Origin: Girardia tigrina
Taxonomy: Eukaryota
DNA: 62,447 nt
Assembly (NCBI GenBank): GCA_001938485.1
Contig: MQRK01217748.1
Span: 67,837 to 130,283, forward strand
Direction: 5' to 3'
Part shown: piece after piece, positions 1 through 62,447 of the stretch
Position numbering within the stretch: the stretch's first letter is position 1
How the letters are laid out: each line of letters begins with the position of its first letter
Notes under the pieces: generated by a model
The model's input: only the letters and a program-made list of their open reading frames with translations
Told to the model about the DNA's origin: nothing
Databases searched by the model: none
Program-made: the position numbers and the translations under genes

Positions 1-296
1 TTTGATAATTATGAATTTTAATAATATTTTCAGTAAACGATTTTAACTTATTAAATTTAATATTTTTAAAAATTAATGTTTATTTTAAAAATTACATAAT
101 GTATTTTTATCTAATAAAAATTATGAGAAATTAAAATGTAATATTAGTATTTCCCCATTCATCAATTTTTTCATATTTAAATATTTAATCAGAAACTATA
201 TTAATCAAAGAAAGATGACCACTGAAAATTATTGTGAAGAATCTGTTTGTGTTGTAAATAAATGTTTGCATTCAAATTGTGATGATGTTAATACTC
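1..296 (+). repeat. Dispersed AT-rich repeat, copy 1 (other copies ~23605-24052 + and ~53455-53900 -)
   Basis: TTTGATAATTATGAATTTT...GAAAGATGACCACTGAAAATT...GAAGAATCTGTTTGTGTTG recurs nearly identically at 23762-24052 and as reverse complement at 53455-53740. Confidence 0.85.
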
Positions 297-3149
297 ATAA
301 AAAAATTATATTCATGTATCATTTTATTCTTCTGATTTAAAATATTACAAAATATAATAACATCATAAAATTAATTTTTGCAGCTCGTTGTCCTGTTCCG
401 ACATTTTCAAACAATAATAATCTATAAATAAATAAAATTATATTATCGTTTTAAATATTTTAAGTATCTCAAAATTCTTATTACTATTCGTATTTGTTAT
501 TAGAATATAAACAAGAAGTTAATTAGTGGTAAATGGTGGAAAAATACATGATTTATTAATTAAATTTTGTTATTTTTCAATAGGAAACATGTAGAAAATT
601 ATTTATTTTTCCTGTAAATTTATATAAATATTTTCAGACATCATCAAAAGAATTTGCCCCAAAATAATTCTTTTTTACACGAATAAAATTCATTCAAACA
701 AACTTTAAAGAATAAAATTTGGATAGGCAGAATTAATGTAAAAATGTCAACAGGAAAAACGACTGAACTCTTCGAGATCGTCTTTGATCTTCCCCCAAAA
801 AACATTTGTTGAACTCTCAATTTGATCTTCAAATCTTTTTTATTATTATTATTTAATAATATTTTTTATTTCTTAATAATCTTAAATTAGGTAAACAAAA
901 TGTTTTTTCCATACTTCTTTCTAAATAGGAAATAAAAATATTGCTACATCATTAAAACACATTAACTGATGATTAAAACAAATAAATATTGATATATTTT
1001 TTTGATTAATATCATTTTTCAAATAATTAATCAAAATGTTTTCAGATAAAAAAATAATAATATTACATAAAAAAGTTACATAAATATAATTTCTCTAATT
1101 ATTATATTAACTAGAAAAATACTTTTATTATCAATATTTTATAACTGAATTACGGACCATTTTTCACTTTGTAGTAACCTCAATCTTGTAGTAAGTTTAA
1201 CAATTTAAAACATTGTTGACCGATTACGAATTGGTATTAGCTATTTGAATTTGTGGAACCCACATCAATATAGAATACTGCAAAAGCTTTCTTCACCGTG
1301 TTTAGACGTGTCCCTTTTATTATAAAAAAGTTTATTGAAGGTTATTGTAGTGACAACAATTTATTAATTTAACTATTATTAATTTAAGTATTAATTTAAT
1401 TTTAACTAAATTAATTATTAATTAACTAATTTAATTTTATCAAAACTTAATAACAAAAAAATGTGTAAAAAAATACGAAATTTAATTTAAAAAAACAATG
1501 GAGTGAATCGACAACATTAGAACAGAAAAAAATGTCGGAAATTAATTAAAAAAAAGAATTAATTAAATTAATTTTGTTTTAATCATGTAAATAATTCACT
1601 TTCCATTAGATTAATTCGAATCTTTTTAATTGTAATAAACGTTTTCAATATTTTTCAATTATTTTCTTTTTATCTCATTCTGGCATTTTTTACTTGAAGT
1701 TTTCTTTTTACCACAACCTCTATTTATATATACCTATCTCTGACTCTTTCTTAATCTCGATATTATATATTCATATATCTCCATATACATATCAGATCAT
1801 TAGAGGATTTATTCATCGAAAACTGTTTCGATTATCTCACAAAAGTGTTCGACAACTCACCGGATCCCAAAACCTACATAGTCGACATCAGTTTGCCTGA
1901 GCGCCCGTCGCAGAAAATGCTCGAAAGATTATTGATCTCGAAGAACCACTCGAATTTGTTGCGCCATTTCTCTCCATTGATATCAACAATATCGAATATC
2001 TGTCTCGATAAGTTTGCGCATCATATTCGACGGTACCAACGGTAAAGAATTTGATTTCTCCGTTTTATCATCGCGTCTCAGTTCCATCGCCCTCAAATCG
2101 AATCGACGTCGTTCCGGAGCTGTCGGGCAAGATGGCGGCCCCCACTATATCCCAACGCCATGCGAAACCGGTAGGTTACTATTATTTTTGAACGGTTTCT
2201 CGCGAAACATACTCCAGGGTCACTGGTCGGTGCTTGGACCCGTTGAGTCCACAGCGATATGGCGCAGCGTCCCCACTACAGTTATTTATATTGTTTTACT
2301 TCCACAGTGAATTACGAAAACATAGTCGATGATCTCAGGTAGATTGAACATAAAATTGTCAGTCAACAATGTTATAAAATAAGAGATATTTTCAATAAAT
2401 AAACAAAAAATAACCGAAAATCTAAGAATATCTCTTACATCTTTCATTCAGAAAATGCAATATGGGTTTATAAAAATGTTTTCAATTAAATGAAGTCGGT
2501 TACAAAATATTTCTGTATCATGTAATTGAGGAATATTTCAAGACGAGTGGGAGTTTTGTTTGGAGGGGCGACATTATATGCAATGAATAATTTCTGTTTC
2601 TAACAATTATATATTTTTATATTATATTTGGTGAAAATATTTCAAAATTTTATTTTGATTTTAAACAGAATTTTATCTGAAGCCATACAAAAATGAAATC
2701 AAAATATAGATGTTCTTAAAAAATTGCTTTAAGAAATTTTATGTTAGAATTGTTTATTTTTTATGTTTTGCAATTCGATTTTTAATGTTGATAAGCAAGG
2801 AAACGGAGAGTCGTAAATGTTGTGAATTTTGAACCAGTATCCCTTTACTGCGGTTAGATTATCACTCTAAAACGAATAAATCTGTACAAAATAAGAGTAA
2901 TGAGAGAAATATATTTTTAGAGTGTCAAAACTTTATATAAATAAATAAAGCTTATGTCTAATTTAAAATATATATAATTTATATATACAGAATTAGTGAA
3001 CAACAAATAGTACGTATAAAAACGGGCATATTTTGAAGAAATAATTTTGAAGAAGGGAACTATTACTTTGAACAATCATCTGAAATGTAAAAAAAATATT
3101 TTAAACTTGATATGTGGAATTTAGTATTTGGAATATCTTGCAGAAGAAG

Positions 3150-3300
3150 ATGTTCAGTAAAATCTATGATCTTTTGCAGTCAAATTACCTACATGACTCC
3201 CGATCTCAGATAACTGTTGAATATTGGGTCACAGAGTTTAAAGGTGGTTACACTTCCGTTTTTGATCAAGAAATATCAGGTCGGTCACCAGAAATCTTTT
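3150..3300 (+). pseudogene. Mariner transposase N-terminal HTH fragment
   Basis: Translation TVEYWVTEFKGGYTSVFDQEISGRSP matches the mariner TVxxWxxxFKxGxxSxxDxxRSGRP pattern. Confidence 0.6.
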
Positions 3301-3354
3301 ACGCAGTTTGTTGGGTATTAAAAATCTTTAATATAATTATTTACTTTTAAACCA

Positions 3355-3440
3355 CAAATCTTAAATCTTTAATCTTTAATCATAAATCTTTATTCTTTAA
3401 TCTGAAATCTTTAATCTGAAATCTTAAATCTTTAATCTGA
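3355..3440. repeat. Degenerate 7-bp tandem repeat (AATCTTT/AAATCTT)
   Basis: About 12 consecutive imperfect units are directly visible. Confidence 0.75.
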
Positions 3441-4029
3441 CTCCAATTAATCAGAAAGGACTTCCAACATAAATATGTAGACAATGAACACAATTTCTTT
3501 TATGAAACTTTATTTCAAATAAAAAATATTAACAAGTCAAAAATAATAATAATAATTCAATTCTTGATGACAGAATACAAGCACAAAACAATATTTCGTA
3601 AGAGTTAATAGATTACAGTAAAAACTGTGAATCTCCAAAACGAACGAATGTTTAAATTTAAATTAAACCTTTGTCTCCCATACGGGATACTTATGGTTTA
3701 AAAAGAATAATAAATAATAAAATAATTCTATAAAATGAGTTTACTTTGCTTCCTTTTGTTTTAGATGAGAGAATTTTTTGGCAAACTAAACTAAATTTGC
3801 TGCTGTTTATATAGTAATTTTCATCAGCCTTGAAAATTGATACAATAAAACAAAGACTAAAATATTTTTAATTTTCAATTCCAAATTTTGATAAACTAAA
3901 TATTATTTTGTTTGAAATTAATAATTTTATCAAAAGAATTATTTTAAATTTTTTTCTACATAAAATTTTATCAAAAGTGTTCATATGTATATTTCGGAAC
4001 CCTAACAAGTTGATGAAAATTTTGAGAAG

Positions 4030-4900
4030 GTTGTCCAAGAAGAGCGTCAAAATACAATAAAATGCTGTCAATCAAACTCAGCATCAGTGTTGGTACAGCT
4101 CATTCAAAATTGAAATACTTGAGTATCAGAAATCTGTTGTCCAGATTCGTACGCCGCTCCATGACTGATGAAATAATGCTAAACAGCTTAGAAGGCATAC
4201 AAAATTACTCTTACCTGTTGGACAAGCATAGTAAGACTTTCCTGGTAAATTTCATAACGTAGGATGAAACCTCACTCTGTATGTATTTGGGGCTAACACA
4301 ACATGAATCAGTATATTTGAATCTTTCAGGAAAAAGCGAACGGAAACAAGTCATGAACGAACGATAGTGCTTTTTATTTTCTAGAATCATAAAGATATTA
4401 TTCTCATGGATTTCGCGGATAAAAGTATCACCATCAACGGTGCCTATTAAAGCCAACTCATGGCAATCGCCAAGAACAGTCTGATGAACAGTCTGATTCA
4501 GGAGAACGAAAACAGGACGGAACACCTGAACGGTGATATGAATCGAGAGAGGATACAACACAGGGAAACAATCGCCAAGAAGAATAGACGAAATGAGAAG
4601 AACACGTCGCTATGATTTTTCTATGAAAATGTGCCAGTGCAAACAGTGGCATTTTCAGGCCACAATTGAAGGAGCTGTGCTAGTGCTATGGATCATCCAC
4701 CCGATTTGACACCGAACGATTTTTACTTCTTCAGACACATAATAAAGCGTTTGCGAGGGATTCAGAAGAGGATTTCTTCACCGCATACCCAAATAATTTA
4801 TGTTACATAATTTAGATAATATATGTTAGGCTTGTTGTATTTTAAAAATGACCCTTTTTGGAATTCGTATTCAGGTCGAGTACTTATTGAATGTACAACA
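4030..4900 (+). mobile_element. Degenerate mariner (irritans-like) remnant
   Basis: Fragments read LSISVGTAHSKL, IT*DET and HPPDLTPNDFYFFRHIIKRLRG; 3' end TACTTATTGAATGTAC resembles the TIR of the 20422-21585 element. Confidence 0.6.
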
Positions 4901-5252
4901 TATATCTTTTTTTCATTAATGTTTAAATAAATAAAAGACTGAAATATTTTTTTTAAATTTAATCCTTTACGTTAAGTATAAAACTTGTGTTATATAATTT
5001 TATTTTTCCGAAACATTTTTAGTTGGAGAGTAATTTTAATGATAGAAGATAAAGTTTTAAAGGTTAATAATAGAAATAATAGTTAATAATAGCAAGATGA
5101 ACTTCATAATACTTTATTGCTGTGGACAAAAATCCATTAGGAATGTCCAAAGAAGTTGAAATGGTAAAATAAGTTTTAAACATTAATAGTTTTTAAAAAA
5201 TTGTGTCTTTCTATTTTATTTTTCATAGCAATCAACAATTAAATCTAAAAGA

Positions 5253-5255
<3 letters not shown>

Positions 5256-5299
<44 letters not shown>
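5256..5299. repeat. (TA)n microsatellite (others at ~15985-16040, 26582-26775, 49390-49426, 55999-56027, 56780-56811)
   Basis: Directly visible. Confidence 0.95.
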
Positions 5300-5303
<4 letters not shown>

Positions 5304-5884
5304 TATTTCTAAAAATCTTTTAAATGATTACATTAGTATTTCAATATTCTTTTAAAACTGAGATTAGCAAAAGCTATACATCTTCTACGTTAATTAATAA
5401 ATGTTTTATTTGATGCCCGAGGATATTTTGAAATAATTAATAATTAATTAGGTTTTGAGTATAAATTCAAACAGGTTTGAAAATAAAAATTGTATTTGCT
5501 AAAATAGATTTCTCATTTGATAATTACTCGAATAACGAAAATTCAAAAATGAATTGGAAAACAATTTCCTTGATTAATTAATAAATGTCCTTCATGACAA
5601 TTTAAATAAAATAGTGAAAGAGGAATATAGAAATATAAATAACTTGAAAATAAATTAATATGTCCTCCAGCAAGGCTTTTACAATTCTCGTTGCAAACAG
5701 CGTGGTACTAAAAGACGTCTAAGTAAACTATAAAATTATATGAATGCCAAAGGTAAATGACACTATGAAAAGGAAAATTTATTAAGAAATAATATTAAAA
5801 GGATTTGATTAATTTTGACTTTTTGCTGTTTATATATACATTTCAGTGATATGACCTTTTTTAAAAGTTAAAAATTTATTTAAA

Positions 5885-6600
5885 AAAACATATATTTCAA
5901 CGACTTAACCGCCATCATCAAATCATGGCTTAGAAAATGTTTAATTTTGTAATCCCTCATAAAATTACATGAAAATTCCTGACACAGTAAACAGGATCGA
6001 TTCAACGAGTTTGTTTATGGTTTTATCTTTACTTTACTTTTAAATTGATATTACTTTATCATCTTTAAAAATTTTTTTCCCATTTTGAATAATTATTATT
6101 TGGTTATGTTGTTTTATTATTAATGATTCACAGAACTAAAACTGTCACAATGTGGAATCAAAGAACTTCTGGAAAACACAAAATTCATCCTTAGAAACAG
6201 AAGAGATTCAATTTTAAAGTGTAACGAATGATCAAGAATCTTACTCGATCGACTTGATTGTAAATTCTCAGTAATTTGGATTTTGAGATGACGATTTGTC
6301 TCTCAAATTTACGAGTTTGCATATTGCAAATCGTTTTCGATTTACTAGAGAAGTTTTGAACTTTGAATAACATTGAAACCACTTTGACACTACTTATAAT
6401 CGTACAAAATATACTTCTTAGAGGTATTTAACCCTGCTGAATATGGTATTTAATTGAATCTATGATGTTCTTCAATGTTTTCTTCCTAATATTCATTCTT
6501 TTGTATGTATACATCATTTATCCAATGTAACTTTAAGGTTTTAATAAATCTGTTTGTTTCGGTACATCTTGCTCCTCATGTTTAAAATAAAGCTGTTGGG
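5885..6600 (-). mobile_element. Decayed Penelope-like element 3' fragment with degenerate hammerhead at ~5889-5926
   Basis: VSMLFKVQNFSSKSKTICNMQ resembles VSVTSKVQSFLSNKSKTVCDLQ of the PLE at 11259-11717; minus strand reads TTGATGA-T-GGCGG-TTAAG-TCGTT-GAAA-TATA-T. Confidence 0.55.
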
Positions 6601-7014
6601 TTCTTGATCAAGATTATAATTCATTAACACCAAAAATTTATTAATAACACAATTAACAATTATTCAAACAATTTTTAGTTAACAATTTTTTTTAATAAAA
6701 AAATTGTTTGCCGAGGAACTTTTTCGTTTTCTTTTTGACCAGATTTTTTATATAAAAATATGAAATTATAAATATAAATAAACTGATAAGTTATTTTAAA
6801 ATTGAAAAATTTTTATTCTATTTATTCTGAAAATTTACATTCCACTATTTATAAATTAAAACCAACATAATTTTATAGTCATATTTTTACTAAATTAACC
6901 ATAATGATTTTTTATTATTTTAGAATTAGTTTAATGTTATTTCTTTTTTTGTGAAACATTAATAAAGATTTTAATAAACAAAAATAACACCATTTTAATT
7001 TTAAATTTTTATTT

Positions 7015-7051
7015 GAAAACATGTTTCGCCACTTTGTGGCATCTTCAGTTC
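7015..7051 (-). ncRNA. Minimal type I hammerhead ribozyme motif (PLE pLTR)
   Basis: Minus strand GAA-CTGAAGA-T-GCCAC-AAA-GTGGC-GAAA-CATG-T-T-TTC: intact core, perfect 5-bp stem II, palindromic ACATGT stem III, 3-bp stem I. Confidence 0.8.
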
Positions 7052-7407
7052 TGTATTTAATTAGAAAGTTATTGTTTATATAGAAAGATGACCATTACGT
7101 CACAGTTTGTTACGTCAAAATACTCTAATATGATTGGACGAATCACTTTGCACATTTAGACTAGGTTTAAGAAACTTTATCAAGAGTGCTTCAGTAATTG
7201 TCCTTTCATAATTGTGATCAAAGTTANNNNNNNNNNNNNNNNNNNNNNNNNNNNNNNNNNNNNNNNNNNNNNNNNNGTTTAAGAAACTTTATCAAGAGTG
7301 CTTCAGTAATTGTCCTTTCATAATTGTGATCAAAGTTACTAATCAAAACCCGAAAATCATTATCAAATACTCTCCTTTGAGTTCCATGACATTTCTAATT
7401 AAATACA

Positions 7408-7445
7408 GAACTGAAGATGCCACAAAAGTGACGAAACATGTTTTC
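7408..7445 (+). ncRNA. Minimal type I hammerhead ribozyme motif (inverted pLTR copy)
   Basis: GAA-CTGAAGA-T-GCCAC-AAAA-GTGAC-GAAA-CATG-T-T-TTC; one mismatch in stem II. Confidence 0.75.
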
Positions 7446-8439
7446 AAATAAAAATTTAAAATTAAAATGGTGTTATTTTTGTTTATTGACGAAATTGCCA
7501 TTTGATTTAAAGAAACTTAATTTATTTAAAGATTTTAATGTTTTTTTATTATCAATATTTCAGTTAAAAGCATTTTTTACCTACAATTATTTTAAATACT
7601 GAGTTAGGAAATGTTGATGTGTGCGAAGAGTAAGATGATGAAGATATATATGACATAATTAACCTATGAGATAATTACTGAGAGTATGATGAGAGTTGTA
7701 GTGTGTGATGTGTATGTTGAGTATGCATGTGAATTTGTTAATGTGTATGTTGAGTATGCGTGCGAATTCACCAATTGGAAAGCTTCAGAAGTCGTGTAAT
7801 AGTATTTTTACGTATTTCCCCAGATGACGTGATACAATAACTATAAATGAACGGGGTTGTGTGTTTTGAAATACAAATTGTAATATCGTTGAATTATTTA
7901 ATTATTGATTATAGCGACAGAACTAACAAATACCATACAAATTTTAGATACGATTTAAATACAACAAAATAATTTACAATATCCAATTTTTTATTATTAT
8001 TACGATATATTAATCATAAAAGTCTTAATATTTATTTCTATTTACGAAAACTGTTTATTTGTTAAATCTTTAATTTGCAGAATTTCAAACTAACTTTAAA
8101 ATTTAAAATTATCTGTTTTTTTTACTTTACAACTCTGGCAACAAAGTTTCTTATTTTATTTTTTAGAATAGCTTTTAAAATTAGTAAAACATAATTATCC
8201 TTGTCTTTATATATTTCTTTTAAATCCATTATTTCCCAATTAATTTCGTTTTAAGTTTTTACTCTACAATTAAAATTTGATTATTTTCGAAAATAACTTT
8301 TTTAAATTAATTAAGATATATATATATATATTTCTACTTAAACTTGCTTTAAAAACTTTTGATTTTAAATATTTAATTATTTTAGAAATTCTTTATAAAA
8401 ATAATTTTGTTTCAAAAATTTTGAAATTGAACCCGACCT

Positions 8440-8536
8440 TCACAAATGCTTTAAACATGATTTGCAATTTCAAAACTGGAAGAAAAATTTAAAACTCTGT
8501 GAACTAGGCCCTTCCTCATACTCTCTCTATATTTTT
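8440..8536 (-). mobile_element. Short Penelope-like fragment
   Basis: ATGATTTGCAATTTCAAAACTGGA...CTCTCTATATTTTT is similar to 11688-11767. Confidence 0.6.
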
Positions 8537-10034
8537 AATATTTAAAACACTTATAAACACAAAAGACGTTATCATCAGAATTCATTTGTTTTCAAATTAT
8601 AATGGCAGATGATAAAATATAAAACTTAAAAACGGTCAATAATCACTTTTCTTGCAAATCTTTTACTTAATTATTTTTCAATATACATAAATATATGTAG
8701 TTATATATTTAATAAATTTATATTTTGTTTATTCAAAATAAAAAAAATAGATAGCCATTGATTTACCTAATATTTAATCCAGACATAATCGGCTTTTAAT
8801 ATAAATAATTAATTATTTTAAATTAATGTCAGAAATGCGACTATTAAAGCGTATAATTTTGTATGTTATGGATAGAAAAATTATAATCTACACTTTTTCA
8901 TACCCGTATGAACTGATGAATATAGCGCTATAACATTACTTGCTTGAATGTTTTAGTAACAAAATATACAATTGTAACAATTTTTTTTCTCTAAGACCTT
9001 TGAATTTATATTAATATATTTATATACATATTTCAGCAAACTTTATTAATGTCAATATTATTATTATAAACATTATCTTTATTTCTATACATATTTGAAA
9101 AACATTTAGAAGTATTCAAAATAAATAAATATTCAAATAGAATATGGAAACCCTTGGGAGGTTTTATAATGCTTTCTTAATGTTTATTTGTAGTTAATAT
9201 TCGAGGGATTATAAACTTTTAAACATAAGATTATATTGTCATATCTAACTTACAGACTGATATTAAAGTATTAAATTGAAATATTAAATTTTAATTTTAA
9301 TCTTTCAATTGTTTTTCTTTTAGGTCAGAATTATTGAAAATAAAACTAGTATTAATAATATAATATTATTTCAACAAAATATGGGGAATTGCTCTTTAAT
9401 TGCATTATCAAACTAAAATCTCAAGGGGGTTTTCCTATGAAGGGTAAAGAGTCTTTTGCAACTTTCAGAAAGTTTGAATTAGTTTTAAAATATCAATAAT
9501 CGATACAAAATTGGATTTTTTAGTATCATTATTTAATAAAATATTCTTATATTATTTTCAACAAGAAATATCAAAATGTTCTCAAGATATTCATGGACTC
9601 AGTCTCATGTTCTGTCGGTTCTCGATTCTTGAAAAAATCAGTGTAAATGATTTTTTTATGAATAATTTTTGATTCATTGATCTGTAGTGTAGAAAGAATA
9701 CAAAGTGATATTATGTTATTAAAAACTTTAAACGGGAATGAATATTTGAACATTTCGTATATTCCTCAAAATCACATTTGAAATAGAATGTCCTAATTAT
9801 TTTATAAAAATCAACTCGTTTTGTATGTGAATTTAAGATTTTGAAAAATTATATTTCAACGCTTCATCTAAAAGTAAATGAGAAGACTTTTAATGACAAA
9901 AAGATTTTATACATTACAATTTATTTATAGATATTTATTATTATAATATCCCCTCAAATTTCAACTTTTATCTGGTTTGTAACTCTTATGTTTGTTATAT
10001 GTTCTTGGAACATCCTCAGAATTATTCATAGAAG

Positions 10035-10619
10035 TTAATTTTGATATATATATACATACATATATTGATCCGCCCTACACTCAGGTTGCCCCGAGAATCG
10101 GACGGAGGTAACAGAGTTGCGAAGGGAAACTTTCTCGTTGTGCTGTGCCCGTTTTAAATTGATTTGATACTCGTGATCTTTTTCTAAATCGATATTTTTC
10201 ACCGAATATTTAGAATTAGCAGAAACGACATCGTCAATCGAAAGATCTTCCAACTGTAAATCCTCATCGGTCTCGTTTGGCCACACGGAAATCAACCGAT
10301 AAATGTCATCAAAGAATTGATTCGCTTTGCTCGCATCCGTGTGCCAGTACGGATTTACCAGTCGCTGCAGGATATAGCAAAATAGAAAAATCAGATTGAA
10401 TTTCTTGTGGCAAGTCTCAATTAAGCGAGAGAGACACCTGCAGTATTCGGCAATCGGATCATCGATTTGTGGCTCGTAAATACTGAAATAACTGCATCGG
10501 GAGAGCCCGGTTTTTCTCGAGACACTGTCGAATATGTTATTCAAATCGCTGATTCGTTTCATCTCGATAAAACTCCAAAGAAAAATGATAAAGAAAAAGA
10601 AAATGATAAGCAAAGACAA
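10035..10619 (-). other. CpG-rich 194-codon open frame ending in a hairpin terminus shared with 30738-30830 (putative Helitron-like cargo)
   Basis: Unusually long ORF for this AT content; 10065-10154 is homologous to 30738-30826; GCAA-loop hairpin at 10069-10106. Confidence 0.45.
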
Positions 10620-10894
10620 TTTCTATCGACCATTTCTTTTTATTTAAATTTTCATCTGATCTATTTAAACAAATTCTCTTTTACAATTTTTGCATTTATC
10701 TTTTTTAAAAAATAAACTATTAAAATTAATTTCAGACTAAGATTTTTACAAAATGTTCATCATAAGAAAAGAAACCCAATTTGAATAATCAGAAAGGTTT
10801 TTTTTAGTTTTTTTAAGGTAAATGAGGAAAAGAAAGCGTGGGATATATATTATATATCGAAAATATAATTTGATTAAAGCTTTTTTTATATAAT

Positions 10895-10938
10895 TATTGA
10901 ACATGTTTCGATGTTTACATATATCATCATCTGCAATT
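10895..10938 (-). ncRNA. Hammerhead ribozyme motif, degenerate core (U4A)
   Basis: Minus strand AATTG-CAGATGA-T-GATAT-ATGTAA-ACATC-GAAA-CATG-T-T-CAATA. Confidence 0.65.
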
Positions 10939-12372
10939 TTCGTATGTTTAGTATATGAATATTGAATTGTTTGAAAAATACAATTTTAAAAGATACATTT
11001 ACTCTAAAAGGTAACGAAGAAATTAATTATTATTATTTATCAAAGTATTATTGAGTAATAATGGTAAAATATATTTTAATTAAAAATTTTATTGGAACTT
11101 GGTACCATGGCCGTACATGCCGTTGGCTGTTACGGTGGACGCGTAACAACCGCAAAATGGGCACTTAAATTGTCCTCTTGCAGTCTTGTAATCGGCTGGC
11201 AGTCGGTATTGTAGGTGCGTCTCTCCGGCATCGTCGTTCGCCTGTATCCTCGGCATGCTCAAAGTTGCGTCCGGCAACTGAGGATTGGATTGGTTTGATG
11301 TCGGCTCTTCCTCGTTCTCTTCTTCCAAGTTTTCTTCTCTCCGATGTACGAGTTTTGACACCAGTGACAATTAAATTTATATACCAGATTAGCTTGCAAA
11401 TCACAAACTGTTTTCGATTTATTTGAGAGGAAACTTTGAACTTTGGATGTGACAGAGACTACTTTAGCACTACTTATTGTTCTACAAATACTCTTCTTAA
11501 ACAATCTAAATCCTTCAGAATATGGAATTTTAATGTCTTGTTTGTATTCTTTAGTATTTTCTTCTTTTAATTGTTTTTTATCTCGTGCATCTGTACATAA
11601 TTTGTCTAATGTTACCCTAATGTTGTGTTCTATTTGCTTATTTGTATACATATTGTCCTTCAAGCGTCTTCTAAGAATATTTAAACCATGATTTGCAATT
11701 TCAAAACTGGACGACAAATTTCAAACTCTGAGAACAAGCCCTTTTATCATACCCTCTCTATATTTTTCCTCACAAAACTCTGTGATGTTGTGTAAAGATC
11801 TGTATCTGTTGCCTTTCTGAATAATTCAGTTTTTTAACCTCCATTCATCCTAGTGACAAGAATATCCAGAAAGGGAAGTTTATTATCTACTTCCAATTCT
11901 GTGGTAAATTTAATATTCGGATGAAGACTATTCATGAATGTTAGGAATGGTTCTATGAGGGATTGATTTCTGAAAACCAAAAAGACATCATCCACATATC
12001 TCTTATACAACACAGGTTTTTCACCAGGGTATGCATTCATTTTATCCTCAAGTGACTTCATAAATATTGATGCCAAAGTTGGTGCTAATGGGGAACCCAT
12101 TGCGAAACCATCTTCCTGAATGTACCATTCATCATTAAAAAGAAAAGGTACATTTTTGGCACAAAATTTAGGAAGTTCTTTCAGTGCCTGCTTGTTCATT
12201 ATTTTATTCACAGAGCTATAGTTGTCATCCCACATCTTTTCACACAAATCAATGGTTTCATCGATAGGTACGTTTGTGAATAAACTGGAGACATCAAATG
12301 AGACCATACACTCAGAATCACTTTTCGGTACCTGATTCAAACAATTCAATATTCATTTACTAAATATCCGAA

Positions 12373-12416
12373 TATTGCTGATGATGATGTATGTAAACAA
12401 CGAAACGAGTCCAATA
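12373..12416 (+). ncRNA. Minimal type I hammerhead ribozyme motif (inverted pLTR)
   Basis: TATTG-CTGATGA-T-GATGT-ATGTAA-ACAAC-GAAA-CGAG-T-C-CAATA: intact core, 5-bp stem I, GUC site. Confidence 0.75.
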
Positions 12417-13582
12417 ATTAGATAAAAAAGCTTTAATCAAATTATATTTTCGAAATACTAAACTTGCGTTTACAAGACTCAATATTATATATATATATAT
12501 ACATTTTATTATATTACAATATTTTAAAAAAAGTGATTAACACTAATATTTAAACAGTTTGTTTTATTAATCTTAAATCGGTATAAATAAAAATACTTTT
12601 AATTTTAATTATAAGTTCTACCTTTACTTAATTTTATCAATTTTAAATTACAAAAACATTAACAATTATTTAATAGTTTCGTTAAATTTTATTAATTTAA
12701 AATTTTTTTACAATTATCAAATAATTACATATTTAATTAAACTATTTAATCCAACTTTAATTTTAAATATTTATTTAATTTATTTAAATCTCGATCAGCG
12801 AAATGAAAATTATCTATCTCCTCATATTTAATATTAATATTCATTTATTAAATTTATTTTATAATATTTTTAAAAAAAATTTGGAAAATTGATGGATTTT
12901 ATAAACAAAATAAAATAGTTTTAAATTAAGTAGAAAAAATACTAAAAATATTTTGCTTAAAAAGCTGAGAATTGTTGAGATCGTGACCTTGTCAACCCAA
13001 ACCTGTTTTTATTCATATCGAAAATGTTACAAAATTTTTCATTTCCAATTCTACCAAAACTTCCCGAGGGAAATTCTTATTCTCTAAACATCCATGGGAT
13101 TTATTCTCACTGGAATAAAGTAATAATAACAAGTGGTAACTGGGTTTCCCATTTCCTAATCTTGCTGTTATTCCATAAAGAATACATTTCCTTATAATAT
13201 ATTCCTTATAAAACATTTAAGGTAATATTTACTTGTTTTGAATCACTGGTCATCAGATATTTAAAATAGTTTTGAAAAATCAACCAAAAATAAAATTTTC
13301 CATCGTCAATATTTTTAATTTTTTTAGCTTTGTGCAATTGCTTTATATTATTTTTTCTTGGATTTAATTTTTATTTAACATTGTGAGAATTTTTTACTAT
13401 TGTGTGTTTTACGTTGGAATGTTGTATGTTGTTTTAGAATGGTGCCTCCCCTCTCCAATCACTGAATTGTCTGAAAGTATTCTATTATAAATTTCCAAAT
13501 ATTTAATAAACGTATGAAAAAGTAATAATAGTAATATTTTAGATTAAATTTTAAAAAAATAATTAACATTTTTGTATTTATC

Positions 13583-14861
13583 ACAGGTTGATGCAAAAGA
13601 AATTTCGTTTTTAATGTATTTAATATTCATTGTTTGAAATATTTAGAAAATCATTAATAAATGGATTCATATTTAAATTTACTTTAAAGCTTAAACTTTA
13701 CTCTATATTTTGATACCAATTATGACATTATTGTTATTTTAATTTAAGGTGTATTTACTTTATTTTAGAAATGTTAGAAAAGAAGGAAATGAGAACAATT
13801 TTATTCTACGATTTCAAACTAGGTCGAAAAGCGACAGAAATGGCTCGGAATATTAACAATGTATTTGGACAACATACCAATAATTTACGAACAGTACAAC
13901 GTTTGTTTTCAAAGTTTCGTAGTAGCAACGAGAACTTTGAAGATGAAGAACATTGTAGCAGACAATCACAAGTTGACGACGACCATTTGAAGAAGTTAAT
14001 CAATGCCGACCCTCAAAGAAATTCACAGGAAGTCGCTCAAGAACTCAACGTTCACGAATTAGCAGTTGTTCGTCATCTGAAGAAAACCGGGAAAGGGAAA
14101 AAGGCGGACAAGTGGGTGCCGCACGAATTAAACGAAAATAAAAAATCGTCGTTTTAACGTGTGTTCGTCTCTGCTTTTGCGTAATCAAAGCGACCCGTTT
14201 CTAGATCGAATTGTAACGTGCGATGAAAAATGGATCCCATACGACAACCGGCGACTTTCAGCTCAGTGGTTGGATTTCAATGAGGTTCCAAAGCTTTATC
14301 CGAAGCCAAAATTACACCAAAAAAGAGTCATGGTAACTGTTTGATGGTCTGCACACGGTTTAATCCATTACAGCTTCCTAAAACAGGGCGAAACAATTAC
14401 AGCGGAAAAGTATTGTCAGCAAATTGATAAAATGCACCAAGAACTACAAAAAACGGCCGGCATTACTCAATAGAAACAGGCCCATTCTTCTGCATGACAA
14501 CGCTTGTCCACATGTTGCAAGAAATACCATGCTAAAGTTAAACGGACTGGGATATGAAACTTTACCTTATACACCGTACTCACCAGACCTTTCTCCTACA
14601 GACTATCACCTTTTTAAACATTTCAGCCAGTTCCTTTGCGAAAAATGCTTCAGATACCAAGGAGATGCTGAAAGAGCCTTGGATGACTTCATCGCCTCCA
14701 GAACTCCAGAATTTTATGAAACTAGAATAAAAAAACTTGTTACCCGTTTGTCACAGTGTGTTCAATGTAATGGTTTTTATTTTGACAAATAAAGTTAATT
14801 CCTAAGAAAGTCCATTTAAAGTTGACGGTTAAAAAACGAAATTTCTTTTACATCAACCTAA
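13583..14861 (+). mobile_element. Full-length mariner, cecropia subfamily (Hsmar1/Dtmar1-like), transposase disrupted
   Basis: TIRs AGGTTGATGCAAAAGAAATTTCGTTTTT / AAAAACGAAATTTCTTTTACATCAACCTAA followed by TA; motifs WVPHEL, TCDEKW, HDNA, YSPDLSPTDY split over ORFs 13771-14157, 14159-14344 and 14424-14792. Confidence 0.95.
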
Positions 14862-14984
14862 TAATTGAATAATTTGAAATTATAATTTTTCAATAATTAC
14901 TGAAATTTTAGAAGATAAACAAAATTAAAAGTACAACCTCGAGAAAGATAAAAAATAAAATTATTATTGCAAAGGGAGTTATAA

Positions 14985-15345
14985 TTGAGAGGAAACTTTG
15001 AACTTTGGATGTGACAGAGACTACTTTAGCACTACTTATTGTTCTACAAATACTCTTCTTAAACAATCTAAATCCTTCAGAATATGGAATTTTAATGTCT
15101 TGTTTGTATTCTTTAGTATTTTCTTCTTTTAATTGTTTTTTATCTCGTGCATCTGTACATAATTTGTCTAATGTTACCCTAATGTTGTGTTCTATTTGCT
15201 TATTTGTATACATATTGTCCTTCAAGCGTCTTCTAAGAATATTTAAACCATGATTTGCAATTTCAAAACTGGACGACAAATTTCAAACTCTGAGAACAAG
15301 CCCTTTTATCATACCCTCTCTATATTTTTCCTCACAAAACTCTGT
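14985..15345 (-). repeat. 361-bp apparently identical copy of PLE segment 11423-11783
   Basis: Same length; identical ORF translations on both strands in the ORF track. Confidence 0.9.
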
Positions 15346-15991
15346 AATAACAAAAAATATTTCGAAAATTTTATTAATGCTCATATTATAAATTAAAGGA
15401 TTTTATTTAAGATGATTTAAAGTACATAAAATAAATAACTAGAAAAATAATAATTAATAATTATCTTTATTCAATCAAAAAAAAATTTTATAATTCGATT
15501 ATTTTATATTTTAAAATAATTAATAAATTTTTCATTTATAAAAATTTTGACACGACTGAAAAGGCATTTGAGATTGAATTTCTTAGTATAAAAATTATAT
15601 CATAATTTTCTTATTATTTGCCAGTTTGTTTCATTGCCCAATTCTCGAGGGGCAAATGGTAAATTGAAAATTTGATAAACTGGATTTGATATCTTTTTCA
15701 TTTGGATCAGCTTAGATTGTAATCTCCATCAAATTAAACTGTTCTTCGATATTTTACCTCACAAAGTTTGGAGATATAATTTTGTACATCTATTTAAAAT
15801 TAAATTAGAAAAGATTTTCCTATATTTTAATTATAAATATTTTTTTTACAAATGACAACAAATAACAACTCGTTAACATAGTAATTCGACAATTATTTAA
15901 AAAAAATGGTACAGAACGTAAGAATTTTTAAAAAACAAAATTTGTCAGGACCCCAGTGAAAAAGGAAGGTACCTGGCTGAAAAATATATAT

Positions 15992-16030
<39 letters not shown>

Positions 16031-16099
16031 TATATATATAAAAAAATAAAGCCATTTTATTTTAGGATTTGTTTTCGAAAACATTTTGTGTTGTATTTA

Positions 16100-16455
16100 T
16101 AGTCAGAAGATCATCACGTCACTATGTTTGACATCAGAAGACTCTAATATGATTGGACAAATCACTTTGCACGTTTAAACAAGGTTTATGAAATTTAATT
16201 AACAGTGCCACAGTAATTATTATTTCATAGTTAAAGTCAAAGTTACCAAACAAAACCAAAAAATCACTAGCCTTTACCTTGCTGTGAGTTCAATGACATT
16301 TCTGAATGTGATCTAAAATAGAGCTTTTTCTACTTGATTGGGTATGTTCAGCAATTCTATTACAAAGGTGACGATTTGTCTCTTCAATATTCAAGGATTC
16401 ACACTTGTTACATTTCAAATCTTAGACTAAATCTGCTTTCATACCCAATGGTGTT
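16100..16455 (-). mobile_element. Penelope-like GIY-YIG C-terminal fragment
   Basis: Minus strand reads KCNKCESLNIEETNRHLCNRIAEH...VALLIKFHKPCLNVQ; homologous to 7085-7395. Confidence 0.75.
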
Positions 16456-16573
16456 TTTGATTTATTATAAAAGTAATTAGAAATTTTGTTAGTGAAGAAA
16501 ACTAATTTCGATTTAACACCTACTGGAGAACATTTTTCAAAACCCTTTTTTACAATCATTTTCTCCTTTTTAC

Positions 16574-16693
16574 TACGGGAATTTTAAGAAAAAAAGAAAC
16601 TTTTCTTAAAATTCCCGTAATCTGAAGGAGCAAAGATTGTAATTTTTAAGTCAAGAAATGTGAAATGTTTAGGTCAAAATTTAGGTCACCCTA
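16574..16693 (-). mobile_element. hAT-type MITE end with a perfect 19-bp inverted repeat
   Basis: TACGGGAATTTTAAGAAAA (16574-92) pairs with 16601-19; ends in GGTCACCCTA (TAGGGTGACC-type TIR). Confidence 0.5.
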
Positions 16694-16695
16694 GT

Positions 16696-16975
16696 AACAA
16701 CTAATTAAATATTTTTAACAAAGTGTAAGAGACACATGTTTGAGACACATTAATTAATGGATAAAGTGAAACGGATTCAGAAACATAGACAATTATACAA
16801 TGATACTAGTATTACTGGATATATGGAAGTATGTAGATCTTTTGTGAAAAAAAACCGATTTTAAAATTTTTCGAAAACGAGTTTTTTGTGAGGCATCATT
16901 AATTAAAATCGCTAATCTATCAATGATTGTCCAAACAATACTCGTGTCCACCTTTAAAATATTTAATTAGTTATT
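16696..16975. repeat. Small MITE-like element with imperfect terminal inverted repeats
   Basis: AACAACTAATTAAATATTTT at the left versus AAAATATTTAATTAGTTATT at the right; similarity extends inward ~60 bp. Confidence 0.45.
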
Positions 16976-19900
16976 GCTTATAGTGATGGTATAATCAGTT
17001 ATTATTAATCACCAATTTAATATAAATAAGACATCAAATTGTTCTTAATAAAGTGTGAAGATTGTGGAATATGCACCGAAATTTTTTGCTAAAGTAAATT
17101 TTACTTTTTTGGATGACGTTTTTAATTATGATCAAAAATTTGCCATTGTTTTTAAAATTTCTTATTAAGAACATTTTGTATATACAAATTACTATTAAAT
17201 GTTCAAGTACCTATCAAGATTCTGTGATCTCATAGATGAGCGACTTTCGAGGAATACTTACCGGTACCAATTTTGTATTTGATACGATCCAGATCGAAGT
17301 TTTTGTTTAACCTTAACTACTCTGTTCCTAGGGATTAGCACAATATTGTATTTCTTATCCTTCGATTAAAAGTTAATTGTGTTTAAATATTATTTTGTCT
17401 ACTTTGATTTGTTTGTTAGTCAATCAAATTATTTAACATATAAAAATTGTATATTTTCGGTAAAAAATCTGATTCCTAATGTTTAAACAAATTTGTGATA
17501 TGTCTTTCCTTGCTACAATTTCAAATTGTCTCTGGATTATTCTATTGATTCACAGGGAAGTTTAATTAAAAAAATTTGTTCTCTGCATTCCTTCAAACAA
17601 CATTCTCGAAGATCATTCAAGCCAACCACCATAAACAGCTTGGTGCTAGTCGTTGTAGAATCCTTTTGGTGAGACATGTTCATTTTGGTAAAGTGATGAA
17701 CTATTTAGTTACATTATATCCATAATTTGTGCTATTACATTCGTTTATGATAAATTACACATTACTTAACAAAACTTGTTTTATTGTAAAATATGTACTG
17801 ATTTGAATTGGTAATTTTACCTTTAATTTGGTTAATCCGTATGTTTATCATACGGAATGGTACATAGTATAAATCTATACATTATTTAAATCGTATTCAT
17901 TAACTAAATGTAATTCGAGTTCACAGTGTACCGAGTTACATTTATTAACTTGATAAAATAATCTTTTTAATAAATAATCGTATTAAGCATATATTTGATT
18001 ACCATTTACAACAAGAATCAAGTTTAAATTACCTAGTTATTATCAGAAATTAGACGAACAAATATATCGAAGAAATGATTCCACAAGTTGACTTAGAAGA
18101 TTGGAAGTAAGGATGTTAAAGTTTACAGCACTATTTTAAGCTTTATGGTTCGGTGTTGGATAGTTACGTTTGTTTAGGAGTCTTGATAGGGTTACTTTTA
18201 GTTAGCGCTTCAAAAAAGGAAAAGAAACCGATTTCGACATTACTTTCGGTAATGGAAAGATAAATAGAAATAGAAGATTAACATTAGCTGTAAAGTGGCT
18301 AAAACAGACTTTTTAGTCGTCCAGTATACTCATATTTTGTAATTGGAAGATTGTTTTGTTGGAAAAGGTTCGATATAAAAAGCTGAATGAATAACATCAA
18401 AATTTTATTAATATAACACAATATATTTCAAACACATTTTCAAGGAACAATTTTTCTTTCGCACAAACTATTTATACAAAAAGATAAGGATATATTAATA
18501 CGAATACTTAATTTATTATTTCTTTAATTTTGGAATTTTCATAATTGATTTTACAACATTACTTTTATTCATATTTTATCCTTTAGAAATTTTTTTCAAA
18601 TTATTTTACTTTATTTCAATTTAGAAATTTTTATAATTAATTTTACAACTTTTATTATTTTTAATATCTTAAACTAAACTTTTTCATTTTTATTATTATA
18701 AAATTTTATTTGAATCACTTTTCTTTTTTATAATGTTTCAATAATAAAATTATCATTTTAAAGTTTAATTTAACTCTTCATTTCATGATTTTTTATTTTT
18801 TCGTGAAAAAAAATAATTCAAATAGACTTGTGAGGAATATTTTAAATTTGGTATTTTGAAATTGGTTTGTTGAATTTTGTATGTTGAGTTTAGTATTTGG
18901 AAATGTGTTTCTCCCACCCAGATGGAAAATTGATATTTTGGATGTTCACGATAAATAATTATTCGAGTATAATTTGCATTTTAATGTACATCATAAGATA
19001 CTTAAAAAACTTTAAAAATATTAAATCGTTTCAAATTTTAATATAAAAAATTTAAATAAAATAAATAGTTTTAACTAAGTTTTGAATTAATTAAATGTTC
19101 TTTCTTTAAATAAAATCATTTTTTAAATAAAATTAATATGTAGATAAAATTATTACTAAAATTACAAAATTAGAACTTTAAAAATAAAATCTGAAAATAA
19201 TGAAAAATTTGTTCGAATAATTGTTTATTAAAAAAAATACATTAATTAAAATTTATCAATTTAGAACGATGTCGAATTACGAAAGTTTTGCAGAGAGTTG
19301 TCCAAAAGACAATTCTGACTGTATTGAAAATAAAAGTTCGAAAATCCATGTTGGTGTTCTTAATAAGACTAATTCAAATGCAATTTGCATACGCACTACG
19401 ACCGCAGGTGGCAGACAATTGGACTAAACTAGTTCGTACTGCACTCAGTTTTAAAGCAAAAAAATGGAAACGTTACTTTTCAATTTTTTTTGAATATTTG
19501 AACAAGTTTTTCGATGTGTGGTTTATAAACCAAAAAATGAAACGAAAGGTTAAAATATTATAACCCTAAAGGTTTTCAGTGTTTTGCTTTATAAAGATAT
19601 ATTTTTTTAAGTATTTTTAAAATTCATTTTAGAGATTTTAAAAATTAAAATTCAAAAACCTGTGAGCTCTACAAATTCTAAAAAAATACTTTTTTCCCAA
19701 ATATGTTATAATAATAAAACAAAAATCTATCAAAAACATAAATTCCATAATAATGAGTGAATGGTTGTGACACTACATCCGGCGGACATGGCAAGCTTTT
19801 CCATCTTAAAGCCGTCAAATAAATACACTTTGACTCTGATTTCTTATTTAAAGAGACTGGTCGACAATAGACAGTTCGATGATCAATAATGTCATATAAT

Positions 19901-20421
19901 CAGATAGGGTCCCACTGACTGGGGCCACATTTTTGTTTGAGATGGCACGTCAGTCGATGATTAATATCAGATAAATTGCTGTGAATTAAAATACAATTTT
20001 ATTTCATCGGTTGTTAAAGTCATTTGAACTTTTTTACAATATAATGCAACAGATCAGTTATTATGAACTGATTTGATGATTATGCTAGTAAAGGTAAAGG
20101 TGGTTGAGACTTTGTTTAGACATTGATGTTAGGGGAACGAAACCTAATTTAAAAGTTTAATACGTTTACAATTTAAAAACTTGCAATTTAAAAACCACAA
20201 TCAGATTTATCTATAATTTTATCTATAATTTCGATTAACAGAAAAATTTTGTTTCAACTTATTATCAAAACTTTCATACATCGAAGAGATTATTCGTGCT
20301 ATCTGGAATAAAAAAATCTAGAAAGAAGATGAAAATAACATTAAATGAGCATAGAAAAATTGAGATATCAAAAATATTTCAAATTCTCTTTTAAGTGAAA
20401 ATCATTTTAAATAGAAAATTT

Positions 20422-21585
20422 TGTGGTGCGCCCAATAAGTAGTTAGCCTAATACGAAGTAATCAATGAACAATTCCAAAACTTTTTTTAATTTATAAGAG
20501 CCAAACTATATAAATTATTATTTTTCACAAATATTTCCAAAACGTCCACACACTTTTGCCGGAACTTGCCTAACTCAATGAAGAAATTTTCAAAGAAAAT
20601 TGGCGATTTTTCGTCAAGAAATTCCCTGACTGCATGCTACAAATCTTCTTTGGAGGAGAAATGGCGGCCTCTTAGGGCTCTCTTGAGATGTTTGAATAAG
20701 CAAAAGTTGAAGGGAGTCAGGTCAGAGCTATAGGAGTGGGTTTGAGCACTATAAACTAAAACTCTGCTTTGCTGCTATTGATTGGCCACTAGTGAGAATT
20801 GGAGCATTATCATGCATGTAGTACAAATTACACAACCTGCTTTTTCTTCTGAGTTTCTGAGTCTGTTGTACAAGATTGGTGTATTATGCACTGTTTGGGC
20901 GAACACCAGATTACATAAAATCTATGAGAATTACACCACTTGCATCAAAAAAATTAAAAGCATCAAGGCTATTTTGTGTGATCTTGATGTTTGCATGTTC
21001 CTGGAACTGGTCTCATATAGTAGTTTCCACTCTTGTAATTCGCATTTTGACTCAGGGATGTATAGAGAAAGTGCTGTCTCATACATTGTGATGATGTTTG
21101 CAATAGATGGTCTCCAACTAAATTCACTCTGCAAAACTCCAATCGGTGAACTTGCATATCAGCAGTTAGTAGACGTTGGATAAATCGTGAACACAATTTT
21201 TTGATGCAACTTTTTGTCAACAATGTCTGAATAGTACTTTGCTGACATTAAGATGTGCTGTCATTTCTCTAGTTGTGATTCTTCTTTCATTTTGATGATT
21301 TTCTCTAACTTTTCCGTCTTTTTCATTGATTTCACTAGTTCTTTCAGCTTTAAATTCATTGAACCAGCGTTTTATTATAGCCGGTGAAGGACTTTCATCG
21401 CCATTAACACCATTCAATTCCATCTGGAAAAAAATCAAAATAACGTAATAAATCTAATAAGAACCAATGACAGACTAAAAAAATTGACAAAAGGTATATA
21501 TATATTGTACTTTATTTCTTTAAAGAATTATTTAATTTTAATCTAGATTTTTACATTAGGCTCACTACTTATTGAGTGCAGTACG
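20422..21585 (-). mobile_element. Degenerate full-length mariner (irritans-related)
   Basis: TIRs GTGGTGCGCCCAATAAGTAGTTAGCCTAAT / ATTAGGCTCACTACTTATTGAGTGCAGTAC; remnants IKRWFNEFKAERTS, IITMYETALSLYIPESK, HDNAP, LFKHLKRALRGRHF. Confidence 0.85.
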
Positions 21586-21639
21586 TATTGTTTTAAGTCA
21601 ACCGAAATATTTGTTATTTTTGAACAGACAACATTTTAG

Positions 21640-22480
21640 TATGTCGCTTTGATGATAATCATCGACATTCTTGAAAAATGTATTTTCAAATACGCTGCAC
21701 AAAAACTAAGAGTAAAGATCCAAATAACGACACAACATCTTTTATCAACACCCAAAACTGTCCCTATCGCATAAATACGACAAGAGCTACCTCCATATCG
21801 GCACCAAATCATCGAACAAGAGTTTGCTGAACTCATAAAAAACCCCAATTATATGTCCTGCAACGTCGATACGGATGTGAATCTTTTCCAAGGTTCCAAA
21901 AATGATGGCACTATCGGAGCGTGCGGCGATTACCATATGTTTAAAAAGTTAATAATAAAGTGCTGACTGGAATTAAATTCAAGATGAATCCGATTTACGA
22001 GATTCTGGAAACCAAAACATAGCTTTTACAACTTCTTTGTGCGATTAAATCAGGCTCTTGTCAAAATTTTCCCTTGTACTTTTGTACCAACCAGTTTATT
22101 GGACACTTCTATGATCCTTTCATGTGGAAACTGACTTTATTAGTTCCAAATTACGAAATGAAATCTTATACATGCATTTGTAAGTTAATGGGCACCGCTT
22201 TTCAGAACTGCATTTTAATAATAGCTTATTTTGGACAAGTCTCATCAATTCTGTTAGGCACGACGAAACCAAATTTAGAAAAAAGGATTTAAACGAGGTT
22301 TGTTTGGTTTTTGTCAAAGTTATGTATATATTTACCATACATCTTTATGGCTACCAAACACTTTCAAGACCTCAAAAACTACGTATTTTTGGAAAGGGTC
22401 TTGTTAATCCCTATATCGGTCGATATAGTAACGGAAAGTTAGTCAAGGTCGAGGTTTTACTCTCGGAAACTTACATACTG
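21640..22480 (+). pseudogene. Heavily decayed Gypsy reverse-transcriptase fragment
   Basis: PKNDGTIGACGDY resembles the Gypsy RT KKDGxxRxCxDY motif; many stops. Confidence 0.5.
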
Positions 22481-23604
22481 TGATGGATCTTAATTACTGA
22501 TATAGGTCTAATCTCAAATACTTAAAATTTGAATTAAATCTTATGCAACCAAGAGTTTCATGGCAAAGTGGATTTTGAGTCACAAAGCTATGATCTTTAA
22601 AAACTTCAATGTTTTTTATTTTTTCGTAACTTTTCATCGAATATATTTAGATCATCGAATTATTACAATCTTTCAGATACTAATTTTGGGCAATGATCTT
22701 CAATTACTTAACTTAATTACCATGCTATTTAAATTAATAAAACTAATTAATTAATTTTATAAGTCTTTTATATGCTTCTGAAAAAGGATTTTGTAAAATC
22801 GTTCTGTAAATGCTTATGTTCTTATTTATTTATTCAAATAGACTTATTTAATAATAACGTACGTATAATGTAACCGTAAGCGTCTCGCCACGGTTGAAGT
22901 GACTTTAAATTTTTGTATCTAATATATTTTATTGAATTATAGAAAATAGGGACCCTTGGGCATCAGTAAGTTAAATGCTTAATATCAAAAGATAATAAAT
23001 ATTACTTTCTTGAAGAAAAGTATTTCTTCACAATTTTTGATCTCTGATATTATCGTTTAGTATTTGATCAAGGAAAGGATGTACTATTTTGAGATAAATG
23101 GAATTTTTTGGAATATAGTTTCAAAAAAGTTTCAAATTTAAGTTTTGATTTTGAAATCGAATATATTAAAGTAAAAGACAGAAAGAAATTGATTTATCCG
23201 CAGGTATAATCTACAATGATTTTATATTTTATTAATTTATCAATTTATTTATTTTATTTTATAAATTATTTTTCAAATTTTTTGTAACTTTGAAAATGAA
23301 ATCTTTTTAGATGAAATGAATTATCAAAATTTTCTTCGATAAAAAGATAAAAAATTAAAAGATAAAAAAGTAACCCTATCAAGACTCCTAAACAAACGTA
23401 ACTATCCAACACCGAACCATAAAGCTTAAAATAGTGCTGTAAACTTTAACATCCTTTATTTTATAATTGTTTATTTGAAATTACAGTGTTACGGGGTACC
23501 CAAATTTATAAAACCCCCATGGAAATTTTGAAAGAAATGGTGTAAGGTAAGGTGGATATTATTTAGGGGGCGTCATTTCTAGAATACATTGTACTAATAT
23601 TATT

Positions 23605-24052
23605 GTGAGGGATAATTGTGAATGTTGTAAGTTTGTTGTTTTTATGCTGTTTAGATTAGTGACTCTCCTACTCAGATGGGATTGATATGTTATTTGATTG
23701 ATTATTTGAATCTAATGAAATTAATTTAATGATATTAAATTAAAGTACTAATTAATTAAAGTTTGATAATTATGAATTTTAATAATATTTTCAGTAAACT
23801 TTTAACTTATTAAATTTAATATTTTTAAAAATTAATGTTTATTTTAAAAATTACATAACGTATTTTTATCCAATAAAAATTAAGAGAAATTAAAATGTAA
23901 TATTAATATTTCCCCATTCATTAATTTTTTTCATATTTAAGTATTTAATCAAAAACTATATTAATCAAAGAAAGATGACCACTGAAAATTGTTGTGAAGA
24001 ATCTGTTTGTGTTGTAAATAAATGTTTGCATTCAAATTGTGATGTTGTTAAT
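23605..24052 (+). repeat. Dispersed AT-rich repeat, copy 2
   Basis: Matches 1-296 directly and 53455-53900 as reverse complement (GACTCTCCTACTCAGATGGGATTGAT block). Confidence 0.85.
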
Positions 24053-24134
24053 AATTATTAAACGGAGTTTTTTTAATAGATCGTTTGATTTATTATTCAA
24101 TACCATTAAAGAAGAGAAATAAAATTATAAAAAA

Positions 24135-25376
24135 TTAAAAATGAACCTGCATCAGAAAGAATGGTAACCAACAAATTGTAAAACAACCCATTATAACTCC
24201 CAAAGTTCGTACAGCTTTAGCTTCAACACTGGCTTTTTGTGGTTTGTGGCCATTACCCATTTGTCTATGAGGACTGGTATCCGTATTTGGACGACCTATT
24301 TCAATATCTGAAGAGTCAATTTGTATAACCGGTAGATCAATTGGATTTGTATTATTCCGTTTCTTCGTACCGGTGTTAGTACAGCTACTTTTACTGATAT
24401 CGGATGATCTACGGATGAAAAAGAGACTTTTTTTGGGACTTAATCCCATTTCATCAAACACAGGATTATATATTGTATTTGAATCGTCTGATGTAATTTT
24501 AAAACTTAATCGACGAGAAATCGGTTTAAAAAAGTTACCAACCACATTGAGAGTGCTTCTAGTAGTACTATCGTCACAATCATCCGTGGCGGATCCCCGT
24601 CTTGAAACGCTTGTTGTTATTGATTCTGAACAGTCTGCATTTATTTTGTTTTTTACTTCAGCCGCCAACATAGCACTGGCTAGTCTAAATATTCTTCCGT
24701 ATAGAACTAGCATAACTACTAATGGTAAGTAAAATGCTATAAAAGTTGCATAGATCTGATAACCCAAATCATTGCTGTAATCACAAGTATACGGGAGTCG
24801 TTTTTGTCTCCATCCAAATAAAGGTGGAATACTTATGAGTCCAGATGCTGTCCACACCAACAATATCATACACAACATTCTTTTTCTTGTTCTTTTCACT
24901 GCATATTTGAATGGCTGCGTTATGACAAGATATCTATCAACAGAAATGGCGCATAGATTAAGAATAGATGAAGTGCATAATAAAACATCGAAAAGAATAA
25001 AAACATCACATAAAATTTCATCAAACGTCCAGTATCCCTTAATTTGATAAATGCTTGCAAATGGTATCACCAGAATACCTACAAGTAAATCTGTCACAGC
25101 AAGGTTGAGAATTAACATATTGCAAGGAGTTTGTAACTTTTTAACTAAAGCCACAGCCGTTATCATTAAACAATTATCCATACATGTCCCGACACTGAGC
25201 AAAGTTAAAATCGTACTGATGAGAATAAGAGATACCTTGTCGTAAGGTATTGGTCTACATAGATCAGGCAGTTCTAAGAAAGACAGATTCCATTTTATAC
25301 CTATCAGTTTACATAACTCAGGATGAGAGACATTCGATCCAAAATGATAAATAAGAAAGGATTTTGAAAAATTCAT
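24135..25376 (-). CDS. Class A aminergic GPCR, serotonin 5-HT7-like (flatworm S7-like clade); exon covering N-terminus to TM6
   Basis: Intact 413-codon frame with NLAVTDL (TM2), CDVFILFDVLLCTSSILNLCAISVDRY (TM3, D3.32 and DRY), KYAVKRTRKRM, ISIPPLFGW, GYQIYATFIAFYLP (TM5), KAVRTLGVIMGCFTICWLPFF (TM6); probable splice donor CAG/GTTCAT near 24147/24146. TM7 not located. Confidence 0.93.
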   Translation of the reverse strand: MNFSKSFLIYHFGSNVSHPELCKLIGIKWNLSFLELPDLCRPIPYDKVSLILISTILTLLSVGTCMDNCLMITAVALVKKLQTPCNMLILNLAVTDLLVGILVIPFASIYQIKGYWTFDEILCDVFILFDVLLCTSSILNLCAISVDRYLVITQPFKYAVKRTRKRMLCMILLVWTASGLISIPPLFGWRQKRLPYTCDYSNDLGYQIYATFIAFYLPLVVMLVLYGRIFRLASAMLAAEVKNKINADCSESITTSVSRRGSATDDCDDSTTRSTLNVVGNFFKPISRRLSFKITSDDSNTIYNPVFDEMGLSPKKSLFFIRRSSDISKSSCTNTGTKKRNNTNPIDLPVIQIDSSDIEIGRPNTDTSPHRQMGNGHKPQKASVEAKAVRTLGVIMGCFTICWLPFFLMQVHF

Positions 25377-26577
25377 GAATGTAAAAAATGCTAAACAAAT
25401 CGTTCAAGATGAATTAAAATATAATTTATTTTAGTTGGTTTATTATATATCCAATCGTATTTCAACATTTAATTACAGTCTTTCCCGGTCTTAAGAACAC
25501 AGAAATACATGTTAAAATTACAGACAGATTTTCCTCAAATTAATTAAAACGGAAATCCGAAAATATTAAATATTAAAAAAAATATAATCACAATTTTAAA
25601 TTATTATTTAATAAAAAGGTAGTTTTAAAAGAATATTATTTTAATTAACAATATTAAATGATATTTTATATATTTAATTAAAATATAATTTATTTATTAA
25701 TGGTTAATATAATTTTTATCAATTGGAAATTATGAAAGAAAAGTAAAGGTAAAACTAAATAAGTAATCTTAATAATAATCTTAATAAGTAATCTAAATAA
25801 GTAATATTTTAATTAAACTAAAAAATATATTTGAATTATATTTTTCTTACAAATAAGAAAAATAAATCTGTAACTAAATCTGTATTTAAAAAATAGTTTT
25901 TTTTAAATATTATCATATTTACAATTAAAATATAATAAATGAAGAATATATTACATGAACGATAAATAAAAATATTCTTTCACATTTGTGCCTGTTGTAA
26001 GGGTTACCATTGTTGGTTTACTCTCCAATTCGATGTATAATTTTATTGAAATTAATGAAAAATTATGCCAAGATTGTAGAAAAAAATATTTAAAATTTAA
26101 AAAATATAAAAAAACTTAAAATAATTTAGAAAAGAAAATAATAATTTTGCGGTCGATATAATATTTGTATTTACAAAAATCAGCTTAATATTTTGGAATA
26201 TTCTATCATTTGTTTATAAAACGTATGATTATTTTAAAGTTTCGTTAAATTTTTGAATTAAAGATAAACTAGTAAAATTAAAAAATTATATTTTTTATAA
26301 CCATTCTTTATGCACAAAGAACTCTACTTTGCAAACAAAGTTTTAATTAAAAAATGAATAAAAAAACACAATAAAAAATTAATATAAACTACTTATAATT
26401 TAAAAGTAGATATTTTAAATTAATATTGTTCTGGAACTCCGAATGTTCCGTTCTTTTTCCATTTTGGGACCTTAAAAAGTTTTTTGTTGATCAGATTTTC
26501 AAATAATCATTTATTGTGTGCAAAGATTGGAGAAAATTGATTAAAATGTCTTCAAAAATAGTTTCTAAATTCCATTG

Positions 26578-26620
<43 letters not shown>

Positions 26621-26734
26621 TATATATATAATATTATATATATATATAATATTTATAATATTATATANNNNNNNNNNNNNNNNNNNNNNNNNNNNNNNNN
26701 NNNNNNNNNNNNNNNNNTATATATATAATATTTA

Positions 26735-26779
<45 letters not shown>

Positions 26780-28267
26780 TATATATATTATATTTTAATG
26801 AAGTTTAATAACATGATTATTCAAAAGAAAATACAATAGTTATAAACAAGATATATAATTAAATACTAAAATTAATATAAAATATTTGACGATAGCTTAT
26901 GTTTATAATAGTTTTTAAATTAATAAATTAAATGCAATATAAAATTTCAAAAATAATAAATTGATATATTTCTTTATTTACAAGATATATTATTTATTAT
27001 TTATTATTATATTTATTTATTAGATATTATTGGTTTGTGCTAGAAAAATTCAAAATCGTTCCTCACAAGTTTACTTAGGGAAAACTTGTTTAAATAATAT
27101 GTTTATTGTTGTGAGAAAATAAAAGTTTCAAAAAAGTTTGAAATTATTTCAGGAACGTTAAAAGTAAATTTAATTTTTTATTAATTAATTTTATTTGAAA
27201 GAGAACGAAGAAAGAGATCCTGTTAAGGAGAAAAGATCTAACTTAAGCTGTTATCGTACAGGTATCGTTCGGATTGAAATATTGTTTTAGTTGCTCTAAA
27301 AGTTTGTTCTTAGTGTTTACTGCTTTATCTACTTACAAATTTAAGTATATCATGAAGATTGACATTGAGACAAACATTTTAGTTTACATGTATATATTTA
27401 TCATATTACAGAGTAGTAATGCATACTTAAATACTAGAAGACTTATTTAGAACCAAATCTATCAACCAAAATTATTGAATTTAAAAATATTTGAATCTTC
27501 ATTAAAAATAAACACTGTTTGATTGTAAAAATGAGGGGGTGACCAGACCGGCAACAACAGCAGCGAGCCCGGTGGTTATGCTACAGGAAAAGTTTACTAA
27601 GCAAGAGATCCAACATGGAACACAAATTGTCGAATCTAAATTCTGCGAATGAAGCTCTCCAGTAGAAATTAAGATTGTAATGAATAAAATAACCGATTTA
27701 AATCGACAGTTTGAAGAAGAAAAGGCAGCTCACCAACGTGCAATGAAAACAAACAGTAGATACGTGTGAAATCGGTTATCAAATCGCGATGCTAGTGACC
27801 GAAACTGATTCTGAATCGATTTCCGAAATAGAAAAAGTCACAAATATCGAAAATTGGGAACCTTGTTTTAACGAGTCAAAATGATTTTAAAATGTCAAAT
27901 AATTGTTTAGCAAATATTTGAACATTGAGTGAAAACATCGATAATGATAAACGTAAAATTTCAAATGTAATTCAAATAATATAATCAAATTGATAAAATG
28001 TCGTTTTGGAACGACCCTAACTCAATAATTCGTCAATCAATCAAAGGATCGAGCATAAAACATGTTCTATTCAAGTAAACCAAATCCGTCGTCAGAAATA
28101 ATCGCCGATATTAACGAATTCAAAATCTTTGTAATAACGAATCACAAATTTATAAAATTTATTTTTCACTAACAAATACTTTTTAAATAGATATTATTTA
28201 AACAAATAATTATCTATATTTTTTTATGTTAAATATTTCATTTAAGAAATAAATTTAACATGTAACA

Positions 28268-29810
28268 CTTCCCCCAGATTCTTCGTCACAAGAATCTATA
28301 TCTACTACATACTCGTTCAAATAATTCGGTTTTCGTCTTTCTCTTTGGGGTCTGTTGCTGATTCCCGATTCACTTTGCTTAACACTCGGAGCTGATTCGT
28401 TGTTATTTTCCGACATGTAATCCGAGTAAGAGTTTCACGGCAGGTCTGGTTGTCTTGGTCGAATACATTGCTCCAATTGCAACAATCATTCAAGAAAATC
28501 ACTCGCAATATTCCTCAAAAAACATCAACAATAACGACAAATTAATCACTAAATCGAAATTATCAGAACTCATACAGCAAATGGAAATAATGGAACAAAT
28601 CCTCACGAACGAATCTTATATCAAATCGATTGCCACAAAACTTAATCGAATTAAAACACGTCGAAATTATCTCAGTCGAAGAAAAGTCCCCCGAACGAAT
28701 AGAGAAATCGATCGACAGAATCAAATCAACAATCGTTATCGAATAATCAATGAAATTATCAACGAAAATTGCCAACGAGAATCGATCAGAGGCCGCAAAA
28801 CGAATCGACAATCGTTCGTGATTATCGCAAATCGATTTCCATCGAACGAAAATAATCGATAGAATCAATTTGATTAATTCAGTGTTGAAATTGAGATATT
28901 TGCGACAAAATAAATCAAATCCGTATATGATTTTTCTTAAATACCGATATTGGAATCAGTAATGAAATATTTCGACATTGGAAATCTGTATTCGATTTAA
29001 ATTACTAGATTTCGATTCGAATTTTACATTTCAATTACTTTTTTTGTTGAATTAAATGTCTACAGTACTCGATTTGTTCTTCCATGAATCTATCTGTGTG
29101 TGTCGATAAAGTGACTGACCTGCTGTTCGGCTTGTAAAATTTTTTTGATGATGTATTGTGATATTCTTCGTGTACCTGAGTGTGTGTGTCACAGTCTGTC
29201 AAATTGAGAGGATATTATTTTGTTAATTTTTTTTGGAAAATTATTATTCATTATTCGATTGTTTAAATCGAGTATTTATTATAAATTGGCGCGAAATTTT
29301 TGTAAATAATTCGAAAGAAAGTCGTCATGGATTTTTTTTGTTGAAACTAATAAAATTTTGTCGATTTCGGAACTTTCTTTTTAATTCAAACGAAATTGTT
29401 TTTCGAATGGCGATAATTTTTGAGAAACGTAGTTCGGATGGTTATGTGTTTCAGGTGGACATCGAAGATATCGGTTGCAAGTTTCCATCGTCCGGAAAAC
29501 CGAAACATGTGTACGAAAGACTCGGTGAATCGTTCACTAAAATCCGGAAGATATTGTTAAAAAAATTATGTTCGATCGACATTGACAGAGTGTGGTGGAG
29601 TTAATTTTTAGATGGTGGAGAATGAGTGCTTGTTGCAGTTATTTGTAACGGAGGACGGGACTGGAATGGTGAGCCACAGAGATATGACGATCGAGATGAG
29701 CGAGGGTAATGGTAGTGAACTTCGATCCTTTTCTCCCCTGCGTCCCGTAGTTCACCCTCCAACGCCGACGCGCCGCAACCACGAGTCCGCTGCGTCCGTT
29801 CTGTTGCCAA
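28268..29810 (-). mobile_element. Putative non-autonomous LTR-element internal region (PBS-like 5' end, PPT-like 3' end)
   Basis: Minus strand starts TGGCAACAGAACGG (~29808) and ends TCTGGGGGAAGTGTTACA (~28262-28279); 29070-29300 and 29715-29810 are homologous to 59085-59835. LTRs not clearly resolved. Confidence 0.45.
29251..29296 (+). promoter_or_regulatory. TATA-like plus E2F-consensus block, identical in two copies
   Basis: TTATTCGATTGTTTAAATCGAGTATTTATTATAAATTGGCGCGAAA; exact reverse complement at 59648-59693; TTTCGCGC is the canonical E2F site. Confidence 0.45.
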
Positions 29811-30159
29811 CAAACACAAAAACCAAATTTCTATTAAAAAAACAAAGTATTATTGGGTACAATTTAACATAAAAATTGGATTATGTTTTAAAATATTTAA
29901 CACGTGGGATTTATATATTAGAGCTCAAGTTTAACTAAATTGACGTTTGAAAACTCTCAAATTTTTTTTCCAATGGAAGCAGCTGTCAGCAATTGGGCCC
30001 ATAAGAATGAGGCCCCCTATTTTTTAATAATTAATTACCCTAACCCCTTTGATTATAATCAAACGCCAATCAATATTTTTTGCCCTAACGAGGGCGGCTT
30101 TCTTTTCAAATGTAAAGATTGATATTAAATTATTATTGTTAAAGTAAGACGAAATAATA

Positions 30160-30830
30160 ATAAATTATTGGACCAATTGTTTTGATGTCGCTACTAAATT
30201 GTCGTGTAATTTTGATCAATTTGCCGATATCGCTGGATCGAATGAACTGTTGACCAGTTCCAATGCGGGTTCGGGTGTCGCCAGTTCGTCGAATTTGCTT
30301 GTCAATCAGTGCTAGACCGGAGATCCGGTTTTGCAGCTAGTTGGAGGTGTCCATTGGGAGTGTGCGGAGATCGAGCCTGATTTTGTGATCGGACGTGGTT
30401 ATGCGCGCTGTTTCTCAGCTTGAAGTACCATAACATCTAGTCGAATTGTATATACAATCGAGTCAGTGAAATGAAGCCTCTGTATGATTTGCGCGTGATG
30501 TTGATATTGGTTTATTCAGATGGAAAGAAAAATCAATTTCTAATATTTGTGTTCAACTCCGATTTAATTTGGCAGTGCGATTTCTGCGCGACGCGGTGGC
30601 GATCTTGGCGCTACCCGAGCGCTGGGAACGGAGTCCAAAAATTGAATTAACTAAAGATGAGCTCTTTATCGATCCCAATGCCGTTGAATTCGATGTAGCG
30701 ATCAATTGGAGATTCAGTCACAATATTATGATGATTCAAAGGGCCCAGCATAATCAAAATAAACCATTGTGTAACCCTGTGGCCTCCAACCAATTCTCGG
30801 GGCAACCTGAGGGTCGGGCGGAACAACTAA
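30160..30830 (+). mobile_element. CpG-rich segment ending in a Helitron-like 3' terminus
   Basis: Hairpin at 30785-30822 (GCAA loop) followed by ACAA-CTAA then T (CTRR|T); last ~90 bp shared with 10065-10154. Confidence 0.5.
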
Positions 30831-30959
30831 TAATGAACAAATTTAGTAAAACGATGCTTCTTTTTATTCGACAATCGATAGTATATAAACTTTTAAGAAA
30901 AAAAACAATAATTGCTAATTAGAATAATAAATAGTCAGACACAGAATGTTATTCAATGA

Positions 30960-31651
30960 AAAAATGTCATATGTAAATGTCATCAGCACAAAATTTCTCT
31001 AAAAAAGTAGAAATTTTCATAGTTTTCTACCGTTCGGCACTTTCGTTGTCGGCCCTGCTCTTTTCATCGTGTTCTTTTTTAAATTTAATATTGTTCCTTG
31101 CTTTCCAACGCGATAACCAACCTTCAGTTGCTTTAACATTGTTGCTTTCCAGTTTTTTAACCAATACTTCTGCTTCGCTTTTAACATTGGGCCATTGATA
31201 TTCATGCCTCTGCCACTAACAATTGAAAAATATTTATCTAATGCTTCTTCAACATCTGGATCCTTTCTCTCACGTTTTCTTTTAGATTTTTCTGGTTGTC
31301 CTTCTTGTAAAAATATTTCCTCATGAAGTTGATTCTCTTGTTGTAAGACACACGATATCGTAGATTTGGGTACACCAGTGATCTCAGCAAGACGACGATA
31401 ACTTGTTTTAGGTGGCTGATTTTTTATTTTATTCAACTACACAATTTTATTAGAAACTGTCAAATCATTTCTTGGCATTTTGGCAATGGTTAATTTTTTT
31501 TAAATAAGTAAACAAAATAAGGTTTAAATTTACTTTTCCAATTAAGCGAAATATTGTCCCAATTAAACAAACAATTTCATTGTTTATTTTTGTTTCGGTT
31601 TTTTGAGATTTGTCCCAAATAAGTGGTGTCCCAATTAAGCGGAATCGACTG
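30960..31651 (-). mobile_element. Pogo/Tigger transposon 5' portion (CENP-B-type HTH)
   Basis: TA-CAGTCGATTCCGCTTAATTGGG TIR at the right end; SYRRLAEITGVPKSTIS...KRKR...DVEEAL...INGPMLKAK. Confidence 0.88.
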
Positions 31652-32014
31652 TATATATAAAAATAAATTATAACCATTAAATCGATATTATTTCTTTATT
31701 TAACGTAAGATAAGATTAATTCATTAACATATTAAAACAATACATAATTCATATATTTATACAAATTCTTTTATATAAAATTTTCTGTCCAACAGAAAAC
31801 TTCTCTTTCATCAAATAACATATAAAATAATTTTCTTTCAAATTAAATAATAAAATAATTTGAAAGAGTTTTCTTTATAATAATAATTACTTTTCTTTCT
31901 TTTTTTAATGTATGTATGCATATATATATATATATATAATGCATTTAAATTGGAATTAAAAATTCCAATTTCAAATTTTCTTTTATTTATTTTTAATTTA
32001 AATAATTTTTGATC

Positions 32015-32450
32015 TGGAACATTCTACTCCCTTTGTTTCGACGAAGGCGAGCAACCCCTCTGTTTCAATCTATCTGAATTCAACAGCATTTACTTGCAGA
32101 TGACACTTCTCTTGATTCTCTTTTTTCAAAATTTCTATTTTGGAGGAAGTCTTTGTTTTCGCTTTGTACTCAAATTTTTTATCCTTTTATTTTCCAAATT
32201 ACAAACATTAAAGTCTCGGACAACAAATCGATTATATACACATTCAAGTGTTGGATCCTTCTCTTCCTTTTAGTACCATCAAAACACTGTTCAAGATTAC
32301 GACGTAATTATTTATATTTAGCTGTAATTTCTTCGATTTTTGATCTAGAACAACCTCTGAGTCAACTTTTTATTTGGTTCATTTATCGACTCATAATACA
32401 TAAAACTATTTAAATTTTCGATAGGTTAATGGTCAAACTCCAGAAATGGG
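32015..32450 (-). mobile_element. Possible LTR-retrotransposon 3' internal remnant
   Basis: Minus-strand purine tract AAAGGGAGTAGAA followed by TG; no intact ORF. Confidence 0.3.
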
Positions 32451-33339
32451 CACAGTTTTTTATCAGTTATTAAAAACTGTTTTACTGTAGTTTACAAAAA
32501 AATCCACAGAAAAAGACCAAGAAAAAATTAGGTCGATCTTGGTGGACTCTGTGATTTCATATGCAGAATTGATACTGAATTGAAGCATGGTTTTTAAAAA
32601 AGCATTTTTTTATTTTTTAGGTGTATATCATACAATAATGTTAGACAAATAGCAGGACGAATTTGTAAAACTTTTAATCAATTTTCACTTTTAAAAAATT
32701 ATTAATAATTTGAAATTTTGAATTAGAAATGAATTAAGAAAGATTTATATTAAAAAGTTAATTCTTTTCATGAAATTTGAGAATGGTTTTAGAAAGAAAA
32801 CGTGAAACTTTGTTAAAATGTCTACTTTTTAAAAAATAACAAAAAAACAGACTTATTTTAGAAAGTCATTCATGGAAAATATTCTCCGGCAAAATTTTTA
32901 TTACAGATTATGAATTAATGAGTTTTCAAAGAATAAGGAAACTTCATTATAATAAATTAGTGATACGGAAAAAATAATAGTGTTATCTTCGAATTAAGGG
33001 AGTTTGCCCCAAAAAGAACAGAAAAGGTTCTTGAAATTCCAAATAGTGTATTGTTTCAGATCGTCAAAAATAATTTTTGTTTTCTAGAAATTTTAAAAAT
33101 GTTTAATTTTTATCCTATATTGTAATTTAAACTTAAGCCCTTTTAGTCTCTGATTTTTTTTCGCAATAAAAAGCCGTTTAGGTAGAATATGGGTCATAAT
33201 GTATTACTAAGTAACATAAAAATATCAAAGAAATTGATAATTTTTAGAAATTTGAAAGAAAAATAGACAATTTGTATGACAAATTACAAAAAAGTATATA
33301 AAAATATTAATTCAGATGAAGCTTTTTTGTTGATGCAAC

Positions 33340-33780
33340 TATTCTCGTAAATTTTCAATTGTATGGAATGTTTCGAAGCATTCTGTCATACAAAGTACTT
33401 TATCGCATCGTTTGCAGTATTATGAACTTATCACATATTTATTCTTTTCTCGAATAATATAGATATAATATCGTTTCCTCTGTAAACTTCCATCTGATTT
33501 TGGAATTAATCCTGAAAAATTTCGTTTCCCTCAGTCTTGAGTTTGTATCTACCCTTGATGACCCTGCTTCTTCTATATGATACCTGTCAAAACTTTCTTT
33601 CTAAATTATCTTGAAATCTAATAACGACAATTTTTGCTTTCTTTTGTGCTTCTTCATAATGTAGCAGTTATATACCGACATATCCATCAGATGTAAAATA
33701 TTTTTTTCGACTAATTTTCAGTTTTTCTTATACTCTTTGTGAAAGACATATCTACCTGATCCCCCCAGTCATGCGGTTTT
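33340..33780 (-). pseudogene. piggyBac transposase C-terminal fragment
   Basis: Minus strand reads SIRKT...KIFLHLMDMSVYNCYI and the cysteine-rich tail YCKRCDKVLCMTECFETFHT. Confidence 0.75.
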
Positions 33781-35139
33781 TACAGTATTTAATTTATTCT
33801 TTACTAATAATTATTCAAAATAATTTCTTAAAATAAAAATTAAAAATAGAAATCAGCCATAAGCCATCATTCTAAAATCAATATACATATGCAAAACACA
33901 AAATCTATAACACTAAAAATAATTATTTATTTCAATGTTTAAATTAGATGCTAAATTATACAATCTCTGAATTAATCCATTTCACATCTTTGTAATAAAT
34001 AATATTACCTACAGAGGTTAAATTCCATAATATTTAACATTTTTGGAAATGAAAGAGAAACTCTTAATGAGAGAATATCAATGATGGATTAAAAGGCAAT
34101 TATTTAAATATTATCATACGAATGACTTTTAATTATATTTCAAATGAACATAATTTATTGTTAACTAATAAAATTAAAAATCCTAATGTATTTTATACGT
34201 ATTAAATTTAAAAGAAGTTAAATTAAAAAACTAAGAATATCAAATGAATTCCTCATGCAATTCATATCAGTCTCCCCCGATTGCACGGATAGCTGAGTAT
34301 CGTAGAGACTACAGTACTAGCATTGACGTACATGGTAGTGAGCCATAGACTCTGTATCGGGTAGAAACTATAAATATACATGTAGTGCTTCTGTAGAGTT
34401 AATTAAAAAACACCATTCCATCAATTTTATTAACCAAAAAACAATTAATTAAAATTGTCTTGTTTTAATAAACCTATTTTGATGTAAATTATTTTAATCT
34501 ATGTTTACTGTGTATTTCTACGATTTAATGGAATAAAACTTCATATGAATCTATATCGATTTTTTTATTTATCTCATTTTTTCTATCTGTCTCTTGTGAC
34601 TATCAATGAATTTTGATGACAACGCTTTAGAGCCGTCCGGACCACTACACAATACAGAGCCCATTGACTTTCTCGCACGACTTTAGATGCAAGAATCCGA
34701 GCTTTCAGTGCACAGGTACGCTTGAGTTTCCCAGTTAGAAAGGACCAATCATGATTTTTCGTACCGTGATTCTGTACACACATTTCTTACAATCAGTAAA
34801 GGGACACTGAAATATCGCCACATCAGTTGTATTACTTAATGGAAAGTCGAGAAACACCTTGCATAATTCTCATGAAATCAATTTATATTCATTAATAGCA
34901 TGCTTATATTAATTAATAATTATATTGACTTTCGTTTGAATGTTTAAATCAATTGGAACTCGTATTATCGTCATTTCTTTTAAACTCACTTAAAAAAGTA
35001 TCCTACTAAAATTTGAAAAATAAAATTTTGAAAGGAAATACATTAAAAAGTTAAATTAAAATACTCAAATGAAACTCAAGTTATTTTTTCACGAAAGCTA
35101 ATACGAAACCTAATTAACGTAATACATTTACACAAATTA

Positions 35140-36056
35140 CGAGGGCGTTCCGAAAGTAAGTGGAAAAAATGGAGACGACACCACAAGAAAGCATTTATTG
35201 AAGGAATACAATGTCATCATCCTCATCACCTTCTGGAGATAATCGATTAACACTATGCCTTTACAGTCCCAATAGACTGTAATCATGACCTTCCCGGCAA
35301 ATAGAACTGTCTTTGCCTTCAATGGTGGTTTCTCTCCAGTTTTGCACCACTGTTTCGATTGCTCCTTGGTCTCTGGTAAGTAGAAAGGAAGCCAAGTCTC
35401 ATCCACAGTGATGATTCGCTTCCAGAACGATTCACCAAGGTCCTCGCACATTTTCAGGAACTGGCTGCATATTGTAACGCGATTTCCTTTTTGCTCCACA
35501 TTGAGAAGTCTTGGCACCCATTTGACTGTCAGCTTCATCATATTCAGGTGCTGCGTAACAACTGCATGTACACATGTTACAGATAGGCCTGTTATCTCCG
35601 CCAACTCGCTAATGGTAAGGCCGCGATATACATTGATGGTCTCCGACACTTTTTCCACATTTTCTATCGTGCTCGTCGTTGCTGGACGTCCACTCCTGTC
35701 CTCGTCGTCCAAGGATTCACGTCCATTTTCGAATTGATGCACCCAATTGTAGACGGCAGAATTTTGCAGGGCTCTTCCTTGAAACATATTTGATAAGCGG
35801 CGCACAATGTCAGACACTGGAGTATCCTCTTTCCAAATGAAAAAGATGATGGAAAAAAATGAAAAAAAATGAAAACACTGCCTATGACAGTTTCCTCTAT
35901 GCTGCTCACATGTTGCATGGACCAATGCCACTTTTGCTCGATTTCTATTGGCTAGTAAGTACATCACGCCACCACGCCATATGTCCCTCTGTAAGATGCA
36001 CACACACGCGCACACCCGCATATAAGTATTTCCACTTACTTTAGGAACGCCTCTCG
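35140..36056 (-). mobile_element. Internally deleted mariner (irritans-like), TA target duplication
   Basis: TA-CGAGGGCGTTCCGAAAGTAAGTGGAAA / TTTCCACTTACTTTAGGAACGCCTCTCG-TA; DEDRSGRP, WVPRLL, TVDETW, KVMITVYWD, then deletion before the second catalytic D. Confidence 0.93.
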
Positions 36057-36363
36057 TATATATTTTAATAATTTTAATTACTATTTTAAAAATATTTTAA
36101 CAGGAATAATAAGAAATAATAATAAAAACAATAATCCTCGAAATATAGTTTTAAAATATTCACATTCTTTTTACAGTGATTTTATTAGCTCACTTCCTCT
36201 GTGTATATGTGTGTCACAAATTTGTTAAACAAATTTTCAACCGCGTCCTGATTTGATTGAGCTGTATTTTGACGAAATGTGTATTCCAGTTATCAATACA
36301 TGAATCAATTTAAAATACTACAATCTGAATTTTAATAAGTTTGTTTTTACAAAAATAGATTAA

Positions 36364-36586
36364 CCCTTTCCTGGCTGAATTAAAAATCCTTAAATCACTT
36401 TCTGCAACTTTCAAATGATAAAAATAAAAGGACGGTTGACAAAATACGTGTTAAAATATTTTTTCTTTAAAAGAAAAATCTTCCTTATTCATCAGGATAA
36501 AAATTTTATTCATATTTTTTCCATAGATGCCTATAAAATATTAAAATGAAACATGATTCCATATGACATCAATAGTCAGGAAAGGG
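36364..36586 (+). mobile_element. piggyBac-type MITE, TTAA target duplication (copy 1)
   Basis: TTAA-CCCTTTCCTGGCT...AGTCAGGAAAGGG-TTAA; second copy at 55681-55913. Confidence 0.88.
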
Positions 36587-38149
36587 TTAAATAGAAAAAT
36601 TAATTTCAATTGGTATTCTTTTATATATGTCAAAACTTTATGAATTTTCGGTATTTTTTATAATGAATTTTTATATTTCATATTAATTATAGTTTATTAG
36701 ATGAGGAATTTGTCATGAGGAATTTTCAAAAATAATTTTCGATTTTTTTGAAATAGAGGTATTCCATTCATTTCTATAATATTTTCGTCTTAAAAAAGGT
36801 TTTGAACATTTACGGTGCGACAATGGCAATTATAAAAACAGAATTTGCAAATAAGTAATTGATGGAAGATTCAAATTAATGAATCAATTAATTATAAACA
36901 TTTGTGTGTATTGAAATAATAATAAAAATTTTTAAAAGGTTAATTGAGTTTTGGTTTTTGCATTGAATTCGAAATCGAAAATTTGAAAACAATAATTGAA
37001 AATGGCTAACTAATTGATGCCAAATTATTCGGTCACATATTTTCGAATCAGACCGAATAGTTCGAGATATCACCGTAAAACCCTAATTGTATCACACCGA
37101 AACACAAAAAATACTTATCTTAACTGGTTGGTTATTTTGTCACTCCAATTGGCTCAATCAAACAACTTGTTCGAGTCGTAGATCCGAAATCTTGATTCTG
37201 AATTTATTAAATTGTTGAAAATTGCGAATTCGTTAATTGATTTATGAAGGATTTTTATTTGCAATTGTTAAAAATGTTTTGATTTACTAGTTTTGCATTT
37301 TGCTTCATTATTGGGTTTTATAACATTAAATTTAAAATTATCATTTTCTGAGGAAGTTAAAATTTTGAAAATGCTAATAAAATAGGGAACACGAACTGAT
37401 ATTAAAGATAAAATTATAATTATAATTATTTTTTCTATGAAATATGAAGTTTTAAGAATCGGTCAGGTTTCATGTGGCTAGAAATGGGTTGATAATAAAC
37501 ATTAGATATAATTTTATTTGTAAAAATGAGAATTTTAATGCGATGTAATTGCTTGATGATTTGAAAACCAGGTAAGCGTTCTCTTTGTCGAAAAACATTT
37601 TGACGAAATTTAATTTATCAAATATCATTGTTGATTAAAATTAATATGAAAAATAACATGAAAAGAAATATGAAAATAATTATGTTAAAAGGATGAATTT
37701 TTTTTATTAAAATTTGTTTTGTCAAAATCTTAATATAAATTTTTAAATTGACCATTATAATTCTTTAGATATACAAAAGGATGATTAATAGAGAGCTCAT
37801 CGAATTTATTGGTGAAGTAAAAGCAAGGGTATGTTTATTAAAAAGACAAATCTTTTGGAGAAAATGATTATTGTAAATGTATAATCCGTTAATGCAATGC
37901 CCGTCTTCATTCAAGAGGAGACTTCATAGTTAAAATAATTTAATAACTCCAAATAGCAGCAGTAATAAACTCTCGTCAAGATAAATTACAGTGTTTAAAT
38001 TAGATATGCCTAACGGATTATCGATGTTTTTTTTAATATATATATATATATATACAGGGCCGCCGCGTTGGTAAGAGGTGCCTTTGTGCCAGATTATTTT
38101 CAGCGCCCTTCCCTGAACCCCCATGTCAAAAACTATCTTCACATCACAT

Positions 38150-39270
38150 CTGAAGATTCACCACGATTAATTATTGTAGAAACATTTGTAGATATATCTT
38201 CATAATATATTCCTTCTCTTTTAACTAGACCATATTATACTCAAATGATTTGTCGAAACAGAAGGCATATCAAGAACTAAAACGATGATGGGCCTCAAAA
38301 CACATCAGTGCTTCCTAACCGTTATCAACAAACAGTTAATGGACATCGTTTTTTATTATTTGAAAATGATGATTTATTAATTTTTTCAAATGACAGAGTT
38401 TTTTCGATTCTTGCGGCATCTTCTCATATTTGTGGTGATGGTAATTTTAGTGTCCCACCTACTGGCTATTCACAATTATATACACTACATTTACTCATTA
38501 CTAGAGGTGGGCAAGTTTAGCGTTTAAACGACCGTTTAAACGTTTTCATTTTTTAGTACGTTTAAACGTTTAGCGATTTCTAAACGAGAGTATAATTATT
38601 AAGTTTGTATTTCAAAACTCACAACATGAGTTGTACTTTTTTTGAAACTTTAATCAGGCTGCCTTAGGCCTAATCATTTGTAAAGAACACATTGTCCCAA
38701 TCTATTTAGCTTTTTCGTGGGACTAAAAATGCAATATATGAAATTGTGTGAGGTACTTTTACAATTTACTCATGCTTGTTTCTGTTAAATCAAACTCATT
38801 TTTGTATCAGGCACATTTGACTTGACACAGCTGTAACTTTATTTTCGGCTAGTTCTGAAAATTTAAAATAGTCTTTACCTGAGTGAATTTATAAATCTTT
38901 TTTCTTGGATACACTTTCTCTAATGCAATATGTTTATAATGAATTTTAGTGATTTTTTTTAAACATCTTACCATCAAGTATTTTTAATATGTTAAATAAA
39001 CATTATTACTGAGTATATTATAAATAGTAATTGAAAAAATAGTTATATCCATTTTTATACGGACAGTACTGTACTTGGCCAACAGATTTTTTTTATCTTT
39101 TGTAAAACGGAAAATTACTATTACATTTTTTTAATAAATTTATTATGTTATTAGAAACTATTTCAATATTGATTTTGAAAGGGGTGCGATTGCAGCTCTA
39201 TCTAATAATGTCCCAATCAATATTCAAACATGGTTGTTTTTTCACCTTTCTCAAAGCTGTTTCAAATTGC
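38150..39270 (+). pseudogene. MULE/Mutator transposase remnant, interrupted
   Basis: TVNGHRFLLFENDDLLIF...CGDGNFSVPPTGYSQLYTLH (38308-38500), and later IDFERGAIAAL and FFHLSQ (~39165-39260). Confidence 0.75.
38502..38590 (+). mobile_element. hAT-type terminus inserted in the MULE remnant
   Basis: TAGAGGTGGGC followed by repeated CGTTTAAACG subterminal motifs. Confidence 0.5.
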
Positions 39271-39314
39271 AATGTTTATAATTGTGATTTTTACATAAAA
39301 TATTGATTCTTTTA

Positions 39315-40712
39315 CAGAGTTTTTCAATTAAAATCAGAAATGTTTCAATTAAAATCAGAAACGTTTCAATAAAAATCAGAACTTATTTTAAAGATAATTA
39401 AACTTTAATTTTGTTAAAAAATATAAACGTTATAACAACAATATATTCAACATTAATGATACACAGTAATTTACAAATATTTCTTCTTCCTAAGTTTTAT
39501 TTAATTAAAATTCTTCACGTCTCATTGATTTTAAAGCATATGGACGAGTATCATTAAAAAACACAAAACAATCTTCTGATGTGATTGAATCTTTCCGTGT
39601 TTGAACAGCTTCCATCAATGTACTTGCACATACAACATTTTTAGATTTGATTCCATTTTTCCATTTTGAAAAGCATTCTTCAATCGGATTTAATTGTGGA
39701 GAATACGGCATAAGGAATTTTAAAACATGTCCAGCATTCGTAATTGCTTCACAAACTCCACCAACTTTATATATTGCGCAATTATCCATTATTATAACCT
39801 TTTTTCATAGTTATTGTCAGCCAAGAAAGAAAGCAACCTGTTTATAAACGAAATAAAAGTGTTTCCATTATTAGAGCCTTCCAATACTTCATATTTTAAC
39901 AACCCCATTTTACAAATAGCCACCGAAATTGAAAAGTTTTTACTGCGAATTGTTCTAACTGTTTTCTTAGCAGGCGTTCCTAGCTGGCTTCGTCCATAAG
40001 ATTTTCTCATTGAACAATTAACACCCGCTTCATCCAAAAAAATAATATCTTCTTCATTTAAAGACAAGTAGTAATTTGCAAACTCAAATCGTGATGCTAT
40101 ATACGATGCTGTATTTCGAGATTCTGGGACAATACTTACGCGTTTCAAAAAAAAATTAAATGCTTTTATTGAACGATAAATTGTAGATTTTGAAGCATTA
40201 ATGTTTTTTCCAACGCCAAGTCATTTTTTAACAATCCAAGTGTTATCGAACAATCAGTTTCGATTTCATTTTAAATAAAATCCACATGTTTTTGGTTAAG
40301 AATTGGAGTTTTATGACAACGGACTGGTAGTGAATTTATTCTACCACTGGCTTTATAAACTTTCACAACAGTAAAGACGGTTTTATAGTTCACATCGAGC
40401 TCACTTGAAATCGTTTTAAGTGTTTTTGCATCGTCGTATTTACTGCATATCAATTCTCTTTCACGATTCGAAAGCTGTTTTTTTCTTTCCATTAAAACCA
40501 TGGGCTTAGATTTTATTTTGTTATACGAATTATACATGTAAAAATAAATGTAGATGAACAATTTTTCAAGATGTCTTTCAATAATTGCTTTCATAAATAA
40601 CATTTATAAATTAAACGATTAATTTATTTTAAAATTTAATTAAATGATTTGATTTTGATTTCCACATTCTGATTTTAATTGAAACGTTTCTGATTTTAAT
40701 TGAAAAACCCTG
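39315..40712 (-). mobile_element. Tc1/IS630-like DD34E transposon, TA target duplication, frameshifted
   Basis: TA-CAGAGTTTTTCAATTAAAATCAGAA / TTCTGATTTTAATTGAAAAACCCTG-TA; IIFLDEAG, MDN, PYSPQLNPIEE with 34 residues between D and E; N-terminal HTH at 40271-40500. Confidence 0.92.
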
Positions 40713-41808
40713 TATTAAAAAATATATAACAAAATAATTTTTGACAAAATGAATTCGACGATTTGATACAGAATCGAAAACGATCATTAAAATTTTACAA
40801 ATTCATAAAAGTATATTATTATATTTAGTAAAAAAATGTTAAAATTTTTGTCATCACATACGTTTACAGATAATGTTTTGGACATGATAAACATTTCTTT
40901 CAGACTTGAGATGAATGAGAATTTTTTAGAGAAAAAATGTGTAAAAAAGATCTTTAAAAATGTCTACTTGATATTTTTGACGAAACACTAAAAAATATTT
41001 TATTTATTTCAGAGATCTGACTGACTGATTGGGATCTTAAAATATACTATTCAGATTTGGGAAATTAACATTTGTTTATATAAGGAATTTAGGACTGTTT
41101 GCATTTTTTCAAATAGCTTGATTGATTTAAATGTTACAAAAGATTATTAATCTTTTATGTGGTAAAAATTAAAAAAATGCAATAGTTTCTCATTTTAAAA
41201 TACAATCTTTTCGTTTGTTCTTGTCTAGATTGTTAAAGTGTCGCTTGAAGTCACTGGAAGATAAGTGTACCTTTTGCGTCATATTTTGCATCAATATCTC
41301 GTATTTATTGTATATACAAAGAAGTTGAAGAAAATACTATTTATTTTTATATTATATTTCATAAAAAAATATTAATTATATTTTATTTTTTTAAAAAATT
41401 TACTGAGATTGATTCAAAATATTTTTGTTAATTTTTATTTATGTTGTTTTGATTAATTTATCCTTTTATTATTTGTAACCAAACTACAGTGGCAACTTAA
41501 ATCCCGTGTTCGTGTGAAATGTGGAAGTGGTATCAGATCATATTAGTGATAGATCCAATTCTATAGATCAAAACTTATATAAACCAAGTGGCTACATTCA
41601 TAAATCAAACCTTTCCATCGATGTTATATGAATGAAAAATGTATCAAACAAAAATAAATTCACACTAATAGTATCCGAATACTATCCCAAAGTTTTGTAG
41701 AATTGTAACGAGAAGGAAAATGTAAGCAACAATTAAAAATTTAAGAAAATAAAGTTAAAAATTCAAGATTTTTTTATAATAATAATATTATTATTATTAA
41801 CAATATTA

Positions 41809-41839
<31 letters not shown>

Positions 41840-42011
41840 TTATTATTATTATTAATATTATTATTATTTTATTAATTTTATTATTTATATATTTATTATG
41901 ACCAAATAAAATAAAAATGTCTGTTCATACTGTAAAAGAATATTTGATCAGAACAAGATTACTTTTTCAAGACATGCGAATCCCAAAGACGTAAACCCAA
42001 ATTGTTCTGTA

Positions 42012-43407
42012 TGTAATAAAGCAAAAGGCAAGGCGGTTGCAGCAAGATTTATTTCGCAAACGAAAATTACGGTGACGAATCACCGATTGAAACAAAGGCA
42101 ATAAATATCTCTACACAGCCCATGACATCAAGTCACATAAGCCATGAAAGGGAGAAAAGAGCCTTTTAGTTCAATTGCGGTCCTTAGACCACATCCCAAG
42201 TTGCCGAGCTCGACCCGTTCCCGAACTTTAGCTTGGCTCTCGTGGTAACCATAAAATCCAATTTATACAGTTTCCATGTCTTCTATCCTCCCTCTCAAAT
42301 GCAGTAGGCTCAGAAGGCTCAACAATAGGGCCTTCAGCGCTCTCTTGCACGTCCTCGGCCAGCAGTACCAGTTTCTGCTCTTTCGCCGATTCGCCGTCCA
42401 AGTCTGCAGCCACTCACTTTTTCATCATCTTCGCGCCTTCCACCTCTCTCTCATGGGCAGAACTCTTGTTCCACCTAACGCTTAATCAGCGGCTCGTTCG
42501 CGCACTTATTCGCCCAATATGCGTCCGTAATTGATTGTTAGATTTAACGCCGTCCACGAATCGATCACTGACGTCAACTCGATCCAATGCAATCCGCTTC
42601 TCCATCGCCCGCGTCTCCCGCGATCCACTTCTTCATCGCCCGCGCCTCTTGCGACCCGTTCTTGGATTGCTTGCGTCTGGCAACCCGGTTTGAGCTCCCC
42701 GCAGATTGTTCTTCAGTTCCAGAAAGCGATCGTGCCGTTCCTTGAGTTTTTCGAATCACTTCCGCAGTATAACCTCCGATCAACCGTTGCCGCCGACACC
42801 TCAACGCTCCATTCGACAAACACACACCGGCCTCGACATCACCGTCAGACTGGTCACAACACTCCCAACCAGAAACCGATCGGACCAGCACCCTCTTCGG
42901 TCCATTCGAATTCCGTTTGATGATTGTTCGCACCAGTACTGCCACTGCCATCGTCCCGTTATACATCTCTTCATTTGTACAGTTCATCCCGCCTCTCCAG
43001 ATAAGTTTGATGTCCCTTGCGATCCTCAAAGAGCGACCCACAATTTCTCGATCTTTCGGTCACCGTCACATGCATCGACATCGGCCACCACACTTCCCGC
43101 CGGAAATCGTTTGAATCGGCGTCCTTACTGATCCTCCAGAATCTAATGGTGTCGCTCCTTGGCGATCGCGCGCACCAGTATAGTCACAGGCTCTTTCCAA
43201 TAGTCCCAGAACGACTCTCGCCGGATTCTGCAAAACTTTTTGCAACCGCCAACCTCGAAAGAATCACCATCTCTGGAGTGATCACAGTTTTTCCGCGATA
43301 GCTTGTAATAAAGCAAAAGACAAAGCAGTTACAGTAAGGTTTATTTTGAAAACAAACATTACGGTGACGAATCACCGATTCAAACAAATGTGATAAATAT
43401 CTCTACA
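42012..43407. mobile_element. Non-autonomous LTR element with 104-bp LTRs (TRIM-like)
   Basis: Direct repeats 42012-42115 and 43304-43407, both TG...CA; flanks CTGTA / TTGTA (5-bp TSD, one mismatch); GC-rich interior with no recognisable gag/pol. Confidence 0.82.
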
Positions 43408-43805
43408 TTGTATTTAGATCAAACTCATTTATCGAATAAACTATGCTCATTGTTTCTATACATTTCTGATTTCTAAAATTCATACAAATTTTAAGCCGAA
43501 GGATTTATTATTTTCGAAAGTATTTATAGATATTTAGTAGCATATTACTGAAATACAAAACGAACTAAAGGTACAAATATACATATATAAATTTATATAT
43601 ATATATATAAATTTATCCAATGAATTTCGCCAAATTAAAGTCTTCTTTAACATTCCTAGGCGAAAGAATTGGTATTATTAAGACATGATTACTGACGTAA
43701 GTAATTACTACCTATATAATGTTAATCTCTTACGGGCGTTACTTCCTGTTATAAGTTATCCAAATTCGATTAATCGTTATTCTTTCTCTTTCTTTCTGTG
43801 ATATA

Positions 43806-45139
43806 CTAGGAGTGTCTTAAAAGTTCACGGACTGAGAGAATATGGCGTGATCATGTGTGTGCATGACTGTAACGCGCGGTGTGTGTACGATGACATGAGG
43901 GGGGAAGTAATTGAGGTGAACTCTCATTGGCTGCCCATCGGCATGTGTGTGACATACGAATGTATTAATTTGTCATTTTCTCTCTTGTAGTTAGTAAGGA
44001 AGAGGCAGTGAAATCTCAACCAGCAATCATCTATTTCCTCTAGAAGGAAGAGTGCAGATATTGTGCACAGTTTACACCACGTCTTTAGTGATGTCCCTAT
44101 AGAAAGAACGGCTGTCTTTAAGTGGGTGCAACGATTCCGGGCAGGGCGTCAATCATTGGAGGATGGTGAACGGAATGGGTGACCAACAACGTCCGGATAC
44201 CAAGAAAATGTGAAAGTTATCGAGGAAGTCATTCTTGGTGACAGATGTCTCACTATTCGTGAAATAGCAGCTATTACAGGCATTTCTAAAAGTCGGGTGC
44301 ACCGCATCATGTCAGAGGAGCTGCATATGAGGAAACTGACTGCCAGGTGGGTGCTAGGCCTCCTCAACAATGACCAGAAGGCTAATCGAAAGTCTGCATT
44401 TCAAGAACTGCTGTAACTGGTTCATGATCTTGGTGAGGCGTTCTGGTCACGGATTGTGACAGTGGACGAAACGTGGCTCCCGTTGTATCTTCCTGAAACA
44501 AAGGAGCAGTCACGTCAATGTTGACAGGTGACAGACCCCTTTAAAGGCAAAGACCGTCCCTTCAGCGGGGAAGGTTGCGGTTACAGTCTTTTGGGACTGT
44601 GATTGGATAATTCACATTGATTACTTGCCAAAGTGGGTCACCATCAACAGAGCCTACTACACGAACCTGCTCGACAAAGATCTGCGAAAAGCTCGCAAGA
44701 ACAAACGGCGGGGAAAGTTGTCATCCATCCAATTATTGCAACAGGACAACGCACGTCCCCATACAGTGAAGTTGACTATCATTATCGTGCAACGATTGGC
44801 TGACACTTTTGCCTCACCCCAAATATTCACCAGATCTCAAACCGAGTGATTATCACCTTTTCTCGGCATTGAAGAAACCCCTTCGCGGACATCATTTCGC
44901 GAATTTGGATGAAATGAAAACAGCATTCAGTGCGTAGATTGCGGAAACACTGCGTATTTTCTTCGATAATGGTATTAGGAAGTTAACACAGAGATGGGAA
45001 AAGTGTGTGAAACTAAATAGTGATTATATTGAAAAGTTCGATAGTGATTCTGATGAGGATTGATCAATTTTGTTAACTGGAATAAAATTTTTGAATTTGT
45101 TGTTACTTATCAGTCCGCGAACTTTTGGGACATCCCTCG
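43806..45139 (+). mobile_element. Full-length mariner (irritans-like), disrupted
   Basis: TA-CTAGGAGTGTCTTAAAAGTTCACGGACTGA / TCAGTCCGCGAACTTTTGGGACATCCCTCG-TA; TVDETWLPLYLPETKEQS, QDNARPH, SPDL motifs. Confidence 0.92.
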
Positions 45140-45196
45140 TATAATCAAATTATTTATTTATTTTTCATATATTATATATATATATATATATATATG

Positions 45197-45500
45197 TGTG
45201 TGGTGCTCCCACTAAATACCCAAAATGAAGTGGAGGCATGAACAATTTTTTTAACCAACATTTTAACCACTTTTTCCAGCATGTTAACAGCTTCAAAAAG
45301 GCATTTTAGTAGAAAATATTGGGTTGATTTTCCGGAAATTCTCGAAGCACCTCTTTTAATTCAACTTTTGATGTGAAATGTGAACATTTTAAGGTTTTTT
45401 TGAGATAGAGAAACAAATAAAAATCACTCGGGGCTAGATGCAATTGAAAATGTGTTGGATGCTGTAGAAACCCAGCTTCTAGTATGTATTGGAGCATTAT
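45197..45500 (-). pseudogene. Mariner transposase C-terminal fragment
   Basis: LAPSDFYLFLYLKKTL...HFTSKVELKEVLREF. Confidence 0.7.
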
Positions 45501-46118
45501 CGTAGATAAAAAATAGATTATCTTGGCGTGAATTTCGTCTGGACTAATGGTTATAGACTTGCTCAACATAGTAACAGAAGTTAATTTTTATATCTTTGTC
45601 AGCAAAATCTATTGAAACCACGCCATAGAAATACCAAAAAAATAAAAATATCTTCAATTTGTACCAATGTCATGAGATTGACCTGAAAAAAATTTTAAAT
45701 TTTAATCTTAAATATAAAATATTATTTAATACCTAATTCAAATTTCAAATTATATCTCATTTTATATATACATAGTAAAAAAATACATTTTGGTATAAAA
45801 TGTTATGTAATTTTAATAATATTTATTAATTTTTAATTATTATAAATTTTGTTTAAAAGCTATATATAATTTATTTCTTTAGTATTTAAAATAACTATCA
45901 TTTTATTGTTAGCTATTATGATGGAGACCAACCTGAAAAACGAAACAAATAATGCAAAATTAATTTGAATATATAATATATATTCGTAATAAATTATGAG
46001 TCAACTCGCCAGTTTCATGCTTGAGTCGACCCGTAATGACCCTTAATTCATGTACATAATGGCTTCAACCATAAATTATCTAATAGTATTATTAAGCTGG
46101 ATATAAAGGTTAAAAGTA

Positions 46119-47328
46119 TTGGGTTGACAACTAAGTAATTGAGGATTTTTTTTTAGAAAATCAAAGACAATTTTTTCGTTGAACTAAATAACTTTTTTTC
46201 TGTAATGTATTGCCAATTTTAATCAATGTTCCTTTGTCATCTTTCAGGCAGCATCATAATCCCATGTTCATAAAACTTCTGGTTTTTATTAGCAAAAAAC
46301 TGAATCAGTTACGATTTGACATCATCATTATTATTGAATTTTTTACCCTTCAATGAGTTTTGTAAAGTAATCAAAAAATTTAAAAAGTAAAGTAAAGTAA
46401 TCAAAAAAAGTAATCAGATGGTACAAGGTCAGGACTATATGGTTGATGTTGCAAAACATCCCAACCAAGCTCCAATAATTTTTGCCGAGTGGCCAAAGAT
46501 GTGTGTTGCCTTGCATTGTCATGATGGAAAACAACACTTTTTTGATTTGTCAATTCGGGCCGCTTCTCTTCAACTGCATTGTTTAATTTTGTTAGTTGTT
46601 CAATGTAGACATCAGAATTGATCGTTGGGTTGGGTGGTAAGAGTTCAAAGTAGACAATTCCTTTGTAGTCCCACTAAACGGATAGCAAAACATTCTTTTG
46701 ATGAATATCAGATTTTGATGTTGTTTGAGTTTCACCTGGCCAGCTTCACGACCTTTTCCGCTTGATATTGTTGTGAACAATCCATTTTTCATCGCCAGTT
46801 ATCAGTCGTTTTAAAAATGAAACATTTTTATTACGTTTCTTTAGCAAATCGCAGCTGTTAATGCATTGCGTTAAATGCGTTTCTTGCAGTTCGTGAGGAA
46901 CTCATGTATTGAGTTTGTGAACATATCCAAGTTGTTTTACGTGATTTTCAATGAATGTATGCGATACATGAAGCTTCTCTGCGATCTCACGTGTTGTACT
47001 GTGACGATCCGAATCCGATTATTGCTTTGATTAGGACGTCATTAACTTCAACTGGATGACCATGGTGTTTTTAATCTTTGAGTGAGAAATCACCAGAACT
47101 AAATTTGGCAAACCAATTTTGGCATTTTCATTCTTTTAAGGCTTCGTCATCATAAACAGCACATAACTTTTTATGAGCTTGCGATACGTTTTTCCCTTTG
47201 CGGAAATAAGAAAGTAAAATATAACAAATATGTTCTTTTTCATTTTTCATTTTTCAACGAAGGCCAAACGAAAACTACGCAACCCATAAAAAAAACTTTT
47301 TTCATGGATTGACAGCTGAATTGCCAAC
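46119..47328 (-). mobile_element. Mariner, mellifera subfamily (Ammar1/Famar1-like); 5' end continues at 50326-50390
   Basis: TA-TTGGGTTGACAACTAAGTAATTGAGGATTT TIR; FRKGKNVSQAHKKLCAVY, FLKRLITGDEKW, DYKGIVYFELLPP, VVFHHDNAR, QKLLELGWDVL, YSPDL. Confidence 0.92.
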
Positions 47329-48769
47329 CAGCGTTGTCGACTCGAGTCGCGGCTTAAGTCATCCAACCGAGTCGACTGGAAAAATTATTAAACTGACTCG
47401 ACTCGACTCGTGACTTATTTAAAAAAATATTAACACGACTCGAAAAAATTACTCGACTTGTGACTCGTTTACTAAATGTTTCTGATTCAACTGGACTCGA
47501 ATTTCTTGACTAACTTTAAGATTTAGTAATTATTAAAATCAGATATATAATATTATTAATACTAATTATTATTGTCAATTGAATGAATAAATGTTTAAAT
47601 TTAACTTTCCTAAACCATTATATTTTTTCATTTTAATTAGTTAATTAGTTAACTAATTTTAATTAGTTAATTTTATTTGAGAATTAATTTTTTTTTAATT
47701 TTAAGTTTTTGAACTGATATCGATTTAAAATATAAAAATATTTTTTGTAATAGTTTTTAAAAAAACTTTACATAAATTTTATCAAATTCAGGAAAATTAA
47801 ATCAATTTTTGTTTAAATAATATCATTTTTAAATTTGAATTTTTTTGTTCATGAAAGTGCCATAATATCATTAATATATGTGGTACTCTCCTATGAACTA
47901 AATAAACTGGTGGCGCGCTGAGTTTTTTATCAGCTCACCTTACACATTAATTGAATAATACATTTTAATATTAAAATCAATTTTTTTAATAACTTAAATT
48001 ATTAATTTAATTATTATTATGTAAATTAATTACTAATTTTTAATTATGAAGTTTTCGTTAAGTTCTAAAACTTTAAATTTTTTTTAAATATTCATATAAA
48101 TTACAGGTCGCAAAAACTTCTATAAGGTAAAATTGATCTATTTAACGAAAACATTCAAGTATGAAAAACTTGATATTTCCTTTTATTTTTCCTTAAAAAA
48201 ATAACATATAAATATAAAACATAATAAATATAAAATTAATATATTTCTCAAAAAAATTATAAAACTTTTTTAGTAATCTAACATGATTGTAAACATGAAC
48301 ACGTGTGATTTAAAAAATGTAGTATAAGTTTTTTTACCAAACACATTTTAAAAGTACATTACATTTTCGTAAAAATGATTTTCGGAATTACAATTTTCGA
48401 AAATAATTTTATTAAATCAATTTTCTTATTTTAACACTGAAAATTATCTCATTTTAATTCAATCAATTATCATAACTCATTTTTAAAAAATTAGTAGAAT
48501 GGTATTTCAACAACATACAATTATCTGAAGCATCTTAATAAATTTTATTGTTTTTACTTTTTTTAGGTTTAAATGTATGACTTTTTCTAATACTGAAAAC
48601 AAAATTTAATTAAACTATTTATTTTTTATTACAAATAAACTTGAAAAAAGATGGCAATTTTTTATTAAAAACAAATAAACGCCATTTAAAAATATATTTT
48701 AAAAATATATTTATATCGAAAAAGAAAAAATCAAAAATGAAAAAATTAATAGTTTAAACATTGAAAACT

Positions 48770-49385
48770 GCTTTACACCTGGGAATACTCTAAGCTTACC
48801 TTACTCCGAGGGTTTTAAACACCTCAAGAATTCGATCTTGAAATCAACAGATATCATTTTAAATTTAAAAATTACTTCTCAATCATTTAAAGTTGAGAAT
48901 ATGTTTTGCAATAAATCACATACTCCTTTAGGATTGTGTTCGGACATTGTTTATCAATACACATGTAATGGGTGCGATGCCACATACATCAGAGAGACTG
49001 CCCGTCATCTCTGCAAACGAGTCCAAGAACACAGTCAAAAGGGGGGGAAAGAGTAATATTGCTGAGCATAAAAAAACGTGTAAATGTAATAGGAGCATAA
49101 AGGATTTTAAGATTTTGTGCAAGCATTTTAAAAAATTATTGGGAGAGAGTCATGTGAAGCATTGTTGATAAGATCATGTGATCCAAAAATCAATATTCAA
49201 ACAGCACTCTCAACTAATTTGTTAAGAGTTTTCGATTAGACTTACGTAAGTGATCACATAATCATTCATTTCTTATATAAAAGCAATAAAAAAGAACATA
49301 ATCAGTGATCTGATGATGACGGTTAAACCATCGAAATATATTATCCTAAAATATATTTTTAAATGGCGTTTATTTGTATTTATTT

Positions 49386-49390
<5 letters not shown>
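48770..49390 (+). mobile_element. Penelope-like 3' fragment (GIY-YIG + pLTR) nested inside the hAT element
   Basis: DIVYQYTCNGCDATYIRETARHLCKRVQEH...SNIAEHKKTC, then EALLIRSCDPKINIQ; TATATAAAA at ~49274 precedes a hammerhead motif. Confidence 0.88.
49307..49345 (+). ncRNA. Minimal type I hammerhead ribozyme motif
   Basis: GAT-CTGATGA-T-GACGG-TTAAA-CCATC-GAAA-TATA-T-T-ATC; palindromic ATATAT stem III. Confidence 0.72.
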
Positions 49391-49430
<40 letters not shown>

Positions 49431-51869
49431 ATGAACCAACTCAAAAATTATCACTAACTGCGACCCAACTTGAGAATATTGTTGTTTACATCCATCTGGA
49501 AAGGTTGACGACTGATAACTTAAACACTTTGATAAATTGTTTTGATTAAAGTAGTTATACAATCATTAATTTTATTTAAGAAGGCAAAAGATGCATGAAT
49601 GCTCTAAGTTTGACGAAATATACATTTATTATTTGATTTTTGAGTCTGATTGTATTTATTAGTATTTTGTGGTCAATATTCATTAAGTTTTTTGATAGTT
49701 AAATAAACAAGATTTAACCTTTTACGTTTCTATATGTGAATCTGTTGAATACATAGATTTATCTGTAAGACTTTTATTGATATTTAGATTGAACAAATAA
49801 AATATATTACAGTAATTACTAATTATTATAACTAAAATCATCATATATGTATGTTCTTCTCTAATGATTACAGATATGAAATTTGAAATTTTTACTACCA
49901 ATTTTATGTAATAATTAGTTATAAACATTTAAAAATCACTAATTTTTATTTTAATTATAACTACTTGTACAACCATACTTAAAGTCATAAAATATTTTAT
50001 GATTTGACTGAGACAAAAAAGAGACAAAACCCTTTAATCTTAAAACGTGTAAGCCACTCGACTCTTAAAATATTATGAGTTGAAAAAAACTCGAGTTGAA
50101 AAAATAGTGACTCGTAAAATGTAAAATATGATAAGTGACTTGACTGGACCCTTTACCCGTAAAAATATGTAAAATGACTCGACTCGACTCGTAAAATATG
50201 TAAAGTGACTCGACTCGTAACTCTAAAAAAAATTAGTGACTCGACTCGACTCGCGATTCGTAAAAAAATTAGCGATTCGACTCGAGTTGAGAAAATAGTG
50301 ATTTGACGACAACACTGTTTCCAACCATCAAATAACAAAATGTGTTTTACATTTGTACTACGTCTACAAACCTAAAAATTCAACTTGATGATTTTATAAA
50401 AGTACAATTTTGGATGTTGTTTATTGAAATTATGTCTGAAATAAAGCCAAACGGATTAAGTCTATTAAAGTTGTACTATGAAGTTGCAGAGAGTTACTGA
50501 GAGATTTATTTTACTAAGGAACAGGACGAAAAGTCGGCCGTAGACAGAAATGAATGTACTTATACTATTCAGTACAACTGTACAAGAATATTAATTTTAA
50601 TTTATTTGTCTCAATAATGCGCAAGGCTGCTCATAAGTGCTCGCGAGTTGATAAGAACGAATAAAAGCAAATGATTCAATTCAGAATTAAACATTCCTTT
50701 TAGTAATTGACGTCAATGAAAGCAATTAATTTTAATTATAATCAGTCTTTAATTAATACTTTCGTCACCTACATTCTACTTCAATCAAAACAAAAAAAAT
50801 CATTTATTTTAAATTAGCATTTACATCAGACTTTATATTTTATATTAATTTGAACAAATAATTAGTTGTCAATATGTGATACTTGGATTAACGTAGCTCA
50901 AATGGATGAAATAGTCATTTATAACCATTTATAATCATTTATGAATATAATTAGTATTTTATTATATTATTTATTTATATTTACGTATTATATTATTTTT
51001 TTGTAGTTATGGATTTGTTGAAACATGTTTTTTAATTTTTAATAAATATTTTTAAAACACATTTATAATCAATATATTTTTTATAACGGCATATGTTCAG
51101 GTTTGACGATAAGTTCACAAATAAAAAGTTGTATGTGTATTAAAAGTATAAAAAGTTTATTTATTTAACATGAATGAAAGTTAAAATTTTAAGATAAAAA
51201 AATAATCAGAGTTGTGAGGATTTTGGGAAACGAGTATAAAGTTTTGAATTAAATCTAAAAAATGAAATTTCAAAAACATTAAAAAATATTTCAAAAACAT
51301 TAAAAAATATATCAAAAATTAAAATAATAAGAATTGAATGATTAGAATAAAATAAGTTCATATAAATTTTTATTATAAAAAATGGAGATATATTATAAAA
51401 TAATTTATAACAAAAACTTTTTAAATTAAAATATAAAAAATATTTTTAATAAAATTTGAAATAGTTTAACTATAAATTTTAAAATGTTTAAAATATAAAA
51501 TAGGTTTTTAATGTTAAATATAAATTAAAAAAAATTAATCAGGTTTGAAGTAAATTATTTTGTATTAAATATGAAATAATAAATTTAAATAAAAACTCAA
51601 GATTTCTAACTAAATTACAAAATAAAACAGATTGAAGTAAATTAAGTTAAAATTAAAATTTTTCAAAAACAATAAAATATTCTAATACGGCAAAATTTAA
51701 TAAGAATAATAAATATTAAATTATTTATTTATATTTAAAATTCATTATTTTATATATATAAAAGGTTTGCACTAGAAATAATGAAAAGTGTTCCTTGGAA
51801 ATTTATTCAAAAAACTTGTTTAAAAATATTTTATTTTATTGTTATTAAATAAAAGTTTTCGGTATACTA

Positions 51870-52722
51870 CGTTTGGCCTCCAATAAAAATTTGATCATTT
51901 TGTATAAATAGTTTTTGTATATTTTATATTATTAATTCTACTCGATAACACACAAAAATGATTCTGACACTTATATATATAATATATAAAAATTCAAAAC
52001 AATTTTCTAGAATTAAATTAAAATAATTTATTAAAAAATTATTAAATATAACTAAAAGAATTTTAATAAAGATTTTTTCGAAACAAAATTTAAGAATTAT
52101 TTAAAAATAATAAACTATTTACTGAAAAAAATTATTAAAAAAATTTAATATTTTTTTTAAAATTAAAATAATTTATTAATTATTATTAATTATTATTAAC
52201 ACACGTTAAAAGTTATTCTTTCCATTAATCTATATTCTTAAACTGATGGGGACCCAACAACAAATACACCAAAAATAATAAATAAAATAAATAATTATAA
52301 AATAATAAAAAATAAAAAACTATGGTGCGTAACACCATATAAAAGATAAAAATTTTTAGATTAAAAAATAGAAAAGTATACAAGCTTTTACAATACAAAA
52401 CAAGAATAAGAATACAAAAGTATAATTTAATCCATCATGTGTTGCATCCTATAGTTTTAATTTTATATTTTTGTTTACTTTATAATTACTTATATTATTT
52501 ATTATTTTGAGTGTATTTGTTGATGGGTCCCCACCACTTGAAGAATATTAATTAATGGAAAAAATAAAAAATAATAATAATTTTTTCAGTAAGTATTTTA
52601 TAATTTTTAGATAATTCTTAAATTTTTTATCGAAAAAAATCCTTTTTTTAATTTTTCAGTCATATTTAATAATTTTGAAATAAATTATTTAAATTTAATT
52701 CTAGAAAATTATTTTGAATTTT

Positions 52723-52754
<32 letters not shown>

Positions 52755-52855
52755 GTGTCGGAATCGTTTTTGTGTGTTATCGATTAGAATTTGTATAAAT
52801 AATATACAAAATCTATTTATAGAAAATGATTTAAGTTTTTATTGGAGGCGAAACG
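51870..52855. repeat. ~1-kb imperfect palindrome (foldback/MITE)
   Basis: CGTTTGGCCTCCAATAAAAA versus TTTTTATTGGAGGCGAAACG at the ends; GGGGACCCAACAACAAATACAC versus GTGTATTTGTTGATGGGTCCCC internally; spacer ~100 bp. Confidence 0.88.
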
Positions 52856-53454
52856 GCGGTCAACTTCTTATCTTTCATCAACGAATTATCACGAACATAA
52901 CATGAGTTAAATAAATTTATTATATTAAAACATAACTGATATTTGCTGATAGGATCAGAGTTCGAATAAAAATTATAATAAACTAAAAACCATTTAACGA
53001 TTCCTCTTTTTTATTACAAGTTTTTCTGATAACTTAATTTATAAATGTGCAAACAAAATCGATATTAGTTTTTATAATTTGTAATTGAAAATTGGTTATA
53101 AAAAGTTTTTTATATATTATGTAGCATCCGTTTAATTTAGTATATATATAAAAGCATAATTTTGATTATTTTTAGCAGTTTTATGGAAAATATTTGCAGT
53201 TATAAAAGTCGTTTATTGGAAGGAAATGGAAACACAATTAATAATAAAATAATTTTTAAATTACATGCAAATATTAAATGATCCTCTTTAATGGATATAT
53301 AATGCTTTTAAAACATGTAACGAAATATAAATCATGACTTTTTTAAAGGAAATTATAAAATTTTAATTACGTCCGAACAAGTTACTAGTTCTTCATTCCC
53401 GTCCATACATCTGTGCAAGCTATATTTTAGTTACGGGATGTAATCCTTATTAAC

Positions 53455-53900
53455 AACATCACAATTTGAATGCAAACATTTATTGACAACACAAACAGAT
53501 TCTTCACAACAATTTTCAGAGGTCATCTTTCTGTGATTAATATAGTTTTTGATTAATTATTCAAATATGAAAAATACAATGAATTGGAAATTTTAATATT
53601 ACATTTTAATTTCTCATAATTTTATTGGATAAAAAGACATTATGTAATTTTTTAAATAAACGTTAATTTTTAAAATATATTAAATTTAATAAGTTAAAAT
53701 CGTTTAGTGAAAATATTAATAAAATTCATAATTATCAAACTTTAATTAATTAATACTTAAAATTAATATCATTAAATTAATTGCATTAGAATTACATAAT
53801 CAATCAAATAATATATCAATCCCATCTGAGTAGGAGAGTCACGAATCTAAACAGCATACAAACAACAAACTTACAGCATTCCAAATTATCCCTCACAATC
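53455..53900 (-). repeat. Dispersed AT-rich repeat, copy 3
   Basis: Reverse complement of 23605-24052. Confidence 0.85.
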
Positions 53901-55341
53901 CTTATGTTAACTGATTTACTATTTATATATTCTTACAATTTTTGCTGATGAAAATCTAGCTGTTTTAATTGTCTTTAGTTAAAGTGAAAAAAACGTTTTC
54001 TACGTCCAGAAAAGATATTTTCGTTTATATACTTATGTAGTTTGAAGATGTCTCATGTGTTGATACTGTTAGTGGCAGTTATGCTGCTGTCGTTATTTGG
54101 CATTTCAGAATCCGAATTCATCTTTAACACAAAATAATACATATATTTATACAAATTTCTACTTAATTTAATCATTTTGCTGAACTAAATGTACTAAATT
54201 TTGTTTAAATTTAAATTATGTCTCAATTATGACTTTTATATTGTAAAATTTATTTTTAAATAAAATTATTAAATTTTATTTATAATACTCTATTTTCAAC
54301 ATCATTTCATGTTTAATTTAATGTTTAACTTTACTTAATTTTCATTAAAAATTGTTTTGTAAAAATATTATAAATTTTATCAATTTTATTATTTATTTTA
54401 AACTTCTTATTTTAAAACTTTTATTAAACATTTTCCTATTCAAATAAGAAATTTTAATTAATTTTAACTTTTTTTTGGTTTTAATAATGATATCATTTTT
54501 GTCGATTTTTTAAACAACAATTTTGAACTTTTTTTAAGTTGTAAAGTTTCTGTATTTTTTATGTTTTAAGTATGTATTTAATTTTTGTTAAAATTTTAAA
54601 TTAAATAAAATCTATAAATTATTATAACTAAATCGTCATAGATATTATATACACTTATGATGAATAATGTAAATATTTAATAAAAAAGTAATAAAACAAC
54701 ATTTCGCTAATTTTTTGTCTTGGAAGTTTAAAAGGTAATGCTCAATTTCTTTCCAAGATATCAAAACATGCTTTTATAATAATAGAAAGGGCGTATTTTG
54801 TTATTTTTCTACAATTTTCCAAACGATTTTCAAAACATTTAGATTTTTATTTTCCCATATCTTTTAAGGAGTTCTCAGAGAAGCTTGTTTCATTTGACTG
54901 TTGCATTTTCTTTACCGTTTTTTTTGTTATTTTTAAATGTAACAAGAAATATTCAGTATAAAATATAATGTAACAGTTATTTACTTAGATGTTTAATTTA
55001 TTTATTTTTATAATAAAAAAGTATTCAAAATTGACACGTTTTTGTAAAATCCTTTAGAATTCTCGATACCTGAGAATATAAAATGTAGTGATTCCATAAT
55101 TTTTCATTTTTCTGAGTCTGAAAGTAAAATTTGGTAATAATTTAACTTCTCATGTTTGTTTATTTTAGAGTTCATGGAATTTTAAAAACAATGTCTGATG
55201 AAGTTTAACTGAAAAGTGTCATGAAGTATTTTGTGAAGTAAAATGGGACTGCCGATGAACTAATGAACTTAAGTAACATTTTCAATGAAGATGAAACATC
55301 TTTGTTGATGTACTTGTCTGAATAAAAGAGAGAAAGTACAC

Positions 55342-55680
55342 TATCCGCAGTACACCAATGTATTCTTCAGCAGTGTAAAATGTTGAATAATGGGCTGTAA
55401 GGAGCTTATTGATCTGTCGTATTTACCTTACAATATCACAAATGTCCGTATATAATCTATTACAGTGACTTGTGATTTTGGTAAGCCTATTAATCTCAAT
55501 GTTTTGTCAAGGACTACTCCAAGTCAATATGAACCAGAATTGTTTCTTTCACTGAGATTAATTTGCCTCAATCATAAATGTTTAATTTTTTTTCATTCTG
55601 AGAAAATTGTAATCACTTGTTTGAAGGATTTAAAATATAAGAATTTTGTTACACATGTTTTTGACTATATTTTGTATTAA
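55342..55680 (+). pseudogene. Divergent compact TATA-binding-protein-like pseudogene
   Basis: One frame: YTNVFFSSVKC*IMGCK...VRI*SITVTCDFGKPINL...YEPELFLSLRL...LIFFHSEKIVITCLK, matching both TBP half-repeats (IFxSGKxxxxGxK; YEPELFPGL); two in-frame stops. Confidence 0.75.
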
Positions 55681-55913
55681 CCCTTTCCTGGCTGAATTAA
55701 GAATATCAATTTAAACGCACCAAAAGTATGTAGTAAAATATATGCGAAAGCAGTAAAGTAATTAGAGAAAAAATTTAATTGACAACAAATATATCTTCTT
55801 ATCGATCTTCCTTATCGATCTAAATAAAAAATGTTATCCCTATTCATTCATAGATGGCTATACAAGTCTGATATATATTATGATTCCATATGGCATCAAT
55901 AGTCAGTAAAGGG
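55681..55913 (+). mobile_element. piggyBac-type MITE, TTAA target duplication (copy 2)
   Basis: TTAA-CCCTTTCCTGGCTGAATT...AGTCAGTAAAGGG-TTAA. Confidence 0.88.
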
Positions 55914-55996
55914 TTAAGTTGTATAAGTTGTATTTTAAATAAATTGTAATGAATATATGTTTTTATTAAAAACATAAAGAAACATGTAACCAACAA

Positions 55997-56029
<33 letters not shown>

Positions 56030-56775
56030 CGTCTAAAACATTTGAACTGTGCTGAATGCACTCTGTAGGCATCATGAATGCATAGCAAAAGCATGATAAA
56101 GGCAACGTGGTAAATAGCACTTTTAATGATTTCAGACAAAAAACATAAGTGAAAATACTTAGTGAGTACTGCATACTAAAGTTCTGCAGTCTAAAAGTGG
56201 TACACGTTGATAGTAGCAGATGTTTCTTAGGAACTACATTCAAACAATTCGAAAAAAAGTATAATTTTGACATTCAATATTCAAGCCCGTATCAACATCA
56301 AGCAAATGATCAGATAGAGAAATTATTTCGTACTTTTTGAGACTGGATCTACTGTTGTATCGAAGATAAAATATTTTGCAATTGAGAGACAAGTCTTCCA
56401 CAAAAGAATTCATAAAGTACTCAACTATTCAGAAAACAACTATGAATAGCCTTGAAGAAGTTGTATTTGGTAAAAGAAATCAGCATAGATTGATTTTTAG
56501 GGGTAAAAAGAAGCTAAAAGAGCATCATTGAGAAGCCAGAACTTTAGAGAACATACAGGACCAGAAAAAGAAAAAAATAACTAAACAGAGTTTTTAAATC
56601 GGTGACTTCGGAAATGGGAGGATCGAAAACAAACAGAAACAGAAGAGACATTGTTGCATTTATATTGTAATAAAAAATAACGATCGAAGTTACCGGCTGC
56701 GAAAAAGTGACGGAACAGAATTTGTTTGGAATTTAGAGTGACTTACCATAACCGCGCGGGGAGATGTAAGTAGGA
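56030..56775 (+). mobile_element. Gypsy integrase remnant with polypurine tract
   Basis: VHVDSSRCF...YSSPYQHQANDQIEKLFRT (rve motif SSPYHPQxNGxxER); GCGGGGAGA-TGT at ~56756-67. Confidence 0.75.
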
Positions 56776-56776
56776 A

Positions 56777-56813
<37 letters not shown>

Positions 56814-58229
56814 TTTGTTTGTAATGAGAAAACTGATTTTATTATGTCTGGGTGATTGTGAATGTGTACCAAAGAGAAGGCTTTAGAAATGTGAGTCATT
56901 GCAGCAACAATTTTCTACATAATATCAATGCATAAATAAAGGTTTTTGATTGAATAATTGTGATATAACACCCAATTTATCTTGCCTTACTTCGTGACTA
57001 TACTTATATTTTAAAAAATTTATTCATAGAATTCATTTCAGCGCAAAAGTCGAGCTAAGGAATAAGTATGCAAATTCATCACGCGTCTTTGGAATTTCCA
57101 TTCCCGACTTTTACCACTTCCCTTTAGTTATAGGAAAGCAAATGTCTAGAGTAGTTTTATTTTCAAAAAATGGTTGGATGCAAAAAGCTTTGTAAATTTA
57201 ATTTGTATCATTCAAAACTTTTTCCACAAATAATCAATAATTTCTAATGAATGACTTGAAAAATTTAATTTAAAAATATAATATTTATTACTTTCTTTAG
57301 GAAAAAGTTAATTATACAAAATTTATTTATCATATTTTTTTTACCTATAGTTAAATTTAAAAAATATTAAATAATTATTTTTATAAAATAAATAAGAATT
57401 TATGTTTAAATTATTAAAAATTGTATGTTTAATGAAAAAAAAATGAATTCAAAATTTATTAAAAATCAAATTTATATTTTATATTGCAGTTACAAATTCA
57501 GAATAGTGTTTTATATCAATTATTAAAAAAATAATTTGATACGGATATTTTGACAAATTAAATCATTCGAAAATTTATTCAAACAATTAATTTTAATAAT
57601 TTTAATTTATAATTTAAAATAAGCAATTTTAACAATTATTGTCAATTTATTTATTTTTCTAAAACTTTATTTATTAAAATTATATTTTGCAATCACATTT
57701 ATTTTTATAATTAATATTTTATAAAAATGATATTCAAATTTTTTTAAAATTAAAGAAATATTTTTTAATTGTTTATTTTTTACTTAAATACTAAAAATAT
57801 GTTTAAAAAGAAGGGAAAATGTTTTCGTTTTCTGCCAAAGAGAGATTAATGTATTTTTATTTTATTTATATGTAAAATATTTATAAAACCTATTATAGTT
57901 TTTGTTCATGTAAAATATTTTTGGAGCATTCTCAAAAATATATAACTAAAAAATAACAACTTTGTTTTGCATTTAATCTGAAATATTTGAAAAATAATTT
58001 TCCAATCTGATAATCAGTTATTTCATCTTGAAAATATAATTTAAAATGAAACAAATGAAATGTTTTCCTTTGAAAGCCATTATTAAAAAACAGTGATTAC
58101 TGGAAAAGTTTTTTAATTTTAAATTTATTTTATTATTATTTCATAACATTTTCGAAAAAAAAGCATTGAAAAAATAGAAACACATTTTTTTAAAATATAT
58201 TTGCCTATTATTATTACTACGTACGTGTT

Positions 58230-58560
58230 TACTAATTTAAACTTTGGATTAAAGCTACTGCATCTGCAAAAAATGTTACTCCTTTGAGGGAAACAAAATT
58301 ACTTCAAGAACGGCCAGGATATTGTTTTAAAGGTTTTCTGCAAGGGTAAAATTATTTTATAGAGTGAAACAATATTAAGTAGATTATCAAATTTGAATAT
58401 CGATGAATTGGAGGCAATTAAAGTCCGCTTTAAAGTGTCAACAGCTTGAAGAAGTGTTTGAATTAAGAGATGATACAATACGGAAGCATTTACACAAAAT
58501 TGGAAAGATGTCGAAATTTAGTGAATAGATACAACACGAACTAACTCTAAATAAATAACG
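58230..58560 (+). pseudogene. Very decayed mariner N-terminal remnant
   Basis: TIRKHLHKIGKMSKFSE*IQHELT resembles the WVPHEL region. Confidence 0.5.
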
Positions 58561-59084
58561 GAGTTAAAAACGGAGGTGCCCACATGTTTTACAAGTAAAA
58601 TAAACTGTTTTTTAAAAATATAATTTACAAATTATTTTCTTGTTGGGAATATGTTATTCAATGTGAATGTGAGTATTTAAATAAATAAATTATTTCGTGT
58701 CAAAATTGACGAGTTTTTCGTTCTTAGTTTCAAAAAACGACAGAACTCTTGGTTAAATTATTTTGGTTGAATGAAATTATGTGCTCGTTATAGATTTCCT
58801 TTCTTTAAATTTGGAACGGTTTCCGATTCTTTATTTTTTAACCATATATGTTTTTTTTTCTACCCTGGTTCATTATTGTCCTCAAAAACTGAATTGATTT
58901 GATGAGTTTTACTTCCCTAGTGGTACATTACCATTTCCGCGCTTTTTATATCATACATATGCATACATATGCTGCACTAAATTCTTGTTACCATCAATAC
59001 TTTAATTGCTCACAAATGAGTTTTCGAGAGTAAAAAGAAATGTACTGGGATTTTCTGAAAAAAAGTAGATGTAGGTGACAGAAC

Positions 59085-59840
59085 GGGCGCAGCGGGTATG
59101 TGGCTGCGGTGTGTTGGCGTTGGGGGATGATCTGCAGGACGCGGGGGCTCAAATTCACAATCTCACCGGGAGGGGAAGCTCAGACTTCCAATCCGCGACA
59201 CTGGCGAGATGAACACGGACGCCCAGAAAACCAATAACACATCATCACGACTATCGATCATAATACTTGTCCAGTCTTCCGTATTAATTGCGCCAGGATG
59301 TCTTTTAAATTCATCTAAAAGATCACTTGGAAATACCGGTGAGTGAATGATGCCTTTGTATTTTTATATAAAAGCAAGAGTTTTTTCATCTTCATATTTT
59401 TTAAATGAACCATCGTGATAAATGCACACATTTGATTTAATAGAATCTTTCTCCACGATATCATCCCTTTCGATCAAGTAATTAACAACATATTGATAAT
59501 GCAATTCATTTCCATCGGAATGACAACACAACGATCGATTTGCGATTTTCAATGAAAAACCCTTGAACGCACACAAATCTTTATTTTTTATCAAAACAGG
59601 AACAGATATGGTGACTTCTAGAATCCACATACAAATTTTCAAAACATTTTCGCGCCAATTTATAATAAATACTCGATTTAAACAATCGAATAAAGCATAA
59701 TAATTTTCAAAAAAATAAGAATTAACAAAACTAATCTCCGATCAATTCGGCAGACTGTCACACACTCACTCGAGCCACGAAGAATATCAATAACTCCAAA
59801 ACACATCGATAGAGTCATGGAAGAACAAATTGAGCACATT
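59085..59840 (+). mobile_element. Second copy of the TATA/E2F cassette (inverted relative to 29070-29810) with different cargo ORF 59364-59642 (-)
   Basis: GGTGACAGAACGGGCGCAGCGG...GGCGTTGG block and 59648-59835 match copy 1; the middle does not align by eye. Confidence 0.7.
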
Positions 59841-60201
59841 TCAACAATTGATTATGAACAATTTTTATTGTCGCAGTCAGTCTGTCTGTTTGTGTGCGTA
59901 TAGGATTGTTTTTTGATTCTCTCCAACATTCACATTTTGAAATTGAACTATTTCATCTGTTTTGATGCACGAATCGAATCGAATTCAACTGATTTTTTTT
60001 ATCATAAATTGATCTCATTTTTTTATTTATTTTCAAAATTTATTCCAAAAAAACATATCCAAAAATATTTGTATAAATAAACGATTGAACCAGATAATCT
60101 TTGTGCATCAAATTTACATTAATTGAATAAATGTCAAACGACTGATATTTATAAGCGTTTATGAAATACGTTTTTGTTATCATTTTTAGCTTAGTACTTC
60201 T

Positions 60202-60455
60202 TTAATTTTGTGAGCTTCTTAAATCGCGATGTAATTCTTCGACTTCTCTTTTCAGTTTTACCTGACGATTCTGAAACCAAGTAATAACCTGATTATTCGA
60301 CATGGACAATTCAAGGACTGATTTGTCCTGGTCTAAGCGTGTCAGGTATTTTTGCTTTTGAAAATGTTTTTCCAATTCTCTGACTTGATAGTTTGAAAAG
60401 TTGTCTGAGACTTCCTCCGCTTCTTATGGGAAATTCGGTTGGTATATAAGGACAT
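60202..60455 (-). pseudogene. lbx: Lbx (ladybird)-class homeobox, frameshifted (homeobox 60241-60419)
   Basis: Restoring one T in a homopolymer (plus-strand AAAA 60396-99) gives KKRRKSQTTFSNYQVRELEKHFQKQKYLTRLDQDKSVLELSMSNNQVITWFQNRQVKLKREVEEL; KKRRKS and QVITWFQNRxxKLKRxxEE are Lbx-characteristic. Confidence 0.85.
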
Positions 60456-60568
60456 GATTGATTGTCTTTTGCTTGATCGATGCTTTGAATACTGAATCAC
60501 AATTGCTGCTTTCTGAGCTCTGCGGGAAAGGCCCCCGAAACACGCCAAGTTTGCATAGGCGAGATCGG

Positions 60569-60779
60569 CCGTATCACCCCTCCTTTTAAATCAAATAGTG
60601 CATGTACACTGAATTTTTACTTTCATATGAATTGATCAAAACAATAATTGTTCATTGTTCGAAACTGCCATTTTTTCCTCGAAATTCATTCATTATGTTA
60701 TTGATCAATTCATATTGAAGCAAAATACAGCGCGTATGCACTTTCTTTTGGATGCGCTTATTTTCGGAAAATCCCGGTA
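60569..60779. mobile_element. Palindromic MITE with pogo/Tigger-like end
   Basis: Inverted arms ~60598-60650 and ~60693-60741 (CATATGAATTGATCAA / TTGATCAATTCATAT); terminus GCTTATTTTCGGAAAATCCCGG-TA. Confidence 0.55.
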
Positions 60780-62447
60780 CGCTTTATTAAACATTCTTCG
60801 TTTTAATGTTTAGGATTTTGGGTATGTGGTCTGGATCATTGTCTTTCTTATTTGAGGGACTTCATTTTTCAAAAATAAGAAAGTGAACTTTTTACTTAAT
60901 GAATTGGTGACTCTTTGGAACAAGTAACTTGAGGTTTAGCAGATAGCAGACGAATTTTTGTATAGAGTGGTCAAAAGATCTCTGCTTTTGTGATTTAACT
61001 TGAAATATTTGATAATAATCACATTTTTCATTTTTGTTGATACTTTGGTTGTTGTTTGGTGTTTTGACTAGACATGTGCTGCTTTTGATGTACGGTACCT
61101 GTCGCCTCTAACCTGATTTGAACAGGGGACTGACACTGTTCTTTTTTGCCTTGACTAAATAGCTACAAATCTGAACTGCATGATTTGACTAGGTTACTGT
61201 TGCTTTTGTCGTTCTTCCATTAGAACAAATAATCAAAGAAAAATTAAATATACCGGGAAGGTTTACTAATCAACCTTATGGTCATTTTATCTATTACAGT
61301 CGTTCTTCTATTTTTTACAACTAAAAAGATGTTCTTTTGAGACACAAAAATTGTTTATTTTGTAGCAAAAATAGGTTTTTGGAAAAAAAATTTTTAGAAA
61401 ACAGAGAAGCGAAATCATTTCCAATAATTTAATAAATTAATTTCATTCTTAGAAAGAGTAAATGAAATGTTTATTATATTTTAAAATGGTAATTGTTTTT
61501 AAATATGTTGAAAATGTTTCTCTAATAAAATAAATTTCCTTTAAATGTTTCGTTTACATTTGCAAACTTTTTCGATCGATAAAATATTTTTTGACAATAA
61601 ATAAAAATATTTATAAATTTATAGCAGAAAATTTTAATTTTCATAATATTTTTTAAAAAGAAACATTAAAGAGAATTTTATAAATAATCCAAGTTTTTAA
61701 ATTTGTTTTCATAAATAATAGATTAAAAAGCACTTAAGCTCCATGTTTTTCTACAAAAATAATTCAAAGAAAAAAGTATTTGATTATAATAGACCAAAGT
61801 TAATAACGTTTTTAGAGCTTTTTATAATTCTGTTATTTTATGGCATTTAGAAATGCAATGGAGAACCAAATCGTTTGGGGAAGGAAGACTCAATCTACTG
61901 CAGATAGTCCACAGGAAAAATGTTCTGCAAGGAATTTGTATTTTTTATTTGACTACTGCTTCTGCTGAACTAAATAAAATATAATTCATAATGATTTTAT
62001 TTATTTTTGGTTGTTGATAGAGATTATATCTTGGAAAAAGTGAATTTATACATTTTTAAATAGACGTTTAAAGTTTCATTTGAACTGGTTTTAACCCTCA
62101 ATAAAGTGAACAGATTTAGGAAAGAGTTATTAGGATCAGAGATTATATTTTTGAATACATTTAGTAGATAAAATGTGGAAAAATTTCGGGCAAACGTAAG
62201 TACCCGACCTTGCAAAGAACATTTTTTTTATTTCTAACATTATTTAATTATTTTATGAACCTAATTGTTCTTATGAGGAGTTAGTTAAAATTTTCTTAAA
62301 TTCGTCAAAAAATTTAGATTTTGTTTAATTTAAAATTTAAGGAAAAATAATGAATTGCGTAACACATAAAAAAATCAACTTAAACTAAATAATTTTAAAA
62401 ACCAAAGAAAAAGCTTAAATTAATAAATAATATATATATATATATAT

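Follow-up and report, generated by a model that had tools for sequence, protein, structure and literature searches.

The two related copies that we describe here, from a window of 62,447 nucleotides of Girardia tigrina DNA, are very probably solo LTRs from a single family of BEL/Pao retrotransposons, with broken pieces of host mRNAs carried inside the LTR itself (Table 1). A preliminary description, made from the letters of the window, had proposed a two-copy mobile cassette at positions 29070–29810 and 59085–59840, with an invariant promoter block and an antisense slot for variable accessory open reading frames. What we retain from that picture is a mobile unit related to LTRs, in which a promoter-like block is fixed and the cargo swappable; its orientation and anatomy had to be revised, as the units are whole solo LTRs with other bounds, and one of their modules was found in at least 150 places rather than in two. 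The slot is in the sense direction, that of the TATA/E2F-like block, because the PPT 5′ of the left end and the PBS 3′ of the right end set the direction of the LTR.

Solo LTRs are recognized by TG...CA termini and a TSD of 4–6 bp between unique flanks, and copy 1 has such termini with a perfect 5-bp TSD. Copy 2 begins with TA and has an imperfect TSD (3/5 positions), and neither a PPT nor a PBS is present in its flanks. The left end of copy 1 is common to at least 20 loci, and its right end was found in at least 40 places among the matches listed. Among 23 end-to-end copies without PPT or PBS, the 5-bp TSD was perfect in 12 and had one mismatch in 3, compared with chance levels of 0% and 2.6% in random pairs. 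U3 and U5 also occur in mosaic combinations, with the U3 of copy 2 joined to the middle of copy 1 in L007, L008, L012, L015 and L021. A DNA transposon with terminal inverted repeats, of the Ginger type or another, was rejected on the basis of an inverted repeat of at most 3–4 nt and the presence of the PPT/PBS context. A TRIM or other two-LTR non-autonomous unit was likewise rejected, since there are no internal direct repeats, the PBS-like block is the reverse-complement end and the PPT is foreign.

Table 1. Features of the two LTR copies, in positions of the window.
Feature	Position	Strand	Remarks
Copy 1, solo LTR, 2297 bp	27516..29812	+	TG...CA ends; perfect 5-bp TSD at 27511–27515 and 29813–29817
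Nested foreign piece, 332 bp	28130..28461	-	End of pol-like frame of another LTR element, PPT 28268–28275, 138-bp TG...CA repeat 28130–28267
Promoter-like core of U3 (inferred), copy 1	29251..29296	+	TCGAT dyad 29255–29271, TATAAAT 29280–29286, E2F-like GGCGCGAAA 29288–29296
R region (inferred), copy 1	29297..29375	+	GTCGCCAT-type motif 29319–29328, AATAAA 29349–29354; start and poly(A) positions predicted from motifs
U5 cargo, copy 1	29407..29553	+	5′ coding piece of stathmin-like gene, by sister copy L327 and atlas matches
Shared tail module	29574..29734	+	Follows different cargos: stathmin-like, RBMX2, kinase
GC-rich U5 terminus, copy 1	29735..29812	+	Complementary to PBS and leader of full-length relatives
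Copy 2, solo LTR, 1528 bp	59070..60597	-	Same family as copy 1
GC-rich U5 terminus, copy 2	59070..59147	-	
U5 cargo, copy 2	59252..59558	-	Spliced piece of an unnamed host gene's mRNA, with four exons located on G000:C185717 and another on C82155
Downstream of copy 2 core		-	GTCGCCAT-type motif 59617–59608; AATAAA 59585–59580
Promoter-like core, copy 2	59648..59693	-	Identical to 29251–29296
U3 cargo, copy 2	60018..60467	-	Spliced 3′ part of host homeobox mRNA; two introns gone, ends at A-rich run, frameshifted

Membership of BEL/Pao is read through relatives that share the ends and the core and are placed by their Pfam domains. In 53 matches, as compared with 7 in the control, the left end is immediately preceded by a PPT; the same left end elsewhere follows a PPT and a BEL/Pao integrase, and the same right end elsewhere precedes a PBS. 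DUF5641 lies upstream of the PPT-linked LTR in L125 and L149, and the LTR of L149 contains the promoter core. The full-length relative G000:C254813, of about 10.2 kb, has LTRs that are 97% identical, a 5-bp TSD, a PBS after the 5′ LTR and the domains DUF1759/DUF1758/RVT_1/Peptidase_A17/rve, which by Pfam is a Pao-type arrangement with the integrase last. Its LTR gave no BLAST match to either window copy, and a full-length element carrying exactly the window LTRs was not found. A Burro-like affinity is not borne out, the Pfam domains placing the family in BEL/Pao.

The GC-rich block had been compared with a PBS. This likeness exists on the opposite strand, and the block itself is the 3′ (U5) end of the LTR, in which the true PBS-leader is repeated in inverted form. 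In L247, an LTR end 87% like the last 53 nt of copy 1 is followed by a PBS and a leader homologous to those of C254813, and a PBS follows the same right end at 20 further junctions; the exact pattern of end plus TGG gave 7 matches, none of them a PBS, and a looser pattern did find the PBS junctions. The PBS is 18 nt long, and in read-through copies the sequence continues for 41 nt into a tRNA half whose anticodon is CAT. The primer is likely tRNA-iMet, this half being provisionally assigned to the initiator by general tRNA features. No intact tRNA gene was found in the 30 + 20 loci searched, and an Rfam search with the copy of the tRNA half returned no tRNA match. A stem between U5 and leader is favored by single folds in 8/8 family junctions (z -1.3 to -6.6), and 77% of its cells pair as compared with 32–50% when slid. 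A conserved stem was nevertheless not upheld, since covariation is not above the level of shuffles and RNAalifold prefers a local PBS-leader hairpin. Many LTRs have an ATG 13–18 nt from their end.

The PPT-TG noted earlier near position 28270 is present (28261–28275, minus strand) and belongs to the foreign piece nested in copy 1 rather than to the unit. This piece, presumably Gypsy-like, gave no Pfam match, and sister LTRs spanning the region join 28130 straight to 28461 without it. We could thereby rule out a minus-strand element bounded by a PBS at 29810 and a PPT at 28270, since that PPT is foreign and the PPT/PBS context puts the LTR on the opposite strand.

Between copies 1 and 2 the upstream block is shared at 85% and the GC end at 77%, and the core is identical at 46/46 nt, with the dyad, TATAAAT and GGCGCGAAA all found in the 46-mer. 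The 46-mer is indeed better kept than its neighbors, if not invariant: across 21 close copies it is 91% identical to copy 1, a figure biased upward by the inclusion of the 46-mer in the first search query, and three adjoining 46-nt windows reach 82–83%. Only 33 of the 90 right ends have a recognizable promoter dyad upstream. This dyad is followed by an E2F-like motif (at most one mismatch) in 18/33 copies, against 2.4% by chance; the exact site is present in 9/33 and TATAAA in 8/33. As sequence motifs, the E2F-like site is conserved and the TATA box less so. The 46-mer would represent the promoter core of the LTR, and its E2F-like site may favor expression in dividing cells. Contigs of three runs, the RNA status of which is a guess, cover cargos with host-type letters and host continuations; one contig of the same runs spans a related promoter core and is uninformative about the start site and strand of the LTR.

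The differing middles are real, in that copies 1 and 2 map to different host genes and not to homologous DNA; we rejected diverged homologs as an explanation, the alignment score being barely above that of shuffles and the host sources being different. The homeobox cargo of copy 2 (Pfam Homeodomain, E 1.6e-12) is 93–94% identical to two host exons with GT/AG borders and is frameshifted in 19/19 copies. We take it to be Lbx-like; a homolog search for this label was empty, and the PDB matches are generic homeodomains. In the U5 cargo of copy 2, introns of roughly 50 bp and 5.6 kb are gone and one exon is skipped; both of its junctions lie within host exons, and the donor follows the 3′ junction by about 14 nt. 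Its host gene gave no Pfam, homolog or atlas match and has one unnamed relative among 1.84 billion proteins; the genome also contains a stand-alone processed copy of it, L210. Intron loss was seen in these two cargos only, each with its host exons located, and both consist of intron-free host mRNA joined to element sequence on either side.

In copy 1, the cargo starts shortly downstream of the inferred R region and matches L327 at 70%. The L327 cargo reaches Pfam Stathmin at E 1.9e-4, under the curated cut-off, and the top atlas match is Stathmin (0.94); a host stathmin-like gene was sought in the genome and not found. The sense cargos named by Pfam or PDB are homeodomain, RBMX2 RRM, U1A, SAICAR synthetase, PRMT_C, kinase, IBR, Tim10, CCDC93_N, dynamin-like GTPase and, as weak matches, methyltransferase and stathmin, and the named cargos are oriented 12 sense vs 1 antisense (HPS5). 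Host-type Pfam matches occur in 2/86 sense U3 frames of PPT-linked LTRs, most such frames being without a Pfam match. A rule that 5′ ends of mRNAs reside in U5 and 3′ ends in U3 fits the homeobox piece and was discarded because CCDC93_N in U3 contradicts it.

The preliminary description had viewed the cargo as accessory reading frames; what we found is host mRNA in broken pieces, with substitutions in a neutral pattern. Singleton N/S ratios are 0.82, 1.16 and 0.91, and in addition to the homeobox copies the frames are broken in 6/13 and 25/52 pieces of other cargo sets. The cargo thus apparently decays neutrally, as a passenger rather than as working genes. It is in this light that we regard as very improbable a selected slot in which an E2F-type promoter expresses interchangeable accessory proteins in dividing stem cells. 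The excess of E2F-like motifs after the dyad, the ATG near the end of many LTRs and the stathmin-like pieces, 27/52 of which are without stops or frameshifts over 57 codons and in which mutations common to at least three copies give an N/S of 0.65, would agree with such a slot. However, the slot is a sense one within the LTR, placed behind AATAAA when the LTR is a 3′ or solo one; the uniformly frameshifted homeobox copies, the other broken frames, the singleton N/S of about 1 and the low counts of the exact site and of TATAAA also argue against it.

We consider it likely that the host pieces were acquired by template switching during reverse transcription. The reverse transcriptase, while copying U5 or U3, would jump onto a co-packaged host RNA and then back. 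The parts that must be kept would be the att ends, the promoter core, R with its AATAAA and a GC end able to pair with the PBS-leader, and because only these must be kept, the sequence between them would be freely replaceable. A piece captured once in an LTR would be copied to both ends and amplified with the element, and captured pieces would be reshuffled between subfamilies and then left in solo LTRs. Cargo junctions lie inside exons, and at three of them short shared sequence was recognized by eye; no duplication flanks the cargos. Such shared sequence fits repair as well, and entry at the DNA level, by break repair or gene conversion that patched processed pseudogenes or free cDNA into LTRs amplified afterwards, would account for the existence of L210, the single antisense cargo and the nested retroelement piece. 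Yet we find this explanation quite unlikely, since L210 and the LTR cargo differ in splice form, the cargos lack flanking duplications and repair offers no reason for the sense bias. Still less probable is exon trapping or read-through, whereby host exons become spliced into the LTR transcript of an element in or next to a host gene, and this transcript is then packaged. The sense bias is compatible with it, as is the homeobox cargo, which has a host exon acceptor where its homology begins and a poly(A) site where it ends, but both junctions of the copy 2 U5 cargo are in mid-exon, joins between cargos show shared sequence instead of splice sites and the same join positions vary between cargos.

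LTR-mediated retroposition in animals has been described with Pao BATUMI and mosquito BEL18 among the carriers, and in the Drosophila set the retrocopies invariably took the place of part of the internal ORFs, according to the accessible part of that article (Tan et al., 2016; PMC5131818). The same part describes partial intron-free host mRNA, multi-gene chimeras, shared sequence at junctions and secondary amplification, as here. Unlike in that set, the cargo here lies within U3 and U5; both LTRs have a copy of it, and it survives in solo LTRs; one piece reaches at least 150 places, and the cargo differs between subfamilies. Rather than replacing an internal ORF between intact LTRs, the cargo is inside the LTR, with U1A and IBR in both LTRs of C254813. 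The family resembles the Belpaoviridae profile (ICTV; PMC8742986) in its LTR-PBS-gag-pol-PPT-LTR plan, PR-RT-RH-IN order, 18-nt PBS, PPT of about 10 nt and length of 8–10 kb. It differs in LTR size (0.82–2.46 vs 0.2–1.2 kb), in a likely tRNA-iMet PBS vs Arg or Gly, a described tendency and not the basis of our placement, and in having host fragments within its LTRs and a ubiquitin-like piece in front of gag. Gene-capturing TRIMs and maize Bs1, in the portion of PMC4717578 available, likewise contain exon-only fragments of several host genes in multi-copy units of 1.2–1.5 kb with 5-bp TSDs, there between two short LTRs, whereas the 1.5–2.3 kb unit here is itself one LTR. Burro elements, as far as the available text of PMC6431247 goes, are planarian LTR elements that have also taken up host-like domains, ubiquitin-like included; they are Gypsy-like, exceed 30 kb and hold the domains in frame in a polyprotein, in contrast to a BEL/Pao element of about 10 kb with broken LTR cargo. 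Our literature search, which covered the main text of freely accessible papers, yielded no description of BEL/Pao or planarian LTRs that had captured host mRNA, and the accessible parts of PMC11410931, PMC10680173 and bioRxiv 10.64898/2025.12.11.693146 do not mention it.

Gene capture by animal LTR elements has so far been described as a rare internal replacement, whereas here the LTR itself is a repeated capture site. Tens to hundreds of copies of housekeeping and regulatory gene fragments are therefore dispersed, each copy with a promoter-like core in front of it. Genome annotation will call solo LTRs of this kind chimeric genes or paralogs. They are also a record, left by nature, of template switching at two defined reverse-transcription steps, and the cargo set samples the mRNAs found at the element's site of replication. 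One unlikely scenario is that the LTR serves this lineage as a standing trap for host mRNA, to its own benefit. With housekeeping-gene sequence at both ends, silencing of the element by small RNAs would become costly to the host, or else hundreds of solo LTRs would give rise to small RNAs directed at those host genes, and an E2F-type promoter would link the cycle to the division of stem cells. The captured fragments would offer a possible route for piRNA cross-talk with the genes of the host.

Both copies are very probably solo LTRs of BEL/Pao elements. A preliminary description had proposed a two-copy cassette with shared blocks around differing middles. Pairwise alignment bears out the 46 bases identical between the copies, and likewise the shared blocks (85% identity upstream and 77% in the GC end), with middles that align poorly. 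The left boundaries lie far beyond those first drawn, and the cassette is not confined to two copies, as a search of the organism's own genome with the two blocks gave at least 49 and at least 40 places, which are lower bounds in a fragmented assembly of 1.43 Gb. Nor is the arrangement antisense, since both LTRs have the same orientation as the TATA/E2F-like block.

Coordinates of the features discussed, as positions in the window
Feature	Position	Strand
Copy 1, solo LTR	27516-29812	+
Copy 2, solo LTR	59070-60597	-
Core (46-mer), copy 1	29251-29296	
Core (46-mer), copy 2	59648-59693	
Middle of copy 2, host-derived	59558-59252	
Foreign piece nested in copy 1	28130-28461	-
54-bp common tail, first	30773-30826	+
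54-bp common tail, second	10065-10118	-
Large GPCR exon	24135-25403	-
300-bp direct repeat, first	11420-11719	
300-bp direct repeat, second	14982-15281	
Mariner-type copy	13726-14792	

The identification as solo LTRs follows from the ends, the target duplications, the PPT, a BEL/Pao relative and a bridging locus. Copy 1 stops sharply at its last homologous base, beyond which the flanks are unique. From the fetched loci, 24 distinct end-to-end copies (821-2457 bp) were recovered with ends set by pattern alone. One of these has a PPT; the other 23 show target duplications that are perfect over 5 bp in 12, have one mismatch in 3 and two or three in 8, whereas among random pairs none was perfect and 2.6% had one mismatch. 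The duplication is perfect in copy 1 and matches at 3/5 positions in copy 2. A purine run immediately 5' of the left end was counted 53 times and a control pattern 7 times, and in L125 and L149 the BEL/Pao integrase tail DUF5641 lies upstream of the run and left end. A whole relative on contig C254813 has two LTRs that are 97% identical, a 5-bp duplication, a PBS following the 5' LTR and the domains DUF1759, DUF1758, RVT_1, Peptidase_A17 and rve. Its LTR gave no BLAST match to the window copies; by inspection, the left end, core motifs and end block are in common. Locus L247 bridges the two, because an LTR end 87% like the last 53 nt of copy 1 is joined there to the PBS and a leader with homology to C254813. 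Among the own-genome loci, none proved to be a full-length element with precisely the window LTRs. The PPT-TG at ~28270, formerly ascribed to copy 1, belongs to a 332-bp foreign piece absent from sister LTRs. This foreign retroelement end recurs in opposite orientation (L055:209-493), joined to the middle of another family LTR.

The 46-mer is indeed more conserved than its neighbours (91% against 82-83% in 21 close copies, an ascertainment-biased set), but it is not invariant, as had been thought. The dyad was found in 33 of 90 distinct right ends scanned over 700 nt upstream, compared with 0.8% in shuffled sequence; a few rows duplicate another haplotype or have their anchor on a dyad further upstream. 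Past the dyad, the E2F-like motif follows with at most one mismatch in 18/33 (2.4% at random positions) and as the exact 8-mer in 9/33 (0.4%), TATAAA in 8/33 (3%), a GTCGCCAT-type motif in 20/33 (4%) and AATAAA in 21/33 (19%). Established LTR anatomy runs from promoter through R region to poly(A) signal, and the order of these putative core motifs is the layout expected for it.

The GC block does resemble a PBS on the opposite strand, but it is the 3' end of the LTR itself, complementary to the PBS and leader found 3' of a 5' LTR. Pairing of the window ends with the L247 and L244 leaders has energies of -57 to -86 kcal/mol, where the means for shuffled sequence are -41 to -52; of the four pairs, three are stronger than every one of 100 shuffles and the fourth equals the best of them. 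Over 17 junctions, the share of cells that pair is 77%, falling to 32-50% on sliding; covariation is not above shuffles there, and the alignment fold favours a local hairpin. The inverted repeat between LTR end and PBS-leader is real; that it might gate the primer is a guess. Five loci (L245, L248, L249, L251 and L252; G000:C26746, C144372, C200103 and C216490) carry, after an LTR end, a 41-nt complement of a tRNA 3' half up to its CAT anticodon. It sits within an 850-bp tandem unit and looks like primer tRNA copied beyond the normal stop. The primer is likely tRNA-iMet, the initiator assignment being presumed from its features; an intact tRNA gene was looked for in 50 loci and found in none. 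This differs from the ICTV family profile of BEL/Pao, where the primer is tRNA Arg or Gly (PMC8742986). The same PBS is common to several unrelated LTR families (L217-L246, L355-L374; 537 pattern matches against 2 for the control), in which many LTRs can form a hairpin of PBS with upstream or downstream sequence.

Elsewhere in the window, two open frames unrelated to each other finish in a common 54-bp tail (83%). The LTR end of L218, after which comes the PBS of the copy 1/2 family, matches this tail. This second pair probably represents solo LTRs from a sister family in which the middles are exchangeable. The large exon encodes a rhodopsin-family GPCR (Pfam 7tm_1 E 1e-60), presumably amine-receptor-like. 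The 300-bp direct repeats are identical, lie inside a decayed RT element and flank the mariner-type copy.

The variable stretches contain pieces of host mRNAs. The middle of copy 2 is 81-91% identical to four collinear exons on C185717 and also matches a fifth exon, on C82155; GT-AG introns are absent and one exon is skipped relative to the host gene. Database comparison gave no name for this gene, which directly follows a presumably symplekin-like gene on C185717; a stand-alone processed copy (L210, G000:C246725) has an open 185-codon frame. In copy 2, U3 contains a 3' homeobox mRNA fragment that is 93-94% identical to two host exons, has two introns gone and terminates in an A-rich run where the host sequence diverges past AATAAA. 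In copy 1, the middle corresponds to the 5' portion of a stathmin-like frame (Pfam score under the cut-off; atlas 0.94), with 150 scored places among 368 candidates; a search for its host gene found none. Among 24 LTRs that have both the core and the end block, the slot sequences sort into 8 clusters. Sister LTRs carry, in sense, RBMX2 and U1A; SAICAR synthetase, PRMT_C, a kinase and IBR; Tim10, CCDC93_N and a weak methyltransferase; and a dynamin-like GTPase; HPS5 is antisense. Earlier scans took in fewer antisense than sense frames; the balanced scan of PPT-linked LTRs gave host-type matches in 2/86 sense and 0/82 antisense frames, and one further sense match that is a mariner insertion. The U1A and IBR piece is present in both C254813 LTRs, and mosaics are common, with copy-2 U3 combined with copy-1 middle. 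The junctions of the copy 2 U5 cargo fall within host exons, and 7-10 nt of shared sequence were seen by eye there and at one stathmin-to-RBMX2 join. Gag is immediately preceded by a ubiquitin-like frame (Pfam E 5e-26) in two relatives (L172:4189-4521 and L185), and capture therefore extends to the internal leader too. PPT-linked LTRs from L121-L149 part ways directly past a 15-nt common end, and in 16/28 an ATG lies at a distance of 13-18 nt from the end, with Pfam support in few, which suggests that an A-run with ATG is where 5' ends from the host were attached.

The homeobox cargo is frameshifted relative to the host in 19/19 copies; over the short stretch tested, 7/13 copies of the copy 2 U5-cargo gene and 27/52 of the stathmin-like piece are intact. 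The N/S of private mutations is 0.82, 1.16 and 0.91 for these three pieces. That of shared differences is 0.33-0.65, as purifying selection acting in the host lineage after capture would produce, at least in part. The stathmin-like piece, scored with no host reference, may be under some selection in active lineages.

We consider capture of neutral cargo by template switching probable, with steps drawn from the anatomy and from the model in the available text of Tan et al. (2016; PMC5131818). Minus-strand synthesis would start at the PBS, copy U5 and R, jump to the 3' R and copy U3. A switch onto a co-packaged host mRNA and back on either leg would leave a sense, intron-free fragment within the LTR, which the remaining reverse transcription would place at both ends and LTR-LTR recombination would leave in a solo LTR. 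No part other than the ends, the core, R and the GC block would need to be retained. The capture described in that text, with BEL/Pao elements among the carriers, is alike in kind, but there internal ORFs are replaced, whereas here the cargo lies inside the LTR. Captures in TRIM and Bs1 are likewise internal in the accessible part of the source (PMC4717578), and Burro is described in its available text as Gypsy-like and giant (PMC6431247), unlike this BEL/Pao family. In the openly accessible literature, serial capture within LTRs was not found described for this group. Serial host-mRNA capture inside LTRs would be a variant on the capture already described for LTR elements.
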